Of a DNA stretch of 64,000 nt, positions 1-64,000 are shown one piece after another (the first letter of the stretch is position 1; each line of letters opens with the position of its first letter). Both the position numbers and the translations under genes were made by a program. The DNA is taken from assembly GCA_963757905.1 (NCBI GenBank), contig CAVWSV010000016.1, positions 47,808 to 111,807 on the forward strand. Direction: 5' to 3'. The notes below the pieces were generated by a model. The model was not told the origin of the DNA. It ran no database searches and saw only the letters and a program-made list of their open reading frames with translations. Source of the stretch: an uncultured Acidobacteriota bacterium. Lineage in GTDB: Bacteria > Acidobacteriota > Terriglobia > Acidiferrales > UBA7541.

Positions 1-1
1 T

Positions 2-319
2 TTCGATGAGCCGACAACAGGGCTGCATTTTGACGACATTTCGAAATTGCTGGCGGCTTTTCGCAAACTGCTCGAAGGTGGAGCTTCCGTGCTGATTATC
101 GAGCACAATCTGGACGTTATCAAATCCGCGGACTGGGTGATCGACCTGGGACCCGAGGGTGGAGAACGCGGTGGACGCCTGGTGGCGTGCGGGACACCGG
201 AGCAAGTGGCGCGGAATGCGCAGTCGTATACGGGAAAGTTTCTGGCGCGCGTGCTGAACGAAGGCGCGCACGAAAACGCGAATCATCTCATCGCGAATCA
301 TCGCAATCACACTCCATGA
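2..319 (+). CDS. uvrA: Excinuclease ABC subunit A, C-terminal fragment (5' end outside the window)
   Basis: The open frame runs from the window edge ([17 protein letters not shown]...). It ends with [39 protein letters not shown], a typical UvrA C-terminus. Stop TGA at 317-319. Confidence 0.9.
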
Positions 320-1644
320 AATTCTCGAGAAATGCGGCCGCGATCAGCATTTTGATAATTCTTTCAGCTGCACCTCGAACGGCCAATTCACAAACAAGGC
401 AAAGTTCGCGCAGGCGCGTCGTCACCGCAGCCTCGGCGCAGGAGCAATTGCTGCACAGCTTGCTGGTGCAAGGAAAAGCGGCGGCAGACAAGAATGACTA
501 TGCGACGGCGGCGGCAGACTATGAGAAATATCTCGCGCAAAAGCCGGATGATGCGGCGGCACATTTCGATTTGGGTTACGTTTACACCGCGCAGGCGGAC
601 AAAGATAAAGCCATTGCCGAGTATCGCAAAGCGATCGCGCTGGATCCGAAGATGGCGCAGGCGTATTTGAACCTCGGAATCAGTTTGCTTGGGGATGACG
701 CGAAAGCGGCAATTGCTCCTTTGCGAAAGGTGACGGCACTGAATTATGGCTACGCGCAAGGACACTATTTGCTGGGGACCGCAGAGGAGCGAGCGGGCCA
801 ACCGGCGGACGCAGTGAAGGAATATACGATTGCGGTGAGGCTTGATCCGAATGATTACGCGGCGCACATGGCGCTGGCGCGCGCGGAACTCACAACAGGA
901 AACGCGGGCGCAGCCGAGCCGGAATTTCGCGAAGCGCTGAAGTTAAAGGAGAATGACCACGAAGCTGAACTGGGATTGGCGCAAAGCCTGATCGAAGAGA
1001 AAAAAGCCGCGGACGCAGCAGCGGCACTTGACGATTATTTGAAGCAGAACCCGAACGACGTGAAGGTACGCGTGACGCGAGCGTCCCTGCTTGCGCAGTT
1101 GGGCGAGGATGACGAAGCACTGGCGGAGTTAGACCGAGCGAGCAAGAGCGGAACAGAATCGCTTGAAGCGTTGAAGCTGCGCGCGACGATTTATTATGGG
1201 AAAAGGGATTTCGCGAATGCGGCCACCGTGCTACAGAAGGCTTCCGCGATTGCTCCGCAAGACGCGGACATTCTGGCGAAATTGGGACATGCGTTGCTGG
1301 AGAATAAGGATTATGCCGGAGCGGCGCGAGAATTGAATGAGGCGTTTCGTCTCGATTCATCCTCTAATGACACGCTGCGAGATTTGGTGGCGGCGGAATA
1401 TTTGAGCAAGCATTATCCAGTGACGCTGTCGGCGCTGAATCTGCTGGATGCGCGCGAGACGCCGAAACCCGGTGCTTGGTTCGTTCGCGCTACGTGTTAT
1501 GACCACATGGGGCAAGCGAAAGCGGCTCTGGATGCGTATCAGAAATTTCTCGCAATGAATACGGATCAAAAGAGCGACGAATATTTCGAAGCGACTGGAC
1601 GAGTGCGATTTCTCGAACGAATCGTCAAGGGGAAAGAACGCTGA
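316..1644 (+). CDS. Exported tetratricopeptide-repeat (TPR) protein
   Basis: ATG 316 overlaps the uvrA stop (ATGA). The N-terminus [26 protein letters not shown] looks like a signal peptide. Repeated A-x-x-x-Y/L TPR-like helices follow ([23 protein letters not shown]...). The longer track ORF from 187 overlaps uvrA and was trimmed. Confidence 0.8.
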
Positions 1645-1645
1645 C

Positions 1646-2179
1646 ATGGACCGCGTGATGATGCGTGCGAGCGTCCTGGGAATCGTCCTTTGTAGCATGA
1701 TGTTGCCGCTGACGGCGCAAACGGCGCGAGTACAGAAGGAGATCGCGAAAGATAAGGCAAATTATGAGCGCCAGACGAAGCCTGTGGGACGTGCGAAGGC
1801 GGTGGTAAAGCTGGGCCGAGCAGAATATCTTGCGGCGCGGCAAAGTCTGGACGCAGGAAACATCAGAAGCGCATTCGAATTCCTAGCGGACTACAATGAG
1901 CAAGCGATTACGGCGCATGACGCTCTTGAGAAACTGGATGTAGATCCCGAAAAGCACTCGAATGGTTTTCGCCAACTGCAAATTTCGGTGCGGGAAAGCT
2001 TGCGGCAACTTCGGGAAATTATAGGACGCCTGCCACTGGAACAGCAGGAGTCTTTTCAAAAACTGGAGGTGGATCTCGACGCATTGAATCAGAAACTGAT
2101 CCTGGAATTATTTCCACGGCAGCCGGGACACAAGGTACAGGATCAGAAGAAACACAACGAGGTTACCCATGAGATATAA
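1646..2179 (+). CDS. Hypothetical exported alpha-helical protein
   Basis: ATG lies 1 nt after the preceding stop. Hydrophobic N-terminus MMRASVLGIVLCSMMLPLTAQT. No recognisable family. Confidence 0.55.
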   Translation: MDRVMMRASVLGIVLCSMMLPLTAQTARVQKEIAKDKANYERQTKPVGRAKAVVKLGRAEYLAARQSLDAGNIRSAFEFLADYNEQAITAHDALEKLDVDPEKHSNGFRQLQISVRESLRQLREIIGRLPLEQQESFQKLEVDLDALNQKLILELFPRQPGHKVQDQKKHNEVTHEI

Positions 2180-2702
2180 GGGGGCGGTGGTGATGGCATT
2201 GTTCGCGTGCTTGACTGTGAGCATGACGGGCAGGATCGCGGCTTGCGCGCAGGAGAAACCCGATTTTCTAAGCCCGGCGGAAGCGGACAAAGTTCGCGAT
2301 GCGCAAGATCCGAACGAGCGCGTGAAACTGTTTTTGGATTTCGCCGCCGATCGTTTGAAAAAATTGCAATACGAATTGCAGCTTACTTCACCGCAGATGC
2401 ACAAGAACGAAATCCTGAACGGCTTACTGAGTGAATACGCGGGGTGCATTGACGAGGCGGCGGACCGCATCCAGGAAGGACGCGAAACAAATCCGAACAT
2501 GCGTCCGGCGATCAAGGATATGCAGAAACGCGGGAAGGAATATTTGGACGCGCTGCAGAAAATCGAGGGGGCGGGAGGTCCCGAATTGAGCGCATTCAAG
2601 GATGCGCTCGATGATGCGCTTGAAGGCACGCAGGACGCGCTGAAGGGTGCGAACAAGGCGTCGAAAGAATATGGCGCGGTACCGGTGCGGAGAAAGCCTT
2701 GA
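2169..2702 (+). CDS. Hypothetical exported or lipoprotein-like alpha-helical protein
   Basis: Overlaps the previous ORF by 11 nt. N-terminus MRYKGAVVMALFACLTVSMTGRIAACAQ suggests a signal peptide or possible lipobox. Composition resembles the preceding ORF. Confidence 0.55.
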   Translation: MRYKGAVVMALFACLTVSMTGRIAACAQEKPDFLSPAEADKVRDAQDPNERVKLFLDFAADRLKKLQYELQLTSPQMHKNEILNGLLSEYAGCIDEAADRIQEGRETNPNMRPAIKDMQKRGKEYLDALQKIEGAGGPELSAFKDALDDALEGTQDALKGANKASKEYGAVPVRRKP

Positions 2703-3421
2703 GGGGAAGCTTCACGGCTCGGCGCGCGCAGCATGTTCCCGGCGGAGCGCTGATATTTCAGCGAATGTACACGCGACTGAATTGCGAAGGACGCCCGCCG
2801 CAGTTTGAAGTGGAATTCTATCCTTACGCGAATTTGACCCATTCGATCCGATTGCGGCGCGAAATTGCGCATGTGAGGCTCTCGGATTTGTTGCGTGAGG
2901 CCCCACTCGAAGTCATGGAAGCAGCGGCGGCGATTTTGCTCGCGCGGCTTTACCGGCGGCGGCTGCCTCGCGAAATTCTCGATACGTACAGACGATATTC
3001 CCATGGCACGCAGACCCGGCGCCGGCTGCACGCGTTGCGACGGAAACGGGCACGGCCCAGGATTGCGCACGCAAGCGGCCGGCATTTTGACTTGGGGCCA
3101 ATGTTCGATGAACTGAACGGCAGATACTTTCAGGAGGGGTTGGCGCGGCCGAAGATCGGGTGGAGCGCGAAACAGTGGCGCAGCCAATTGGGAACATATG
3201 ATCCAGCGCTCAACCAGATTGCGATTAACTGCGCTCTCGACCGGCCCGATGTGCCGCAATACGTGATCAGCTATGTGCTGTACCACGAAATGCTGCATCA
3301 AAAGCATCCGATGAAGCTGGCGCGGTGCCGGTTGGAATCGCATTCGCGAGCGTTTCGGAAAGAAGAGAGAAAGTTTCGCGAGTATGAGCGGGCAATGAAA
3401 TTTTTGGCGCGATTTCGGTGA
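2699..3421 (+). CDS. SprT-like zinc metalloprotease family protein
   Basis: TTG start overlaps the previous stop (TTGA). The C-terminal half carries ...QIAINCALDRPDVPQYVISYVLYHEMLHQKHP... with an HExxH motif in SprT-like context. The exact start is uncertain. Confidence 0.6.
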   Translation: MRGSFTARRAQHVPGGALIFQRMYTRLNCEGRPPQFEVEFYPYANLTHSIRLRREIAHVRLSDLLREAPLEVMEAAAAILLARLYRRRLPREILDTYRRYSHGTQTRRRLHALRRKRARPRIAHASGRHFDLGPMFDELNGRYFQEGLARPKIGWSAKQWRSQLGTYDPALNQIAINCALDRPDVPQYVISYVLYHEMLHQKHPMKLARCRLESHSRAFRKEERKFREYERAMKFLARFR

Positions 3422-3444
3422 CAGGCCGGCGCGCGCTTGCTTGC

Positions 3445-3912
3445 TCAGTGCGCAGCGGATTTGTCCTTATTTAGTTTTTCCTCGATCTTCGCAATGCGCT
3501 CACGGACTTTCTTGGATTCGGACGTGTCGGGCAGGATTTTCAAGTACTGTTGATAATAATCGATGGCTCGATGAGGATCGTCTATCTTTTCGTAGGCCTG
3601 GCCAAGGAGAAGACAGGGCTCGGCGTAATTCGGTTTGTACTCCATGGCATCTTTGAAACGCGCAATGGCTCCATCGGTGTCGCCGCGCTTCATGTAGAAC
3701 TTGCCCACGTTGACATCATGGACGGCGCGCATCGGATTGTACTTGGGAGCGGCGGGCTTGGGCAGATTTTGCGCGGACGCCGTCCCGCAGAAACACAGCG
3801 CAAGGAACGACAGTGCAATCAGGCCGGTGTGCAACCGCGACTTGGAGCAATCGCGCCGGGCCGGCTGGCCGCGCCTGCTGTCGCTTACATGAGCTACTGC
3901 TGATATTCGCAT
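3445..3912 (-). CDS. TPR-repeat lipoprotein-like protein
   Basis: The track ORF (3445..4065) was trimmed to ATG 3912 because the longer form overlaps uvrC. It has a hydrophobic segment LIALSFLALCFCGTASAQ, then TPR helices (GAIARFKDAMEYKPNYAEPCLLLGQAYEKIDDPHRAIDYYQQYL). The true start may be an internal TTG near 3835. Confidence 0.7.
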   Translation of the reverse strand: MRISAVAHVSDSRRGQPARRDCSKSRLHTGLIALSFLALCFCGTASAQNLPKPAAPKYNPMRAVHDVNVGKFYMKRGDTDGAIARFKDAMEYKPNYAEPCLLLGQAYEKIDDPHRAIDYYQQYLKILPDTSESKKVRERIAKIEEKLNKDKSAAH

Positions 3913-4006
3913 TTCTGGAATGGATTTGATGGCATCTGTTAAGATAGCGTTGTCCCGCGAGGCCGCGCCGATACACAGCGCAACGGCTACAGCATAACTC
4001 TTTCCC

Positions 4007-5881
4007 ATGGATCTGCGCGATAAGGTTTCCGAATTCCCCGTCCAGCCAGGGGTGTATCTGTTCAAGGACGCGGCGGAGAAAATTATCTACGTCGGCAAGG
4101 CAAAGTTGCTGCGGCATCGGGTGAAGTCGTATTTTCTGGATTCCCGGCAACTCGACGCGAAGACCGGATCGCTGATGCGGGAAATTGCCGAAGCAGACTA
4201 CATTGTCGTCGACAACGAGCGCGAGGCGCTGGCGCTCGAAAACAATCTGATCAAGCAGCACAAGCCGAAGTTCAATATTCTGCTGCGCGACGACAAAACG
4301 TATCCCTACATTTGTTTCACGGCCGGGGAGCCGTTTCCGCGTGTGTTTGTGACGCGAAGGCTGGAGAAAAACAGTTCCGTCTTCTTTGGGCCCTATTTTC
4401 CCGCGAGCCTGGCGCATCGCATCGTCCATTTCATCAACCGGTATTTTGGGATTCCCTCGGCGAAAATGGAGATGAATCGTCCGCACACGCGCGCGTGGCT
4501 GGAGTTTTATTTGAATCGTGGCCTGGGTCCGGCCATCGCAGGACAAACGCTCGAAGAACGGTACGCAGAAGCGGCGCGTGATACGCGAATGTTTCTCGAA
4601 GGGCGGCGGCGAGACTTGGTGAAGAGTCTGGAAGAGCGGATGCAGCGCGCGGCCACGGAAGAACGATTCGAAGCGGCGGCGGGGTATCGCAACTTAATTC
4701 GCACTGTCACAGACATGGAGGAACGGCAGAAAATCGCCGCGGCAGCGGGAGACGACATCGACGTGCTGGCGTGGCACGCGGAGCCACCGCAGGTGGCGGC
4801 AAACGTATTCCATTTGCGCGGCGGACGGGTGGTTGACAGGCGCGAATTTTATTGGGAAGACCTGGCAGAATTCGAGCCGACGGAATTCGTGACTTCGCTG
4901 CTCAAGCAAATTTATCTGGAGGCAAATTATCTACCGCGGTTCATTCATGTGCCGATGGAATTCGAGGAGCGCGGGCTGCTCGAAGACGTATTTTCCGAAA
5001 ACATCGCGCACCGCGTGGAGATTGTGGCGCCGCAGCGTGGGCCGAAGCGCGCTTTCCTCGATTTGGTGGAGACGAATTCGAAGCACTCGTTCACGCAGCG
5101 ATTTCGCGTGATGAAACCGACCACAGAAGCGATTGTGGAGTCGCTGGAGACGGCGCTCGGCCTGCCAACGACGCCGAAACGAATCGAGAGTTTTGACATT
5201 TCGCACATTCAAGGATCGGACACGGTAGCGTCGATGGTAGTTTGGGAAAACGGGCGGATGAAAAAATCGGATTACCGCAAATTCATTATTCGCGGGACGG
5301 GGGGAAATCAGGGAGAAGTGGCAGGAACGCCTCCCGATGATAAAGGGCCGGAAGGCGAGCTTCTGCGCGACGATTTCGCGAGCATGCGAGAGGCGGTAGG
5401 ACGGCGCTACTGGCGATTGCTCGAGGAGAAACGCCCAATGCCGAGTTTGGTGCTGATCGACGGCGGAATTGGACAGCTCCACGCGGCAGCGGAAGCTTTG
5501 GAAAAACTGAATATCATTGGCCAGCCGCTGGCGAGCATCGCGAAGAAAGAGGAAATCTTGTACGTATACGGGCGCGAAGATGATCCGATCCGGCTGGACC
5601 ACCGTTCGCCGATTCTCCACCTGATCCAGCAGATTCGCGACGAGACCCACCGATTTGCGGTGACCTTTCATCGGCTACGGAGGACGAAAAGGCGGTTGCG
5701 GACCTCGTTGACCGAGGTGCCGGGAGTCGGCCCACGAACCGCGCGGAAGCTGCTGAAGCGATTTGGGAGCGTGGCGCGGTTGAAGCAGTTGGGCATGGAG
5801 GAACTGGCGGCGGAAATGCCGAGGGCGAAAGCCGAAAAGCTGCACGAGTTCCTGCATTCGCGGGAAATACCACGCAAATAA
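4007..5881 (+). CDS. uvrC: Excinuclease ABC subunit C
   Basis: 624 aa. GIY-YIG N-terminus (PGVYLFKDAAEKIIYVGKAKLLRHRVKSYF), a central UVR-like region, and a C-terminal endonuclease plus HhH region (ESFDISHIQG..., VPGVGPRTARKLLKRFGS). Confidence 0.95.
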   Translation: MDLRDKVSEFPVQPGVYLFKDAAEKIIYVGKAKLLRHRVKSYFLDSRQLDAKTGSLMREIAEADYIVVDNEREALALENNLIKQHKPKFNILLRDDKTYPYICFTAGEPFPRVFVTRRLEKNSSVFFGPYFPASLAHRIVHFINRYFGIPSAKMEMNRPHTRAWLEFYLNRGLGPAIAGQTLEERYAEAARDTRMFLEGRRRDLVKSLEERMQRAATEERFEAAAGYRNLIRTVTDMEERQKIAAAAGDDIDVLAWHAEPPQVAANVFHLRGGRVVDRREFYWEDLAEFEPTEFVTSLLKQIYLEANYLPRFIHVPMEFEERGLLEDVFSENIAHRVEIVAPQRGPKRAFLDLVETNSKHSFTQRFRVMKPTTEAIVESLETALGLPTTPKRIESFDISHIQGSDTVASMVVWENGRMKKSDYRKFIIRGTGGNQGEVAGTPPDDKGPEGELLRDDFASMREAVGRRYWRLLEEKRPMPSLVLIDGGIGQLHAAAEALEKLNIIGQPLASIAKKEEILYVYGREDDPIRLDHRSPILHLIQQIRDETHRFAVTFHRLRRTKRRLRTSLTEVPGVGPRTARKLLKRFGSVARLKQLGMEELAAEMPRAKAEKLHEFLHSREIPRK

Positions 5882-6048
5882 GCGTGCTAAACAGCCAGAC
5901 GTAGCGCCACTTTGAACCGGTTGCGAGGCGCGACCCTTGCGGCTCCATGCGGCTGCGTATGGATACAGTAAAATACCCCACCGAATAGGGGCAACTCTGC
6001 TTGCTACTGGTACTTGCGTGTGCTACGGTCGAATCGGAGGTCGCTAAA

Positions 6049-6348
6049 ATGGCCGAGAATGTTGGATCTAAAGTTACTTTCTTCATGGTTGGGCTTGGCA
6101 TCGGAGCATTGGTGGGGATTTTGTTTGCGCCGAAATCCGGCGAAGAGACACGCGACTACTTGACCAAGAAGGCCGATGAAGGCCGCGAGTACGCGCAGAA
6201 GAAAGCGCGTGAGTTGCGGGAACGCGCCGAGGACTTGATTGAGCGCAGCAAGGAAATCATGAACCGCGAGAAGGGCTCGATCACGGCAGCCGTGGAAGCC
6301 GGCAAGGAAACCTACCAGAGAGAGAAAAGCAAAGCGCAAGCACAATAG
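6049..6348 (+). CDS. YtxH domain-containing protein
   Basis: GGAGG lies 8 nt upstream of ATG 6049. The sequence FFMVGLGIGALVGILFAPKSGEETRDYLTKKADEG matches the YtxH signature (TM helix plus APKSG.E.R). Confidence 0.8.
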   Translation: MAENVGSKVTFFMVGLGIGALVGILFAPKSGEETRDYLTKKADEGREYAQKKARELRERAEDLIERSKEIMNREKGSITAAVEAGKETYQREKSKAQAQ

Positions 6349-6372
6349 CTGACGCAGGAGTCGAGAAAGCTC

Positions 6373-6882
6373 ATGGTGACGACGGGGTGGGTGGTTGCGT
6401 TCTTTGTCATAGCGACGATCGCGATCGTGCTGCAGATGCTGATTCTGGCGGGAATGTACTTCCAGTTCAAACGCACGAGCATAGAAGTGCAGCGCGTCGT
6501 CAGTGACGTGCAACGGAAACTGGATCCGATTCTGTTCCGTATCAATCGCGTGCTGGAGAATTCAGAAGACAAGATCTCCAGCATCGTGACCGACGCAGCC
6601 GAAATGACGCGCTTGGCGCGAGGCCAGGCACAGAAAATAGACCGCGTGGTCACCGACGCTCTTGAGCGGACACGCGCGCAGGTTATACGGGCCGACACAA
6701 TCCTTACCGGGACGCTGGAAGCCGTGGAGGATGCGGGCATCCGGGTGCGACGGTCTGTCCTTGGGCCGCTTCAGCAGGCATCCGCAGTGCTCAAGGGGAT
6801 ACGCACAGGCATTGACTTCATCCGCGGGCAACGTGGCTCGCGGCGAAGTTCAATCGATCAGGACGACGAACTGTTTATTTGA
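6373..6882 (+). CDS. Membrane-anchored coiled-coil protein (DUF948-like)
   Basis: An N-terminal TM helix (WVVAFFVIATIAIVLQMLILAGMYF) is followed by long helical segments. Pairing with a YtxH gene is common for DUF948 proteins. The family assignment is inferred. Confidence 0.6.
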   Translation: MVTTGWVVAFFVIATIAIVLQMLILAGMYFQFKRTSIEVQRVVSDVQRKLDPILFRINRVLENSEDKISSIVTDAAEMTRLARGQAQKIDRVVTDALERTRAQVIRADTILTGTLEAVEDAGIRVRRSVLGPLQQASAVLKGIRTGIDFIRGQRGSRRSSIDQDDELFI

Positions 6883-7074
6883 GAATTCTCAAGGCGGCCG
6901 ACACAGGCCGTGCTCCTGCTTCGTCCTCACCAAAAACCCACAATCTGGTTCGGGGCTGAACCCTCCTTCACGCGCGCGCAGGCCCGAGATCCTTCGCGGG
7001 CCTAGCGGCGCTCAGGACGATAAATTCTAACTCCAGGCTCCGGGACGACGAGTTGGATGCGGCGGAGTCTATAA

Positions 7075-8196
7075 TCAGCGGAGCCAGCCACCGCCTAGGA
7101 CTGCTTCGCCGGAGTAGAACACGGCGGCTTGCCCGGAGTGATGGCTCGCTGAGGTTCACGGAAGCGGATGCGCGCGGTGGTGGCGTCAAGAGACTCGATG
7201 AGCGCGTTGGCGGCCGCATGGCGATGGCGCACTTTTACATTTGCCTCAATCGGGACCATCGGGACACGCGATGGAGATCCAGTTGACATCGCGAACTTCG
7301 CAGACAGACGTGAAAAGGTCGCTGTCGTCGCCGACGATTAGGCGATTGTTGGCGCGGTCGAGCGCGACGACGTAAACAGGACGTCCGACGGAAAATCCCA
7401 AGCCCTTTCGCTGGCCGACCGTGTAGCGATGCAATCCCTCATGGCGGCCGATGACCGCGCCGTCCGTAGTGACGATTTCGCCAGCTTCCGTTGTCAATTC
7501 CCTGCCCTGTTCGCGCAAATAACTCCCGATGAAGCGAACGTAGTTCCCCGTTGGCACAAAACAAATTTCCTGGCTTTCCGGTTTTTCGGCGACGGGGAGC
7601 TGCGTGCGGCGCGCGATGTCGCGGACTTCGGACTTTGTCAGCTCGCCTAGAGGAAAACGAGAGCGCGAAAGCTGCTCCTGCGTGAGGCCGAAGAGGAAGT
7701 AGGACTGATCCTTGGATTCGTCGGCGGCGCGAAGAAGCTCGTAGCGGCCCGAATCGGGATTCCAGCGAATGCGCGCGTAATGGCCGGTGGCGAGGCGCTC
7801 GGCGCCGATTTGTCGCGCCGTGACGAGAAGCTGTTCGAACTTGACGTGATTATTGCAGAGCGTGCAGGGAATAGGCGTGCGTCCGGCAAGATAATCATTG
7901 ACGAACGGGCGAATCACGCGATCTTCGAAAGCCTGCTCGAAATTCACGACGTAAAAAGGAAAGCCAAGATGCCGCGCGACGCGGCGCGCGTCATAGACGT
8001 CGTCGAGCGAGCAGCAGCGATGCGGCGCGGGACCCTCGGTCGAGGCAAGCTCGGGGAGGCGGCGCTGGTTCCAGAGCTGCATCGTAAGGCCGACGATCGG
8101 CTCGGCGGCTTCATGCAGCAGCGCGGCAACAGCAGAGCTATCGACGCCGCCGCTCATAGCGACAGCGGTGAGCGCGGATTGTGGAAATGACGACAC
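7075..8196 (-). pseudogene. mnmA: tRNA 2-thiouridine(34) synthase MnmA, disrupted by two compensating frameshifts near the 3' end
   Basis: The N-terminal 316 aa are intact (SGGVDSS PP-loop, CCSLDDV...). Homology then continues in another frame ([12 protein letters not shown]...FREPQRAITPG, track ORF 7095..7289). It returns to the original frame for QAAVFYSGEAVLGGGWLR-stop (TGA 7075-7077). In-frame reading stops at 7246-7248. Confidence 0.85.
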
Positions 8197-8227
8197 CGTA
8201 TGGCTCCGGATTGAAAACGGCGAAAAG

Positions 8228-8277
8228 CCTCAGGTCAGTTCCCGCAAAACGCCGCGGGAACGGGACCTGAGCTACAA
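8228..8277. repeat. REP-like palindromic intergenic element, copy 1
   Basis: Nested hairpin: CTCAGGTC-a-GTTCCCGC [aaaacgcc] GCGGGAAC-gg-GACCTGAG. It shares the flanks cctcaggtcag / gggacctgagctacaa with the copy at 10812. Confidence 0.7.
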
Positions 8278-8323
8278 GGACATACCTAGAATAGCAGAGG
8301 AATGCGAAATCTGGCGAGCTGCC

Positions 8324-9503
8324 TCAATCAGCGGGGACGACGGCCTTGCCGTAATTTGGCGACAGGCCGCGGAGGCGCTCGACCACGGCGGGAATCACTT
8401 CCACGGCGTATGCGATATCTTCAGGTGTGGTCAAGCGGCCAAGGCTGAAGCGCAAAGTGGACTTGGCTTCGTCGCGCGGCAGGCCGATGGCGTGGAGCAC
8501 GTGCGAGGGCAAAATCGCTCCGGAAGAACACGCGGCGCCACCCGAACACTGGACTCCTTGAAGATCAAACGCAATGACGAGCGATTCGCCCGCGGCGTGC
8601 GGGAAAGTGATGCTCGTGGTGTTGGCGACGCGCCGCGCGCGGCCTCCGTTCACGTGCGATTCGGGAACGCGTGCGAGAATGCCTTCTTCGAAACGGTCGC
8701 GCAGAGCGGCGATACGCCGCGACGTCGCTGGTGAGATGCGCGCGAGCGATTTCCGCCGCTTTGCCGAAACCGGCGATTCCCGGAACGTTTTCGGTGCCGG
8801 GGCGGCGATCGCGTTCATGAGTGCCCCCGAAAAACAGCGGCTCGAGCGGAGTATCTTCGCGGACGTACAGCGCGCCCATGCCTTTTGGCCCGTAGAGCTT
8901 GTGTGCGGAGATCGTGAGGAGATCGACTTTGAGTTCGCTGACGTCGATGCGAATTTTGCCCGCGGACTGCACCGCATCGCTATGAAAATAAACATTCGAT
9001 TCGAAAGCGATGCGCCCGATTTCGGCGATGGGCTGGATGGTGCCGAGCTCGTTATTCGCGTGCATCACGGTGATGAGAACGGTTTCGGGGCGAAGCGCGC
9101 GGCGCACATCCTCGGGATCGACAATGCCGTCACTGGAGACCGGGAGCCAGGTGACTTCGATGCCCTGCTTTTCGAGAGCTTCGACGGCGTTGAGGACGGC
9201 GTGGTGCTCGATGGTCGAGCAGATGACGTGCTTTTTTTCGCGGCGCATCGCGGCGACGAAGCCGAGAACGGCGAGATTGTCCGCCTCCGTGCCGCCGCTG
9301 GTAAATACAATTTCGGATGGCTTTGCGCCAATGAGCGCGGCGACGGATTGGCGCGCGGTTTCGACGGCACCGCGGGCGTTCTGGCCGGCGGAATGAATCG
9401 AGCTGGCGTTGCCGTAGCCTTCAGTGAAGAAAGGCAGCATCGCGTCGAGGACTTCGCGGTCGACGGGAGTGGTGGCGTTGTAATCTAAGTAGACGCGGCG
9501 CAT
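8324..9503 (-). pseudogene. Class V aminotransferase-type cysteine desulfurase (NifS/IscS-like), frameshifted
   Basis: ATG 9503 gives MRRVYLDYNATTP... with the PLP lysine context ISAHKLYGPKG. Homology switches frame near 8711-8722 (gcggcgtatc). The C-terminal part (IAALRDRFEEGIL...CSGGAACSSGAILPSHVLHAIGL, catalytic Cys loop) lies in track ORF 8324..8995. Confidence 0.85.
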
Positions 9504-9543
9504 GGATGAAGGCGGCAAAGTAGAACTCAGAATAGCGCGGCGC

Positions 9544-9798
9544 CTACAATTGGTCAACGAATGTAGAATTTTGTGGGCGTTTTGCCCGTCCTGAGAGCCA
9601 CCATCGGCGGAGGGCGACCACGGACCACACGGCTTCAACAAGCCCGAATGGCCACGCGCCTTGCAAGAAGCCGTATGCTGATCCCAAAATACACGCGCCA
9701 GCAAATGCCAGGATGAACCAGGTGCTGCGATGTTCTAATGCATAACAGAGCAGCATTGCCGTGACTGCAAACAATCCGAACGCTGTGAGCCAATTCAT
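9544..9798 (-). CDS. Small integral membrane protein (84 aa), unknown function
   Basis: The track ORF was trimmed to ATG 9798, which is preceded by AGAGGAAGC. It has three hydrophobic segments (MNWLTAFGLFAVTAMLLCYAL..., WFILAFAGACILGSAYGFL...). Confidence 0.5.
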   Translation of the reverse strand: MNWLTAFGLFAVTAMLLCYALEHRSTWFILAFAGACILGSAYGFLQGAWPFGLVEAVWSVVALRRWWLSGRAKRPQNSTFVDQL

Positions 9799-9908
9799 TA
9801 GCTTCCTCTGATAATATTTACCGGCCTCGCCATGAAACGTCGAGACTATCACGTGAAGGTCGAATCACAATTTTTGCCGGTCGATTTCACTTGGGGTAAA
9901 AGCTAAAG

Positions 9909-10775
9909 ATGGCGGCTCGCAGAACAATTTACAAAGCATCAGCGCTGATTGCACTGGTGCTTGTTGTTGTGTCGGTGGCGAAGGCGGGGCCACCGTTTCA
10001 GACGGACGATCCGGAGCCGGTGGATTTTCGTCACTACGAATTCTATACGTTTGGGGCCATGGACGCGACGGGCGTCGAGATCGATACGGTGGGCCCCGCG
10101 CTTGAGTTCAACTGGGGCATTCTGCCGAACACGCAGTTCCATGCCGTGTTCCCGGCAGCGGCAATTTTTCCGTACAACAATCCGCGATATTCCGGCGCCG
10201 GAGTGGGCTCGCGCGCGTGGGGCGTGGGCGACACTGAAATCGGCGTGAAGCTCCGCCTTGTGAAAGAAACGAAACACGTGCCGATGATTGGCACGTTCAC
10301 GATGATCGAAGTTCCGACTGGCGATTCGGCGAACGGCCTCGGAGTCGGAAAAGTCTGGTGGAGGCTGCCCGTTTGGGTGCAAAAAAGCTGGGGGCCGTGG
10401 ACAACGTATGGCGGCGTGGGCGAAACGGTAATACCGCAGACCGGCTTCAACAATTTCACGTTTGGCGGGTGGCTACTGCAACGCGACATTGGGAAAAAAC
10501 TGACGCTAGGGACGGAAGTTTTTTCGCATGGCAACGAAGGCCCGTTGACGACGCAGCCCGGCGCGGCGACGCTCGTCGATTTCGGCGGATATTACTATTT
10601 CCGGAATCCGGGATTTCAATTGCTGTTTTGCTACGGGCATTCGGTTGCCGGCTTGGCGGAGACTTACGCGTACCTCGGCCTATATTGGACGTGGGGAAAC
10701 TCGAAGGACGAAAAGAAGACAGGCGAGAGCGCTTTTAACCGAATGCATTCGCCAGAGATTCCGGGAATCATGTAG
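9909..10775 (+). CDS. Putative outer-membrane beta-barrel protein (MetA-pathway/phenol-degradation-like transporter family)
   Basis: A signal peptide (ALIALVLVVVSVAKA) is followed by GPPFQTDDPEPV, and the C-terminal residues are aromatic-rich. This pattern is typical of that OMP family. The assignment is by motif recollection only. Confidence 0.55.
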   Translation: MAARRTIYKASALIALVLVVVSVAKAGPPFQTDDPEPVDFRHYEFYTFGAMDATGVEIDTVGPALEFNWGILPNTQFHAVFPAAAIFPYNNPRYSGAGVGSRAWGVGDTEIGVKLRLVKETKHVPMIGTFTMIEVPTGDSANGLGVGKVWWRLPVWVQKSWGPWTTYGGVGETVIPQTGFNNFTFGGWLLQRDIGKKLTLGTEVFSHGNEGPLTTQPGAATLVDFGGYYYFRNPGFQLLFCYGHSVAGLAETYAYLGLYWTWGNSKDEKKTGESAFNRMHSPEIPGIM

Positions 10776-10811
10776 AGCCCCGGCGTTTCAGCGCACCCTC
10801 TACAGGAAAAA

Positions 10812-10859
10812 CCTCAGGTCAGCCCGCGTGGAAAGCCGCGGTCGGGACCTGAGCTACAA
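10812..10859. repeat. REP-like palindromic intergenic element, copy 2
   Basis: cctcaggtcagcccgcgtggaaagccgcggtcgggacctgagctacaa has the same outer stem CTCAGGTC/GACCTGAG and the same flanks as 8228-8277, with a GC-rich inner stem. Confidence 0.7.
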
Positions 10860-10972
10860 AGCTCGAATCGAGCGATTTCACACCAGGAAACCTACACGGC
10901 GTGGAGCGTTGCCTTGCGCGAATGTCTCTGACAGACTTGTAGAATCAAGCAAGCTGAAATCGGGAGACGAAT

Positions 10973-11764
10973 TTGGCGCGCTCAATCATTACTCTGACGA
11001 CGGACTTCGGATCGGCCGATCATTTGGCCGGGACGATGAAGGGCGTCATCCTCAACATCAATCCCGACGCGGAAATTGCGGACATCACCCATCACGTGCT
11101 GCCATACGATTTGCTCGATGGCGCGCTGGTGATTGGGCAGGCGTATAAATATTTCCCGCCGAAGACGATACACGTAGTCGTGGTGGATCCGGGAGTGGGC
11201 ACGGAGCGGCGGCCGCTGCTGGTGAGCGCGGGCACGCACTATTTTGTCGCTCCGGATAATGGCGTGCTTTCGATGGTCTACGAACGCGAAGAACAACTGA
11301 CCGTGCGGCATATCACTTCCGACCATTATTTTTTGCAGCCGTTGAGCACCACCTTTCACGGGCGCGATATTTTTTCGCCGGTGGCGGCGTGGCTTTCGAA
11401 AACGTGGCAGAGCAATGCATTTGGCGAAGAAGTGACGGATTTCGTGCGCTTCACGTTGCCCAAGCCGAAGCCTTCAGGTAAAGGCGTGAAGGGCGTGGTG
11501 CTGCGCGCCGACAATTTTGGGAATCTGCTGACGAATCTCGCTGCCGAAGATCTGCCGCAAGTGATTGCGGGGACGAGTTTCAAGATGCGCGTTGGAAATG
11601 TGGAGATTTCCAAGTTCGCGCAGACATTCTCAGAAGGCGGACCGAATGAGCCCGTGCTGCTGATGGGCTCGAGCGGATTTTTTGAGGTGGCAGTGAATCG
11701 CGGAAGCGCGGCAAAAGTTGTCGGCGCAAATCGCGGCACCGAAGTCACCGTCGAATTCGCGTAA
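10973..11764 (+). CDS. SAM hydrolase / SAM-dependent halogenase family protein (DUF62, S-adenosyl-L-methionine hydroxide adenosyltransferase-like)
   Basis: TTG start with GGGAGA upstream. IITLTTDFGSADHLAGTMKGVILNINP...VVVDPGVGTERRPL...APDNGVL is the characteristic DUF62 N-terminal pattern. Confidence 0.85.
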   Translation: MARSIITLTTDFGSADHLAGTMKGVILNINPDAEIADITHHVLPYDLLDGALVIGQAYKYFPPKTIHVVVVDPGVGTERRPLLVSAGTHYFVAPDNGVLSMVYEREEQLTVRHITSDHYFLQPLSTTFHGRDIFSPVAAWLSKTWQSNAFGEEVTDFVRFTLPKPKPSGKGVKGVVLRADNFGNLLTNLAAEDLPQVIAGTSFKMRVGNVEISKFAQTFSEGGPNEPVLLMGSSGFFEVAVNRGSAAKVVGANRGTEVTVEFA

Positions 11765-11809
11765 ACCGCCTTTCGCAAAGCAATTGTGGCATCATCTAGA
11801 GAAAGCTTC

Positions 11810-12424
11810 ATGATGCGCGCCATTGTTTCGAGAACCGTCCTCGCCCTTTTATTCGCTCCTGTGTGCTTCCTGCCTTCGGCGCCCGGCCAGCAAAAATTAA
11901 CCGCTTCTGTACCGGACGCTGACGAGTACGCAATTTACAGTTTGATCATCAGAACGCGATTCGACCATAGAGGACTTACAAAAATCGTCATCAAAGAACA
12001 CAGCGGGATGTCCTACTTGACTGATCAGATGCGTGACGAGCGGCAGTTTTGGAGTTATGTGCGGAACAAGCTGCCGGGCATCCAGGCCGACACTGTTGCC
12101 GATTTCAAAGCCGAAAACAAAACGGCTGACCAGTTTAAAAACGAGTTCAGCCTTAAAGTTCCTTGTATTCTCGTAACCGACGAGGAGACAAATGCGATCT
12201 TCCGTGCGAGCGGGGATGGCTGGTATAGCTTTTACAAGAAATATCCAGGGGCACAAGGAATACTCACCTTCTCGCGGGTGGGGTTTGATCGGCAGAGAAA
12301 ACAAGCCCTCGTGTACTTTGGGAATCAGCGTCAGTCGCTAGACGGCGCTGGCTATCTTGCACTTCTGGCTAAGAAAGACAGGACTTGGGTTATGGTCAAG
12401 CAGACAATGATTTGGATTTCGTAG
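11810..12424 (+). CDS. Hypothetical exported protein
   Basis: ATG 11810 gives MMRAIVSRTVLALLFAPVCFLPSAPGQ, which looks like a signal peptide. No family recognised. Confidence 0.5.
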   Translation: MMRAIVSRTVLALLFAPVCFLPSAPGQQKLTASVPDADEYAIYSLIIRTRFDHRGLTKIVIKEHSGMSYLTDQMRDERQFWSYVRNKLPGIQADTVADFKAENKTADQFKNEFSLKVPCILVTDEETNAIFRASGDGWYSFYKKYPGAQGILTFSRVGFDRQRKQALVYFGNQRQSLDGAGYLALLAKKDRTWVMVKQTMIWIS

Positions 12425-12456
12425 ACGAAAAGACGTGAGCCTCGCTTGCAGCAAGC

Positions 12457-12478
12457 CTAGCTACTTTCCGTCGCAAAA
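12457..12478. repeat. IS terminal inverted repeat (left)
   Basis: Exact reverse complement of 14089-14110. Confidence 0.9.
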
Positions 12479-12581
12479 GTCCTGATTTTGAGGCTGATGT
12501 TTGGCACCAGGGCAGTCACTTTGTGTCGATTCTCGTGCCAGAGTGCTTCTTTTTCGCCGCGCTCATCGAGCCACCTGGAGC

Positions 12582-13979
12582 TCACGCTAGCTGTAGCGCC
12601 AGTCGGCTGCCGATCTGAATCAGGTTGTCGGCGATAACTCCGAGTCCCACCCAGCGCTCCATTCCTTCGAAGCCGCGATAGCGGCAGCGATTCAATCCGT
12701 GACGGCGTTTCAGCACGCTGATGCGGCCCTCGCACCCAGTCCGCCATTTCTGAGCGGCGCGAAACCAACGCCGCTTTTCCAGCTTCCGCCGTTCCTGGCT
12801 GTGCGTGCTGCGGTTAGGAACGGAAACCCAACGAACGCCCATCTCCAGCACTTTCGTTTCATTCGCCTGCGAGTAGAAGCCCGCGTCCGCCGCCACCGTT
12901 CGCGGCACGCGCCCGAAACGCCGCTGATGCTCCTCGACCGCTGGCACCAGCAACTCTCGATCGCTCGGACGCTCCGCGAACACTCGATAGTTGGTGATGA
13001 TCTGGTTCTCGGCCTCTTGCACTTGGACCAGTTTCCCAAATTCCGTCGGCTTGCTCGCTTTCCCTTTGCGAATGATCTCGGTGTGCGGCTCGAACACGCT
13101 GACGATTTTCCCGGGCAGATGGGTCATCCCCTGGAAGATCCGCGCACGGGTTTGCTTCACCACCTGCCGCACGCGATCCGTCATCGTTTCCAGTATCTCG
13201 GTCAGCGGTCGCAGGCGTCGGCGGCGAGGAGCCGTCATTTGCTCAACGTCTTCCCGTACCCCTTTTGCTTGATTCAGGATTTTCCGCGTCACGGTCAGCA
13301 GTTCCGCATACTGCTGGCGCTGCCGTTCTTCTCGTTGCGGCCCAGTCTGCCGCGTGGCCAGAGCAATGGCCACCACCCGCTTTTTCACCGTGCGCATCCG
13401 ATCGCGAATCTTCTGTTTCAAACCGCCCGCCTTCTTCTCGATCCTCTTCATGGTGCGCATCAGCACGCGCGTACCATCCCCCAACAAGCCGCTGTCGGTC
13501 GGATAGTGAATGTTGGTTTCCACCACCGTTGTGTCCACCCGCAGCTTTCGGCCCTGCACTACACCGTGCTCCTGCGCCAGCGCCACCAACCGCTCGTGTA
13601 AATTGCGGATCGCTTCCGGCCCGATCACTTGTCCGATGCGCGCCAGCGTTTTCGCGTCCGGCACTTTTCCGTCGCCAATGCGCGTGAAGGCGCGATACAC
13701 CAGATTAGCGCGCACTTCCCGCTCGAGCGTGTCATAGCCCCAGTTGCGTACGTGTTTCAGAATCAGCAGCCGTAGCGCTACCTCCGCCGGCGTTTGCAAC
13801 CGCCCGAGCGTGCGGCTGTGCTGATGCCGTCTGGCTTGCGCCTGGTACACGTTTCCCAGCAACGCGGCGTCGTCCAGCAAACGATCGACCTCTTTCATCC
13901 ATGGTTCCCACAGATCCTCGATGTCTTTTGCCAGTCCCTTGTGCCACAAAGTCGGCTGCTCGCGCCGCAGTTGAATCAC
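12582..13979 (-). CDS. DDE transposase, IS5/IS1182-like (DUF772-type N-terminal domain)
   Basis: The N-terminal segment ALRLLILKHVRNWGYDTLEREVRANLVYRAF resembles InsH/DUF772. Catalytic-region motifs are VDTTVVETNIHYPTDSGLL, VAADAGFYS and GCEGRISVLKRRHGLNRCRY. Confidence 0.9.
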   Translation of the reverse strand: MIQLRREQPTLWHKGLAKDIEDLWEPWMKEVDRLLDDAALLGNVYQAQARRHQHSRTLGRLQTPAEVALRLLILKHVRNWGYDTLEREVRANLVYRAFTRIGDGKVPDAKTLARIGQVIGPEAIRNLHERLVALAQEHGVVQGRKLRVDTTVVETNIHYPTDSGLLGDGTRVLMRTMKRIEKKAGGLKQKIRDRMRTVKKRVVAIALATRQTGPQREERQRQQYAELLTVTRKILNQAKGVREDVEQMTAPRRRRLRPLTEILETMTDRVRQVVKQTRARIFQGMTHLPGKIVSVFEPHTEIIRKGKASKPTEFGKLVQVQEAENQIITNYRVFAERPSDRELLVPAVEEHQRRFGRVPRTVAADAGFYSQANETKVLEMGVRWVSVPNRSTHSQERRKLEKRRWFRAAQKWRTGCEGRISVLKRRHGLNRCRYRGFEGMERWVGLGVIADNLIQIGSRLALQLA

Positions 13980-14088
13980 GTTTCCTCCCGGAAAAAATTA
14001 GTTTACCGCAACCTCGCTGCACGTTCTAACACGAACATGGAATGTCACGCTCCAGAAATCGCCCTAAATTCGCTACTTTTGCTAATCT

Positions 14089-14110
14089 TTTTGCGACGGA
14101 AAGTAGCTAG
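14089..14110. repeat. IS terminal inverted repeat (right)
   Basis: Exact reverse complement of 12457-12478. Its terminal CTA supplies the TAG stop of the adjacent permease gene. Confidence 0.9.
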
Positions 14111-14967
14111 CGGGCGAGGTCGGTGACAACCAGGTACGAGCGGATGCGCGGGTCCATCCAGTCGCGCAGGGCATCTCCCAATAAATTGAAGGCCAAGACA
14201 GCGGTCATCACGGCAAGCGCGGGGAAAATGACCATGTGCGGCGCGTCGAAGAGATGGCCGCGCGCGTCGTTGAGCATCGCGCCCCAGCTCGACATGGGCG
14301 CAAGTACGCCGAGGCCGAGGAAGCTGAGCGTCGATTCGGCGAGAATCGCGCCGGCGAGCGCGATGGTTCCCTGCACGAGAACGGGCTGAATGATGTTGGG
14401 CAGCAAATGGCGAACGAGAATGCGCGTGTGTGACGCGCCAAGCGAGCGCGCTGCGGTGACGAAATCCATTTCCTTCGCTTGCAGCACTTGCGCGCGAGCG
14501 AGACGCGCATAGCCCGCCCAACCGGTGATGGTGAGCGCGATGATCACGTTGCCAAGACCGGGGCCGAGAAACGCCGCGAATGCAATCGCGAGGAGAATTC
14601 CTGGGAACGAAAGGAACGCGTTGATGAGAATGATGTTCACGAAGCGATCAAACCAGCCGCCGAAATAGCCTGCGAGCGAGCCAAGAATCAAGCCAATAAT
14701 TCCCGCGCCAAAGACAACCGAAACGCTGACGGACATCGAGACGCGCGCGCCGTAAATCACGCGAGAGAGGACGTCGCGGCCAAGCTCGTCCGTGCCCATC
14801 CAGTGCGCGGCGCTGGGCGGGACCAGACGCGCTGGGAGATTCTGCGCGGCGGGATTGTACGGAGCGAGCCAGGGCGCGCCGACCGCGAGAATAATCAGAA
14901 TCACGCAAAGGACAAAACCGACGCTGCCTGGCACGCTGTGGCGGAGAAATTCGCGCAGGGCTTTCAT
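14107..14967 (-). CDS. ABC transporter permease (DppC/OppC-like)
   Basis: ATG 14967 overlaps the upstream stop (ATGA). MKALREFLRH...PYNP...HWMGTDELGRDVLSRVIYGARVS... and the EAA-like region AARSLGASHTRILVRHLLPN are typical. The 484-aa track ORF is an artefactual 5' extension. Confidence 0.85.
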   Translation of the reverse strand: MKALREFLRHSVPGSVGFVLCVILIILAVGAPWLAPYNPAAQNLPARLVPPSAAHWMGTDELGRDVLSRVIYGARVSMSVSVSVVFGAGIIGLILGSLAGYFGGWFDRFVNIILINAFLSFPGILLAIAFAAFLGPGLGNVIIALTITGWAGYARLARAQVLQAKEMDFVTAARSLGASHTRILVRHLLPNIIQPVLVQGTIALAGAILAESTLSFLGLGVLAPMSSWGAMLNDARGHLFDAPHMVIFPALAVMTAVLAFNLLGDALRDWMDPRIRSYLVVTDLAR

Positions 14968-15884
14968 TGCAGGCGCACGCGCGGATCGGCAAACGCGTAA
15001 ACCAGATCCGTCAGCAGATTTACCAGGACATATGAAACGGCAATGACCAGAATGCAGCCCTGCAGCAACGGATAATCGCGCGCTTCGATGGCTTGCACGG
15101 CGAGGCGGCCGATGCCCGGCCAGGAAAAAATCGTTTCTGTCACAATGGTCCCAGCGAGAAGCGTGCCGAATTGCAAGCCGAGAATCGTGAGAATGGGAAT
15201 CAGCGCGTTGCGAAACGCGTGGCGCAGCAGGACGGCGTGTTCGGTGAGGCCCTTGGCGCGCGCCGTGCGGACGTAATCGCTTCCCAGTTGTTCGAGCACG
15301 GAGGTGCGCACCATGCGCGTGAGAATCGCGGCGAGCGCCGCTCCCAGCGTGATGGCAGGCAGGATGAGATGCGAGATGCCGCCGCGTCCGCTGACCGGCA
15401 GCCAGCCGATGAGCACGGAGAAAATCAAAATCAGCAGCGGGCCGAGCGCGAAATTCGGAATCGAGAGTCCGAGCAAAGTGAAAAAGCCGATGGCGTGGTC
15501 GGCGGGACGTCCACGACGCTGCGCGGCCAGCAGACCCGCGGGAATTCCAATCGCGCAGCAAACGATCAGCGCGGCGAAGGCGAGTTCGAGCGTGGCGGGA
15601 TAATGTTCGAGAACAACATGGAGCACCGGCTGCTGAAAACGGAACGATTCGCCTAGATTGCCGCGCACGACTCCGCCGAGATAGCGGCCATACTGAACGG
15701 GAATCGTTTGATCGAGGCCGAGGGCGTGACGAAGCTGAATTAAATCGGAAGCGGTGGCGCCTTCGCCGAGCATTTGCTGTACAGGATCACCGGGAACAAT
15801 GTGCGCAAGAAGAAAAACCATCGTGACGATGAGCCAGAGCGCGGGGAGCGAATAGACCAGGCGAAGTGAAATGTAGCGCGTCAT
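14964..15884 (-). CDS. ABC transporter permease (DppB/OppB-like)
   Basis: 306 aa. MTRYISLRLVYSLPALWLIVTMVFLLAHIVPGDPV... and DYVRTARAKGLTEHAVLLRHAFRNALIP are canonical peptide/nickel-type permease motifs. Confidence 0.85.
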   Translation of the reverse strand: MTRYISLRLVYSLPALWLIVTMVFLLAHIVPGDPVQQMLGEGATASDLIQLRHALGLDQTIPVQYGRYLGGVVRGNLGESFRFQQPVLHVVLEHYPATLELAFAALIVCCAIGIPAGLLAAQRRGRPADHAIGFFTLLGLSIPNFALGPLLILIFSVLIGWLPVSGRGGISHLILPAITLGAALAAILTRMVRTSVLEQLGSDYVRTARAKGLTEHAVLLRHAFRNALIPILTILGLQFGTLLAGTIVTETIFSWPGIGRLAVQAIEARDYPLLQGCILVIAVSYVLVNLLTDLVYAFADPRVRLQ

Positions 15885-17335
15885 TTCGATTTGCGAGCGG
15901 CTTTCGGAGTGGATTTGGACGCGCGCTTTTGAGTATCTGGCTCCGCACTTGTGGGCGACGAAGCTGCCGTGGCGTTTTTCGCTTTCTCCGCCAACGCGGG
16001 AGCTGCGTCTGCGTCCTCGAGGCGCTTGATTTTCACGCGCGCGATGCGGCGGCCCTCAACTTCCACAATGGTGAAGCGGTAGCCGTGGTCTTCGAAAGTT
16101 TCACCGCCGCGCGGAAGGAAACCGAGCTGCGTTAAAACAAAGCCCGCCAGCGTTTCGTAAGCCGGATTTTCGGGCAGCTCGATGTGAAATTGGGCTTCGA
16201 GATCACGGATATTCAGCGACGCGTCGAAAATCATCGAACCATCGGCGAGGTGCAGCGGATGCTCAACCACGTCGAACTCGTCGTGAATTTCGCCGACCAT
16301 TTGTTCGAGGATGTCTTCGAGCGTGACCAGGCCGAGTATCGTGCCGAATTCGTCGACAGCCATCGCAAGTCCGGTGCGATGAACGCGCAATTCGAGAAGC
16401 AGTTCGATGGCAGGTTTCGTCTCCGGGACGATCAGAACCTCGCGCAGCATGTGGCGAAGATGAAATTCAGCGGGCGGCTGATTTTCTTCGGCGCGCCGCG
16501 CGCGGTCGAGCAAAATCCAAATCAGATCCTTGATGTGCACAAAGCCAATTACGTGATCGAGATTGCCTTCGTAGACAGGAATGCGCGAACGTTGTGTGAT
16601 GGCGATGATTTTCATCACGTCTTCGAGCGATGCGTTCGAAGGCAGCGCATGAATGTCCGGGCGCGGGATCATGATTTCTCGCACTTGTACGTTGCCAAGA
16701 TTCATCGCGCCTTGAATGAAGCGTTCTTCGACGGGCTCAAGAACGCCGCGCTCGCCCGCCTGCTCGACGAGAATGCGAAGCTCTTCGGCGGAGCGGACAG
16801 CGGAGTGACTCTGCGGCATTTTTACGCCGAGCGCTTTGACAAATTTGCCCGCGACGCCGTTGAGCAACAAAATGGCCCAGCGAAATGTGCGCAGGAACCA
16901 GCGGAACGGGCGCGCAACAAGCAAAGCAACGCGCTCGGCGTGGGCGAGGCTCAGACTTTTCGGCACGAGTTCGCCGAGCACTACCTGCAGCGCCGTCAGC
17001 AAAATAAAAGCGATGAGAAGAGCGAGGCCATGCTCGATGATGGGAGCGTAATGTCCAGTCACTTCGACGAAAAAGGGATCGAGGAAATTCGCGAGGGTGA
17101 GTTCGCCGAGATACCCGAGAGCAAGACTCGTTAGCGTGATTCCGACTTGCACGCCGGAGATCACCATGCCCATATCGGCGATCAGGAGCTCGACGACGCG
17201 CGCGCGCGGATCACCCTGCTCAACGAGCTGTCGAACGCGCGACTGCCGGACGGCAACGAGCGAGAATTCGACGGCAGCGAAGAAGCCGTTAATGGCAATA
17301 AGTATGAAAATAACGAAGAGATGGAGGACGATCAT
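15881..17335 (-). CDS. CNNM/HlyC-CorC family transporter (DUF21, CBS pair, CorC_HlyC) with a basic C-terminal tail
   Basis: The N-terminus has four TM helices. CBS region: VREIMIPRPDIHALP...RIPVYEGNLDHVIGFVHIKDL. C-terminal region: YRFTIVEVEGRRIARVKI. The TGA stop overlaps the permease ATG (ATGA). Confidence 0.85.
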   Translation of the reverse strand: MIVLHLFVIFILIAINGFFAAVEFSLVAVRQSRVRQLVEQGDPRARVVELLIADMGMVISGVQVGITLTSLALGYLGELTLANFLDPFFVEVTGHYAPIIEHGLALLIAFILLTALQVVLGELVPKSLSLAHAERVALLVARPFRWFLRTFRWAILLLNGVAGKFVKALGVKMPQSHSAVRSAEELRILVEQAGERGVLEPVEERFIQGAMNLGNVQVREIMIPRPDIHALPSNASLEDVMKIIAITQRSRIPVYEGNLDHVIGFVHIKDLIWILLDRARRAEENQPPAEFHLRHMLREVLIVPETKPAIELLLELRVHRTGLAMAVDEFGTILGLVTLEDILEQMVGEIHDEFDVVEHPLHLADGSMIFDASLNIRDLEAQFHIELPENPAYETLAGFVLTQLGFLPRGGETFEDHGYRFTIVEVEGRRIARVKIKRLEDADAAPALAEKAKNATAASSPTSAEPDTQKRASKSTPKAARKSK

Positions 17336-17575
17336 CGGTCGGAGCCAAATGCGGAAGGCATAGATCCGTCTTCTCCCGGCGCTGCTGGCGAGACGGAAGC
17401 AGAAATCGGCGCAGTCTGTTCCGCCATGCCCATGGTAATTGTAGCAAGACGGCCCCGCAGCGTCGCGAATTCAAAAATGAACTTGCAGGAATGGTTATGC
17501 TCGTGCGCGTCGGAGCGGGTGGGTTGCATCGATTGAAGTGTCGAGCTAGACTCGCAAGGCTGGAGACGAAACGAG

Positions 17576-17854
17576 ATGAATCCTGTGCCCAATAAAGCGC
17601 CTGAGCCGCCGCGCAAAGGCGAATTCGAGAAATCATTGACGCGGCTGGAAGAAGTTGTGAAGCGGCTCGAATCGACCGACCTGTCGCTCGATGAAGCAAT
17701 GAAGCTTTTTGAAGAAGGCGTGAAGCTTTCGCGCGATTGCCAGAGGCAGCTCGAAGAAGCGGAGGGGCGCGTCGAAATTCTGTTGAGAAAGGCTGATGGG
17801 AAAATTCAAACTGAGCCTTTCGAAACGAACGAGGACGATTCGCAATCGCGGTGA
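17576..17854 (+). CDS. xseB: Exodeoxyribonuclease VII small subunit
   Basis: FEKSLTRLEEVVKRLESTDLSLDEAMKLFEEGVKLSRDCQRQLEEAEGRVEIL matches the XseB pattern. It sits upstream of ispA, the classical arrangement. Confidence 0.9.
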   Translation: MNPVPNKAPEPPRKGEFEKSLTRLEEVVKRLESTDLSLDEAMKLFEEGVKLSRDCQRQLEEAEGRVEILLRKADGKIQTEPFETNEDDSQSR

Positions 17855-17906
17855 CGCTCTTGCTGAATTCTCACCACTTTACTTTCCGTCTCTGTGCTCC
17901 ATATAA

Positions 17907-18788
17907 ATGACGCAGCCCACCTTTTTTTCCGAAGACCAAGCCATCATCGAAGCCGTGCTCGAGCATTTGCTGCCGCCGGAAGCGACACCGCCGTCAACGA
18001 TCCATCAGGCAATGCGCTACAGCGTATTCGCCGGCGGAAAACGCATTCGGCCAATCTTGTGCTACGAAGCAGGACATATGTTTTCGCGCGAGTTGGACGC
18101 GGCAACAACAGTGGGATGTGCGCTGGAATTCATCCACACATATTCGTTGATTCATGATGATCTGCCGGCGCTCGATAATGACGATTTGCGTCGCGGCAAA
18201 CCGACTTGCCATAAGAAATTCGGCGTGGCGATGGCGATTTTGGCAGGAGACGGACTGCTTACTTTGGCTTTTGAGGCTTTGGCGAAAGTAAATATCGACG
18301 CGGCACGTTGCGTACGAATCATCGCGGAGATTGGCGCGGCTGCGGGAACCGTGAGCGGGATGGTCGGCGGGCAAGTGGCGGACATCGAAGCGGAAGGAAA
18401 GCCTGTCGACGCGCCGCAATTGGAGTACATTCACCGATCGAAAACCGCGGCGCTGATTCGCGCATCCATTGTCGCAGGCGCACTGGCCGGCGGAGCGAGC
18501 AACGAGGACGTCGAACGGCTGCGCCGATTTGGTGAATCGATTGGCTGGGCGTTTCAAGTTGTCGACGACATTCTTGACGTCGAGGAATCTTCAACGGCGC
18601 TTGGAAAAACTGCCGGAAAAGATGAATCGCAGAAAAAGGCGACATACCCGGCGCTTTTCGGAATCGAGAAATCGCGGGCGTTTGCGCAAGAATTGGCTGC
18701 GCGCGCGGATCGCGAACTGGATTGCTACGGCGAACGCGCGAAACGGCTGCACGCGATTGCGGAATACCTCGTTGTACGGCGTACTTAG
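17907..18788 (+). CDS. ispA: Polyprenyl (farnesyl/geranyl) diphosphate synthase
   Basis: First aspartate-rich motif LIHDDLPALDNDDLRRGKPT and second motif FQVVDDILD. Confidence 0.9.
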   Translation: MTQPTFFSEDQAIIEAVLEHLLPPEATPPSTIHQAMRYSVFAGGKRIRPILCYEAGHMFSRELDAATTVGCALEFIHTYSLIHDDLPALDNDDLRRGKPTCHKKFGVAMAILAGDGLLTLAFEALAKVNIDAARCVRIIAEIGAAAGTVSGMVGGQVADIEAEGKPVDAPQLEYIHRSKTAALIRASIVAGALAGGASNEDVERLRRFGESIGWAFQVVDDILDVEESSTALGKTAGKDESQKKATYPALFGIEKSRAFAQELAARADRELDCYGERAKRLHAIAEYLVVRRT

Positions 18789-18936
18789 AATTTTCGTTGT
18801 CGTATCGACTCAAGATAACTGCAAATGCAGATTGCTTTCTTCGGCAGACTGCTGCAAGCGGGCGGCTGATTCGCTATAAAAAAGCGCTCCGCACGTTTGC
18901 GGCTTCGCTTTGCCGTAGCCAAAATCTTCTGCTATC

Positions 18937-19695
18937 GTGAAGCGGATGGTTGCGCCGAAGACACTCGAACTTGCGTTGCTCACCGCCGCCGTGCTCGGCT
19001 TTCGTCACGGTTTTGATTACGACCATATCGCCGCGATTTCAGACATCACCAATGTGGAGTCTAATCGCAAGCGCGCGATGCACATGGGCCTGCTCTACAT
19101 GCTGGGACATGCAGCGACCGTGGCGGCGCTCGGCAGCATCGTGATTTTCTTTCAGGCTTCCCTGCCACCGGTAATCGACAAGTGGGCGGAGCGCGCAGTG
19201 GGATTGACGCTGGTCGTGATGGGAATTTACGTGCTGGGATCGATGTTCCGCAGCCGCGGAAAAGCCGTTCCGAAGTCGCGTATCATGATTTTGATTGGCG
19301 CGTTTCGCTGGCTTGCCTGGAAAATTCGATCTGCCTTTCATGGCGACGCCACGGAAGGGCCCGCGACAGTGAATTGGAGTTACACAAAAAAATCGGTATT
19401 TTCTGTGGGCGTGATCCACGGCTTGGGCGCGGAAACGCCGAGCCAATTGCTAATCTTTCTGCTTGCCGCGAATCTGGGCGGCCGTGGGCGCGGCTTTCTT
19501 GGTCTGGGAATGTTTTTGGCGGGTTTGCTGATGATGAATACACTGATGACCGCATCTGCCGTGGGGATTTTCACTGTGACCGCCACGCGACAACGACTAA
19601 TGCAAATTGCCACCGCGCTGACGGCAACCTACAGCCTGGTTGTTGGCGCTATTTTCCTCTTTGGTTCAGCTGCGATTTTGCCGCCCCTCGGTTAG
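18937..19695 (+). CDS. Multi-pass membrane protein with a NiCoT/NicO-like metal-transporter signature
   Basis: FRHGFDYDHIAAISDIT resembles the NiCoT signature (R/K)HAxDADHI, and a second motif is HGLGAETPSQL. At 252 aa it is shorter than classical HoxN/NixA, so function is tentative. GTG start. Confidence 0.5.
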   Translation: MKRMVAPKTLELALLTAAVLGFRHGFDYDHIAAISDITNVESNRKRAMHMGLLYMLGHAATVAALGSIVIFFQASLPPVIDKWAERAVGLTLVVMGIYVLGSMFRSRGKAVPKSRIMILIGAFRWLAWKIRSAFHGDATEGPATVNWSYTKKSVFSVGVIHGLGAETPSQLLIFLLAANLGGRGRGFLGLGMFLAGLLMMNTLMTASAVGIFTVTATRQRLMQIATALTATYSLVVGAIFLFGSAAILPPLG

Positions 19696-19716
19696 CTCTC
19701 GCAGACAGTCTCAATT

Positions 19717-20478
19717 ATGGCCACCGCGCGTTCATCTTCTAAACAAAAGCGTATGCGGCTGGATTTCGCGCTTGTGGAGCGCGGACTGGCGGAAACGCCG
19801 CAGTTCGCGCAAGCGCTGATCATGGCGGGAAAAGTGCGCGTCGATGAACAGCCAGCAAGAAAATCGGGTGAGTCGGTCGCTGCGGCCGCGCGAATTGAAA
19901 TCATTGACGCGGATTCGAAATACGCAAGTCGCGCAGGGCTAAAACTCGAAGGGGCGCTCGGAGATTTTGGCGCGGACGTGCGCGGCTTGGTGTGCCTCGA
20001 CGTGGGTGCGTCGAATGGAGGCTTCACGGATTGCTTGCTGCAACGCGGAGCAAAACGGGTGTATGCGGTTGACGTCAATACGGCACAGCTGGATTGGAAA
20101 TTGCAGCGCGATGCGCGCGTGGTCGCTGTAGGAAAAAATGCGCGTTACTTGGAGCCAGCCGACATCGCGGAAAAAGTAGATTTCGTAACAATCGACGTAT
20201 CGTTTATCTCTGCCGCGAAACTCATTGAAGCCGTGGCGGCGATTGCGAAACGCGGCGCAATGTTTCTGATTCTCGTCAAACCACAGTTCGAGCTGCCGAA
20301 AGCGTTGGTCGGCAAGGGCGGAATCGCGCGCGATGCGGCGCTTCACGCGCGTGCAATTGCAACTGTCCGGAGCGCAGCCGAAAAAGCGGGGCTGGAGGTT
20401 TTGGGCGTCCAGCCCAGTCGCGTGATGGGCAAAGAAGGGAATCAGGAATATTTCCTGCACGCACAGCTTCCCGAATAG
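19717..20478 (+). CDS. tlyA: TlyA family rRNA (cytidine-2'-O)-methyltransferase
   Basis: The N-terminus is S4-like (RLDFALVERGLAETPQFAQALIMAGKVRVD). The FtsJ-type SAM motif is CLDVGASNGGFTDCLLQRGAKRVYAVDV. Confidence 0.85.
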   Translation: MATARSSSKQKRMRLDFALVERGLAETPQFAQALIMAGKVRVDEQPARKSGESVAAAARIEIIDADSKYASRAGLKLEGALGDFGADVRGLVCLDVGASNGGFTDCLLQRGAKRVYAVDVNTAQLDWKLQRDARVVAVGKNARYLEPADIAEKVDFVTIDVSFISAAKLIEAVAAIAKRGAMFLILVKPQFELPKALVGKGGIARDAALHARAIATVRSAAEKAGLEVLGVQPSRVMGKEGNQEYFLHAQLPE

Positions 20479-20517
20479 AATACAATTCGCCGAACTTGGT
20501 GATCCAAACGTGAACCC

Positions 20518-21375
20518 ATGATCAAGAGCGCGGGAATTTTCTGCAAGCCACGGAAGGAAGAAATATGCGCGGTCGTTCCGCGAATGGCCGACTGGCTGCG
20601 GGAGCGCGGCGTCGAAGTCTATTTCGACTCCGTCGCGGCGTCGTGTTTCACTCCGCCGGCAAAAATAAATCTGGACGAAATGGTCGCGCAGATCGATTTG
20701 CTGATCGTGCTTGGCGGCGACGGCACGCTGCTCCACGCCGCGCGACGCTTCCACGAATGCGAGGTGCCTATTCTCGCGGTGAATCTGGGCGGAATGGGCT
20801 TCATGACCAGCGTCACGATTGAAGAAGCATTTCCGCTGCTCGAAGACGTGCTGGCCGGCAGACATCGCCTGAGCCCGCGAATGATGTTGAAAGCGGAATT
20901 GTTGCGCGAGGACAAAATTATTCAGCAACAGGAGGCGTTGAACGACGCGGTGGTGACGAAATCGGCGCTCTCGCGCATTCTCGATTTCGATGTGTCGGTG
21001 AACGGGCAATTCCTCGGACTTTATCGCGCGGACGGCCTGATCGTTTCGACGCCAACGGGCTCGACCGCATATTCACTGGCCGCCGGCGGCCCGATTCTTT
21101 ATCCCGTGCTGCAAGCATTTGTCCTCACGCCGATTTGCCCGCATATGCTTACCAACCGGCCGCTTGTGCTGCCGGATAGCGTGCAGCTCGAATTGGATTT
21201 CGGCGCGCTCGAGGAGCAAGCGTATCTGACGCTCGATGGGCAGGTGGGATTCGAACTGCAACGCGGTGATCGCATCACCGTTTCCAAATCACCGCATCGC
21301 GTTCAATTGGTGAGGCCGCAGGAGCAGACGTACTTCAAAGTTCTTCGCAACAAGCTGCGGTGGGGACAGCGCTGA
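20518..21375 (+). CDS. nadK: NAD+ kinase
   Basis: The GGDGT motif (LIVLGGDGTLLHAARRF) and the GLIVSTPTGSTAYSLAAGGPI motif are both present. Confidence 0.9.
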   Translation: MIKSAGIFCKPRKEEICAVVPRMADWLRERGVEVYFDSVAASCFTPPAKINLDEMVAQIDLLIVLGGDGTLLHAARRFHECEVPILAVNLGGMGFMTSVTIEEAFPLLEDVLAGRHRLSPRMMLKAELLREDKIIQQQEALNDAVVTKSALSRILDFDVSVNGQFLGLYRADGLIVSTPTGSTAYSLAAGGPILYPVLQAFVLTPICPHMLTNRPLVLPDSVQLELDFGALEEQAYLTLDGQVGFELQRGDRITVSKSPHRVQLVRPQEQTYFKVLRNKLRWGQR

Positions 21376-21422
21376 ATGCGCCGCCAAGTTGCCGCAGAAT
21401 ATCTCAAAAAGAGGCAAACATA

Positions 21423-22445
21423 ATGAAAGCTAAATTCCTGTCGTGCATATTCTTGGCAGCCCTTTTCGCGGCGATTGCGGTACCGGTGCATGCGCAGCGA
21501 CGTGTTCGCCGCGCGACGCGAAGCAACGTAAACAGCTCGAACGTTTACCCGATGCACGAAGGATTCGTGGATGCGCATGGCGTGATGATTTACTACATGA
21601 TGGTTGGACGCGGCGCTCCCCTGCTGATTCTGCACGGCGGCCCGGGCGCGTCGCACGATTATTTTCTGCCCTATCTGCTGCCGCTGGCGCGCCACAACGA
21701 ATTGGTGTTCATCGACGAGCGCGGCTCGGGCCGATCGTCCAAACTTTCCGACCCGTCGGGGTACACGGTTGAAAACATGGTGGAAGATGCGGAGGATGTT
21801 CGTCAGGCGCTGCATTTGGGAAAAATCACGCTGCTCGGGCATTCCGCCGGAGGCGTGCTGGCCCAGGCATACGCGTTGAAATATCAACGCAACCTGACGC
21901 ATCTGATTTTATGCAGCACGTTTCCTAGCACAAAACAGATGAACGAAGTGCTCGCTAAGGAGAAGGCCAGCGCCCCTCCGGATGTGCAAGCAAAGCTCGA
22001 TACCATGGAGAAAGCCGGGCTTTTCGGGCACGGTCTTCCCTACCAGCAGAATCGCTACACGGACGCGTACATGAAGGCCGCGTGGGGCGAGGCCTATTTT
22101 CCCTATCTGTACCAGGATCATCCCGACCCGAACTACGATCCCGTCGCGAACGGCATCATGTCCTGGGACCTGTATCGCGAAATGTGGGGCTCCGACGGTG
22201 AATTTGTGATTGATGGGAATTTGAAGTCCGTGGAATACGTGGACAAGCTGCCCACGATTCACGTGCCGACGCTGATCATCGTGGGCGACCATGACGAATG
22301 TGACCCGTCGCTTTCGAAAGAGATGCACCAGAAGATTGCGGGTTCGAAGCTCGTGATTCTGCCGAAGAGCGGGCACATGACTTTCGTCGATCAGCCAAAC
22401 CTGTTTATGGGCGCGGTAGACAATTTTTTGCATCCGGGTGAGTGA
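21423..22445 (+). CDS. Exported alpha/beta hydrolase (proline iminopeptidase-like, S33)
   Basis: ATG 21423 gives a signal peptide (MKAKFLSCIFLAALFAAIAVPVHAQ). HGGPGASHDYF (oxyanion region) and the nucleophile elbow GHSAGG are present. Confidence 0.75.
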   Translation: MKAKFLSCIFLAALFAAIAVPVHAQRRVRRATRSNVNSSNVYPMHEGFVDAHGVMIYYMMVGRGAPLLILHGGPGASHDYFLPYLLPLARHNELVFIDERGSGRSSKLSDPSGYTVENMVEDAEDVRQALHLGKITLLGHSAGGVLAQAYALKYQRNLTHLILCSTFPSTKQMNEVLAKEKASAPPDVQAKLDTMEKAGLFGHGLPYQQNRYTDAYMKAAWGEAYFPYLYQDHPDPNYDPVANGIMSWDLYREMWGSDGEFVIDGNLKSVEYVDKLPTIHVPTLIIVGDHDECDPSLSKEMHQKIAGSKLVILPKSGHMTFVDQPNLFMGAVDNFLHPGE

Positions 22446-22499
22446 TAGACAACCCGTGGTGCAACGCTAAAGCGGCGGAAACACGACGGGACCAAATTG

Positions 22500-23795
22500 T
22501 CACAAGGGTCGTTCGCCACGGATTAAATCGTCGCGCGTTTCGCGGCGGCGGATGACGCGGAAGCGGCTGCCTTCCACGAGGATTTCCGGAGCGCGCGGAC
22601 GCGAATTGTAATTCGAAGATTCGGCGAAGCCGTACGCGCCCGCGCCCCAAATCACCAGGAGATCCCCGGGCTGAAGTTCCGCGATGGGCCAATCGTGCAG
22701 AAATGAATCGCCGGATTCGCAAATCGGGCCAACGATGTCGACCGAAGATATTTTCGCATTCGGGCGAGGGCGCGTTACGGGCGTGATGGGATGAGTTGCG
22801 CCGTAAAGCGCGGGGCGAATCAGATCGTTCATCGCCGCATCGACAACCACGAATGTTTTTCCTCGGCTGCTCTTTATATATAAAACGCGCGAAAGCAAGA
22901 CGCCTGCCTGTCCGATGAGTGCACGGCCCGGTTCCAGAAGCAAATGGCAGCCGAGCGCGCGAATGGACTTTGGCAAAACGGCGGCATATTCCTCGATCGA
23001 GGGCGGATTTTCGGTTGTGTAACGAATGCCGAGGCCGCCGCCGATGTCGAGATAGCAAAGCGCGATCCCCTCGCGCGATAGATCGCGAAAATATCCCGCG
23101 AGACGCACGGCGGCGCTGCGAAAAGGCGTGACGCTGGTGATCTGCGAACCTATGTGGCCGCTGATTCCCTTCCAATCGATCCACAGCGAATCCTTGTAAA
23201 GAAGATAGAGACGCCGCGCTTCTGGCCAGTCAACGCCAAATTTGTGGCGATGATGGCCTGTTGCGATGTGTGGATGGCCGCCCGCTTCGATATCTGGGTT
23301 GACGCGAATCGCGGCAGGCGCGGAACGGCCAGCGCGCGCGGCTTCACTCGCGAGAATTTCGAGCTCTTCCGCCGATTCAACGTTGAAAAGCAAAATGCGC
23401 TCGCGCAACGCTTCGCGGATTTCCTCGCGCGTCTTGCCAACACCCGAAAAAACAATTCGATCGCCGGGCACGCCAATGCGACGTAAGCGGAAAAGCTCTC
23501 CTCCGGAAACAATATCGAAGCTGCTGCCCATGCGAGCGACCGCGCGCAGAATGGCAAGATTCGAATTGGCCTTGACGGCGTAACAAATCGAGTGCGGAAC
23601 GCCGCGAAAGGCCCGGTGAAAGCGGCGGTACGCGGACGTGAATGCAGCGCGGCTATAGACGTAACTGGGAGTTCCCGCGCGCGCGGCGATGGCGGAAAGT
23701 GAAACTCCCTCGCAAGAAATCGCGTCCCGGTCATAGGAAAATCCGGGAGTGTAGCTGATCGGATTCAGTGAATCAGAGTCCCTGTCTTTGCCCAT
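22500..23795 (-). CDS. lysA: Diaminopimelate decarboxylase
   Basis: 431 aa. PLP-lysine context ICYAVKANSNLAIL, plus DIGGGLGI and CESGD motifs. Confidence 0.9.
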   Translation of the reverse strand: MGKDRDSDSLNPISYTPGFSYDRDAISCEGVSLSAIAARAGTPSYVYSRAAFTSAYRRFHRAFRGVPHSICYAVKANSNLAILRAVARMGSSFDIVSGGELFRLRRIGVPGDRIVFSGVGKTREEIREALRERILLFNVESAEELEILASEAARAGRSAPAAIRVNPDIEAGGHPHIATGHHRHKFGVDWPEARRLYLLYKDSLWIDWKGISGHIGSQITSVTPFRSAAVRLAGYFRDLSREGIALCYLDIGGGLGIRYTTENPPSIEEYAAVLPKSIRALGCHLLLEPGRALIGQAGVLLSRVLYIKSSRGKTFVVVDAAMNDLIRPALYGATHPITPVTRPRPNAKISSVDIVGPICESGDSFLHDWPIAELQPGDLLVIWGAGAYGFAESSNYNSRPRAPEILVEGSRFRVIRRRETRDDLIRGERPL

Positions 23796-23806
23796 GGAGG
23801 GATTTC

Positions 23807-25558
23807 TTATATCACTTTTAGGACGACAAGCGTGCGGTCATCGAATGGATGCCTACCACCGGAAAAGTTATCGACATCGGCAAGCAGGGAATCGGCGATT
23901 TCCGCGGAGGAAAGATTCGCGTGCAAGCACATTTTCTCGCTCAAGCGCCGCCAGCCGTAAAACTGGGCGCGGGCGTCTTGCGTATCGGTGACGCCATCGG
24001 AATAAAGGACCAGAATGTCGCCGGCCGACAACACCAGGCCAATCTCGTCATATTTGGCATCGTCGAACATGCCCACGGGAAAACCGGCGAGCGGGATTTT
24101 TTCGCAGTGGCCATTCTGACAAATCAGCGGTTGCTCTTGTCCGGCATTCGCGAGGCGAAGCATGTGCTCCGTGGGATGCCAGGAAAGAAGGCACATGGTC
24201 ATGAAGCGGCCCTCGATGCGGCGTTCGCAAATAACCTGATTGAGCTTTTGCAGAATTTTCGCGGGCGCCAGGTGCTGCGGAGCGAGGCTGCGCAGAATTC
24301 CAACGGCGGCGGCACCGTAGAGCGCAGCAGCGCTTCCCTTCCCGCTGACGTCGCCAAGCGCGATGCTGAGTTCGCTCGTGCCGTTGGGCAAGAAATCGTA
24401 GAGATCGCCGCACAACTCGCGCGAAGAAACAACGCGCGCGGCAATATCGAGTCCATACTCGCTGCCAGGAACGGGAGGCAATAGCGCGGACTGCAAGCGG
24501 CGCGCCGCGTTAAGATCGCGCTCCATGCGCGCCTCGTCACGCGCCACCTGTTCATAAAGGCGCGCGTTTTCAATCGAGACCGCCAAATGCGATGCGAGGA
24601 TCGAAAGCGCCTGCACGTGGTCCGGCGTGAAATAATTGAGCTGCGGGCTTTCCAGATCGAGCACGCCAATCACGCGATGCTTGTAGAGCAGCGGAATGGC
24701 CAGCTCGGAACGCGTTTCTGGATTGACGGAAATGTAGCGCGGATCGAACGACACGTCCGGCACCACCACGGGCCGCCGCAGCGTCGCCGCCGCGCCTACA
24801 ATTCCTTCGTGCGGCGAGACAACGGAACGTTCCTGCATGTGCTGGCCGAATTTCACGTTGAGGCGATGGCGAAAAACCCGCGCAGCTTCGTCGTAAAGCA
24901 GAATGGCGAAAATCTGGTAGTCGATGACGCGCTTCACCATTTCCGCGGCGCGCCGCAGCACGCCCTCGACATCGAGAATGGAATTCGTTTCGCGCGCCAC
25001 TTCGTTGAGAAGCAAAAGTGTGTCCGCCTGATGGCGCGTGCGCTCAAACAAGCGCGCGTTTTCGATCGCGCTCGAAATGCGCGTGGCCAGCATCATCAAA
25101 ATATTCTGCTGATCGCGCGTGAAGTAATCGAGCTGGCTGCTTTCAATGTCGAGCACGCCAACTACGCGGCCCTGCACCACCAGAGGAACGGCGAGCTCCG
25201 ACTGCACTCCCTCCAGCGCGTTCAGGTAACGCGAATCTTTGCGGACATCGCTGACGCGCACGGGACGGCCCGTGGAAGCGGCGACTCCGATAATTCCCTG
25301 CCCGGCGGGGATGCGCCAGTTCTCTACAACTTCCTGCCGATGACCAATCGCAAAACGAAAGCGAAGCTCGCGCGAATTTTCGTCGAGCAGCAATACGGCG
25401 AAAATTTCGTAGTCGATCAACCTCTTGATTTGCGCCGCGGCGTGCGCCAACACTTCGTCGAGATTCAGCGACGCGTTAATCTCCTGGCCGATTTCGGCCA
25501 TCGTCGCCAACACCTCGGCGGGCAGTTCCTGGGCAGTGTTCAATTCGACGGGTTCCAT
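23807..25558 (-). CDS. GAF-GAF-PP2C (SpoIIE/RsbU-like) serine phosphatase
   Basis: Two GAF-like repeats (…LIDYEIFAVLLLDE… and …VIDYQIFAILLYDE…) precede a PP2C-type C-terminus (CGDLYDF..., ALGDVSGKGSAAAL, LYSDGVTD). Confidence 0.85.
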   Translation of the reverse strand: MEPVELNTAQELPAEVLATMAEIGQEINASLNLDEVLAHAAAQIKRLIDYEIFAVLLLDENSRELRFRFAIGHRQEVVENWRIPAGQGIIGVAASTGRPVRVSDVRKDSRYLNALEGVQSELAVPLVVQGRVVGVLDIESSQLDYFTRDQQNILMMLATRISSAIENARLFERTRHQADTLLLLNEVARETNSILDVEGVLRRAAEMVKRVIDYQIFAILLYDEAARVFRHRLNVKFGQHMQERSVVSPHEGIVGAAATLRRPVVVPDVSFDPRYISVNPETRSELAIPLLYKHRVIGVLDLESPQLNYFTPDHVQALSILASHLAVSIENARLYEQVARDEARMERDLNAARRLQSALLPPVPGSEYGLDIAARVVSSRELCGDLYDFLPNGTSELSIALGDVSGKGSAAALYGAAAVGILRSLAPQHLAPAKILQKLNQVICERRIEGRFMTMCLLSWHPTEHMLRLANAGQEQPLICQNGHCEKIPLAGFPVGMFDDAKYDEIGLVLSAGDILVLYSDGVTDTQDARAQFYGWRRLSEKMCLHANLSSAEIADSLLADVDNFSGGRHPFDDRTLVVLKVI

Positions 25559-25706
25559 GATTCCCTATTTGATGAGATATGCGGATACCACGACTCAGAT
25601 GCCGCAATACGTGAATGCTTATTCATTATAGCAGGCGAAGGGGAAAAACATCCGGGAGCTCGACGCAAGTTGCGAAACTAGAGAGGTGGGACGTGAAAAA
25701 CGAAGT

Positions 25707-26384
25707 TCATTTAGCGCCAGCCCGGCGGGCTTCTTCGATGATTTTCAGGCCGGAACTTGAGCCGATCCGCGTGGCACCTGCGGCGACCATTTTTTTCAGG
25801 TCTTCGAGAGTACGAATGCCGCCTGCGGCCTTGACGCCCATTTTCGGACCAACGATGAAACGCATCAGCGCGACATCTTCCACCGTTGCGCCGCCGGGAC
25901 CGAAACCGGTCGAGGTCTTTACGTAGTCGGCATCGGCGTTTTTCGCAGCGCGGCAAGCGCGGATTTTTTCTTCTCCAGTGAGCAAGGCCATTTCGAGGAT
26001 CACTTTGCAGATGGCGTTGCCGCGATGGCTGGCGTCAACAACGCCGCAAATGTCCGCCTCAAGGGCTTCATCGTCGCCGGATTTCAGCGCGCCTATGTTG
26101 ATGACCATATCGATTTCGTCCGCGCCATTTTTTATCGCATGCTCCGCCTCGAAAACCTTCACGGGCGGAAGCGTCGCGCCCAGCGGGAAACCCACCACCG
26201 TGCAGACTTTCACCACTGAGCTGCGGACCAAATCGGCGGCGAGTGGCACGTAGCACGGATTGATGCACACGGAGGCAAAACCGAAGCGCACCGCCTCTTC
26301 GCAGAGCGCGCGAATTTGCTCGGTGGACGCTTCAGGTTTCAGTAGCGTGTGGTCAATCAGCTTGGCGATATCTTCGGCGCGCAT
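25707..26384 (-). CDS. deoC: Deoxyribose-phosphate aldolase
   Basis: [11 protein letters not shown]..., [10 protein letters not shown] and the Schiff-base lysine context DYVKTSTGF are present. Confidence 0.9.
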
Positions 26385-26409
26385 CGCGATTTTTGTTTTT
26401 CAGGGAAAT

Positions 26410-26961
26410 TTATTCAGCCGGCAAAGTCAAAACACAAACGTCTTTCAGATTGCGATAGCGCTCATCGTAATCGAGACCATAGCCGACAACAAATTCGTTG
26501 GGAATCGTGAAGCCGACATAGTCCGCTTTGATATTTTGAATGCGGCGCGAAGGCTTGTCGAGCAGCGCGGCGATTTTCAGCGTCTTCGGTTTGCGCTGCT
26601 GCAACACGCGGCAAAGATAGCTGAGCGTGAGGCCCGTATCGAGAATGTCTTCGACGAGAATCACGTTCAAGCCTTCGATGCTGGTGTCGAGGTCTTTGTA
26701 GAGGCGCACCTGCCCCGATGACTGTTTGCCTTTGCCATAGCTCGCGACAGCCATGAAGTCGATTGAGGTGTCGAGATCGATTTCGCGAATCAAGTCCGAG
26801 AGAAAAATGCACGCGCCCTTGAGGACACCGATCAGGTGGACGCGTTCACCGCGAAAATCGCGGCTGATTTCGCGGGCCACCGCGACTACGCGTTTCTGAA
26901 TCGCCACCCGCCGGAGCAGAATCTTCAGATGGCTCCTGTGACTCCTGCCCTTCGCATTCAT
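26410..26961 (-). CDS. hpt: Hypoxanthine phosphoribosyltransferase
   Basis: PRPP-binding motif ILVEDILDTGLTLSYL, plus VGYGLDYDERYRNL. Confidence 0.9.
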   Translation of the reverse strand: MNAKGRSHRSHLKILLRRVAIQKRVVAVAREISRDFRGERVHLIGVLKGACIFLSDLIREIDLDTSIDFMAVASYGKGKQSSGQVRLYKDLDTSIEGLNVILVEDILDTGLTLSYLCRVLQQRKPKTLKIAALLDKPSRRIQNIKADYVGFTIPNEFVVGYGLDYDERYRNLKDVCVLTLPAE

Positions 26962-27167
26962 CCGCGTCCTGGCTCCTTGCTAAGAAGGCGGCTAATCTAT
27001 CGTACGTCCGCGCGGATGACAAGGCGAACCGAATCCCTTGTTTGAGGAAAGCTCCACGCACGCCGCACTATTCACCAATAAGATCAATTAAGTAGGGTGT
27101 TGCGCTTCGAATTCCGCGCCGTACTTGCGGACCAATTCCAGGGCTTCCGCGAGGGGGACGCGGTGCG

Positions 27168-29027
27168 CTATGCGGGCGCGTCGATGCTGGCGCGGACTTG
27201 TTGCCAGCGACGCGGACGGCGCTTGGGGTCGAGAACTTTTTTACGCAGGCGAATTGACTTCGGCGTGATCTCAACGAATTCATCGTCGGTGATGAATTCG
27301 ATGGCCATTTCCAAAGTGAGGACGCGATGCGGTACCAGGCGAATCGCTTCATCGGCGCTCGAAGAACGCATGTTGGTTTGCTTTTTTTCCTTGGTGACGT
27401 TGACGTCCATATCCGCTTCCCGCGCATTCTCGCCGATGATCATTCCTTCGTAGACTTCCACGGCAGGGCCGACGAATAGCTCACCGCGCTCCTGCAAATT
27501 CCACAACGCAAATGCCGTGGTTTTGCCCGCGCGATCCGCGACCAGCGCGCCTGTGTTGCGCGAAGCAAGCTCTCCCGCATATTCCGTCCAGCCATCGAAA
27601 AGCGAATGCAGTAGCGCCGTGCCGCGCGTGTCGGTGAGAAGCTGGCCGCGCAATCCAATCAAGCCACGCGAGGGAATTTTGAATTCCATGCGCACGCGGC
27701 CTGAGCCATGATTCACCATTTTGGCGAGTTCCGCGCGGCGGCTGCCCAGCGTTTCCATCACCACGCCAACAAAAGTCTCCGGGCAATCGACGACAAGCAA
27801 CTCGACAGGCTCGAGCCGCCGTCCATTTTCCGTGCGCACCACGATTTCCGGCTTGCCGACCATCAGCTCGTAGCCTTCGCGGCGCATCGTTTCAATCAGA
27901 ATCGCCAGTTGCAATTCGCCGCGTCCCAGCACGCGAAACGCGTCGGTAGTCTCCGAATCCTCCACGCGAATGGAAACGTTGGTGAGCAATTCCTTTTGCA
28001 GGCGCGCGCGAATGTCGCGTGAAGTAACGAATTGCCCTTCGCGGCCCGCGAGCGGCGAAGTGTTCACCGTGAAAATCATCGCCAGAGTCGGCTCGTCAAT
28101 CACCAGCGGCTCGCACGGCGCGGGATTTTCCAAATCTGTGATGGTCTCGCCGATTTGAATGCCGTCGAAGCCCGCGATGGCCACAATGTCGCCGGCGGGA
28201 ACTTCGTCCGCTTCATCGCGCTCCAGGCCGCGAAATGTGAATAGTTTCGTGATCACCGTGGGAATCATCTCGCCCTGAAGTTTCGCAATGCCCACTTCGG
28301 AGCCGCGGCGCAGCGTGCCGCTGAAAACGCGCCCAATCGCAATGCGTCCGAGAAAATCACTGTAATCGAGATTCGTGACTTGAACTTGCAACGGTCCCGC
28401 TGGGTCACCAGAAGGCGCGGGAATCGCGGAGACGATTGCCTCAAACAGCGGCTGAAGATTTGGCGAGCCGTCATCCAATTTGCGGTGCGCGACGCCTGTC
28501 TTCGCGTTGGTGTAGAGCACGGGAAACGAAAGTTGATCTTCCGTTGCGTCGAGGTCGATGAATAAATCATAGATCTCGTCGAGAACTTCCTTGGCGCGCG
28601 CATCAGAGCGGTCAATTTTATTTAGGACAACGATCGGAGGAAGGTGCGCCTGCAATGCCTTTTGCAGCACATAGCGCGTTTGCGGCAGCGGGCCCTCGCT
28701 GGCATCGACGAGCAACAGCACGCCATCCACCATGCGCAGCGCGCGCTCCACTTCGCCGCCGAAATCGCTGTGGCCCGGCGTGTCCACGATATTGATCTTT
28801 GTGTCGTGATAAAATAGGGCGGTATTTTTTGCGAGAATGGTGATGCCGCGCTCGCGCTCCAAGTCGTTCGAATCCATCACGCGCTCGACGACCACCTGAT
28901 TGGCGCGGAAAATTCCGCTCTGCCTCAGCATGGCATCAACCAGCGTCGTCTTGCCATGATCCACGTGAGCAATAATTGCGATGTTTCGAATCGGCTGTGC
29001 CATGCTTACATCTTTCTCCTTGGACAA
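27168..29027 (-). CDS. typA: Translational GTPase TypA/BipA
   Basis: G1 motif [15 protein letters not shown], then DTPGHSDF and NKID. The full-length EF-G-like architecture is present. The likely true start is ATG 29003 (MAQPIRN...), downstream of AAGGAGA. Confidence 0.95.
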
Positions 29028-29269
29028 ACGCTGGTGATTGCCCTAACCTGCCGCACAAAGTGACGGAGGCTCCGCTTTACAACACTTTCATGTGAGTGTA
29101 GGGCCTCGCGTTCTTGTTCGCGAACCTGGGCAGGGGCGGTTCAGATCGAATTCGGGGATGTGTCACTTACCCGCTGCTGCATTGCCGCTATTCCACTGCA
29201 CATTAAAAATAGCATACAAATGCGCGAAAATAATGGCAAATCCAAATTAATTGCCAAAACGGATGCGGG

Positions 29270-30253
29270 CTACCGAAGTGTATTGCCCAGAGGTTTTTCG
29301 AAAGCAGAGATTGCGGCGGGGAGCGAAGTTTCAATGGAGATCTCCTCGCTGAACATCTCGACCCGGTTGCGTCCGCGCTCTTTCGCGCGGCTAAGCGCTA
29401 CGTTCACGGCTCGCAGCACGGACTCGGACATGGGACACTCGTTTGGCGACGCCGAAAACGCTCCGAGACTCGCCGTCAACCAAATCAATCCCGAGGCAGT
29501 TTGAAGCGGCGCGCCGGCAATGATTCTGCAGATTCGTTGTGCTTTGTTCGCTACCGCCGCAGTGTCGCAACCGGGAAGCAAGATCAGGAATTCCTCGCCG
29601 CCAAATCGTCCGACGATGTCGTATATGCGTATGGACGAAAGAATGCGCAGCGTGGCCTCACGCAAGACCGTGTCTCCGGCAAGCTGGCCCCAACTGTCGT
29701 TGACGTTTTTGAAATGATCGAAATCGATAAGAATCAGGCCGAGCGGGCGATGTTCGCGCCCCGCCCGGCTCAGTTCGCGTTCGAGCATATCTAGAGTGCT
29801 TCCACGGCTCCACGCCCCGGTTAACAAATCATGCGTGGATTTGAACCTGACCAGCTCCCGCGCCTGAATCAGATCGCCTTGCACTTGCAAAATTCGTTCG
29901 CCGATACGAATGCGCGCGCGAAGCTGCGCCGGATTGCAGGGCTTCGCCAGATAGTCATCGGCTCCTGATTCGAGGCCTTCGATAACGTCCTGCGGGTCAT
30001 GGCGCGCAGTAAGAAGGATCACATAAATATACTGTTCGGTATGCCGCGCACGCAGCTTCCGGCATACTTCCACGCCACTGAATCCTGGCATCATCCAATC
30101 CATCAGCACCAAACGCGGGCATTCGGGCGCTTGCAGAGCGGCCCAGGCCGAAGCTCCATCCTGCGCGACCTCAACCTCGCAGCCCCACTTGTCCAACAGC
30201 GGAAGGAGCAACAAACGCGAGACAGGATCATCGTCCACAAGCAAAACTTTCAC
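29270..30253 (-). CDS. Response regulator receiver plus GGDEF diguanylate cyclase
   Basis: REC domain (MKVLLVDDDPVSR...LVLMDWMMPG...K) is followed by a GGDEF domain with an intact GGEEF motif (RFGGEEFLILLPG). Confidence 0.9.
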   Translation of the reverse strand: MKVLLVDDDPVSRLLLLPLLDKWGCEVEVAQDGASAWAALQAPECPRLVLMDWMMPGFSGVEVCRKLRARHTEQYIYVILLTARHDPQDVIEGLESGADDYLAKPCNPAQLRARIRIGERILQVQGDLIQARELVRFKSTHDLLTGAWSRGSTLDMLERELSRAGREHRPLGLILIDFDHFKNVNDSWGQLAGDTVLREATLRILSSIRIYDIVGRFGGEEFLILLPGCDTAAVANKAQRICRIIAGAPLQTASGLIWLTASLGAFSASPNECPMSESVLRAVNVALSRAKERGRNRVEMFSEEISIETSLPAAISAFEKPLGNTLR

Positions 30254-30765
30254 CTGACACTCCTCCCTAAACGGGAACGCGAGAGGTTAAGGGAGCACGA
30301 CGGTGCCCAAAAGTGCCAGAGCATTATTTTCGCCATCGTCGTGGAATCAGAGGGATGCAGAGTTCACAGGCACATAACCACAACGTTGCAATTCAGCGCT
30401 GTACCAGGAAAGCAAAGATGTTCCGTGTTGGAACAAACGACAAACTCTGGGCCGTTATGGCTCGCGGAAGTTTCGCTTACAATTCGAATCGTGTTCAGCA
30501 ATCGCACGCAGCAATTGTTGCGGCGCAGGATATGTCACATTCCGGCACCGCAACAATCGGGCAACTACACGCGAGCCGCTTACGCCCTTGGTGATGTCTT
30601 CTTAGCAGCTTGTCGAAAAAGTGCATTTGGTTGCGATCTTTGCCGCTGCGAGGGAGCCGCAGGGTTACACAAATTCAAGGAAAATGCAGATTTCCTGTCT
30701 GCGGCAGGCAGCCTCCTCGCGGTTGCTCGTCGGAATGACAACGAGTAGGGTTTTTCAACAAGCTG

Positions 30766-32316
30766 TTAGTGCGCGTAGCTCGAATCAATGAAGTTGTCCA
30801 CATCCTTGTGAAGTTTATCGTGCGCTTTCTGATCGATGTAGACCATGTGGCCCGATTTGTAATAGGCGAAGCTGATGTTCTTGCGAATCGATGGCTCAAG
30901 GCCCATGTGAGACACGGTTTCCTCAATGCCATTGAACGGCGTGGCGAGGTCGTAATAGCCGCAGACGACCAGCACTTTAAGATTCGACTCCTCGGTCATC
31001 GCGGAGCGCAACACTTCCGCCACATCGGTGTCGCCGGTGCGATCCCATGGCCGGACGTTCGCGGTGACCGTGTAATATTGGTCGCTGTTCCACTTCAAAT
31101 CGCGGCGAACGTAATCCTGAAACGTAGCCGTGAAAGCTCCCAGATACGACGCTTCGCTCGGATCGTATTCCGGCCGCTCAGCCGCCGCATCGCGATTCAT
31201 GCCTTCGAAACGCGAATCGAGGCGCCCAACGATCAGGCGCTTATCGCGTTCGAGTTCCGCGAACCAGCGGAACGGGCTGATGCGCAGGTTCGTTTCCTCA
31301 ATGTATTTTGGCGAAAGCGCCGTGAACCGCGCCAAGTCCTGTACGACCTTTTGTTTTTCTTCCGGCGATAGCTGATCGCCTTTTGAAAGCGCTTGCGCGT
31401 ATTCCCCGTGAGCAAACTCGCGCGCTTGCTGTGCGACTTGCTCAACGCTCTCACTTTCGAGATCGGGCGCCAGCAAATGGTGGTACCACGCGGAAGTCAC
31501 ATACGTGGGCAAGTAAAATTCCGAGCGGTCGTCCGCGCCCCAACTCGCAAAAGCAACGGTGGACACCAGCACAATCCCGTTCAGATAAATTTCGTGCCGA
31601 TGTTGCAGCACTCCCGCAAGCTCCGCCGAGCGCGTGGTCCCGTAGCTCTCGCCGATTAAATACTTCGGCGAATCCCAGCGTTCGTTGCGCGTGATGTATT
31701 GATAGATGAAATCGGAGAACCATGTGGCGTCTTCGACGATACCGTGAAATTGCGCGGGATTCTCGCCGGGCGCGGGACGGCTATAGCCCGTCGAAATCGC
31801 GTCGACAAAAATCAGATCCGTCGCATCCAGGAAGGAATCTTCGTTATCCGCAATCGTGTACGGAGCGGGCATGCCGTGGCCATCGGGCGTCAGCACCACG
31901 CGTTCAGGCCCCATGCCCATATGCGTAAAGAGAGAAGCCGAGCCAGGCCCGCCATTGTAAACAAACGCGAGGGGACGCTTCGAGACGTCCGGCACGCCAT
32001 CTTTCGTGTACGCCACGTAAAAAAAAGTCGCCTTCGGGTTCCCTTGATCGTCCTTGATGACGTATGTGCCCGCTGTGGCCGTGTAATTGATTTCCTTCCC
32101 GCCGATGCGCGCACTGTGATGCGTGACCACGGACTTTTCCACCGGTGGAGGCGCATGGCGCACAGGTTCCTTCTGATTTTGTTCTTCGGGCTGGGACTGC
32201 GTCATGCCGGGAATTACGCGCTGTCCGGGGCGCTGCTGCTGCGCAGCAACCGCGAATGACGTAACAAAAACAGCCAACGCTGCAACGACAACAACGCGAG
32301 TGAATCTCATAGCCAT
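30766..32316 (-). CDS. Exported peptidase S10 (serine carboxypeptidase) family protein
   Basis: Signal peptide (RVVVVAALAVFVTSFAVAAQQ). S10 motifs NGGPGSAS and GESYG are present, and the C-terminal region contains a His. Confidence 0.8.
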   Translation of the reverse strand: MAMRFTRVVVVAALAVFVTSFAVAAQQQRPGQRVIPGMTQSQPEEQNQKEPVRHAPPPVEKSVVTHHSARIGGKEINYTATAGTYVIKDDQGNPKATFFYVAYTKDGVPDVSKRPLAFVYNGGPGSASLFTHMGMGPERVVLTPDGHGMPAPYTIADNEDSFLDATDLIFVDAISTGYSRPAPGENPAQFHGIVEDATWFSDFIYQYITRNERWDSPKYLIGESYGTTRSAELAGVLQHRHEIYLNGIVLVSTVAFASWGADDRSEFYLPTYVTSAWYHHLLAPDLESESVEQVAQQAREFAHGEYAQALSKGDQLSPEEKQKVVQDLARFTALSPKYIEETNLRISPFRWFAELERDKRLIVGRLDSRFEGMNRDAAAERPEYDPSEASYLGAFTATFQDYVRRDLKWNSDQYYTVTANVRPWDRTGDTDVAEVLRSAMTEESNLKVLVVCGYYDLATPFNGIEETVSHMGLEPSIRKNISFAYYKSGHMVYIDQKAHDKLHKDVDNFIDSSYAH

Positions 32317-32537
32317 GCTCTCTCCTCGCGCGGCAAGTTACGCGAATTTTCCGCGCTACTGGGATTTCCTGTCAGGGAACATGCTCTGAGACGTGCGGAG
32401 GGGTAACGGAGTTTCACGCGAGCGCCGCAAAATCCGGATGAGTCTGGCGCTATCGCTTCAGCTCGAATTCCGATTGATTAACGGGAGGACGTTGGTGCGG
32501 CCATGTTGGTGACCGCACCTGTCTTGGGAATGTTACG

Positions 32538-33440
32538 CTAAGCTGAGATCAAATCGCTTTGTGATGTGGCGGGAACGATGTCCGCGGTCGCGTTCGCGCC
32601 TGGCAACGCCGCCGTCTTCGCCCGGCGAATCTGTCGCGCGAGTCCGAGCTTTTTCAGAGCCCAAATGCCATACCAGTTCAAATCAACTTCGTACCACCTA
32701 AGCCCGTGGCGCGCCGAAGTTGGATACGCGTGATGATTGTTATGCCAGCCTTCTCCAAACGTCAGCAAGGCCACCCACCAACTGTTCGTTGAATGGTCGC
32801 GCGTGTCAAACCGGCGCGATCCCCACACGTGCGTCGCGGAATTAACCAACCATGTCGCATGCAGGCCAACCACGGTGCGCAGGAAAACTCCCCACAGCAG
32901 GAATGGAAGTCCGCCGATGGCGAACAGCACGACGCCTAGCACAATCATCGGCACGTAATTGTATTTCGTGATCCACACCTGGAACTTGTCCTTCGCCAGA
33001 TCGGGGACGTAGCGAGCCAGTGTGGATGTATCGTGATGCATCGACTTGCCCACCAAGATCCAGCCGACGTGCGCCCACCACTTGCCGTCGCGCGGAGAGT
33101 GCGGATCCCCTTCGCGATCGGAGAATTGATGATGAATCCGGTGCGTTGCCACCCAGAAAATCGGGCCGCCTTCGAGCGCCAGCGTCGCGCAAACCGTCAA
33201 GAAGTACTCCACCCACTTCGGAGTCTTGTAAGCGCGGTGCGTCAACAGTCGGTGATAACACATGCCGACGCCGAGGCTCCCTGAAACCCACCAAAGAAAA
33301 AGTGCGACGAATAAAGCCTTCCAGGTAAAAAAGAAAAGGGCAACGATCGCGCCCAAATGAAATAAGACCATAAAAGAAGAAGTCACCCAGTTAATGTCAC
33401 GGTCGCCCGGCTGTCTCCGTTGCAGATTTTCAAGTTGCAT
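32538..33440 (-). CDS. Acyl-CoA (stearoyl-CoA-type delta-9) fatty acid desaturase
   Basis: Three histidine boxes are present: [16 protein letters not shown] and HNNHHAYP. Confidence 0.9.
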
Positions 33441-34120
33441 TGATTGTCCTTCCCTTTTTTCTTTCCTGCCATCGCCGGTCTGAACCTGGGCGCAGACCGC
33501 AGGTCCCGCACAGTCGCAGCATCCAAGATCGCGCCGCTTCCTGTCGGCTCAACCCAAGATACGCGTTAGAAATATCGAAGTTCCCGATAAACTGGATAAC
33601 TTTGAGGTTCCGCTTCCGACGCGACAAAACCCGAGTGCAAACAACTCAGTGGAAATTCAAATCCAACTGCGAAATTCACGCGAACGAGCTTACCACGTCA
33701 TCGGTTGCGCCGCTGATGTGATTCGAAGTCTCCGGTTACACAGTCTAACAGTGCCACAAGAAGATTATCTGTTCAATATCGGACATCCGCCGGCGCATCC
33801 GTTAGATTACTAGCACATGCGTACAGGGTGTCTTCGAGCGGTCGCTCGGGTCTCCACCCGCCACGATTCAGTCGCACGCTCCCGCTTCTTATTGGATGCC
33901 ATCAAGCCAGTATTCGACGCGACAAAGCGCGAGGGCCTTGCAGTCGGTTACTAGGGGAAAGGCTACGAGAAAGAGCGGTCGGCTGGTGCAAATAAAATTC
34001 CTTGCATCCTGACCCAAATTCTGTGGGCGATCCACGCAGGGAATTTCAGCTCGGCTAATCAATTGACGGGAATCGCGAGAGCATTCTCTCGGAAGACTTG
34101 TGAAATCTCCACGCGTGGGA

Positions 34121-34297
34121 CTAACCGGAACGCCGCGGCGAACCGCTCGCTCCGTGCTTCTGTTTCTGCAATCTCTGAAAGTTGTCGGCGCCGTGCTGCA
34201 CAAGTTTCTTTCCGCCCAAACGCTCATAACCGCCTACAAAGGAATTCTCCTGGGAACTTACCTTGCTCGATGATTGTTTCTTCGGTTTCTTCGCCAT
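34121..34297 (-). CDS. Possible 58-aa lysine-rich small protein (below the ORF-track size cut-off)
   Basis: Own translation: MAKKPKKQSSSKVSSQENSFVGGYERLGGKKLVQHGADNFQRLQKQKHGASGSPRRSG. AGAGGGG lies 5 nt upstream of ATG 34297. It sits next to a CsbD gene. No homology evidence is available. Confidence 0.3.
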   Translation of the reverse strand: MAKKPKKQSSSKVSSQENSFVGGYERLGGKKLVQHGADNFQRLQKQKHGASGSPRRSG

Positions 34298-34384
34298 GAA
34301 CGCCCCTCTTTCAGAAATTATACGCTATCTACCAAAGACACGTCATGCGATTCCGGTCAGGACTCGACAAAACGCGTGCGATTG

Positions 34385-34585
34385 CTACCGTGAAGAGTTG
34401 CTGGAACTGGATTGCGACGCATCCGCCATATCATCTGTGATGCGATAATCCATTTGCACTCGCCCCACAAGCTGTTCTCGCCTGCCGTTGATCACATATA
34501 GTTCGTCCTCGGTTAACTTGCCCCAGCTCTCTTTGATCTTGCCCTTGTAGAGTTTCCAGGAGCCCTCCACCCGATTCCAATTCAT
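34385..34585 (-). CDS. CsbD family (general stress) protein
   Basis: MNWNRVEGSWKLYKGKIKESWGKLTEDELYVINGRREQLVGRVQ is the CsbD signature. GGAGGAG lies upstream. Confidence 0.85.
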   Translation of the reverse strand: MNWNRVEGSWKLYKGKIKESWGKLTEDELYVINGRREQLVGRVQMDYRITDDMADASQSSSSNSSR

Positions 34586-34782
34586 CTGTCTCCTCCATAT
34601 CTTTAGACATCATTCGCGAGGTCAAAGTGACATTCAAGACCACGCTTATCCGAAGGGAAATGGATGCGAATCGACGCAGCTTCGTTGGCGAGAACCAGGA
34701 TACGGGAATCTTGCTCGTCCAGATCCGGAGAGAAGCGCGTGCATGCACGACTCCTACTCCGACATATTTTTCGGAGAAGTCT

Positions 34783-35346
34783 TCAGACCTTCACCTGCAC
34801 GTTCGCGCGCTCGGCATCCTGCGCGGCGAACATGGTCGCCGGCGAGAAACCAAACATGCCCGCGAAGAGATTGCGCGGGAATGTCGCCTGGACGGTGTTG
34901 AATTTCATCACTTCGTCGTTGTAGAACTGACGCGCAAAGGCAATGCGGTTTTCTGTGGAGGTGAGCTGCTCTTGCAGCAATTTGACGCTCTCGACCGCCC
35001 GTAATTGCGGATACTGTTCGGCCACCGCAAATAGATTCGATAGCGCGCCGCTCAAAGCCGATTCGGCCTGGGAACGATCGGCAACCGTTCCACTGCTTAG
35101 CGCCACGGCTTTCGTGCGCGCTTCGGTGACCGCCTCGAGCGTCGACCGTTCGTGCGTCATGTAACCTTGCACCGCGCCGACCAAATTCGGAATCAAATCA
35201 TGGCGGCGCTTGAGCTGCACGTCAATGTCCGACCAGGCGTTCTGCACGCGCACGCGCAACGCTACCAGCGAATTGAACACCGCGATCAACCAGATCAGCA
35301 GCGCAGCCGCGATCAGGCCAATCACAATCAGCGTTGTGGTAGACAC
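34783..35346 (-). CDS. lemA: LemA family protein
   Basis: N-terminal TM helix, then FNSLVALRVRVQNAWSDIDVQLKRRHDLIPNLV...YPQLRA...FYNDEVMKFN, typical of LemA. GTG start. Confidence 0.9.
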   Translation of the reverse strand: MSTTTLIVIGLIAAALLIWLIAVFNSLVALRVRVQNAWSDIDVQLKRRHDLIPNLVGAVQGYMTHERSTLEAVTEARTKAVALSSGTVADRSQAESALSGALSNLFAVAEQYPQLRAVESVKLLQEQLTSTENRIAFARQFYNDEVMKFNTVQATFPRNLFAGMFGFSPATMFAAQDAERANVQVKV

Positions 35347-35379
35347 GGTCTCAGACCCTGCTTTCCAAAATGCCCTGCG

Positions 35380-37236
35380 CTAGTGATGCAGGAACACCAC
35401 AAAGAGTTCGTGAATGAACGCCATCCAAACCATCAGAAATGCCAAGCTCGCCATCACCATGATTGCGATCAAAAGCAGAAGAAGCGCGAGAGCGGCTAAA
35501 GCAAACGGCCCGAGAAGTATCGCCAGTACAGCAATTACAATCCAAGATTTGCCTCCATCTGATTCAAGCTCGACATGCGCGCCCATGCGATCGAGGCGCT
35601 TCAGGCGGCGCTTTAGCGATGGAAAGAAGCCGGCGAAATTGCTCGAGCCGTTCGAGGATTCATCCGACGCGCTCTGGGCCGACTGCGTGCCTCTGCTCTT
35701 CGCGCCGAATTCTTGCAGACGGTGCAATGCCGCAGCATCGCCGTGCTGCGCCGCGGCGATGTCCGCCAGATTGGGCATTTCATCAACCGGTTTACCGAGC
35801 GCGGTTGCGGCCGCCTGGCGGAACGCGGTCATGCGCGCCATCGCATTGGCATCTCCCGCCATGGCCGCGCTTCCCGTCGCGGTGATTTGCTTCATAACCG
35901 AGGGGAGATCCGCGAGAGCTGGCGGTGACGGATTGCCGGTCTTGCTCGCTTCCGATGCGGCCCACATTTGGGCCCACATCTGCTGTTGTGCGGCATTGGC
36001 CTTTGGGTCATCCATGCGGTCGCTTCCCGCCGGGTTGACTAAGAACAAATGCGCGGCCCATGCCCCTCCCGGAATCGGGCCGCGGTCGCTGTTGAGTTTT
36101 CGCAGCGCTTCCGCCAAGCCGTCGGGATTTCGTGTGAGTTGCACAGCGGAGGCATCCGCCAGGTATTTGCGCTTGCGCCACAGAAGCGCCATGCTTGGTT
36201 CAAGCATGCTGAACGAGAAAAACCATAGCGACAGCTTGATGGCCATGTTTGTGAAAAAGATGGGGAACAACAGGAAATTACGAATGGAACGGAAAATCGA
36301 TTTCCTTTTCGAAGTGGTATCAAAGACATCGTCGATGTCGTCGGTGTCGAGTCCTGCGCTGCGCGTGAGAAGCGCCGCCATAGCAGCCGCTTCCTGAGCG
36401 CTGGTTTCACTATCTTTTTTCCCGAACAATCCATAACGAACGATTCGCCACAGCGTGGCGCGTGACCGGCGACCAAACGGAGCGTTGATGACAGCGACCA
36501 GAAGGCCGCAAGTTTCGAAAACGCTGGTGACGCGGAAAGCGATGCCCAGGTCGCCATTGCCAATGGACGCGACCAAATGTGCGAGTGCGCCCTCCAGTTC
36601 ATCGCGATTGAGTTGCTCGAGCATCCCGCGCGATATCACAATCCGCGCGTCGTTGGGCGACGTTCCGATGGCCGCGGCATTTGCGGCAGGCGCGTCAATC
36701 AGCATGATCTTTGGCGTCGGCAGGCCCGCAGCTATGGCCATTTCCTGGACTACGTCGGACAACTGCAACTCCTTGAGCTCCGACTGATTCGGCTCGCGCG
36801 CCTTCAGCGCCAGCAACGCTCCGCCAACGCCAGCGCGCCGGAAAAGCGCATTCACTCCGAGCCACAGTCCCACGGACAAAATCGCGCCGGGCAGAAGCAG
36901 CACCGCCGCTCCAAGGGCCAGAGCCTGCGGATTTGCCGCCTTGCCCTGCGTCAACCATCCTATTGCTACCATTCCGTATCGAGCGAGTTCGTTGGCGTGC
37001 TGCCAGAAACTGGGCGGTAGCGGCGTCCAAATACTTACGCTGTCGGCGACGATTAACGCTGCGGCGTAGAGCAGGGGTGTAATGGTCAGCGCGAGCGGGA
37101 TGCCCATCACGACCGTGGCGATAACCGCGACGGCGGAGAGGCGCCAGGTCGCACGACGATTGCGACGTTGCGCTTCAAAAAAACTCTCGCGGTCGCGCGG
37201 GCCGACAAACGAAATTTTGGAGCTGGCGGTTGCCAT
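35380..37236 (-). CDS. M48/HtpX-like membrane protein with a degenerate active site (predicted pseudo-peptidase)
   Basis: ATG 37236 lies 2 nt after the upstream stop. The M48 scaffold is recognisable (IMLIDAPAANAAAIGTSPNDARIVISRGMLEQLNRDELEGALAHLVASIGNGDL; ADASAVQLTRNPDGLAEALRKL). HExxH is replaced by HLVAS, and the distal Glu context by RKRKYLAD. Multiple TM helices, including at the C-terminus. Confidence 0.7.
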   Translation of the reverse strand: MATASSKISFVGPRDRESFFEAQRRNRRATWRLSAVAVIATVVMGIPLALTITPLLYAAALIVADSVSIWTPLPPSFWQHANELARYGMVAIGWLTQGKAANPQALALGAAVLLLPGAILSVGLWLGVNALFRRAGVGGALLALKAREPNQSELKELQLSDVVQEMAIAAGLPTPKIMLIDAPAANAAAIGTSPNDARIVISRGMLEQLNRDELEGALAHLVASIGNGDLGIAFRVTSVFETCGLLVAVINAPFGRRSRATLWRIVRYGLFGKKDSETSAQEAAAMAALLTRSAGLDTDDIDDVFDTTSKRKSIFRSIRNFLLFPIFFTNMAIKLSLWFFSFSMLEPSMALLWRKRKYLADASAVQLTRNPDGLAEALRKLNSDRGPIPGGAWAAHLFLVNPAGSDRMDDPKANAAQQQMWAQMWAASEASKTGNPSPPALADLPSVMKQITATGSAAMAGDANAMARMTAFRQAAATALGKPVDEMPNLADIAAAQHGDAAALHRLQEFGAKSRGTQSAQSASDESSNGSSNFAGFFPSLKRRLKRLDRMGAHVELESDGGKSWIVIAVLAILLGPFALAALALLLLLIAIMVMASLAFLMVWMAFIHELFVVFLHH

Positions 37237-37238
37237 CG

Positions 37239-37748
37239 CTATTTCGCAGTTGCCGGTCGGTCCGTCAATTCCGTGTTGTGCATGACTTCGATAAGCCACG
37301 AGCGGTCCGCCTGCTTGGCCATAACCCAGTTCAGCAGGCCTTTCCGACTCGGCTGCGGATTGCCATCTTGAAATGTAGCTCCAGTCATTTGCCAATCCAC
37401 GTCCACGGCAGCCAACTCCGGCGTGAGAAATCGAATGCTGCGGATTTGCGCTGTTTGATGGCTATCTTTGAAAATGGTAGCGAATACTGGTGCATGAAAT
37501 TTTTCCACGTTGGCGCGCCCCCGCGCATGCATCCCCGCGACATTCGTGAAGTCGGCGTCTTCGGTGAAAGTCATGGCAAAGGCGTGCGGGTCGTGCGTAT
37601 TCCACGCATCGAGGAAGCGCTCCACCGTCTGCTCGATGGCCGCTCGATCCTTTACGTGGTCATGCGTGGTTTGCTGTTGAGCCATTGTGGGCCTCCCTGC
37701 AAAAAGTAGCGCTCCAATCATGGCGACCGAAATTTGTAGGGCTCGCAT
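37239..37748 (-). CDS. Exported SnoaL-like/DUF4440 (SgcJ/EcaC-type, NTF2 fold) protein
   Basis: ATG 37748 follows GAGGAGA. Signal peptide MRALQISVAMIGALLFAGRPTMAQ. IEQTVERFLDAWNTHDPHAFAMTFTEDADFTNVAG fits the SgcJ/EcaC pattern. Confidence 0.7.
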   Translation of the reverse strand: MRALQISVAMIGALLFAGRPTMAQQQTTHDHVKDRAAIEQTVERFLDAWNTHDPHAFAMTFTEDADFTNVAGMHARGRANVEKFHAPVFATIFKDSHQTAQIRSIRFLTPELAAVDVDWQMTGATFQDGNPQPSRKGLLNWVMAKQADRSWLIEVMHNTELTDRPATAK

Positions 37749-37767
37749 CGAGTTTCTCCTCTTCAAC

Positions 37768-38445
37768 TCAGTGCCGCGCGTTCGCGCAAGCGGCTTTGAA
37801 CTCTGAGTAGCTGCCCCAGTCGAAGGCAACCGAAGCGCCATCGATTCGCAGGCCGGAGCGGAACGGCGCTCCTATCTCGCCGTGATCCCCACGCTCATCC
37901 ATCACGAGTTTGGGGCCTTGCCACCCGCCTCTAAGATCGAAGAATCCCCAGTACCCTCCCGTATTGATGATTCTGTGCTCGAGAAGACGGAAAGCCATGA
38001 GACTGCCATCGGTACTCCGCCAGCCGCCATAGATCGTGCCACTCAGGTCGAGATACTGAGTGACGCCCGGCGAAGTGCACAGCCAGCCGCCACCCTGCAG
38101 ACCGCCCGTGGGGCGCAGGCCTTCCAGGTGAAGCCGGGAAAAATGAGAAGACGGGTAGAAATTAATGTACAGCGGATACTCGTTTCCGTTTTTTGTAAGA
38201 AGCTCGCCGTATCCGTGCCATGTGAGCAGGGGCGTCCAGCGTCCGCCGATATGGAATGACCATGGGTCAGTTATTAAAACCAAGCCATAAAGCAGAGCGC
38301 CCCCGAGAATCGCTACAAGCAGCAGCGAAAAAAGTTTGGTGAGGCAGCCGCGCCGTACTCGCCGACCGACGTCGGGGACTTGCCCGGAGAGGTAGTCCTT
38401 GATGAGTTCGGCCTGTTGTTGCTGCTGTGTGGAACGATTGTCCAT
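37768..38445 (-). CDS. Hypothetical single-pass membrane protein
   Basis: Gln-rich N-terminus, one TM helix (LFSLLLVAILGGALLYGLVLI), and a Gly/Trp-rich extracytoplasmic region. No family recognised. Confidence 0.5.
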   Translation of the reverse strand: MDNRSTQQQQQAELIKDYLSGQVPDVGRRVRRGCLTKLFSLLLVAILGGALLYGLVLITDPWSFHIGGRWTPLLTWHGYGELLTKNGNEYPLYINFYPSSHFSRLHLEGLRPTGGLQGGGWLCTSPGVTQYLDLSGTIYGGWRSTDGSLMAFRLLEHRIINTGGYWGFFDLRGGWQGPKLVMDERGDHGEIGAPFRSGLRIDGASVAFDWGSYSEFKAACANARH

Positions 38446-38481
38446 TTTCGTGTTTCCTCACATATACAAAGTGAAACGGCG

Positions 38482-39180
38482 CTAAGGCTGTGTTACGTTC
38501 GCTTCGTAATGCTCTTTCTGCACAGTTCCATCCTTGAAGTGATCCTCTACATCGAGAACGAACTTGACGGGGCATCCGGCCCGCGTCACCCAAGCAGAAC
38601 CTTTCACAAATCCATTCGCACCCAGCACGCTTCTGATCAACGAAGCGTCGGTCGGCGTGTCTAGGGAAGTGTCTATCGCGTATTTGATTGTGTTTTCGCC
38701 ATTCACATTTTCGCTGCCCGCGCGCACCGTCGCCGACGAGTTGTTCACCAAGGCAAATGTGCTCGCCGGAAGCGGCCCGGTTAAAACCAGGACGGCCGTA
38801 TTCCAACTGGTGCTATCGGAACGAACGCTGTGGATTGCCCGCGTGCCGGAACTGTCGATCAGTGTGCCTGCAATCGAATCGGGCGTCACATCTGCCTCCC
38901 AGTCCGCGTTTGTCATCGGCGGCACTACTTTTTTAAACGACCAGTGAAACGGTGTCGGGGCTTTTTGAATTCGGTCTGCTGCGCACTGGAGATCAATCCC
39001 TGGGTTGTCGCTGCTAGAAGAAGACGTAGCGGATGTAGCCCCGACTGTTGCTAGTATGTCTGAGGGGTTTTTCTGATTTCCTCCCGGAGAAGCGGAGTTG
39101 CACCCGAGAACAGCGGCCAGCAACAAACCGGTCGCCGTCAACGCAAGCAACTGTGCGCGGCGGGCGCTTTGCCTCTGCAT
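38482..39180 (-). CDS. Uncharacterised lipoprotein, paralog family A (copy 1)
   Basis: Lipobox LAAVLGC. Shared family motifs: PFHWSF, DWEADVTPDSIAGT, SSGTRAIHSVRSD, VNGENTIKYAIDTS and GSAWVTRAGCPVKFVLD. Confidence 0.65.
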   Translation of the reverse strand: MQRQSARRAQLLALTATGLLLAAVLGCNSASPGGNQKNPSDILATVGATSATSSSSSDNPGIDLQCAADRIQKAPTPFHWSFKKVVPPMTNADWEADVTPDSIAGTLIDSSGTRAIHSVRSDSTSWNTAVLVLTGPLPASTFALVNNSSATVRAGSENVNGENTIKYAIDTSLDTPTDASLIRSVLGANGFVKGSAWVTRAGCPVKFVLDVEDHFKDGTVQKEHYEANVTQP

Positions 39181-39310
39181 GTCGGCCTCTTCCTTTCCAT
39201 GACGCTCAGCAATGACTCATCAGAGCGACCACTCCGGACGCCACCGCCAAATCCGTGCATCGCCTCGGCAAACCGCGAACAGCACCTCTCCTACGCGATC
39301 TTGCAACCGG

Positions 39311-39994
39311 TCACTGTTTGGTCATCCCCACGTCGAGATGCTCCTTGTCCAGAGTTCCGTCATGTTGTTCGAACGCCTCGTCGAGTGAAAACTTGACGAC
39401 GCAGCCTTCCTTGTCAGCCCAGGCAGTTCCGGTGATGTAGCCCTTTGCACCCACAGCATACCGAAGCGCGACAGCATCCGCAGCGGACGCGTGCGAAGTG
39501 TCAATCGTGTACTTCGTGGTGTCGTAGCCATTCACGGTCTCGCGTCCTGCGGGAGCAATCGCAGAGGTACCGTAGAGAAGGCGGAAATGGCCCGACTGGG
39601 AACTAAGAGGAAAGGTCGCAACCGCGGCGCCCCAGCTTGACTGATCCGTGCGAACTCCGTGAATTTTCCTCGTGCCCGAGCTGTTCGTCCACGTACCGTC
39701 AATGGTGTTCGCCGTGATATCGGCCTCCCAGTCAGAGTGGCCGCTCGAGTCGTCCAATTTCCAGGACAGATGAAACGGAGCGGGAGCCTGCATGACGCGG
39801 CTGGCGTAACACGCGAGAGTGGGACGAGGCGCTGCGTTGCTTTGAGACGGACTCCCACTGGCTTGAGACGGGCTTGCGCTGCTTTCCTGGCCCTTTGAAG
39901 CAGGACCGGAGCTGCATCCCGAAGCGACGAGAAACAGCAGGCCCGTCGCCGCCAATGCGAGCAGCCGCGGGACGCGAACTATTTTTCGGCTCAT
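39311..39994 (-). CDS. Uncharacterised lipoprotein, paralog family A (copy 2)
   Basis: Lipobox LVASGC. Family motifs: PFHLSW, DWEADITANTIDGT, SSGTRKIHGVRTD, VNGYDTTKYTIDTS and GTAWADKEGCVVKFSLD. Confidence 0.65.
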   Translation of the reverse strand: MSRKIVRVPRLLALAATGLLFLVASGCSSGPASKGQESSASPSQASGSPSQSNAAPRPTLACYASRVMQAPAPFHLSWKLDDSSGHSDWEADITANTIDGTWTNSSGTRKIHGVRTDQSSWGAAVATFPLSSQSGHFRLLYGTSAIAPAGRETVNGYDTTKYTIDTSHASAADAVALRYAVGAKGYITGTAWADKEGCVVKFSLDEAFEQHDGTLDKEHLDVGMTKQ

Positions 39995-40101
39995 GTGATT
40001 CTCCGTTTAGACACTGACACAGATAAGTGCGTGCGTTGACGTCGCTGACCGACGCCGTGCGGAAAGTTGTCACACAGCGTCGGCGACGCTCATTCGTCTT
40101 T

Positions 40102-40659
40102 TCAGTTCATGCCGGCCGGGCAGCTTGCGCCGATCCAGTTGCTGGTGTAATCCGCATGCATATGCACTGATCCGCTGTCACCAAAAGGAGTGTTGCCGCT
40201 GAACGTCACATCCATCGATCCTGTCAGGTGGCCCGAGTCCACCATGTGGAACTTGCCGTGTCCCCCGGCCGTCATGCCATTGCTCACGTCGCACCCTGTG
40301 GCTTGCACGTCCACGTCGGTGCCGGTGGATTTCAGCACAGTCATGGAGGAACACTTGTATCCAGACAACCCTTTGGCCCACTGATTTTTGGACAACTGCT
40401 CCGGCTTGACGCAACTCTTGTACGTATGGGGAGTGGGATTTATCGCTGCCGCCATTTGTGGCGGAAGTCCGCTGTACTTCCCGGTCATAGTCGTTTGCCA
40501 AACGCCGGTCTTCATGTTCAGCGGCGTGAGCTGCGCGCTTGCCGCCTTCGCCGCGTCTGTCGTGGGCTTTCTCGACTGCGATTGCGCCACAAGCACCGTG
40601 GTCGCAAAAGCCAGCGAAGCCGCCAGACAAATCACCGCCACTCCAATTGCTTTCCTCAT
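40102..40659 (-). CDS. Exported DUF3617-like protein
   Basis: ATG 40659 follows GAGGAGG. A signal peptide is present. GVWQTTMTG..., spaced cysteines (SCVKPEQL, YKCSSMTV, ATGCDV) and the size fit DUF3617. The assignment is tentative. Confidence 0.5.
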   Translation of the reverse strand: MRKAIGVAVICLAASLAFATTVLVAQSQSRKPTTDAAKAASAQLTPLNMKTGVWQTTMTGKYSGLPPQMAAAINPTPHTYKSCVKPEQLSKNQWAKGLSGYKCSSMTVLKSTGTDVDVQATGCDVSNGMTAGGHGKFHMVDSGHLTGSMDVTFSGNTPFGDSGSVHMHADYTSNWIGASCPAGMN

Positions 40660-40722
40660 TTCACTCCTCCTCAAAAGTTTTGAATCCGGCTTGAAATTCG
40701 TGGCCCGTACTGCGCAATGACT

Positions 40723-41202
40723 TCAAATCCGCGCCGCGATGGAGGCGGCCAAGTCTTTGGCCTGCTTTTCATTCGCGGGATCGATTGAGATGTAGTAACG
40801 AACTTTGCCTTTCAGCACATGAATCGCATGGCTGTTATCCATGTAGGCGGCGTCTCCTATTGCAGGCTTCGATTTGGCCGGGAACCACATGGACAACTTA
40901 TCGAAGGTCTGCTTCGCCGCCGCGGCTGTTTGCTCGATGTAAACGATGAAAGTAACCTTTGTGTTCGGTCCTTTTTGCGAATCATACTGGCACTGCGTGC
41001 CCCACGGCTGTTTGCCGTATGCCGGCGGCCATTTGCTCTCCGCGGGTGCGCCGAACGGCTGCCCGAGGACTTTCTGAATCTGCGCCGGAGTGAGCAGGGA
41101 GCAGCCATCCGCTGGCGGCGCAGCGTAGGCCGCTTGCGAACTGTACATCGTGAAAACAAGAAACGTCCCCAAAACTACTGCTACTTTAGATTTCCAATTC
41201 AT
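40723..41202 (-). CDS. Small exported protein, paralog family B (intact copy)
   Basis: Signal peptide MNWKSKVAVVLGTFLVFTMYSSQAAYA, then AAPPADGCSLLTPAQIQKVLG, shared with the two decayed copies downstream. Confidence 0.6.
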   Translation of the reverse strand: MNWKSKVAVVLGTFLVFTMYSSQAAYAAPPADGCSLLTPAQIQKVLGQPFGAPAESKWPPAYGKQPWGTQCQYDSQKGPNTKVTFIVYIEQTAAAAKQTFDKLSMWFPAKSKPAIGDAAYMDNSHAIHVLKGKVRYYISIDPANEKQAKDLAASIAARI

Positions 41203-41262
41203 ATCGTTATCCTCCTTGAGTTTGGTCTTCGGTTCGTAGCCGTCATTGAGTGGTCGAGCGCG

Positions 41263-41762
41263 TCACAGCTTCGCGAGAACATCCCGCGCCAGCGTCTTTT
41301 CCTTCGTCTTAACTTGGTCAACGGAAAAAGTGCGGCTGCGGTGCACGCGAATGCCAAACACGACACTTCCCTTCTTGACGCGGATCTCCATGTATTGGGG
41401 GCCCGAGGCCATGGCCAGGTAGTATGCGTCGTCGCCAAGACCGCTAACGGGCGTCATGGAAGTTGGTGCGTTTGCGGTCTTGGCCACGGTCTTGGCCGGG
41501 GTGTAGCCCTGCTGGTCGAGGATGACGAGATCGACTCTCCGCAGCGCCGAGCCTGGCTTGGCGCCAGGTCTGAGACCACATGCACGCCTTTGGACCAAGA
41601 TTCCTGCGCGCTAACCGGGACGCCCAGCGCGGCGCTCACCTGCGCTGGTGTGAGCAGTGAACACGCATCCGTTGGCGGCGCTGCGTAGGCCGGTTGCGTA
41701 CTACACATCGCGAAGATAAAAATTGCCGCAAAGATCGTTGCAACTGTAGCTTTCGAGTTCAT
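41263..41762 (-). pseudogene. Family B paralog, frameshifted
   Basis: The N-terminal part (MNSKATVATIF...AAPPTDACSLLTPAQVSAALG) lies in track ORF 41454..41762. The C-terminal part (...GDDAYYLAMASGPQYMEIRVKKG...VKTKEKTLARDVLAKL) lies in 41263..41598 in another frame. The 500-nt span is not a multiple of 3. Confidence 0.7.
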
Positions 41763-41829
41763 ATCGCCATCCTCCTCAAATTTAGTGTTCGTTTCGTGAC
41801 GATCGCTGAATCGCTAGCCATACAACGGG

Positions 41830-42306
41830 TCACAGCTTCGCCAGAATATCCCGCGCCAGCGTCTTTTCCTTCGTCTTTGACCTGTTCCGGCGGGAAGCCT
41901 AGGACACGGACGTTGAACGCAAAGTTTCCTTTTTTGACGCTGAGGACCAGTGCCGAACCCGGGCGTGGTCATGTACCGGGCCTCATCGCCGATCGCCTGC
42001 GGCAGCTTCTACCTTGATGCCCGGGAAGCGGTGTCTTTTGGCGCTGAGCGAACATGACTCACGGTGATAATTGCGACCACGCACTGCGTTTTGCGGCGCC
42101 CGACCGCCATAGCGGCACAACGTCGGAGCTCGGCGGGCAAAAGCGATGCGTGCGCCGCGCCGACCGAAGTACCCACGACGGCACTAACCTGTGCAGACGT
42201 TAGAAGCGCGCACGCATTGGTTGGCGGCGCGCCATACGTCGTGCGCGAGGCTCGCTAGCGCGAACCCGAAGAAACCTGCAAACATCATCGTCAGTTTAGA
42301 TCTCAT
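41830..42306 (-). pseudogene. Family B paralog, heavily decayed
   Basis: Own translation: MRSKLTMMFAGFFGFALASLA..., then homology hops frames (...APPTNACALLTSAQVSAVVG..., ...AIGDEARYM..., ...KTKEKTLARDILAKL-stop) with internal stops. The 3' ~45 nt are nearly identical to copy 2. Confidence 0.6.
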
Positions 42307-42336
42307 TTCATGTTTCCTCCTTTCAACACTCGCTGC

Positions 42337-42650
42337 TTATTTCGCCAGCGCGACTTCGACGCGGCGATTCAAGATCTTCCGTTCGCCGTCGCGTTGTCCG
42401 CCACGGGCCGCTCGCGCCGAAGCCCTCCGGACTCGAGCCGGTTTGCCACCACGCCGTGTGTGTGAGCCATGCGACGACAGAGGCGGCACGTGCTTTGGAA
42501 AGCGGGATGTTGAGTCTGTCGGAGCCCTGATTGTCGGTGTGGCCTGAGATGATCCAGCGCGAGCCCGCATGGTTTTTATCAGACCAAGCACGGCGTTCAA
42601 CGCCGGCAAGCTGTCGCCGCGAGCTTCGACGAATCGGTGTCGAAATGAAT
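42337..42650 (-). pseudogene. OmpA-like peptidoglycan-binding domain remnant (C-terminus of the 42597..44573 gene) broken by four 1-nt deletions
   Basis: Own three-frame reading: IYGIHFDTDSSKL / GDSLPALNAVLGLIK / NHAGSRWIISGHTDNQGSDRLNIPLSKARAASVVAWL...GFGAS / PVADNATANGR / LNRRVEVALAK-stop. The frame order 0>2>1>0>2 means one missing nt at each junction. Confidence 0.75.
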
Positions 42651-44573
42651 CCCGTAGATTGTGGCGGATCCGGTTTGCGCGATGGATTGCTCGAGTGCCG
42701 CGGTGCTTTCCTGATGACGATGCAGCTGGATCTCAGCGTTTCCCGCCTGCCCCGCCACTAAATCCACCGGCACGGAATTTTCGTCGTATCCCGGCGCACT
42801 CGCAGTTGCAACCACAAGACCCGCGGGAAGTCCTTTCAGCTGGCATTTGCCTTGGCGGTCCGCGGCAGCAGATGTAAGACCGGCACTGACCGTCGCACCG
42901 ACAATAGGTTTGTGGGTGTCTGCATCGGTTACCGTTGCGGTGAGCGACACCTCGTATTTGAACTTGTGCGGATTCACCAAAATGCGCACAAAGTCAATCG
43001 CATAGCCGTCGGGGACATGAGTGGTCGGATCGTCAATCAACAGATTTGCTGTACCGGATTTCAGCAGCGGCCAATACTCCGGCAGGAGCCGGAGAGTCAG
43101 CAGTTTACCGATCGGCCCGCTCTGGTCCAGCGAATTTATCGCGTACTCGAAACTCGGGATTCGCGTGCCATTCAGGCTCACTTGGAAGTGCGAGTGCATC
43201 GGACGTGGTTGAAAGTCATCCACAAAGATCTGGAAAACCACGGCGTCGATTCTGGCGGGCAGGGCACCGACTGACATCGCAACTGGAACTGGAACTGTAA
43301 GCTCGCGTTCTCGTGTGCACTTGGGAGCCCAGTACCGTGTCATTTCTTGCTGGCCTTCTTCTTTGGACGCGATAACTATCGGTGCGTGCGCATCTTCGAG
43401 TTGCGTTTCGAAATTGCGTATCAGGAAGCAATCTCCGAGCGAGCCGCTATATCCGTCGCTTGGCAGTCCCTGCTTCACAATCAAGGCGACGACGATACGG
43501 TCCGCTTGGCCTGCGACGTGTTGTATGCTCATGTGTACAGGCATAACACCTGTGCCCAGCATGATGCGATCTGTTCCCGGCGGCGCGTTCGGTGGGATGT
43601 GATCGATATTTGGCCATGGATGACCCGGCGTTGATTGTCCAGAAAATGGATCGAATCCTTTCGGCCAGCCGAATCCGAGATTGTTAATATCTCCGGTCCG
43701 TACCACAAGATCCGCCTCTGGGCCGCCCACGGTTCGTTCATATTCCAGCGGCCAGTCATGCGCTGGATTTCCCGTACCGGCGACCGGCACGATAGGAACG
43801 GGCTTGGGAAGCGGCGGCGGGATCAGCGCGGCGTCGGCGGCTGCCGAAGCAGCTGCTATGGCAGCCGGAGAGCCGGGAGCTGGAGCAGAGGCAGAAGAAG
43901 AGGAAGTGCGGGTAGAAGTAGAACCCGACGCAGCGCCGGCGATCCCGGGAATCGCATTCAGCGGATTCGTCCCGCCCTGTTTCTGCGCATTTTGCGCGAT
44001 GGCGTTTGCGGCGTTTGCCAGTTCGCTGATGCTCTTGTTGACGTCCGCCGGCGTTTGTTTCTTCGCGTTTTGTCCTGCAGCGTTCGCCTTTGCAGCCAGG
44101 TCCGCAAGATTTTTCTCGAAGTCGGATGCTGCCTCGGCAGCAGCGGCCTTCTCCTTCGCGCGATGCGCTGCGTGGATGAAGCCGGCGATTGCCACGACCA
44201 ATATCAACACCAGCACGATGGCGCCGCCAATGATCGCTCCTTTCGGAATTCCCGCCGCGGATTTCGCAGAGGAAGCAGCAGCGTGAGATCCAACTCCACT
44301 TGTGGCCACACTGCTGGGAGTCGCGGCCGCAGCTTTTTCCGCAGACGCTGTACTGCTTGTTACCGCGGGTGCCGCGCTGCTTGAAACAGCACCCGCGGGT
44401 GCTCCGCATTTCGTGCAGAACTTTGTGTCGCCCAGAAGAGGCGCGCCACACTTCGTGCAAAAGTGTTTTGGCGCAACGGGCGCGGCCGTATCATTTCGCG
44501 GCGCGCCGCACTTCGTGCAAAACACATCGCGCTCGGTCAGCGCCGCGCCACATTGATTGCACGTAGTTGCCAT
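42597..44573 (-). CDS. Zinc-ribbon (x3-4), TM, low-complexity linker, unknown domain, carboxypeptidase-regulatory-like domain protein (OmpA-like end truncated)
   Basis: MATTCNQCGAAL..FCTKCGAP..FCTKCGAP..FCTKCGAP, then a TM helix (GAIIGGAIVLVLILVVAIAGFI) and an Ala/Ser-rich linker. The CarboxypepD_reg-like stretch is VSLTATVTDADTHKPIVGATVSA...APGYDENSV. The ORF ends 13 aa into an OmpA-like domain. Confidence 0.75.
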   Translation of the reverse strand: MATTCNQCGAALTERDVFCTKCGAPRNDTAAPVAPKHFCTKCGAPLLGDTKFCTKCGAPAGAVSSSAAPAVTSSTASAEKAAAATPSSVATSGVGSHAAASSAKSAAGIPKGAIIGGAIVLVLILVVAIAGFIHAAHRAKEKAAAAEAASDFEKNLADLAAKANAAGQNAKKQTPADVNKSISELANAANAIAQNAQKQGGTNPLNAIPGIAGAASGSTSTRTSSSSASAPAPGSPAAIAAASAAADAALIPPPLPKPVPIVPVAGTGNPAHDWPLEYERTVGGPEADLVVRTGDINNLGFGWPKGFDPFSGQSTPGHPWPNIDHIPPNAPPGTDRIMLGTGVMPVHMSIQHVAGQADRIVVALIVKQGLPSDGYSGSLGDCFLIRNFETQLEDAHAPIVIASKEEGQQEMTRYWAPKCTRERELTVPVPVAMSVGALPARIDAVVFQIFVDDFQPRPMHSHFQVSLNGTRIPSFEYAINSLDQSGPIGKLLTLRLLPEYWPLLKSGTANLLIDDPTTHVPDGYAIDFVRILVNPHKFKYEVSLTATVTDADTHKPIVGATVSAGLTSAAADRQGKCQLKGLPAGLVVATASAPGYDENSVPVDLVAGQAGNAEIQLHRHQESTAALEQSIAQTGSATIYGIHFDTDSSKLAATACRR

Positions 44574-44642
44574 CTCAACCTCCCCTCACCGATGCATCGT
44601 AAGCGAGCCGCTCATTCTCCAACTTGCCAGCCGTTCTCCATC

Positions 44643-45308
44643 TCATTTCTTGATTCGGGCTATTTCGAAGTGCCGCTTCTCCACGCGACTGTCGATCGGC
44701 CATCCTTCATCCAGAACGAGCTTCACCGCACAGCCGTCCTGCCCCATCCAGACCGTTCCCTTGTCATAACTCCCCGCGCCGAAGAGCGTCTCGATCGTCT
44801 GCCGGTCTGAGGAGTTGGCGCTCGTGGTATCAATGGAATACTTCGTTGTCTGGTAGCCGTTCACCGCCTCGGCGCCGCGGCTCACAATCGCGGACATGCC
44901 TTCCAGGCCGGCAAGCCTCCCAGTCATCCCGGTGAACGCGAGGCTGGACAGGCTCAGCAGCGCGTTGTTCCAACTGTGCTCGTCCGAGCGGACAGCATGG
45001 AGCGACCGCGATCCGGACGTATCCTTGAACACGATATCCATGGCTTCTGGCGTGACATCCGCCTCGTCATCCAGCGAACGGGACGCATCCGAGTACTTAT
45101 AGGAATAGTGGAAGGATTCTGTCGGCTTCTCAACGTGGCCCAGCATGCATCCCACATCAATGTGAGCGCCCGAGCTGTCCGCATCCTGGGCATTCGCGGT
45201 GTCCGATTTTGGGCCGGAAGTGCATCCACACACGGCGAGGAGGGCGAGCGCAGCGACGCCCGCAAGAACACCCCGCGAGAAATATCTGTGATTTGCCTGC
45301 AATGTCAT
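44643..45308 (-). CDS. Uncharacterised lipoprotein, paralog family A (copy 3)
   Basis: ATG 45308 follows GAGGGG (the track ORF starts at an upstream GTG). Lipobox LAVCGC. Family motifs: SFHYSY, EADVTPEAMD, TSGSRSLHAVRSD, VNGYQTTKYSIDTT and GTVWMGQDGCAVKLVLD. Confidence 0.65.
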   Translation of the reverse strand: MTLQANHRYFSRGVLAGVAALALLAVCGCTSGPKSDTANAQDADSSGAHIDVGCMLGHVEKPTESFHYSYKYSDASRSLDDEADVTPEAMDIVFKDTSGSRSLHAVRSDEHSWNNALLSLSSLAFTGMTGRLAGLEGMSAIVSRGAEAVNGYQTTKYSIDTTSANSSDRQTIETLFGAGSYDKGTVWMGQDGCAVKLVLDEGWPIDSRVEKRHFEIARIKK

Positions 45309-45384
45309 CTCACTTCCCCTCTCATGTTCCGCGGTTCGCTGCGGCACTGATTTCTACCGTCAGCGTTTCCGTTTTCCCGGCCCA

Positions 45385-47463
45385 TTACTTCTTGGGCATG
45401 CATCCCTGAATAGACGGGATTGCCGATACTCCCGACTTCTTGAAGACCTCGACGCCTTTGTCCGGCGGTATCGAACCGCTAATCGAGCCGAGCATGTCTT
45501 TGTCTATGCCTGCTTGAACTAAGTAGTTCTGGTAATACTGCTGGCACGGAACCGGACTGAAGAGGCCTGCGCCCATTAGGCCCTGGCCGGCGTAAGCCAC
45601 TGAGGCGACCCATTGGACATAAGCCGCGCGCGGGAGCTTAAAATAATCGTCCGGCTGAGGGTATTTGACGTCGTGCTTGATCTTTACGTCTAACTGGCCT
45701 TCGAGGCCATCCGCCAAGTCCGCTCCTTTCATGTTCAACGCGCTGGGGAGACGGTTCGCCAGGGCCCAAAGGAAGCTATCTTTGCTGAACGTCATCACGA
45801 ATTTTGGCGCATTGATGGCCGCTACCACGCCGTGCGCTGCCTTCGCGGATGAGGTCGTGCTCGATATATCAGGTGTTACGTCGAGAGAATTGTTCACTGC
45901 CGAGGAGCCGTCTATGCCTCCTTCACCTTTGTAAGTAATCTGGAAATGACCCTTCGCGGCGGCCTTCTCTCCAAAACCGGGCTTAAAAATCAGGTTGGCG
46001 TAGATCTGGAAGAGGAAAGGAATGTCATCCGTCTTATCGTCCACTAGGCCGGAATACAAGGGTGCCATTCTGAGGCGCGATTCTCCAATGCCTTGGCCGG
46101 CAGCAGTGGTCTGGGCCATCCAGTCCACGTCCAGGGTGCCGTCAGTCGGAACGGTGAAAGTGGCCTGCTGCAGCTTGTCGCTGTGGATCACGACCAGAAA
46201 GTTGTAACCGCCATTCACCTGACCCTTGCCGCTAACGCTGGCCGATAGCCCATTGTTTTCTTTGAACGCGGTGAAGGAATAACTCGTCGCCGTGCCGCTC
46301 GTTGTGTATTTCCATGGCTGTTCCCCGGGGCTCTGCTCGTGATAGGGCTCGGCGGTATCCGCCCAGGAATTGCCAGGACTGTTCGAGCCACCGGGCTCCG
46401 AGGCGGTCTGTGGCGGTTCCTTAAGTATCTGTAGTGTCCCGTCGTTTATAAAATCCGTGAGCGAGGCGGAACTCACACCCACCGCAACCTCGGGTGAAGG
46501 AGTTTTTATCTTTTTGACCGCTCCAACCTTGAGCACGCCGAGTTTCTTGATGTACATGACGTCTCCTGCGGCCAAGCTGTTAGCGCAGACGGAGCCTTTG
46601 AGGACAACCACCTGCGCATCGTGGCTTACGCCTACTATCGCGTACGGATCGATTCGAATCGTGTTGCTCGTATATCTGGATGGTTGCCCGTTGTTCTTGC
46701 CCACCGTGACTGGGGCGCTCACGGAGGCTCCCTCCCACGTCGCCGTAATCTTTCCCGCAACGGGAGAAGAAGAAGGAGACATTGAGCACGGAGATATTGT
46801 CGGCGCTGTTGCAGTGAAACTCCCCGGTCCTCCCAGAACTTTTACGCTGGCCGGCACTTTCATGCCGCTGGCGCCCAGAAGGATCGTGGCTCCTTTCGTC
46901 GGTACGTGGCTCAACGTTACCGCCCACGTCGAGGAACTTCCCCAGTCCATCGGGCCCGTTGGCGTCTGAGAGAAGTACACAGTTACGGGATTCACCAGAA
47001 ACGAGGTATTCCCGGAAACGGAGGACCCGCCCAACTGTGCAATGATTTTGACTTGTTTGGACGTCTTGACATTGATCGTGGCCACGGTGAACTTTGCTGA
47101 AGTGGCTCCCGCGAGCACTTTTGCGCAGCTCGGCATGCTTGCAGGAACACTGCTTTTTGAGCGAGCGGGTTGCCCGCACGGTGCCATGATGAGAGTCTTG
47201 CCAAATCCGAAATGCACGGTCAGACCGCCGGTTGGCGCTGGCTGGCTCAGTTTTACTTTTCCTTTGTTCGAGCTTCCTCCCCACACGCCCGGCTGGCTCA
47301 TCGTCACAGTAATTGTTACCGTGCCGGCTCCGGCGCCGCTAACGCTGCTGCTTCGCCCCACTGGAGCGCAAGGCGCACTGTGCGCTGTCAGCAGTGCAAG
47401 AGCTGCTGCAACCACGCAGCGCAACATGCCCAACGACCAACGTTCAATCTTCAGGTGGCGCAT
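45385..47463 (-). CDS. Large exported protein of unknown function (692 aa)
   Basis: GGAGG lies 7 nt upstream of the ATG. Signal peptide (MLRCVVAAALALLTAHSAPCAP). The N-terminal third has repeated Ser/Thr/Gly-rich beta-like segments. I recognise no domain in the C-terminal half. Confidence 0.7.
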   Translation of the reverse strand: MRHLKIERWSLGMLRCVVAAALALLTAHSAPCAPVGRSSSVSGAGAGTVTITVTMSQPGVWGGSSNKGKVKLSQPAPTGGLTVHFGFGKTLIMAPCGQPARSKSSVPASMPSCAKVLAGATSAKFTVATINVKTSKQVKIIAQLGGSSVSGNTSFLVNPVTVYFSQTPTGPMDWGSSSTWAVTLSHVPTKGATILLGASGMKVPASVKVLGGPGSFTATAPTISPCSMSPSSSPVAGKITATWEGASVSAPVTVGKNNGQPSRYTSNTIRIDPYAIVGVSHDAQVVVLKGSVCANSLAAGDVMYIKKLGVLKVGAVKKIKTPSPEVAVGVSSASLTDFINDGTLQILKEPPQTASEPGGSNSPGNSWADTAEPYHEQSPGEQPWKYTTSGTATSYSFTAFKENNGLSASVSGKGQVNGGYNFLVVIHSDKLQQATFTVPTDGTLDVDWMAQTTAAGQGIGESRLRMAPLYSGLVDDKTDDIPFLFQIYANLIFKPGFGEKAAAKGHFQITYKGEGGIDGSSAVNNSLDVTPDISSTTSSAKAAHGVVAAINAPKFVMTFSKDSFLWALANRLPSALNMKGADLADGLEGQLDVKIKHDVKYPQPDDYFKLPRAAYVQWVASVAYAGQGLMGAGLFSPVPCQQYYQNYLVQAGIDKDMLGSISGSIPPDKGVEVFKKSGVSAIPSIQGCMPKK

Positions 47464-47560
47464 AATCCAACCTCCGTTTTCCTTTTTGCACTGCGGAATT
47501 TTCTTCTCCGCGTGCTCAACAATTTCTGCGAACCAAAAGTGACCGTCGCGCCTGCAAAAC

Positions 47561-48100
47561 TTAGTGCACCTGCTTCGCTGCGATGTCCCCGATCCACGGA
47601 ATGCGAAACTCGCGCTCGCTGTAGGCCTGAAACATCAAGAACAGCCACAACACAAATATTCCCAGGCCAAACAGCCAGTCCAGCGGCAAAGCCACGGTAA
47701 GCACCCAGAATCCTCCGATGCTCACCAAAATTCCCACAAAGATGTTCCACACAATCGCGAGCGCCACGATTGCCACGTTGAGAATGATCGACTGAATCGC
47801 GTGAAAACGCACAAAGCGATTGTTTTTGTACGGCTCCAGCACCAGAAACAGCACTCCGGTAATCGCTCCCAGCGCATACGACAAAGCTGCCGCCATATTC
47901 ATGGTCAGCCCGGGCGCGCCGGCTGTGCCGGTCGCGGTTCCGCTCGAAAGGGTGCTACTGCTCACGGCGACCGCCGGAGCGGTCGAAACCGAACCGCTTG
48001 CTGGCGTGGCCGCGCTTGCTTGCGCCCTGGGTTGCCCGCAAGCTCCGCAGAACGCGCTGTCTTCCGCTACCACCGCACCACACTTAGCGCAATTTGCCAT
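47561..48100 (-). CDS. Zinc-ribbon plus DUF4870-like multi-pass membrane protein
   Basis: ATG 48100 follows AAGGAG. MANCAKCGAVVAEDSAFCGACGQP (zinc ribbon), a Ser/Thr/Ala linker, then AALSYALGAITGVLFLVLEPYKNNRFVRFHAIQSIILNV (DUF4870-type). Confidence 0.7.
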   Translation of the reverse strand: MANCAKCGAVVAEDSAFCGACGQPRAQASAATPASGSVSTAPAVAVSSSTLSSGTATGTAGAPGLTMNMAAALSYALGAITGVLFLVLEPYKNNRFVRFHAIQSIILNVAIVALAIVWNIFVGILVSIGGFWVLTVALPLDWLFGLGIFVLWLFLMFQAYSEREFRIPWIGDIAAKQVH

Positions 48101-48191
48101 GTGAAGCTCCTTTTCATCCTTTTTCGTTCGCTCGAATCCCAAGGCCCCGTTTCTTAAAACCGCGCATTCCTCCGCCTCTACTCGAGGGCAA

Positions 48192-48881
48192 CTAGCGTTT
48201 CGTCACATTGCCCTCGAAGTGTGTCCGCTTCACGCTACCGTCTTTGCCGTCTTGCTCCAGATCGATAACGTACTTGACCAGGCAGCCGCTATCCCTTGCC
48301 ACCCACGCGGATCCCACGATTTTGTAGTCCTTCACGGCCAGCAACGACAGGAAAGTAGCTTTCTGCGCTGCGGGCTCATTCGCCGTGTCGATCGAGTATT
48401 TCGTCGTGTCGTAGCCGTTGATGCTCTCCGTACGCGCTGATTTCGCGGCGTCTTGCGCAGCCACCAGTTCTCCGTGCCACGGCACCGGTCCCATTAGTCC
48501 AAAATCGATGTCCATCTCGGATACTTGCGCCCGCGCCAGATGTTTGGTATCGGTAGAAGTTTGTCCCGCGCTAGTCTCATGCTTCGTGTAGTCGATGGCC
48601 GCCGGCGTGACGTCCGCCTCCACGCTCGACGCGTCCTGCGCCGACGATTTCTCGGCGAACGACACATGGAAGGGCCCCGGCGGATTCTTGATCATCTGCT
48701 GCAGGCAAACGCTCGCGCTGGTCGGGTTGAATTTGTTTGGCTGGACCATAGCGCCAGAATTTGCGGAGCTTCCCTCAGCCTTGCTCTGCGATCCGAGATT
48801 GCATCCTGACAGCATGGCCAGCGCTGCTCCCATCGCAATCCAGATTGTCTGGAGCACAAAACGAAATTCGCGTCGTTCCAT
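48192..48881 (-). CDS. Uncharacterised lipoprotein, paralog family A (copy 4)
   Basis: AAGGAG upstream. Lipobox AMLSGC. Family motifs: PFHVSF, VEADVTPAAIDYT, INGYDTTKYSIDTA and GSAWVARDSGCLVKYVIDL. Confidence 0.65.
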   Translation of the reverse strand: MERREFRFVLQTIWIAMGAALAMLSGCNLGSQSKAEGSSANSGAMVQPNKFNPTSASVCLQQMIKNPPGPFHVSFAEKSSAQDASSVEADVTPAAIDYTKHETSAGQTSTDTKHLARAQVSEMDIDFGLMGPVPWHGELVAAQDAAKSARTESINGYDTTKYSIDTANEPAAQKATFLSLLAVKDYKIVGSAWVARDSGCLVKYVIDLEQDGKDGSVKRTHFEGNVTKR

Positions 48882-48926
48882 CGGCGCTCCTTCATCGGGC
48901 AGGCTTCTAGCGCCCTTGCCTGCTCA

Positions 48927-49442
48927 CTAATGCTTCCCCATCATCGGACAATCGCCTGTTCGTGTTCCTCTGACCGTGAACTTCAGCGACACTCCCTGGC
49001 TTGCTTTCGGCTTCACCGTCCTCACCACCGAAAATTCCGTGCCGCTCAAATTTCCTTCGACATGTACCAACCGATTCGCGCACTCTGCGTCGTACGAAAT
49101 CTTGCCGCCGACATTCCTGAATCGCTTCACCAAACAGGACTCTTCTTCTTTCGGCAGAGCAGCCATCCGGTCACTGAAAATTTTCTCCGGATTGTCCAAA
49201 TCGCGCGGCGCTATGCAGCGTGTGCCGCTCCGCGATTCGTTCTGCCTTTGGTTTTGCACCTCGTACGTAATCGTTAGCGCATACTTGCCTGGCTTCAACT
49301 GCACACTCGCGGCCGCCGCGAGGCCGCCGAACAAACTGGCGACCACAATCACCGCAGCGCCCTTCACTCCCGTGTTTCGTCCCATCATTTGCGCCGCTCG
49401 CCGTCGTTCTCGCATCTTCATGCCTTGCTCATTTGCCCTCAC
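48927..49442 (-). CDS. Exported DUF3617-like protein (second copy in the cluster)
   Basis: Hydrophobic N-terminus (GAAVIVVASLFGGLAAAASV). LKPGKYALTITYE..., spaced cysteines (TRCIAP, ESCLVKRF, DAECANR, GDCP). The start codon is uncertain: GTG 49442, or ATG 49421 or 49415. Confidence 0.5.
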   Translation of the reverse strand: MRANEQGMKMRERRRAAQMMGRNTGVKGAAVIVVASLFGGLAAAASVQLKPGKYALTITYEVQNQRQNESRSGTRCIAPRDLDNPEKIFSDRMAALPKEEESCLVKRFRNVGGKISYDAECANRLVHVEGNLSGTEFSVVRTVKPKASQGVSLKFTVRGTRTGDCPMMGKH

Positions 49443-49445
49443 GCA

Positions 49446-50513
49446 TTACTGGGCGTTGTCGGAGACTTGGAACGACCACAACGAATTGAACATCATTCCG
49501 CCTCGTTGGTTACGCGCCACATCTCCGCCCGAAAATTTCTCGGTCTTCGAAACTGGCCGCAGCACCACCGCATATTCGCCCGGCAAGAGCGCTGACTGCG
49601 GTGACATCTGGTATTCACCTGCTGCGGTTTTTTGCAGGTTCACGGCGACGCGATCCTCCACGAACGACGAATAGATTTCCCAGTCCGCGGCATCGTGCGA
49701 ACGGACGTCTTCTTTGCCCCGCGTCGCGCCTACCAGGCGGCAGGTATTCTGCGCGGGCGTCAGCCTTACAATCTCCGGAGCGAACTCATTCGGATTCACG
49801 CCGGGGGCTTTTGCGAAACTCACAGAAAACTTCGGCATGGTTGTTTGCAGTACGTTCGACGACGCCGGGCCCGGCACGCCCCACACGTACGTGACCGTCG
49901 GCTGGCGTCGCGACATCATCCCTCCAAAAATACCTCCCGCCTGTTCCACGGCCGAGCCACCGACAGCCGAATTCATGTGCGACGCTGCGCTCCACGTTGC
50001 GTCATTGACGCCGGCTTGAATGCCTTGCGTCACCGCGGAATCCCCAGCCAAGCTGGCCATGGAGGTCGGTTTCGTCTTCGTCTCCGCCAGTTGTGTTTTC
50101 TCCAGCGGCAGCGCTTGCGAACCGCCACTCTGCAGAACCGCTACCGAGGGCATCTGCCATCTTGGCCCCGGCACAGCAGCGGGCGCCGCAGTCCCGGCTC
50201 CGGCATCCGCATTCGCCGGAGCAGCAGCGGCTCCGCTTCCGTTCGCCGCCTTTTGCGCGGCCACGATTGCATCCATTTCGTTTTGTGTGACGCCGGCTTT
50301 CTGCAGTGCGATCAGCCCGTCCGGCGAAATGTCAAAATTTGCAGGGCTCGATTGAATGGTCGCCACGACGACCGATTCCGATAGCTTTGCCTTCACCATC
50401 TTGATCACGCCCGCATTCGTCAGCGGCTTCTGGGCCTGTTGCGCAGCGAGCGAAAAGGTCATGAATCCAACTACTACAAGAGTCCCGGCGACTTCAAAAA
50501 TTCGACGAATCAT
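49446..50513 (-). CDS. Exported protein with an N-terminal 'QKPLTNAGV' module (355 aa)
   Basis: AAGGAG upstream. Signal peptide, then AQQAQKPLTNAGVIKMVKAKLSESVVVATIQSSPANFDISPDGLIALQKAGVTQNEMDAI. An Ala/Gly-rich linker and a C-terminal domain of unknown function follow. Confidence 0.7.
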   Translation of the reverse strand: MIRRIFEVAGTLVVVGFMTFSLAAQQAQKPLTNAGVIKMVKAKLSESVVVATIQSSPANFDISPDGLIALQKAGVTQNEMDAIVAAQKAANGSGAAAAPANADAGAGTAAPAAVPGPRWQMPSVAVLQSGGSQALPLEKTQLAETKTKPTSMASLAGDSAVTQGIQAGVNDATWSAASHMNSAVGGSAVEQAGGIFGGMMSRRQPTVTYVWGVPGPASSNVLQTTMPKFSVSFAKAPGVNPNEFAPEIVRLTPAQNTCRLVGATRGKEDVRSHDAADWEIYSSFVEDRVAVNLQKTAAGEYQMSPQSALLPGEYAVVLRPVSKTEKFSGGDVARNQRGGMMFNSLWSFQVSDNAQ

Positions 50514-50568
50514 TTCCTAGCTCCTTTCTCCGTAGGCTTCGTGTCGCATTCCCTGACTATTTTCGCGA

Positions 50569-52605
50569 TTAATTGCCACTAGTCGGCTGTCCCGTCCAGG
50601 GATCGACACCGATTGGGCCTTTGACGTGCACTTCGAGGCTGTATCCGGAGTTGTAGTATGAGAAGTCTCTGAACAGCCCTATCCAGTAACTCGTGCAGTA
50701 GTCCACAGGCCAGTCGACAATGATTTGACTGCCTTTCTGGAAATACTGGTCAAGGCGACCCTGATACGACCAATTAACCGTATCGCCTGCTTTCATCTCA
50801 TTTATCCTAAAGTCGTCGCAGGCGCTCTGGCTCCACGTGTACCAATGCACTCCGAAATAATCGATAGCGAATCCAGGCGCCAAATAGCTTAGGTCATATG
50901 CGTCCTCGCCAGGATTGAACTGCAGTGGTCCGCCGTCGCGATCCACTGCGTTGGAGACAGCCATCGACGTCTGACCGCGTTGGGATGGATTGTTCGTGAC
51001 GCCGTCCAATGGCTCCCCGTAGTTGAAGGAGATGCACGGAAACAGGTGCATCTGACCCGGCCCTGGGCAATACATAGTGCCGAAACCGTGTTTGCCATCC
51101 CCCACTGTCTCACTCGCCAGATGCACGTAGTTTTGTGGGATGCTTGGCAAGAGCACACTTTGTCGTTGCGCATAGAAACGGCAGTTCGCAAATTTCGCAG
51201 ACGTGCTGCCCCCTGGAGGCACAACGATTAGGTCTGGCCATCCGTCCAACACACCAGTCAAGCCCGCCTGAACTTTCGCTTCGATCAGCGTAGGGGTCCA
51301 CTGGTAGACGGTCATGTTAATTCGTCCGCCAGTCACCGCACCCGAGAGGTAGACTTGCCCTCCCTCCGTGTTGCCGAACCCGCAGCCGGTGATGAAGTAG
51401 TCGTTGTATGCGGGATCCTGAGTAAAGACGACGGGCGAAGTGGCATTTTGGGCGCTGTAGACGCCGTTCACGCTGTAGATTTGCGCGGTCAAGCACATCC
51501 TCGTGTTTGCACCCTGGACCAGTTTTGGATTCGGTCCGCTCGGTGGTTGGTACTGCGCGGACGAGGTTGGCGCCTGCCGCTCAGAAGGCAATCCGACCGT
51601 TGTCGATACGACGGGACTTGTTGTCACGCCAATCGGCGTACGAGTTGTCTGGTGTTGAGCAGCCGAGCTAGGCGCCTGCTGCATCAAAGGCTTGCTCGGA
51701 GCTGAGAGAAGCGGGCCATTTGCAACAGCAGCCGGCGGGGTGGCAACCGTTGTCTTCGAGTTTGCCCCGAGCTGCGTCGAAACTGATTGCAGTTGTAACG
51801 CGCCGGACTGTTTCGGCAGAGAATCTACGAACATTTTCTCGCGTTTCAGGGCCTCGATCTCACGAACGTTCACTGCCGGTGTCTTCATGGGGACGCGCGC
51901 CAGAGATGCTTTCGCATTTCTGAAAGAAGCGAACTGCGCTTCCATCTGCAACTTGGTTTTTGCTTTTGTGGCCGCGTCCGCTGGCGGCGCAGCGTCTCTC
52001 TGAGGATTGGTCCGGGTCGGCGTGATGTTGATCACCGGCTTTTGTCCCTGCTGCGCAGTTAACGAGAAGGCTGGCTTTGCCCCAGAGGTTGACGGCGACC
52101 TCTTGCCGGACGCTTGGGCAGAGTTTGCCCAGTTCGCAAAGCCCGTGTCTTGGGTGACGCCGCGTTCCGCCGTCATCGCCTCATACTCGGTCCGTCCTGG
52201 CGCTTTCGTCGCTGCAGAAGTATTCTTCGGCGAGGACGGTAGCGGACTCAAATCGCAGGCGCCCTCTCCGCCCCGTCCATTCGTTTCTTGGCAGATCACA
52301 ATATTCTTCATAGCATTCCATACGTCTCCTATTTCGGCAGCCCAGGTGCCTGTGCTTACATTGGCGGGCTTGCTCGCGGCGCACCCTTTGTCGAAGCTAG
52401 CTCTGGCTTGATTCGAAACGTCAAACGTGGCGGGATGGGTTCGGATCGTGGTGAGGATGTCGTGCTCGGAAGTGCCGGCGCACAGTAGCGTGAGGACGTC
52501 TGCATTTGTCAGCGGCTTTTGCGTTTGCTGCGCCAGCGAAGCGCCGCAGAACGCCGTGGCGCTGAGCATCAGCGTGACCGTCAACTTCAAGTTTCTCGCA
52601 ATCAT
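50569..52605 (-). CDS. Large exported protein: 'QKPLTNADV' N-module, low-complexity linker, IPT-like segment, shared C-terminal module (678 aa)
   Basis: AAGGAG upstream. Signal peptide, then AQQTQKPLTNADVLTLLCAGTSEHDILTTI. A long Ser/Thr/Pro/Ala/Gln region follows. The C-terminus YFITGCGFGNTEGGQVYLSG... is paralogous to 52666..54948. Confidence 0.7.
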   Translation of the reverse strand: MIARNLKLTVTLMLSATAFCGASLAQQTQKPLTNADVLTLLCAGTSEHDILTTIRTHPATFDVSNQARASFDKGCAASKPANVSTGTWAAEIGDVWNAMKNIVICQETNGRGGEGACDLSPLPSSPKNTSAATKAPGRTEYEAMTAERGVTQDTGFANWANSAQASGKRSPSTSGAKPAFSLTAQQGQKPVINITPTRTNPQRDAAPPADAATKAKTKLQMEAQFASFRNAKASLARVPMKTPAVNVREIEALKREKMFVDSLPKQSGALQLQSVSTQLGANSKTTVATPPAAVANGPLLSAPSKPLMQQAPSSAAQHQTTRTPIGVTTSPVVSTTVGLPSERQAPTSSAQYQPPSGPNPKLVQGANTRMCLTAQIYSVNGVYSAQNATSPVVFTQDPAYNDYFITGCGFGNTEGGQVYLSGAVTGGRINMTVYQWTPTLIEAKVQAGLTGVLDGWPDLIVVPPGGSTSAKFANCRFYAQRQSVLLPSIPQNYVHLASETVGDGKHGFGTMYCPGPGQMHLFPCISFNYGEPLDGVTNNPSQRGQTSMAVSNAVDRDGGPLQFNPGEDAYDLSYLAPGFAIDYFGVHWYTWSQSACDDFRINEMKAGDTVNWSYQGRLDQYFQKGSQIIVDWPVDYCTSYWIGLFRDFSYYNSGYSLEVHVKGPIGVDPWTGQPTSGN

Positions 52606-52665
52606 TCTTGCTCCTTTCGCTCATCCGTGGCTTGCTCTTGCGAACCTGTCTGATCGTCGCACCGC

Positions 52666-54948
52666 TCACCACGGACTCACGCCGCGCGGGCCCCAAACGG
52701 TTATCCATAAGCTGTAAGCGGAGACGCTCGCATAATTGAGCGCACTTCCGGGGTTGCTTGCTGGCCAACAGCCCTGCTCTTGCCACGAGATTTGGACCGA
52801 TGTCGGCGAAGTGTAGTTAACGCCCCAATTCCCACTTGTTGAGAATTGTCCGTTCGGTGATGACTGGCAATCCGCGGCCGTTAGGTCTGAGTGGTACAAC
52901 TGCACGCCGTCGTTAGCCAGCCGAAATCCTGGCGCGAAATGGAATTGATAGCTGTCCGTCCCGCCCGGAAACGTATACGAGCCTGGAAGCGTAAAGCTAA
53001 TTCTGTTTCGATCGACTCCAAGGCTATGTTGCGGCGCAGTGTATATCCACGGCGTCTCATATAGCGGGAGAATCGAGCTGCCCGTCGAATCGTTAACCTT
53101 AGCCAACTGAATCGTGACCGCGCTGGACGACTGCGGCAGGGAAGCCAGCGTTTGGAAATCGTACGCCGCCGCGAAATTGGATCCCGCCGCCTGGTATAGC
53201 TGTCCGCTCGCCGTCTTCACCACCAGCGTCACGTTGTTCGTGTTGTACAACCCGCTCGCATTGGGATCGATTTGCGCCAAGATTTGCCGGTCGCTCCAAC
53301 CATTCGCCGGGATCTGAAATGTCACCCGATCCGGAAACATCGGAACGCCCAGCCGGGCCAATCGGTTTCGAGTATTGGGATAATGCACGCCGCTCAAGTA
53401 CACTTCGCCGGTCTGTGCCCCGAACCCGCATCCTTGAATCACGAACGTGCCTTCTGGCCCGGCAATCGGGTAGAAAAGCACGCCCGATTTTTGCCCGTCC
53501 ACGTTGCCGATTCCATTATTCATGCAAACCTGTGTTTGGAACTGTCTTGCCGTAGCGGCTCGCGTCATAATCGACGGAGTCGGATGCTGTCCCCCCGTCG
53601 GCTGCTGGCGCTGCGGGCCGCTAGGTGTCAATGCGGTCGCCTGTGATCCCGCGACTGTCCCGTTCGGTGTGCTGCCTTGAGCGGACATCGTCTGGCTCGG
53701 TCCCACCTGCGCCGGGGAACCCTTGGGCGGGTATGGCTGCGGATTCAAGTCATCCGCTCTCGCGCTACCCCCATTGAGCATCGTGCCGCCTTGACTTGCA
53801 CCGCCGGGCCCGTTGAGCAATGTGGGATTTTGGCTCGCGCCGCCCGCTAGTAATGTCCCGCCGTTCGCCGGTCCCGTTTGAGCTCCCACCGGTCGCACTC
53901 CACCTGTGAACGTCGTCGGCACCAATATGTGCACAGCGGCGCTCTGCCGTCGAAGTACGGCGATGATCGCGCTATTCGAACCGCCTCCAGATCCGCTAGG
54001 CGCGCTAGGCTTCGTGCCAACCTGAACGCTGTGCGCCAGGGCCTGCGTAACTATCTTGTTCTTCTGCCACGGTTGCGTGCCGCCTTGCACCGGGGGACGA
54101 GGAACTATTCCCGTCATCATGCGTCGCTGCTGCGTCGCTGCCCCAGAACCGCCGCCAGAACCAGAGTTCGACCCGCCGCGCGGTATAAGGGGTTGGAAGG
54201 TACGATTTGTTCCTGCGGTTGACCCGGGACCTCCAGAGCCACTGCCACCCGTGACCGAATGCAGGCCAGAACCGCCAGGGTTAATTCCCGGATTCAGGAC
54301 GCCAGAACCCGTGCCGCCGGAACCGCCGCCACTATTACCTATGGGTTGGCCCGAGCCACACGCATTCGCCGGCACGTGTGTTGCGACGGTAAGTACTGGG
54401 TTACTGCCGGTAAAGCGATTGAACCCGTGTCCTGCAATGCGCGCGCCCACGCCATTTCCAATGGCGGCGACCTGTAGCAAGGACATGTCCCAATTATCTG
54501 GACTTAGGAACGCTTGAGGTATCTCCCATGGCGCTGCGGGAGTAAGCACGCTCGGAAGGCTGTTGAAGTTGAAACCACCGTCAGCGATGTGAATCAACCT
54601 GAGCCCTATAATCTGGTTCGGAGGCACCGGTTGGTTGAGCGGAATGTCCACGGTGTTGGTGCTATTGTTCGGCCAGTTCTGGCTCTTATTAACGTTCAGC
54701 GCAACTTGGGGAGCCCTGCCACCGGCAAAGAGAATTTGAATGTTCAAGTTGTCTTTGCCGCCGCGCAAGTCGTCGCCGCCCGTCACGATCCGTAGCCGAA
54801 TTCGCGTCACTGCGCACGGCCCGCTGCCTCCCGCTGATCCGCCAGTGTTTTGGCCGTAAGCGGCGCTGACAAGAAAAACGCAGCAAGCAATCGCCAACAT
54901 GGCTCGCCGGAGAGATTGTGCGACTGTGTAGCCCATTGTCTGTTTCAT
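52666..54948 (-). CDS. Large exported protein: 'GGDDLRGG' beta-sandwich-like N-domain, Gly/Ser/Pro/Gln linker, IPT-like segment, shared C-terminal module (760 aa)
   Basis: The track ORF was trimmed to ATG 54948, 8 nt after GAGGAGG. Signal peptide (RRAMLAIACCVFLVSAAYGQ). RIRLRIVTGGDDLRGGKDNLNIQILF. The C-terminus FVIQGCGFGAQTGEVYLSG...WITVWGPRGVSPW is paralogous to 50569..52605. Confidence 0.7.
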   Translation of the reverse strand: MKQTMGYTVAQSLRRAMLAIACCVFLVSAAYGQNTGGSAGGSGPCAVTRIRLRIVTGGDDLRGGKDNLNIQILFAGGRAPQVALNVNKSQNWPNNSTNTVDIPLNQPVPPNQIIGLRLIHIADGGFNFNSLPSVLTPAAPWEIPQAFLSPDNWDMSLLQVAAIGNGVGARIAGHGFNRFTGSNPVLTVATHVPANACGSGQPIGNSGGGSGGTGSGVLNPGINPGGSGLHSVTGGSGSGGPGSTAGTNRTFQPLIPRGGSNSGSGGGSGAATQQRRMMTGIVPRPPVQGGTQPWQKNKIVTQALAHSVQVGTKPSAPSGSGGGSNSAIIAVLRRQSAAVHILVPTTFTGGVRPVGAQTGPANGGTLLAGGASQNPTLLNGPGGASQGGTMLNGGSARADDLNPQPYPPKGSPAQVGPSQTMSAQGSTPNGTVAGSQATALTPSGPQRQQPTGGQHPTPSIMTRAATARQFQTQVCMNNGIGNVDGQKSGVLFYPIAGPEGTFVIQGCGFGAQTGEVYLSGVHYPNTRNRLARLGVPMFPDRVTFQIPANGWSDRQILAQIDPNASGLYNTNNVTLVVKTASGQLYQAAGSNFAAAYDFQTLASLPQSSSAVTIQLAKVNDSTGSSILPLYETPWIYTAPQHSLGVDRNRISFTLPGSYTFPGGTDSYQFHFAPGFRLANDGVQLYHSDLTAADCQSSPNGQFSTSGNWGVNYTSPTSVQISWQEQGCWPASNPGSALNYASVSAYSLWITVWGPRGVSPW

Positions 54949-55162
54949 TGGTCGAGCCTCCTCAAAGGGGCTTTCGGCAAATCCATATGCCGAAATACCG
55001 GAACACTGCCGCGGCGTCAAACGACGAGCCTCGGACGATTCTGTGACTTGGTAATTTCCTGAAAAATAAGGTGTTGTCGACTCCCATGACCTGACTCCTC
55101 ACCATGCAATTAAGTCGTGGTATACTCGGCGCCAAAGATCACAGTTTTTTGTGCGAGGCCGC

Positions 55163-58045
55163 ATGAGCGTTCCAACAGCCTCACGGCTGTTCCGATTTGG
55201 ACTCTTTGAAGCAGACTTGGAGAATGCCCGTCTCACGCGCAAAGGCGTGCGCATTCGCCTGCAGGAACAGTCCTTCCGCATTCTCTGGATGCTTCTTGAC
55301 CGCGCGGGTCAAATCGTCACTCGCGAAGACCTTCGGCAAGAGTTGTGGCCGGCGGGAACTTATGTCGATTTTGACGGAAGCTTGAACGCCGCGCTGAAGC
55401 GGCTCCGAGCAGCGCTCGACGATGATGCGGATAATCCGCGATTCATCGAAACGGTTCCCAAGCGCGGCTACCGTTTCATTGCGCCGGTAACCCTCGAGGA
55501 CCATCCGGTAGCAACCGAACCTGAAATCTCATCGCCGCGTCCGTCGCCCGTTGCACAAACTCCCGCAAATCTGCACACGCGCCCATCGAATTACGGGAAA
55601 CGCCGGTGGATCGCCGTGATCGGCGCGGTTGTGGTTATGACTGCGGTGGCTGCCCTGATTATTCTTCGCAAGCGCGCTGCGGCTCATCCCGCTCCGTCTC
55701 CGCAGCCGACCGTTGACCTGGGAACGCTTCGACGTTCCGTTGCTGTTCTTGGTTTTCAAAATGCTTCCGGCCGCCCGAGCGACGAGTGGCTTTCTACGGC
55801 CCTCGCGGAAATGTTGCGGACCGAACTCGGCGCGGGCGGCAAGCTGCGCGTCGTCCCCGGCGAAAATGTTGCGCAACTTCGCCTTGGCTCCCCGTGGTCG
55901 CAGACCGATTCCCTCAGCCAGCAAACTGCTTCACGCGTCGGAAAGGCCCTCAGTAGCGACCTTCTCGTCCTCGGTTCCTTCGCAACTCTGGAGGAACCGC
56001 GAGATGGCAGCGTCCGCGTCGATTTTCGTTTGCAGGATGCTCAGACCGGAGAAATTTTGTACGAAGGCGCGGAGACTGGCAGCGAAAAACAATTTTTCGG
56101 ACTTGTCGCCAAAGTCGGTTTTGAGCTTCGCGAGCGCTTGGGTCTGCCCATGATCACGGAATCGGAAGAAGCTGGCGTGGTTTCTTCTCTGCCCTCCGAC
56201 CCGGACGCCAATCGCTTCTACTCTTTGGGTCTTGAGAAACTGCGCGATGCCGACGTCGCCGCCGCCAAAGACCTTTTCCTTCAAGCTGAGAAACTCGCGC
56301 CGCGATTTCCTCTGGTTCACCTCATGCTTTTCCGTACCTGGGGCGGCCTGGGGTACGACCAAAAGGCCAACGACGAAATAAAGACGGCGTACCAACTCTC
56401 TGCGGGCCTTCCGGAAACCGACAAGCTGCAAATCGAAGGCGCTTATTTCGGGAGCCTGAAGGAGCTGGATAAAGCCGCTGCTGCCTATCGCGCCCTCTAC
56501 ACTCTCTACCCGGACAGTGTGGATTACGCCGAGCAGTTCATCGTCGTTCTCAATGCCGCGGGTCGTCGTGAAGAAGCCCTCGCTGTCGTCAAACAGCTTC
56601 GCAATCTTCCGCCTCCGGCGTCTGACGACCCGCGCATCGATTTCTGGCAGGCACAGCTCATTAGTTACTCCAAGGGAGCCGCTGCGCAGCCATTCTTCGA
56701 AAAGGCCGCTGCCGAAGCGGCTTCTCGCGGACAAAGATTGCTTTATGCGCACTTCCGCCTTAATCAGTGTCTCAACGCGGTCTATGGTGATCACCCGCAG
56801 GGCGCGGTGGCTCACTGTCAGGAGGCGTATGACATCTTCATGGCCGCAGGCAACACCCTTCTCGCTGCCGATGCTTTGCGCACCATGGGCGACCGCCGTG
56901 GTGCCAAAGGCGACTTCAGCGGCGCGCGCGAACTGTACACGCGTGCGCTTGCACTTCTCGGCAAATTGGGCGAGCACGAAAAAACGGGCGTCGTGCTGAA
57001 CAACATGGCCATCACGTACGAGAACCAGGGTCAAATCGACCAAGCCGAAAAGCTTTTTCGCCAAGCTGCCGAGACCTGGAGAGAATGTGGCGACACTCTT
57101 AATGAGGCTGTGGCTCTCGGCAACATCGCGGACATTTTTATGGTCCGTGGCCAGCTTCGCCAGGCCGAAGCGCAGTACGAGGATGCCCGAAGGCGGATCG
57201 AGTCCACCGTTCCGAACAGCAATGTTTCTTATGAGCTTTATAGCATCGCCGTGGTTCGCCTGTACGAAGGCGACATCGCCGGCGCCAGGGACTTTGCCGA
57301 TCGCGCCCTGAAAATGGCCCAGCAGCGCGCTCAAGTAATCGATCTTGCGGAAGCTCACTCCGTCATCGGCGATATTCTGATGGCACAGGACGATCTGCCC
57401 GGTGCGCGTCAGAGTTACGAAAAAGCGCTCGCCATTCGCCGGCAAATGGAGGACAAGGGCAGCATCGCTGAAAAACAAGCTGAGCTCGCCGAATTATCCA
57501 TCGAGGGAGGCAACCTTGCTGATGCGGAGCCAGTGCTAAGAAAGGCTCTCGCTGAGTTCCGCGCGGAGAAAACCTTCTTGGATGAAATCCCCGCGGAGGT
57601 GGACCTGTCTCGCATCTTACTGCGCGAAGGCAAACTCGCGGAAGCGCGCCAGATGATTTCTGATGCGCTTGTTCTAAGTCGCGACAGCCGCGATCCCGCC
57701 TTGAAGATGCCCGTCGCCATTATGGACGCGCGCATCGAAGCCGCCGCGCTCGCTTCACGCGCAAAACCGCAGCCGAATTTATCCGGTCCGCGCCGCAAAC
57801 TTCAAAACGTGCTGTCCACCGCGCGGCAGCTTGGCTATTACGGAATTGAATGCGACGCCCGCCTCGCACTCGCCGAAATCGAACTCCACGTTAACCCTCG
57901 GGCCGCTCGCTTGCACCTCGCCGAGCTTGCGCAGCAGGCACATGATCGCGGCATGGAACTCGTTTCCCGCAAAGCCGCCGCGCTCCAACTCCGCCAAGGA
58001 ATGATAACGGCTACTGGGCAGCGACCAGGTACAAAACCGCTATGA
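55163..58045 (+). CDS. CadC/ToxR-like membrane-anchored transcriptional regulator (OmpR/PhoB-type winged helix, TM helix, large TPR region)
   Basis: The N-terminus FRFGLFEADLENARLTRKGVRIRLQEQSFRILWMLLDRAGQIVTREDLRQELWP...ETVPKRGYRF is the trans_reg_C pattern. TM helix WIAVIGAVVVMTAVAALIIL. About 700 aa of TPR-like helices follow. Confidence 0.85.
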   Translation: MSVPTASRLFRFGLFEADLENARLTRKGVRIRLQEQSFRILWMLLDRAGQIVTREDLRQELWPAGTYVDFDGSLNAALKRLRAALDDDADNPRFIETVPKRGYRFIAPVTLEDHPVATEPEISSPRPSPVAQTPANLHTRPSNYGKRRWIAVIGAVVVMTAVAALIILRKRAAAHPAPSPQPTVDLGTLRRSVAVLGFQNASGRPSDEWLSTALAEMLRTELGAGGKLRVVPGENVAQLRLGSPWSQTDSLSQQTASRVGKALSSDLLVLGSFATLEEPRDGSVRVDFRLQDAQTGEILYEGAETGSEKQFFGLVAKVGFELRERLGLPMITESEEAGVVSSLPSDPDANRFYSLGLEKLRDADVAAAKDLFLQAEKLAPRFPLVHLMLFRTWGGLGYDQKANDEIKTAYQLSAGLPETDKLQIEGAYFGSLKELDKAAAAYRALYTLYPDSVDYAEQFIVVLNAAGRREEALAVVKQLRNLPPPASDDPRIDFWQAQLISYSKGAAAQPFFEKAAAEAASRGQRLLYAHFRLNQCLNAVYGDHPQGAVAHCQEAYDIFMAAGNTLLAADALRTMGDRRGAKGDFSGARELYTRALALLGKLGEHEKTGVVLNNMAITYENQGQIDQAEKLFRQAAETWRECGDTLNEAVALGNIADIFMVRGQLRQAEAQYEDARRRIESTVPNSNVSYELYSIAVVRLYEGDIAGARDFADRALKMAQQRAQVIDLAEAHSVIGDILMAQDDLPGARQSYEKALAIRRQMEDKGSIAEKQAELAELSIEGGNLADAEPVLRKALAEFRAEKTFLDEIPAEVDLSRILLREGKLAEARQMISDALVLSRDSRDPALKMPVAIMDARIEAAALASRAKPQPNLSGPRRKLQNVLSTARQLGYYGIECDARLALAEIELHVNPRAARLHLAELAQQAHDRGMELVSRKAAALQLRQGMITATGQRPGTKPL

Positions 58046-58053
58046 TGAGGTGA

Positions 58054-58515
58054 CTACTGCTGCTTCTCCGCCGCCAGCGCACCCTTAAATGCATCCCGAT
58101 GAGTCATCTCGTCGTGACGAACTTCTTCAAAACGAGCTGCCGCGGCAGTATCTCCCGCAGCCTTCGCTCGTTCGGCAAACTCACGGTACATGGTATCGAT
58201 CTCGTAGGACTCGCCTTTGATCGCATCTTTCAAGTTGTCAGCATCGCTGCCAACTAGCCCCGCAAGTTTCGCTTCTTCAGCGAAATGTTCAAAACGCTCC
58301 GTGTTGGCCGTCTTCTCGAACAAGTCCGCCAGTTCTTTGTTGCCACTCTTGCGCGCGTGTTCCGCATAGAGCAGGTACTTCACATAGGCAAATGCTTCGC
58401 CGTGCATCGCAGTAAAGAGATTCTCCAATGTCTTCTTGTTTAGAGTTTCGTGGGTCTCCATAGTTCTCTTAGCCGCTATCGCATGCTGCTTGCTAACTCC
58501 AGTATTCATATGCAT
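58054..58515 (-). CDS. Rubrerythrin-like ferritin-fold (diiron) protein without a rubredoxin domain
   Basis: ENLFTAMHGEAFAYVKYLLYAEHARKSGNKELADLFEKTANTERFEHFAEEA and GESYEIDTMYREFAERA...EVRHDEMTHRD show paired ExxH-type diiron motifs. The start may be the internal ATG 58461. Confidence 0.8.
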   Translation of the reverse strand: MHMNTGVSKQHAIAAKRTMETHETLNKKTLENLFTAMHGEAFAYVKYLLYAEHARKSGNKELADLFEKTANTERFEHFAEEAKLAGLVGSDADNLKDAIKGESYEIDTMYREFAERAKAAGDTAAAARFEEVRHDEMTHRDAFKGALAAEKQQ

Positions 58516-58633
58516 CTCCTGAAAAGAAAGTCTTGTTGAGCGAGAGCGTTCGTGTCTATGACGCTAATCACGTTCCAGTTTGATCGCCGCCCCCGCCCGG
58601 CAGTTTGCATGGCATCGCACTGGCGATGGACCG

Positions 58634-59377
58634 TTAGTTCAAGTAGACCTCAATTGCAATCCGATCCCGGGGGTACCTGCGGTTGTACAGGTAATAGCCG
58701 CCGTCGGAATAGACGATGTACACGTCATCGTTGTCGTACCAGTCGTCTGACCAGTATTCTGGCCATGGATCCATTAGAGCGAACCAAAAGCCGTCGTACT
58801 GAAAGCGTGGATACCCACCATACAACTCCATGGGGTACCTGTAGATGCGGAACCAGTGCCCCGGACCAAAGTTGCTACGATAGCGGTTATCTGGAATGCG
58901 GTAGCCGCTGTAGCCTCCACGTTGCTGCCAGTCGCGGTGCTCGGACTGCCAGTTACGTGCACGATGCTGCTGCCACACCTGCGGCTGTTGAGCTTGCTGC
59001 ACGCGTTGGCGTTGCTGTGAAGGTTGATTGACCTGCTGCTGAGCACGCTGCTGTTGCTGCTGCCGTTGGCCTTGGGCTTGCTGCGGCTGCTGAACTTTCT
59101 GTGGTTGCTGTTGTTGCTGAACCCGCGGCTGCTGAACTTTCTGTGGCTGCTGCTGTTTCGGTTGCTGCGTCTGCTGACCCTTGGCTTGTTGTTGCTTCCG
59201 CTGTTGTTGCTGACCTTTGGCCTTCTGCTGCTGTTGCTGCTTCTTTGGCTTAGCCTGCTGCTCCTGTTTCGAGGTGTTGGCGTCTTGTCCGTGTTGCTCC
59301 TGTTGTGCATAAGCGGGAATAAACGCTCCAAAAAGAAGGAGCAGAGCCACCGTGCTGATAAGACCAACTGGTCTCAT
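58634..59377 (-). CDS. Exported glutamine-rich protein with an aromatic-rich C-terminal domain
   Basis: ATG 59377 follows GGAGG. Signal peptide MRPVGLISTVALLLLFGAFIPAYAQ. About 130 aa are dominated by Q/K/P/R (…QQQQQKAKGQQQQRKQQQAKGQQTQQPKQQQPQKVQQPRVQQQQQPQKVQQPQQ…). The sequence then becomes W/Y/R/D-rich to the C-terminus. Confidence 0.75.
   Translation of the reverse strand: MRPVGLISTVALLLLFGAFIPAYAQQEQHGQDANTSKQEQQAKPKKQQQQQKAKGQQQQRKQQQAKGQQTQQPKQQQPQKVQQPRVQQQQQPQKVQQPQQAQGQRQQQQQRAQQQVNQPSQQRQRVQQAQQPQVWQQHRARNWQSEHRDWQQRGGYSGYRIPDNRYRSNFGPGHWFRIYRYPMELYGGYPRFQYDGFWFALMDPWPEYWSDDWYDNDDVYIVYSDGGYYLYNRRYPRDRIAIEVYLN
59020..59290. repeat. Imperfect CTG/TTG (CAG/CAA on the coding strand) trinucleotide-rich low-complexity DNA
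   Basis: Runs such as ctgctgctg, ttgctgttgttgctg and ctgctgttgctgctg. There is also a duplicated ~33-nt unit (gctgctgaactttctgtgg[tc]tgctg...). This region encodes the poly-Q tract. Confidence 0.8.
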
Positions 59378-59449
59378 AAGTATTGCCTCCATTAAGTCCA
59401 TTTCTCGATGCTCTCGCTCGGTCGCGAGCGATGTGAACGCCATTGATCC

Positions 59450-60151
59450 CTACTTACCGGACCTGTTTCTTGGCGACTTCTTGTTGAGGGTCGAAACAAG
59501 TAATTTCGCCGAGGCCGGCGCGCGGATCGCACTATTGATGACGACGTCCTTCGCCGTGACACCTTTTCCGTAGAGTCTCTCGTTGCCATCGTTATCAGGG
59601 CGGAGAGTTGAGCCTTCCAGTGAGATTCCGGCAAACAACCCGCGCGAACGCGAATACGACAGAATTTCTGCCCGCATGGTGACATCCGTGGAGGCCGCAG
59701 CACTCCGGCCCTTGGGTCCGGCTGCAGCAGCCATGTCGCCGCCGAGCTTCACTTTGCTGGAAAGAATCGAGCTAGCCCCACGCTTATTCATCACCAACAA
59801 GACAAAGTCTGTCGCTTGGCCACCCAACTGAAAGCCGAAGCTTCCACCTTCGAGAGCCATCATGGAAGGTGCACTCCAGGGTCCGTTGAAATCGCGGCCG
59901 CTTCGGCAAGTCATCACGCCGCGACCGTAACTGCCCCCGAACCCGATCGCAAATTTCATCACCGAAGGCAGCACGATGACGCATTCCGCCTTGTCTAAAA
60001 GATCCGCCGGGATATCGTCGGGAACATTGAGAATCTCAACCATCACTTTGCCTGCATTCCTAATGCGGTTGTTTTCATCCTTTTGTGCATAAGCAGGCAA
60101 GCAAAACAGTGCAACCATAGCTATCAATGAGAGAATACTTCTCATCATCAT
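59450..60151 (-). CDS. Exported SYLF (Ysc84/DUF500) lipid-binding domain protein
   Basis: The track ORF was trimmed to ATG 60151, 5 nt after AAGGAG. Signal peptide MMMRSILSLIAMVALFCLPAYAQ. GGSYGRGVMTCR...EGGSFGFQLGGQATDFVLLVMN...KVKLGGDMAAAAGPKG...RGLFAGISLEGS fits the SYLF pattern. Confidence 0.8.
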   Translation of the reverse strand: MMMRSILSLIAMVALFCLPAYAQKDENNRIRNAGKVMVEILNVPDDIPADLLDKAECVIVLPSVMKFAIGFGGSYGRGVMTCRSGRDFNGPWSAPSMMALEGGSFGFQLGGQATDFVLLVMNKRGASSILSSKVKLGGDMAAAAGPKGRSAAASTDVTMRAEILSYSRSRGLFAGISLEGSTLRPDNDGNERLYGKGVTAKDVVINSAIRAPASAKLLVSTLNKKSPRNRSGK

Positions 60152-60436
60152 GCTCCTTTTCAAGCCATTCCTCGTTCATGGGCCCGGCAACAAACACGGC
60201 CCGGCAACAACAGTCCAATTTGTAATAGACCGCGAAGGCGTTCTTCAGTGACGTCGGTCACCTTCCAGAGTGATGGGAAGCACTACAGAATGATCTCTAG
60301 CTTTACTACGGGCTTACGAAATCCTCACGTCTCCCTTACACACTCCTAATTCGAGCGACGGTAACTTTATTTATGAAAACATGAGCCTGTTGGTCTGTTA
60401 GCTGTGCGTTGAACTCGGCTCACGAGAGAAGCTGTC

Positions 60437-60604
60437 ATGGCAATCCTGATTTTTCTAGCTCTGTGTGCTGCCGGGGCTGGTTTTCTCCTCTTCGTTTTAG
60501 TGCATTTCGTTCGCGACGAAAAACGGCCCGGACGAACGGGCCAGGGGCACGTCCAGGAGTTCGGAGGGAAAGCAGTGACCCGAATTAGGTCAGGTTTCAA
60601 GTAA
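60437..60604 (+). CDS. Possible 55-aa single-TM micro-protein in the porin/kdp leader region
   Basis: Own translation: MAILIFLALCAAGAGFLLFVLVHFVRDEKRPGRTGQGHVQEFGGKAVTRIRSGFK. The Shine-Dalgarno is weak (GAGAGAAG). It is below the track size cut-off, and there is no homology evidence. Confidence 0.25.
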   Translation: MAILIFLALCAAGAGFLLFVLVHFVRDEKRPGRTGQGHVQEFGGKAVTRIRSGFK

Positions 60605-60632
60605 TAGGTAGCGAGAATAAGGAGAGATTCCC

Positions 60633-62369
60633 ATGACGAGGTTCCTGTCCTACAAGCAATTGACTTTCTGCCTCTTTGCCTTAGCGCTTGGGCCATGGCC
60701 CTGTTTTGCGCAAAGCGGCGCCACTGGCTCGGCCGACCAGGCGGCGAGCTCGGCAGGTCAGCAAATACCGCCCGCGATCGCCAAAGAACTCGATGGTATG
60801 AAGAAGCGCATTGATGAGCTCGAAGCGGAACTGAAGAGCAGGAACACACAGCCGCAACGGGCCGCTACGCAAGCTTCCGCAGACGCGGCGACACCCGTGA
60901 CGGTGCAATCGCCGGCGCCTGAGGCCAGGCAGGAATCTTCCTCGGCGGGGCCGGTGCTTGCGGCACAGGTGGCACCCCGACCTGCAACGCTCGAAACTGC
61001 AACGCCCGAGAAAAAAGAAGTGGCGCAGCCTTTTTCGGATTGGGACTGGACCTGGCTGAACGGCAATCCGCGCACAAAGACCCCGGCCTTCGACTCTAAG
61101 TTTTTCACGCCGGAAATTAGAGCTGACATCAACTATGTCTACGATTTCAACCATCCTGCGGACCACTCCATGGGAGGATCAAGCGAGCTATTTCGGTCGC
61201 AGGAAGTTCAGTTGGAACAGTTGGGCGTTGGCGGCGACTTCCACTATGACAATGTTCGCGCCAGGGTCATGACCCAGTTCGGCATGTATTCCGCGACGAC
61301 ACCACGAAATGACCCCAGTCCGGGACATGGTCAATGGGATCTCGTCAGCGCATACCGTTATATTTCGGAAGCGTACGGCGGATATCACTTCGACGTAATG
61401 CACGGCGTCAATGTCGACGCGGGGATCTTCATGTCCTATATCGGTCTGTTCAGTTACTACAATTTCGATAATTGGGCCTATCAGCCTTCTTACGTTTCCT
61501 CCAACACTCCATGGTTCTTCAACGGCGTGCGCGTGCAGATTTTCCCGACGGCACATTTGAAGATCGAGCCCTGGTTCATTAATGGATGGCAGTCGTACGG
61601 ATCGGCCAATCACACACCAGGTCTCGGGGGTCAGCTTAGGTGGACTCCGAAACCTTGGATCAACATCATTTCCAACAATTATGGCCTAGGTCAGGATGAC
61701 CTGTTCGTGCCCGGCCGTGAACGGATCCATACCGACGACAGCATCGAGATAAAGTACTACGACAAACCCGACCTGACTCTCGACAAGATGGCCTTCTCGC
61801 TCACTGGCGATCTGGGTTGCGAGTTCGGAGGCGGAGTGAGTTGCTACGGCAATAAGAAGGGCGGTCCCAAGCAGAGTTTCGTCGGCTTTATGGCTTACAA
61901 CCGGTTCTGGTTTCACAAGGACTTGTTTGGGCTAACGCTCGGTGGCGGCAAGATCAACAATCCGGGGCGGTACCTTGTGCTGTTGCCGCCTATTAATGGA
62001 GAGACCGCCATTACAGCGGCGACGTCTTCACCCTACTTTACGGAGAATCCCGGGGATCCTTTCAAAGCTTGGGATTCGTCGGTCACGTTTGACTACATGC
62101 CCAAGCAGTACATCACTTTTCGCTGGGAGTACGATTATCGCCATGCGAATGTGCCGTATTGGTCTGGGCGGGGCGGGATTACGCCTCCGGGCGGAAACAC
62201 CGGCTCGCCCCAAGACTTCGTTTGCAATAACGGCGCTTCTTCCGGAGCAACAGCCCTCGCGTCCGCGACAGCTTTCTGCACGAGCCCGCAGCAAAACTCA
62301 AGCGTCTGGTTCCCCGATCTTCGCAAGAATGAGCAGTTTATAGACTTGTCGATACTGGTCAAATTCTGA
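60633..62369 (+). CDS. Outer-membrane beta-barrel porin (BBP2/DUF1597-like) with an N-terminal coiled-coil segment
   Basis: AAGGAGA upstream. Signal peptide (LTFCLFALALGPWPCFAQ). Coiled segment ELDGMKKRIDELEAELK. Alternating aromatic beta-strand pattern, ending ...FIDLSILVKF (C-terminal Phe). Confidence 0.75.
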   Translation: MTRFLSYKQLTFCLFALALGPWPCFAQSGATGSADQAASSAGQQIPPAIAKELDGMKKRIDELEAELKSRNTQPQRAATQASADAATPVTVQSPAPEARQESSSAGPVLAAQVAPRPATLETATPEKKEVAQPFSDWDWTWLNGNPRTKTPAFDSKFFTPEIRADINYVYDFNHPADHSMGGSSELFRSQEVQLEQLGVGGDFHYDNVRARVMTQFGMYSATTPRNDPSPGHGQWDLVSAYRYISEAYGGYHFDVMHGVNVDAGIFMSYIGLFSYYNFDNWAYQPSYVSSNTPWFFNGVRVQIFPTAHLKIEPWFINGWQSYGSANHTPGLGGQLRWTPKPWINIISNNYGLGQDDLFVPGRERIHTDDSIEIKYYDKPDLTLDKMAFSLTGDLGCEFGGGVSCYGNKKGGPKQSFVGFMAYNRFWFHKDLFGLTLGGGKINNPGRYLVLLPPINGETAITAATSSPYFTENPGDPFKAWDSSVTFDYMPKQYITFRWEYDYRHANVPYWSGRGGITPPGGNTGSPQDFVCNNGASSGATALASATAFCTSPQQNSSVWFPDLRKNEQFIDLSILVKF

Positions 62370-62422
62370 GGCGCATCTGTATCATTGAGCAAGCGTAGCG
62401 GAGTGCTTTCGAGGAGAAGGAC

Positions 62423-62509
62423 GTGCCAGACATAATTTTCGTCACCGCCATTGTGGTTTTTGCGCTTGCGGCCATCGGTTACGTGCGTGCATGCGAGCGA
62501 CTGAAATAG
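62423..62509 (+). CDS. Possible 28-codon hydrophobic micro-ORF immediately upstream of kdpF
   Basis: Own translation: (GTG)PDIIFVTAIVVFALAAIGYVRACERLK. AGGAGAAGG lies 3 nt upstream of the GTG. One TM-length hydrophobic stretch. It ends 10 nt before kdpF. Confidence 0.3.
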   Translation: MPDIIFVTAIVVFALAAIGYVRACERLK

Positions 62510-62519
62510 GAGCGAGCCA

Positions 62520-62609
62520 ATGAATGCAGGAAATGCGCTATTGCTGGGTCTTTGTACGTTGCTCTTTGGCTATCTTGTATATGCGTTGCTTAGACCGGAG
62601 AAATTCTAG
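62520..62609 (+). CDS. kdpF: K+-transporting ATPase subunit F
   Basis: Own translation: MNAGNALLLGLCTLLFGYLVYALLRPEKF (29 aa). It closely parallels the E. coli KdpF pattern ...LLLGYLVYALINAEAF. It ends 2 nt before kdpA. Confidence 0.85.
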   Translation: MNAGNALLLGLCTLLFGYLVYALLRPEKF

Positions 62610-62611
62610 CA

Positions 62612-64000
62612 ATGACTCCCAATGGCTGGCTTCAAATCGCAGTCTTTCTGGTTTTGATCTTTGCGATCACGAAGCCTTTTGGCGTTTTCCTGACCCGCGT
62701 ATTCAACCGCGATAAGACGTTTCTCGACCCGGTTCTGCGTCCAGTGGAGCGGCTACTCTATCGACTCACAGGTATTGATGAGGACCACGAGATGCGATGG
62801 ACGGAGTACGTCGTCGCAATGCTGCTCTTCAGCGCCGTCTCGATGGCGCTGCTCTACTTGATCGAGAGAGTGCAAACCTGGCTTCCGCTGAATCCGCGGA
62901 AGCTGGCCAATGTTTCACCGGCTCTGGCCTTCAATACAGCCGTTTCGTTTACCACGAACACGAACTGGCAGGCTTACACGCCGGAAACGACGATGAGCTA
63001 TCTGACGCAGATGGCCGGGCTCGCGTATCACAACTTTGCGTCTGCTGCTGTGGGAATCGCGCTGGCGATTGCCGTGATTCGCGGAATCGCGCGAAAGGAA
63101 ACGAACACTCTGGGGAATTTCTGGGTGGACATCACACGTGGCTTGCTGTGGGTGCTTCTCCCCGTTTGTTTGCTTGTGTCGCTTGTCTTTGTGTCGCAGG
63201 GAGTCATCCAGAACTTTAAGCCATACACCACGGTCCATCTGCTGGAACCTCAAACAGTGACAGTGACCGGCGCTGACGGAAAAACCACGATGCAGGCGAT
63301 TCGCGAGCAGGTGATCGCGCAAGGACCAGTAGCGTCGCAGGAAGCCATTAAGATGTTCGGGACCAACGGTGGCGGATTCTTCAATGCGAATAGCGCGCAT
63401 CCCTTTGAGAATCCAACTCCGCTCACGAACTTTTTACAACTCTTACTGATTTTCGCAATCCCGTCGTCTCTCACGTACACGCTGGGGCGGATGACCGGTT
63501 CACAGCGGCATGGATGGGCCGTGTGGGCGGCAATGGCTCTTCTTTTCATGGCCGGAGCAACAACAGCCTACTGGGCCGAGGCGCACGGCAATTCTCTTCT
63601 GCACGGTGTAGATCAACGAGCAACTCTCAGTCAATCCGGCGGCAATATGGAAGGTAAGGAAGTGCGGTTTGGCATCGCCGATTCCACCCTTTTCGCCACG
63701 GTTACCACGGATGCGAGCTGCGGCGCTGTAAACAGTGTGCACGATTCCTTTACGCCGCTCGGCGGACTGGTTCCGCTGGTTAACATCATGCTGGGAGAAG
63801 TGGTCTTCGGTGGCGTTGGCTCGGGCCTTTACGGGATGATCATCTTCGCAATTTTGGCGGTTTTTATCGCCGGGCTAATGGTTGGGCGAACACCAGAATA
63901 TTTGGGAAAAAAGATCGAGGCGTACGACGTAAAGATGGCGATGCTCGCCATCCTTATTCTGTCGTTCACCATCCTTGCCTTCTCAGCGATCGCCGTCGCC
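62612..64000 (+). CDS. kdpA: K+-transporting ATPase subunit A (3' end outside the window)
   Basis: Own translation: MTPNGWLQIAVFLVLIFAITKPFGVFLTRVF...FNTAVSFTTNTNWQAYTPE...GTNGGGFFNANSAHPFENPTP...GRTPEYLGKKIE. The frame is open for 463 codons to the window edge. It is missing from the ORF track because no stop is reached. Confidence 0.95.
   Translation, partial: MTPNGWLQIAVFLVLIFAITKPFGVFLTRVFNRDKTFLDPVLRPVERLLYRLTGIDEDHEMRWTEYVVAMLLFSAVSMALLYLIERVQTWLPLNPRKLANVSPALAFNTAVSFTTNTNWQAYTPETTMSYLTQMAGLAYHNFASAAVGIALAIAVIRGIARKETNTLGNFWVDITRGLLWVLLPVCLLVSLVFVSQGVIQNFKPYTTVHLLEPQTVTVTGADGKTTMQAIREQVIAQGPVASQEAIKMFGTNGGGFFNANSAHPFENPTPLTNFLQLLLIFAIPSSLTYTLGRMTGSQRHGWAVWAAMALLFMAGATTAYWAEAHGNSLLHGVDQRATLSQSGGNMEGKEVRFGIADSTLFATVTTDASCGAVNSVHDSFTPLGGLVPLVNIMLGEVVFGGVGSGLYGMIIFAILAVFIAGLMVGRTPEYLGKKIEAYDVKMAMLAILILSFTILAFSAIAVA

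What the first reader, a model, noticed from the sequence alone, without database searches (positions are those of the whole stretch)
37768..58045. Candidate undescribed envelope system: about 17 kb of co-oriented, uncharacterised exported/lipoprotein/membrane genes built from recurring modules, facing a CadC-like TPR regulator
Seen in sequence: from 54948 down to 37768 there are 16 minus-strand ORFs plus pseudogenes, with gaps of 3-130 bp. The same strand continues into the NTF2-like gene, the M48-like gene, LemA and CsbD. I can assign none of the 16 to a known pathway. Nearly all carry a signal peptide, lipobox or TM helix. They reuse a small set of modules. There are four ~230-aa lipoproteins (family A) and two DUF3617-like proteins. 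There are three tandem small secreted proteins (family B, two of them decayed). There are two membrane proteins with cytoplasmic zinc ribbons, one ending in CarboxypepD_reg-like and OmpA-like domains. Two proteins start with AQQ[AT]QKPLTNA[GD]V. Two large proteins share an IPT-like GCGFG...VYLSG segment and a common C-terminal module. There is one 692-aa orphan. A wHTH-TM-TPR (CadC/ToxR-like) regulator is divergently transcribed across a 214-bp gap (54949-55162). Inference: this could be a regulated, multi-component cell-envelope or surface assembly. Speculatively, a Zn-ribbon inner-membrane anchor with a peptidoglycan-binding end would combine with LolA/LppX-sized lipoproteins, lipocalin-like periplasmic proteins and large beta-rich exported proteins. 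The function is unknown, and several members are decaying in this genome.
Basis: partly seen in the sequence, partly recalled or inferred. Interest (0 to 1): 0.7.

Follow-up and report, generated by a model that had tools for sequence, protein, structure and literature searches.

The report
Undescribed conserved acidobacterial envelope gene cluster
This is a real operon-like cluster of about 20 exported, lipid-anchored and zinc-ribbon membrane proteins, kept together next to a membrane-bound regulator in dozens of soil Acidobacteria genomes; it matches no known envelope system and its function is still unknown.

Summary
Window 34.8-58.0 kb carries about 20 co-directional genes for exported, lipoprotein or membrane proteins. 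They face a wHTH-TM-TPR regulator across a 214-bp gap.

All genes are under purifying selection (dN/dS 0.09-0.31).

The invariant core is a DUF8402/8403 beta-rich (lipo)protein next to a Zn-ribbon-TM-X-OmpA_C peptidoglycan-binding protein. The extended core adds:
- a 355-aa protein;
- a Zn-ribbon MamF/Tic20-like membrane protein;
- family-A lipoproteins (weakly LolA/LprF-like fold);
- DUF3617.

A promoter-plus-repeat element is conserved in the divergent gap and occurs once per locus.

- The "692-aa orphan" belongs to a small family.
- The "decaying" genes lie in one error-dense stretch of about 1.1 kb and are intact in near-identical assemblies, so they are probably a consensus artefact.
- IPT-likeness is unsupported.
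- The M48-like protein has lost its zinc ligands in all orthologues.

No profile, PDB or fold search assigns a function. Best reading: a regulated, peptidoglycan-anchored envelope module of a new kind. The mechanism is inferred.

The parts
55163..58045 (+). REG: membrane-bound one-component regulator. It has an N-terminal OmpR/PhoB-type wHTH, one TM helix (aa 147-171) and a roughly 780-aa periplasmic region with TPR/MalT-like repeats.
   Evidence: Pfam Trans_reg_C 2.3e-17, TPR_12 1.6e-22, TPR_MalT 2.5e-18. Hydrophobic segment. Orthologue divergent from the cluster in at least 12 loci.
54949..55162 (.). Divergent control region. Elements: REG-side -10-like GAGTATAnCAC (55117-55127); AGGTCA box 1 (55086-55093); AAGTCA box 2 plus TCGTC repeats at 10-11 bp spacing abutting TTGAC -35 (55016-55051); 17-nt spacer; TATTTC -10 (54992-54997); GAGGAGG Shine-Dalgarno (54957-54963).
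   Evidence: Phylogenetic footprint in 9 loci whose proteins are only 43-90% identical. The composite motif is unique in the window with 0 expected. It occurs once per locus in 12 loci, always in this gap. The generic sigma-70 scan does not call it.
52666..54948 (-). P784: exported 760-aa protein with a Gly/Ser-rich linker and a C-terminal GCGFG...VYLSG module ending in GPRGVSPW.
   Evidence: No Pfam, NCBIfam or PDB match. dN/dS 0.17.
50569..52605 (-). P678: exported protein with the N-terminal QKPLTNADV module and the same C-terminal module as P784.
   Evidence: Only a sub-threshold 40-aa Phage_T4_gp19-like stretch.
49446..50513 (-). P355: exported protein with the N-terminal QKPLTNAGV helical module and a very conserved C-terminal domain (aa 120-355). 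It is the most conserved member.
   Evidence: Alignment A5 has 65% mean column identity. 1344 homologue clusters, all about 350 aa and with no Pfam. No PDB match. dN/dS 0.11.
48927..49388 (-). DUF3617 protein b, exported, with four invariant Cys.
   Evidence: Pfam PF12276 7.6e-10, 40 bits against cutoff 24.5. Alignment A8.
48192..48881 (-). Family-A lipoprotein 4 (lipobox LSGC).
47561..48100 (-). ZnTM: cytoplasmic CxxC-x11-CxxC zinc ribbon plus a MamF_MmsF/Tic20-like polytopic membrane domain.
   Evidence: Zn-ribbon hits around 1e-4 and TIC20 3e-3. PF09685 precomputed on orthologues. Hydrophobic segments.
45385..47463 (-). DUF8402/DUF8403 protein (the '692-aa orphan'): signal peptide, tandem Ig-like sandwiches (aa 50-350) and a conserved all-beta C-terminal domain (aa 380-692). 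This is core member 1.
   Evidence: 86 homologue clusters, some carrying PF28445; PF28444/28445 on relatives. AF2 model pLDDT 75. Foldseek gives Ig-type hits only. The C-domain family has only 36 representative clusters in 1.84e9 proteins.
44643..45308 (-). Family-A lipoprotein 3 (lipobox VCGC).
42337..44573 (-). ZnOmpA: two cytoplasmic Zn ribbons, one TM helix, a conserved periplasmic domain of unknown fold of about 270 aa, CarboxypepD_reg and OmpA_C. This is core member 2. In the window the OmpA part (about 42337-42640) is frameshifted.
   Evidence: Pfam. All 14 of 14 orthologues are intact with OmpA. Indels against L008 and L047.
41830..42306 (-). Family-B copy 1, broken in the window. It is an intact 155-aa gene in near-identical assemblies L047 and L048.
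41263..41762 (-). Family-B copy 2, frameshifted in the window. It is an intact 165-aa gene in L047 and L048.
40723..41202 (-). Family-B copy 3, an intact small secreted protein with two invariant Cys and a faint DUF3558 resemblance.
   Evidence: E 0.009, below cutoff.
40102..40659 (-). DUF3617 protein a, exported.
   Evidence: Pfam PF12276 2.1e-7, 32.1 bits.
39311..39994 (-). Family-A lipoprotein 2 (lipobox ASGC). It is an extra paralogue with no orthologue in L008 or L023.
38482..39180 (-). Family-A lipoprotein 1 (lipobox VLGC). This is the family-A member that was modelled.
   Evidence: AF2 pLDDT 82, above 90 in aa 60-232. Best Foldseek hits are LolA 8veh and LprF 4qa8 at E about 7e-4 and TM 0.2-0.3.
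37768..38445 (-). TM225: N-terminally membrane-anchored protein of unknown fold.
   Evidence: Orthologues are in the same position.
37239..37748 (-). Exported SnoaL/NTF2-like protein. It is an accessory member, present in only some loci.
35380..37236 (-). M48-like polytopic membrane protein with the HExxH and Glu zinc ligands replaced, so a pseudo-peptidase.
   Evidence: Pfam Peptidase_M48 4.7e-14. HLVAS/HLIAS and K in all 7 orthologues.
34783..35346 (-). LemA family membrane protein, the last consistently linked gene.
   Evidence: Pfam 3e-57. It follows the M48-like gene in L004, L006, L008, L017, L018 and L023.

Best explanation
Window 34.8-58.0 kb is a lineage-specific envelope operon of Terriglobia (Acidobacteriota), under a divergently encoded ToxR-type membrane regulator.

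**Shown**
- About 20 co-directional genes with 2-130-bp gaps encode exported, lipid-anchored or Zn-ribbon-anchored proteins.
- The set and its order are conserved across many species and are under purifying selection.
- One conserved promoter-like element, with 10-11-bp-spaced repeats just upstream of its -35, sits in the divergent gap and nowhere else in each locus.
- The invariant core is a DUF8402/8403 beta-rich (lipo)protein next to an inner-membrane protein with cytoplasmic Zn ribbon(s), one TM helix, a periplasmic domain and a peptidoglycan-binding OmpA_C end.
- Members exchange modules. The family-A domain is fused to a Zn-ribbon-TM anchor in some genomes, P678 and P784 are fused in one genome, and P355 and P678 share an N-terminal module.

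**Inferred**
- The products form one peptidoglycan-anchored assembly in the periplasm.
- The Zn-ribbon inner-membrane proteins (ZnOmpA, ZnTM, and in some genomes Zn-ribbon-family A) share a common cytoplasmic handle and fix the assembly to the wall.
- DUF8403 and the large beta-rich exported proteins extend outward.
- The LolA/LprF-like family-A lipoproteins, DUF3617 and family-B proteins hold or pass an envelope-derived, probably hydrophobic, ligand.
- The regulator senses an envelope signal with its periplasmic TPR domain and activates the operon by binding the repeats beside the -35.
- The catalytically dead M48-like protein and LemA are a linked inner-membrane accessory pair.

I am confident that this is a conserved co-regulated envelope module (about 0.8). 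I am much less confident of the physical-complex and ligand-handling mechanism (about 0.3).
For: **Synteny**
- Synteny from the DUF8403 anchor.
- Synteny from an independent P355 anchor.
- The DUF8403 plus ZnR-OmpA pair is found in every locus with enough flank.
- One MAG holds two divergent copies of the cluster, L009 and L017.

**Selection and composition**
- Purifying selection, dN/dS 0.09-0.31.
- Cluster GC of 0.57-0.59 is like the flanks, and there are no mobility genes nearby.

**Export and anchoring**
- Export signals and lipoboxes.
- Invariant Cys pairs in all exported families.
- OmpA_C is confirmed against PDB and NCBIfam.

**Structure and module exchange**
- Family-A fold has a weak LolA/LprF match.
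- Module swaps and fusions.

**Regulation**
- Conserved promoter/operator-like footprint, unique per locus.
- No convincing internal terminators or promoters above chance.
Against: - No experimental or expression data exist, and all homologues come from uncultured MAGs.
- No interaction evidence exists. Synteny would equally fit a co-regulated set of independent periplasmic proteins.
- The LolA/LprF similarity is weak (TM 0.2-0.3). The conserved family-A residues are largely polar (H79, E95, Y167, D170, W197, K206, D210, H224), which is not typical of a lipid cavity.
- The DUF8403 C-domain, the ZnOmpA mid-domain, P355, TM225, DUF3617, family B and the P784/P678 module have no fold or function assignment.
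- The accessory content varies. M48/LemA, SnoaL, P678 and REG are absent from some loci, and family B has 1-6 copies.
- The promoter elements do not meet the generic sigma-70 scan criteria.
Confidence: 0.5

Rival explanations
1. Co-regulated envelope-stress or adaptation regulon. The genes are kept together only because they share the ToxR-like regulator and promoter. The products act independently in the periplasm as binders, chaperones or wall-associated proteins, without forming a machine.
For: - A single conserved promoter or operator.
- Variable accessory content and paralogue copy number among loci.
- Stress-type neighbours: CsbD, LemA and rubrerythrin.
- The seven small or accessory families compared by profile-profile search (family A, DUF3617, family B, TM225, P355, ZnTM, SnoaL) are mutually unrelated.
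Against: - The core pair stays adjacent even where regulator and accessory genes differ, for example the Acidobacteriaceae loci L027-L040.
- Gene order is fixed over about 45-90% identity.
- Domain fusions between members are more typical of physically interacting partners.
Confidence: 0.27
2. Cell-surface or biofilm-matrix display operon. The large beta-rich exported proteins (P784, P678, DUF8403 with Ig-like repeats) are adhesins or matrix proteins. The lipoproteins and the OmpA_C protein serve their export, folding or anchoring.
For: - Tandem Ig-like domains in DUF8402/8403.
- Gly/Ser-rich linkers and beta-rich C-modules in P784 and P678.
- A peptidoglycan anchor.
Against: - No secretion system, sortase, usher, T9SS C-terminal domain or autotransporter barrel lies in or near the cluster.
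- P784 and P678 are absent from the minimal versions of the system.
- The short DUF8403 forms are lipoproteins without Ig repeats.
Confidence: 0.13
3. Accessory island of conflict genes (polymorphic toxin/immunity or anti-phage defence). The tandem, copy-number-variable small secreted and lipoprotein paralogues would be immunity proteins.
For: - Family-B arrays vary from 1 to 6 copies and sit at a strain-variable spot where assemblies break.
- An RHS/YD-repeat gene follows the cluster in L044.
- Low dS of the DUF3617a and TM225 segments hints at recombination.
Against: - PADLOC gives only generic MotB/OmpA_C domain hits.
- No toxin domains, secretion apparatus, integrase or transposase are adjacent.
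- GC is like the flanks.
- Strong purifying selection and a stable core order across genera.
Confidence: 0.05

Closest known systems
OmpA_C-type peptidoglycan anchors with an inner-membrane tether (MotB/PomB, T6SS TssL/TagL, YiaD, Pal)
   Same: The C-terminal OmpA_C domain has the GHTDN...NRRVE signature. PDB and NCBIfam matches are E 1e-26 to 1e-9. It has an N-terminal membrane anchor, so it can tie the inner membrane to the wall.
   Different: - It has one or two cytoplasmic Zn ribbons instead of a plug or stator segment.
- It has no MotA/TolQ/ExbB-type partner.
- It has a conserved mid-domain of unknown fold of about 270 aa and a CarboxypepD_reg domain.
- All equivalog cut-offs are missed by a wide margin, for example YiaD at 107 against 175 bits.
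T9SS PorE
   Same: Tandem CarboxypepD_reg-like domain followed by OmpA_C.
   Different: - NCBIfam PorE scores 55 bits against a cut-off of 600.
- There is no lipobox, TPR or beta-propeller.
- There are no T9SS genes nearby.
- It is anchored by Zn ribbon plus TM.
LolA/LolB and mycobacterial LppX/LprG/LprF lipid- or lipoprotein-carrier lipoproteins
   Same: Family A is a lipoprotein of about 230 aa. Its confident model has 11 antiparallel strands plus 3-4 helices. The best PDB matches are LolA (8veh) and LprF (4qa8).
   Different: - E is only about 7e-4 and TM 0.2-0.3.
- No Pfam, NCBIfam or PDB sequence-profile hit.
- The conserved residues are mostly polar.
- No LolCDE or MmpL partner is in the cluster.
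- In some genomes the domain hangs on a Zn-ribbon-TM anchor.
ToxR/CadC/PsaE-type membrane-bound one-component regulators
   Same: N-terminal OmpR-type wHTH, single TM helix and a large periplasmic sensor part. It is encoded next to its presumed target, whose promoter carries repeats beside the -35.
   Different: The periplasmic part is about 780 aa of TPR/MalT-like repeats with a faint LpoB/LptE/CsgG-like start. It is not a CadC_C1 or ToxR periplasmic domain. DNA binding was not tested.
Zn-ribbon-TM-periplasmic-domain proteins of the Myxococcus Agl-Glt gliding complex (GltJ/GltG). This is recalled from the literature as a lead only.
   Same: The architecture is a cytoplasmic zinc ribbon, one TM helix and a periplasmic wall- or OM-directed domain inside a multi-lipoprotein trans-envelope complex.
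   Different: No sequence relationship was tested or seen. The cluster has no TolQR-like motor, no GYF or TonB_C domains and no gliding genes.
LemA with M48/HtpX-like membrane protease gene pairs
   Same: A LemA gene sits directly after an M48-family polytopic membrane protein.
   Different: The M48-like protein has lost HExxH and the third ligand in all seven orthologues. It cannot work as a canonical zinc protease.

Membership tests
ToxR/CadC-like membrane one-component regulators | N-terminal OmpR/PhoB-type winged helix (Trans_reg_C) | tested here: met
   PF00486 2.3e-17, aa 34-109
ToxR/CadC-like membrane one-component regulators | Single TM helix after the DNA-binding domain, with the C-terminal part periplasmic | tested here: met
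   One hydrophobic segment at aa 147-171. The topology itself is inferred.
ToxR/CadC-like membrane one-component regulators | Family-typical periplasmic sensor domain (CadC_C1 or ToxR periplasmic domain) | tested here: not met
   Only TPR/MalT-TPR plus faint LpoB/LptE/CsgG hits
ToxR/CadC-like membrane one-component regulators | Direct binding to repeats in the target promoter | not testable with these tools
   A conserved repeat plus -35 footprint is compatible with this.
OmpA_C peptidoglycan-binding proteins | Pfam OmpA domain above threshold with the TD..G...NRRVE motif | tested here: met
   14 of 14 orthologues, best 1.8e-20. PDB 1e-26. In the window copy the domain is frameshifted.
T9SS PorE | NCBIfam NF052230 cut-off, with lipoprotein plus TPR plus beta-propeller architecture | tested here: not met
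   55 bits against 600. The N-terminus is Zn ribbon plus TM.
LolA/LolB/LppX-LprG superfamily (family A) | Match to the family sequence models | tested here: not met
   No Pfam, NCBIfam or PDB-profile hit
LolA/LolB/LppX-LprG superfamily (family A) | Unclosed 11-stranded beta-barrel with helical plug | tested here: inconclusive
   The model has 11 strands plus helices. LolA and LprF are the top hits but at E about 7e-4 and TM 0.2-0.3, and GFP-type barrels score similarly.
LolA/LolB/LppX-LprG superfamily (family A) | Hydrophobic ligand cavity and carrier activity | not testable with these tools
   Model coordinates could not be inspected. The conserved residues are mostly polar.
DUF3617 (PF12276) | Pfam gathering score | tested here: met
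   32.1 and 40.0 bits against 24.5
DUF8402/DUF8403 (PF28444/PF28445) | Match to the Pfam models | tested here: inconclusive
   The models are absent from the local Pfam copy. Precomputed PF28445 or PF28444 hits lie on homologues at 34-68% identity. The window protein itself has none on record.
M48 zinc metallopeptidases | Pfam Peptidase_M48 above threshold | tested here: met
   53.1 bits against 20.3
M48 zinc metallopeptidases | HExxH motif and downstream Glu zinc ligand | tested here: not met
   HLVAS/HLIAS and Lys in all 7 orthologues
IPT/TIG domain (P678 and P784 segment) | Pfam TIG or related Ig-like model | tested here: not met
   No hit at E<=1 in 7 members. No PDB profile hit.
Known anti-phage defence systems | Any PADLOC model beyond generic domains | tested here: not met
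   Only MotB/ZorB-type OmpA_C domain hits

The most novel reading that the evidence does not exclude
A previously undescribed, Terriglobia-specific trans-envelope apparatus. Several inner-membrane proteins share a cytoplasmic zinc-ribbon handle. One of them clamps the assembly to peptidoglycan. Together with the DUF8403 protein, P355 and LolA-like lipoproteins, they move or tether envelope material (lipid, lipoprotein or polymer) between the inner membrane and the outer layers. A ToxR-like TPR sensor controls the whole set. This would be a new class of envelope machine in a dominant soil phylum.
Probability: 0.3. Interest if true: 0.8.

Novelty: categorically new. Interest (0 to 1): 0.55.

Why it matters
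Acidobacteriota, and Terriglobia in particular, are among the most abundant soil bacteria, yet their envelope biology is almost unstudied.

This cluster defines at least nine co-inherited protein families with no characterised member: DUF8402/8403, P355, family A, family B, TM225, the ZnOmpA mid-domain, the P784/P678 module, DUF3617 and the Zn-ribbon MamF-like protein. Alongside them sit a concrete regulator, a candidate operator and a minimal two-gene core.

Together these turn a block of 'hypothetical proteins' into a testable system. Work can start with regulator-operator binding, core-pair interaction and envelope phenotypes.

If the products form a machine, it would be a new way of linking the inner membrane, the wall and the outer layers. 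If they do not, the cluster still gives a well-defined ToxR-type envelope regulon for this phylum.

Tried and rejected
**Function assignment**
- Pfam, NCBIfam and PADLOC scans of all members gave only generic domains.
- PDB sequence-profile searches for DUF8403, family A, P355, ZnOmpA, the P784/P678 module, DUF3617 and family B found only OmpA_C.
- Foldseek of the full DUF8403 model against PDB and BFVD gave only Ig-like repeat matches. These mask the C-domain, and I could not crop the model or run a third prediction.
- hhalign between the small families to look for hidden paralogy found none.

**Transcription signals and RNA**
- Generic promoter and terminator scans were at chance level.
- Rfam found nothing in the window.

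**Literature**
- Searches for DUF8403, DUF3617, and Acidobacteria with zinc ribbon and OmpA returned nothing.
- The LemA plus M48 search returned nothing relevant.

**Readings rejected**
- Real pseudogenisation of ZnOmpA and family B. The window is about 99-100% identical to L047 and L048 outside 41.5-42.65 kb. Inside that stretch it has about 50 indels and up to 24 mismatches per 100 bp, and three short-read assemblies break beside it.
- Mobile island or defence system.
- Phage tail tube relationship of P678. It rests on a 35-40-aa sub-threshold motif only.

**Technical failures**
- My first motif search of the loci used a spacing that was off by one and found nothing. It was corrected.
- A look-up of the truncated 658-aa product found no record.

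Full report
**Observation**

The minus strand between 54948 and 34783 carries a continuous run of genes. With starts refined against independent gene calls and signal sequences, the order after the regulator is:

1. P784
2. P678
3. P355
4. DUF3617b
5. family A4
6. ZnTM
7. the 692-aa protein
8. family A3
9. ZnR-CarboxypepD_reg-(OmpA)
10. three family-B genes
11. DUF3617a
12. family A2
13. family A1
14. TM225
15. SnoaL-like
16. M48-like
17. LemA
18. CsbD, after a further 197 bp

Gaps are 2-130 bp.

Every product has one of three export or anchoring features:
- a signal-peptide-like N-terminus;
- a lipobox (LSGC, VCGC, ASGC and VLGC in the four family-A proteins);
- a TM helix.

The regulator on the plus strand (55163-58045) has Trans_reg_C, one TM helix and a long TPR/MalT-like region. 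Base composition of the cluster (GC 0.57-0.59) does not differ from the rest of the window. The surroundings are housekeeping genes.

**Is it more than a local curiosity?**

The '692-aa orphan' has 86 homologue clusters. Every named one comes from Candidatus Acidiferrales, Acidoferrales or Sulfotelmatobacter MAGs, and several carry the recent Pfam model PF28445 (DUF8403).

I tested neighbourhood conservation from two independent anchors.
- Neighbourhoods of homologues at 69%, 58% and 48% identity show the same genes in the same order.
- A scan of one genome per GTDB species returned 37 loci, all Acidobacteriota/Terriglobia apart from one MAG labelled Proteobacteria.
- tblastn and family-HMM maps of these loci give the 'full' arrangement in about a dozen species. 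That arrangement is REG | P784/P678 | P355 | DUF3617 | A | ZnTM | DUF8403 | A | ZnOmpA | B(1-6) | DUF3617 | A | TM225 | (SnoaL) | M48-like | LemA.
- In Acidobacteriaceae-type loci the cluster shrinks to a DUF8403-type lipoprotein directly followed by a Zn-ribbon-TM-X-OmpA protein.
- That pair is present wherever enough flanking DNA is available. It is therefore the invariant core.
- P355 has 1344 homologue clusters, all about 350 aa. Neighbourhoods anchored on P355 again contain a wHTH regulator, DUF8402/8403, the MamF-like Zn-ribbon protein, ZnR-CarboxypepD_reg-OmpA and DUF3617.
- One MAG holds two divergent copies of the cluster, L009 and L017.

All window genes compared with their L008 and L023 orthologues have dN/dS of 0.03-0.32.

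**Regulation**

I aligned the REG/first-gene gap from nine loci whose proteins are 43-90% identical. The alignment shows sharply conserved blocks in otherwise diverged DNA:
- GAGTATAnCAC near the REG start, which reads as a TATACT-type -10 on the REG strand;
- two AGGTCA boxes 42 bp apart;
- TCGTC repeats at 10-11 bp spacing running into TTGAC;
- a 17-nt spacer, then TATTTC;
- a GAGGAGG ribosome site and the ATG at 54948.

The composite element is unique in the 64-kb window, with 0 expected. It occurs exactly once per locus in 12 loci, always in this gap.

Generic sigma-70 and terminator scans find nothing above chance inside the cluster. The simplest reading is one regulated promoter driving a long operon, with the divergently encoded OmpR-type winged-helix protein binding the repeats beside the -35. 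Binding is inferred, not shown.

**What the parts are**

| Part | Result |
|---|---|
| ZnOmpA orthologues | Intact ZnR(x2)-TM-conserved 270-aa domain-CarboxypepD_reg-OmpA_C in 14 of 14. The OmpA_C part matches solved OmpA/Pal/MotB-type domains at 1e-26 to 1e-9, but no NCBIfam equivalog cut-off is reached. |
| 692-aa protein | AF2 model, pLDDT 75. Tandem Ig-like sandwiches, then an all-beta C-domain with three long hairpin strands and a helical insert. Foldseek finds only Ig-type matches. |
| DUF8403 C-domain family | Only 36 representative clusters in 1.84 billion proteins. |
| Family A | AF2 pLDDT above 90 over the domain. Eleven antiparallel strands with three to four helices. Best PDB matches are LolA (8veh) and LprF (4qa8), but at E about 7e-4 and TM 0.2-0.3. 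|
| Family A anchoring | In three genomes the domain is attached to a Zn-ribbon-TM anchor instead of a lipobox. |
| P355, P784/P678 C-module, DUF3617, family B | No Pfam (beyond DUF3617) or PDB relatives. |
| TM225 | No Pfam, NCBIfam or PADLOC hit; not searched against PDB. |
| Family relationships | The seven small or accessory families compared (family A, DUF3617, family B, TM225, P355, ZnTM, SnoaL) are not related to each other. |
| Conserved cysteines | Family A, DUF3617, family B, DUF8403 and the P784/P678 module have invariant Cys residues, fitting disulfide-bonded extracytoplasmic proteins. |
| M48-like protein | HExxH is replaced by HLVAS/HLIAS and the third ligand by Lys in all seven orthologues, so it is a conserved pseudo-peptidase. 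|

**Correction on 'decay'**

The frameshifted OmpA end and the two broken family-B genes all lie between about 41,500 and 42,650.
- Assemblies of a near-identical strain from two other sources (L047 from ENA, L048 from JGI) have an intact OmpA end and three intact B genes of 155, 165 and 159 aa.
- Outside the stretch, the window is about 99-100% identical to those assemblies.
- Inside it, the window carries about 50 single-base indels and up to 24 mismatches per 100 bp.
- Three short-read contigs end or start at 42.80-42.94 kb.

That pattern is not what neutral decay would produce next to unchanged flanks. A low-quality or mixed-strain consensus at a strain-variable spot is the likelier cause. 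Read mapping would settle it.

**Mechanism**

Shown:
- a conserved, selected, co-directional set of envelope proteins;
- an invariant PG-binding Zn-ribbon inner-membrane protein plus DUF8403 pair;
- a conserved single control region facing a ToxR-type regulator;
- module exchange between members.

Inferred:
- The products work together as a peptidoglycan-anchored periplasmic assembly.
- The Zn-ribbon proteins share a cytoplasmic handle.
- DUF8403 and the large beta-rich proteins reach outward.
- The LolA-like, DUF3617 and family-B proteins bind or pass an envelope-derived ligand.
- The regulator's periplasmic TPR domain senses an envelope cue.

I put about 0.8 on 'conserved co-regulated envelope module' and about 0.3 on the complex and ligand-handling model.

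Rival readings:
- The main rival is a regulon of independent periplasmic proteins.
- An adhesin or matrix operon is less likely.
- A conflict island is also less likely: there is no secretion system, toxin domain, defence model or mobility gene.

**Comparison with known systems**

The cluster shares single parts with several known systems:
- OmpA_C anchors (MotB, TssL, YiaD, Pal);
- T9SS PorE (CRD plus OmpA_C);
- LolA/LppX-type carriers;
- ToxR/CadC regulators;
- LemA-M48 pairs.

It fails the defining tests of each as a system (see the membership table). No paper in the searchable library mentions DUF8403 or DUF3617.

I therefore file it as not assignable to any known kind of system. The caveat is that 'system' rests on comparative genomics alone.

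**Verdict**

This is a well-defined, lineage-specific, undescribed envelope operon with a minimal two-gene core and a candidate operator.

It is interesting mainly because it makes a block of acidobacterial 'hypotheticals' experimentally tractable. It is not yet a demonstrated machine.

Noticed in passing
window 41500-42650: This stretch has about 50 single-base indels and up to 24 mismatches per 100 bp relative to near-identical assemblies (L047, L048), which are about 99-100% identical outside it. Three short-read contigs break at 42.80-42.94 kb. It is probably a low-quality or mixed-strain consensus, and it creates the apparent pseudogenes.
   Followed up: yes
window 35380-37236: The M48-like membrane protein has HExxH replaced by HLVAS and the downstream Glu ligand replaced by Lys. 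The same holds in all 7 orthologues, so it is a conserved pseudo-peptidase always followed by LemA.
   Followed up: yes
window 52099-52218 (P678 aa 130-169); also L004:3473-6862 and L016:3213-5930: A 35-40-aa stretch (…ERGVTQDTGFANW…) repeatedly gives sub-threshold hits to Phage_T4_gp19/TIGR02241 tail-tube models (E 9e-6 to 5e-3). It lies inside a signal-peptide-bearing protein, and its meaning is unknown.
   Followed up: partly
L037:5868-6779, L041:10926-11900, L042:14860-15777: Here the family-A domain is fused to an N-terminal zinc ribbon plus TM helix instead of a lipobox. L037 has four consecutive Zn-ribbon membrane proteins after the DUF8403 gene.
   Followed up: partly
window 40102-40659 and 37768-38445: DUF3617a and TM225 have much lower synonymous divergence from L008 than their neighbours (dS 0.13-0.16 against 0.3-0.6). 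DUF3617a is likewise low against L023. This suggests recent recombination or exchange of these segments.
   Followed up: no
L014:3464-6737 and other loci: Family-B copy number varies from 1 (L018) to 6 (L014) in tandem. It is the most variable part of the cluster.
   Followed up: partly
L009 and L017 (both from MAG DASYYT01): One genome carries two divergent copies of the cluster. Their DUF8403 proteins are 84% and 48% identical to the window's.
   Followed up: no
L045:11141-11737 and L046:11611-12192: A small methyltransferase-like gene (weak PCMT/DOT1/Methyltransf hits) sits inside the cluster, close downstream of P355, in two distant versions.
   Followed up: no
L044:18755-21071: A large RHS/YD-repeat (TEN_YD-shell) protein gene directly follows the second DUF8403 gene of that cluster.
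   Followed up: no
L004:3473-6862: A single 1129-aa protein combines N-terminal P678-like and P784-like segments. It is a fusion of two genes that are separate in the window.
   Followed up: partly
window 12582-13979: A DDE transposase (DDE_Tnp_1, DUF772) lies on the minus strand, coinciding with a local reversal of GC and AT skew. It is more than 20 kb from the cluster and unrelated to it.
   Followed up: partly
window 1-64000: No Rfam family reaches its gathering score anywhere in the window.
   Followed up: yes
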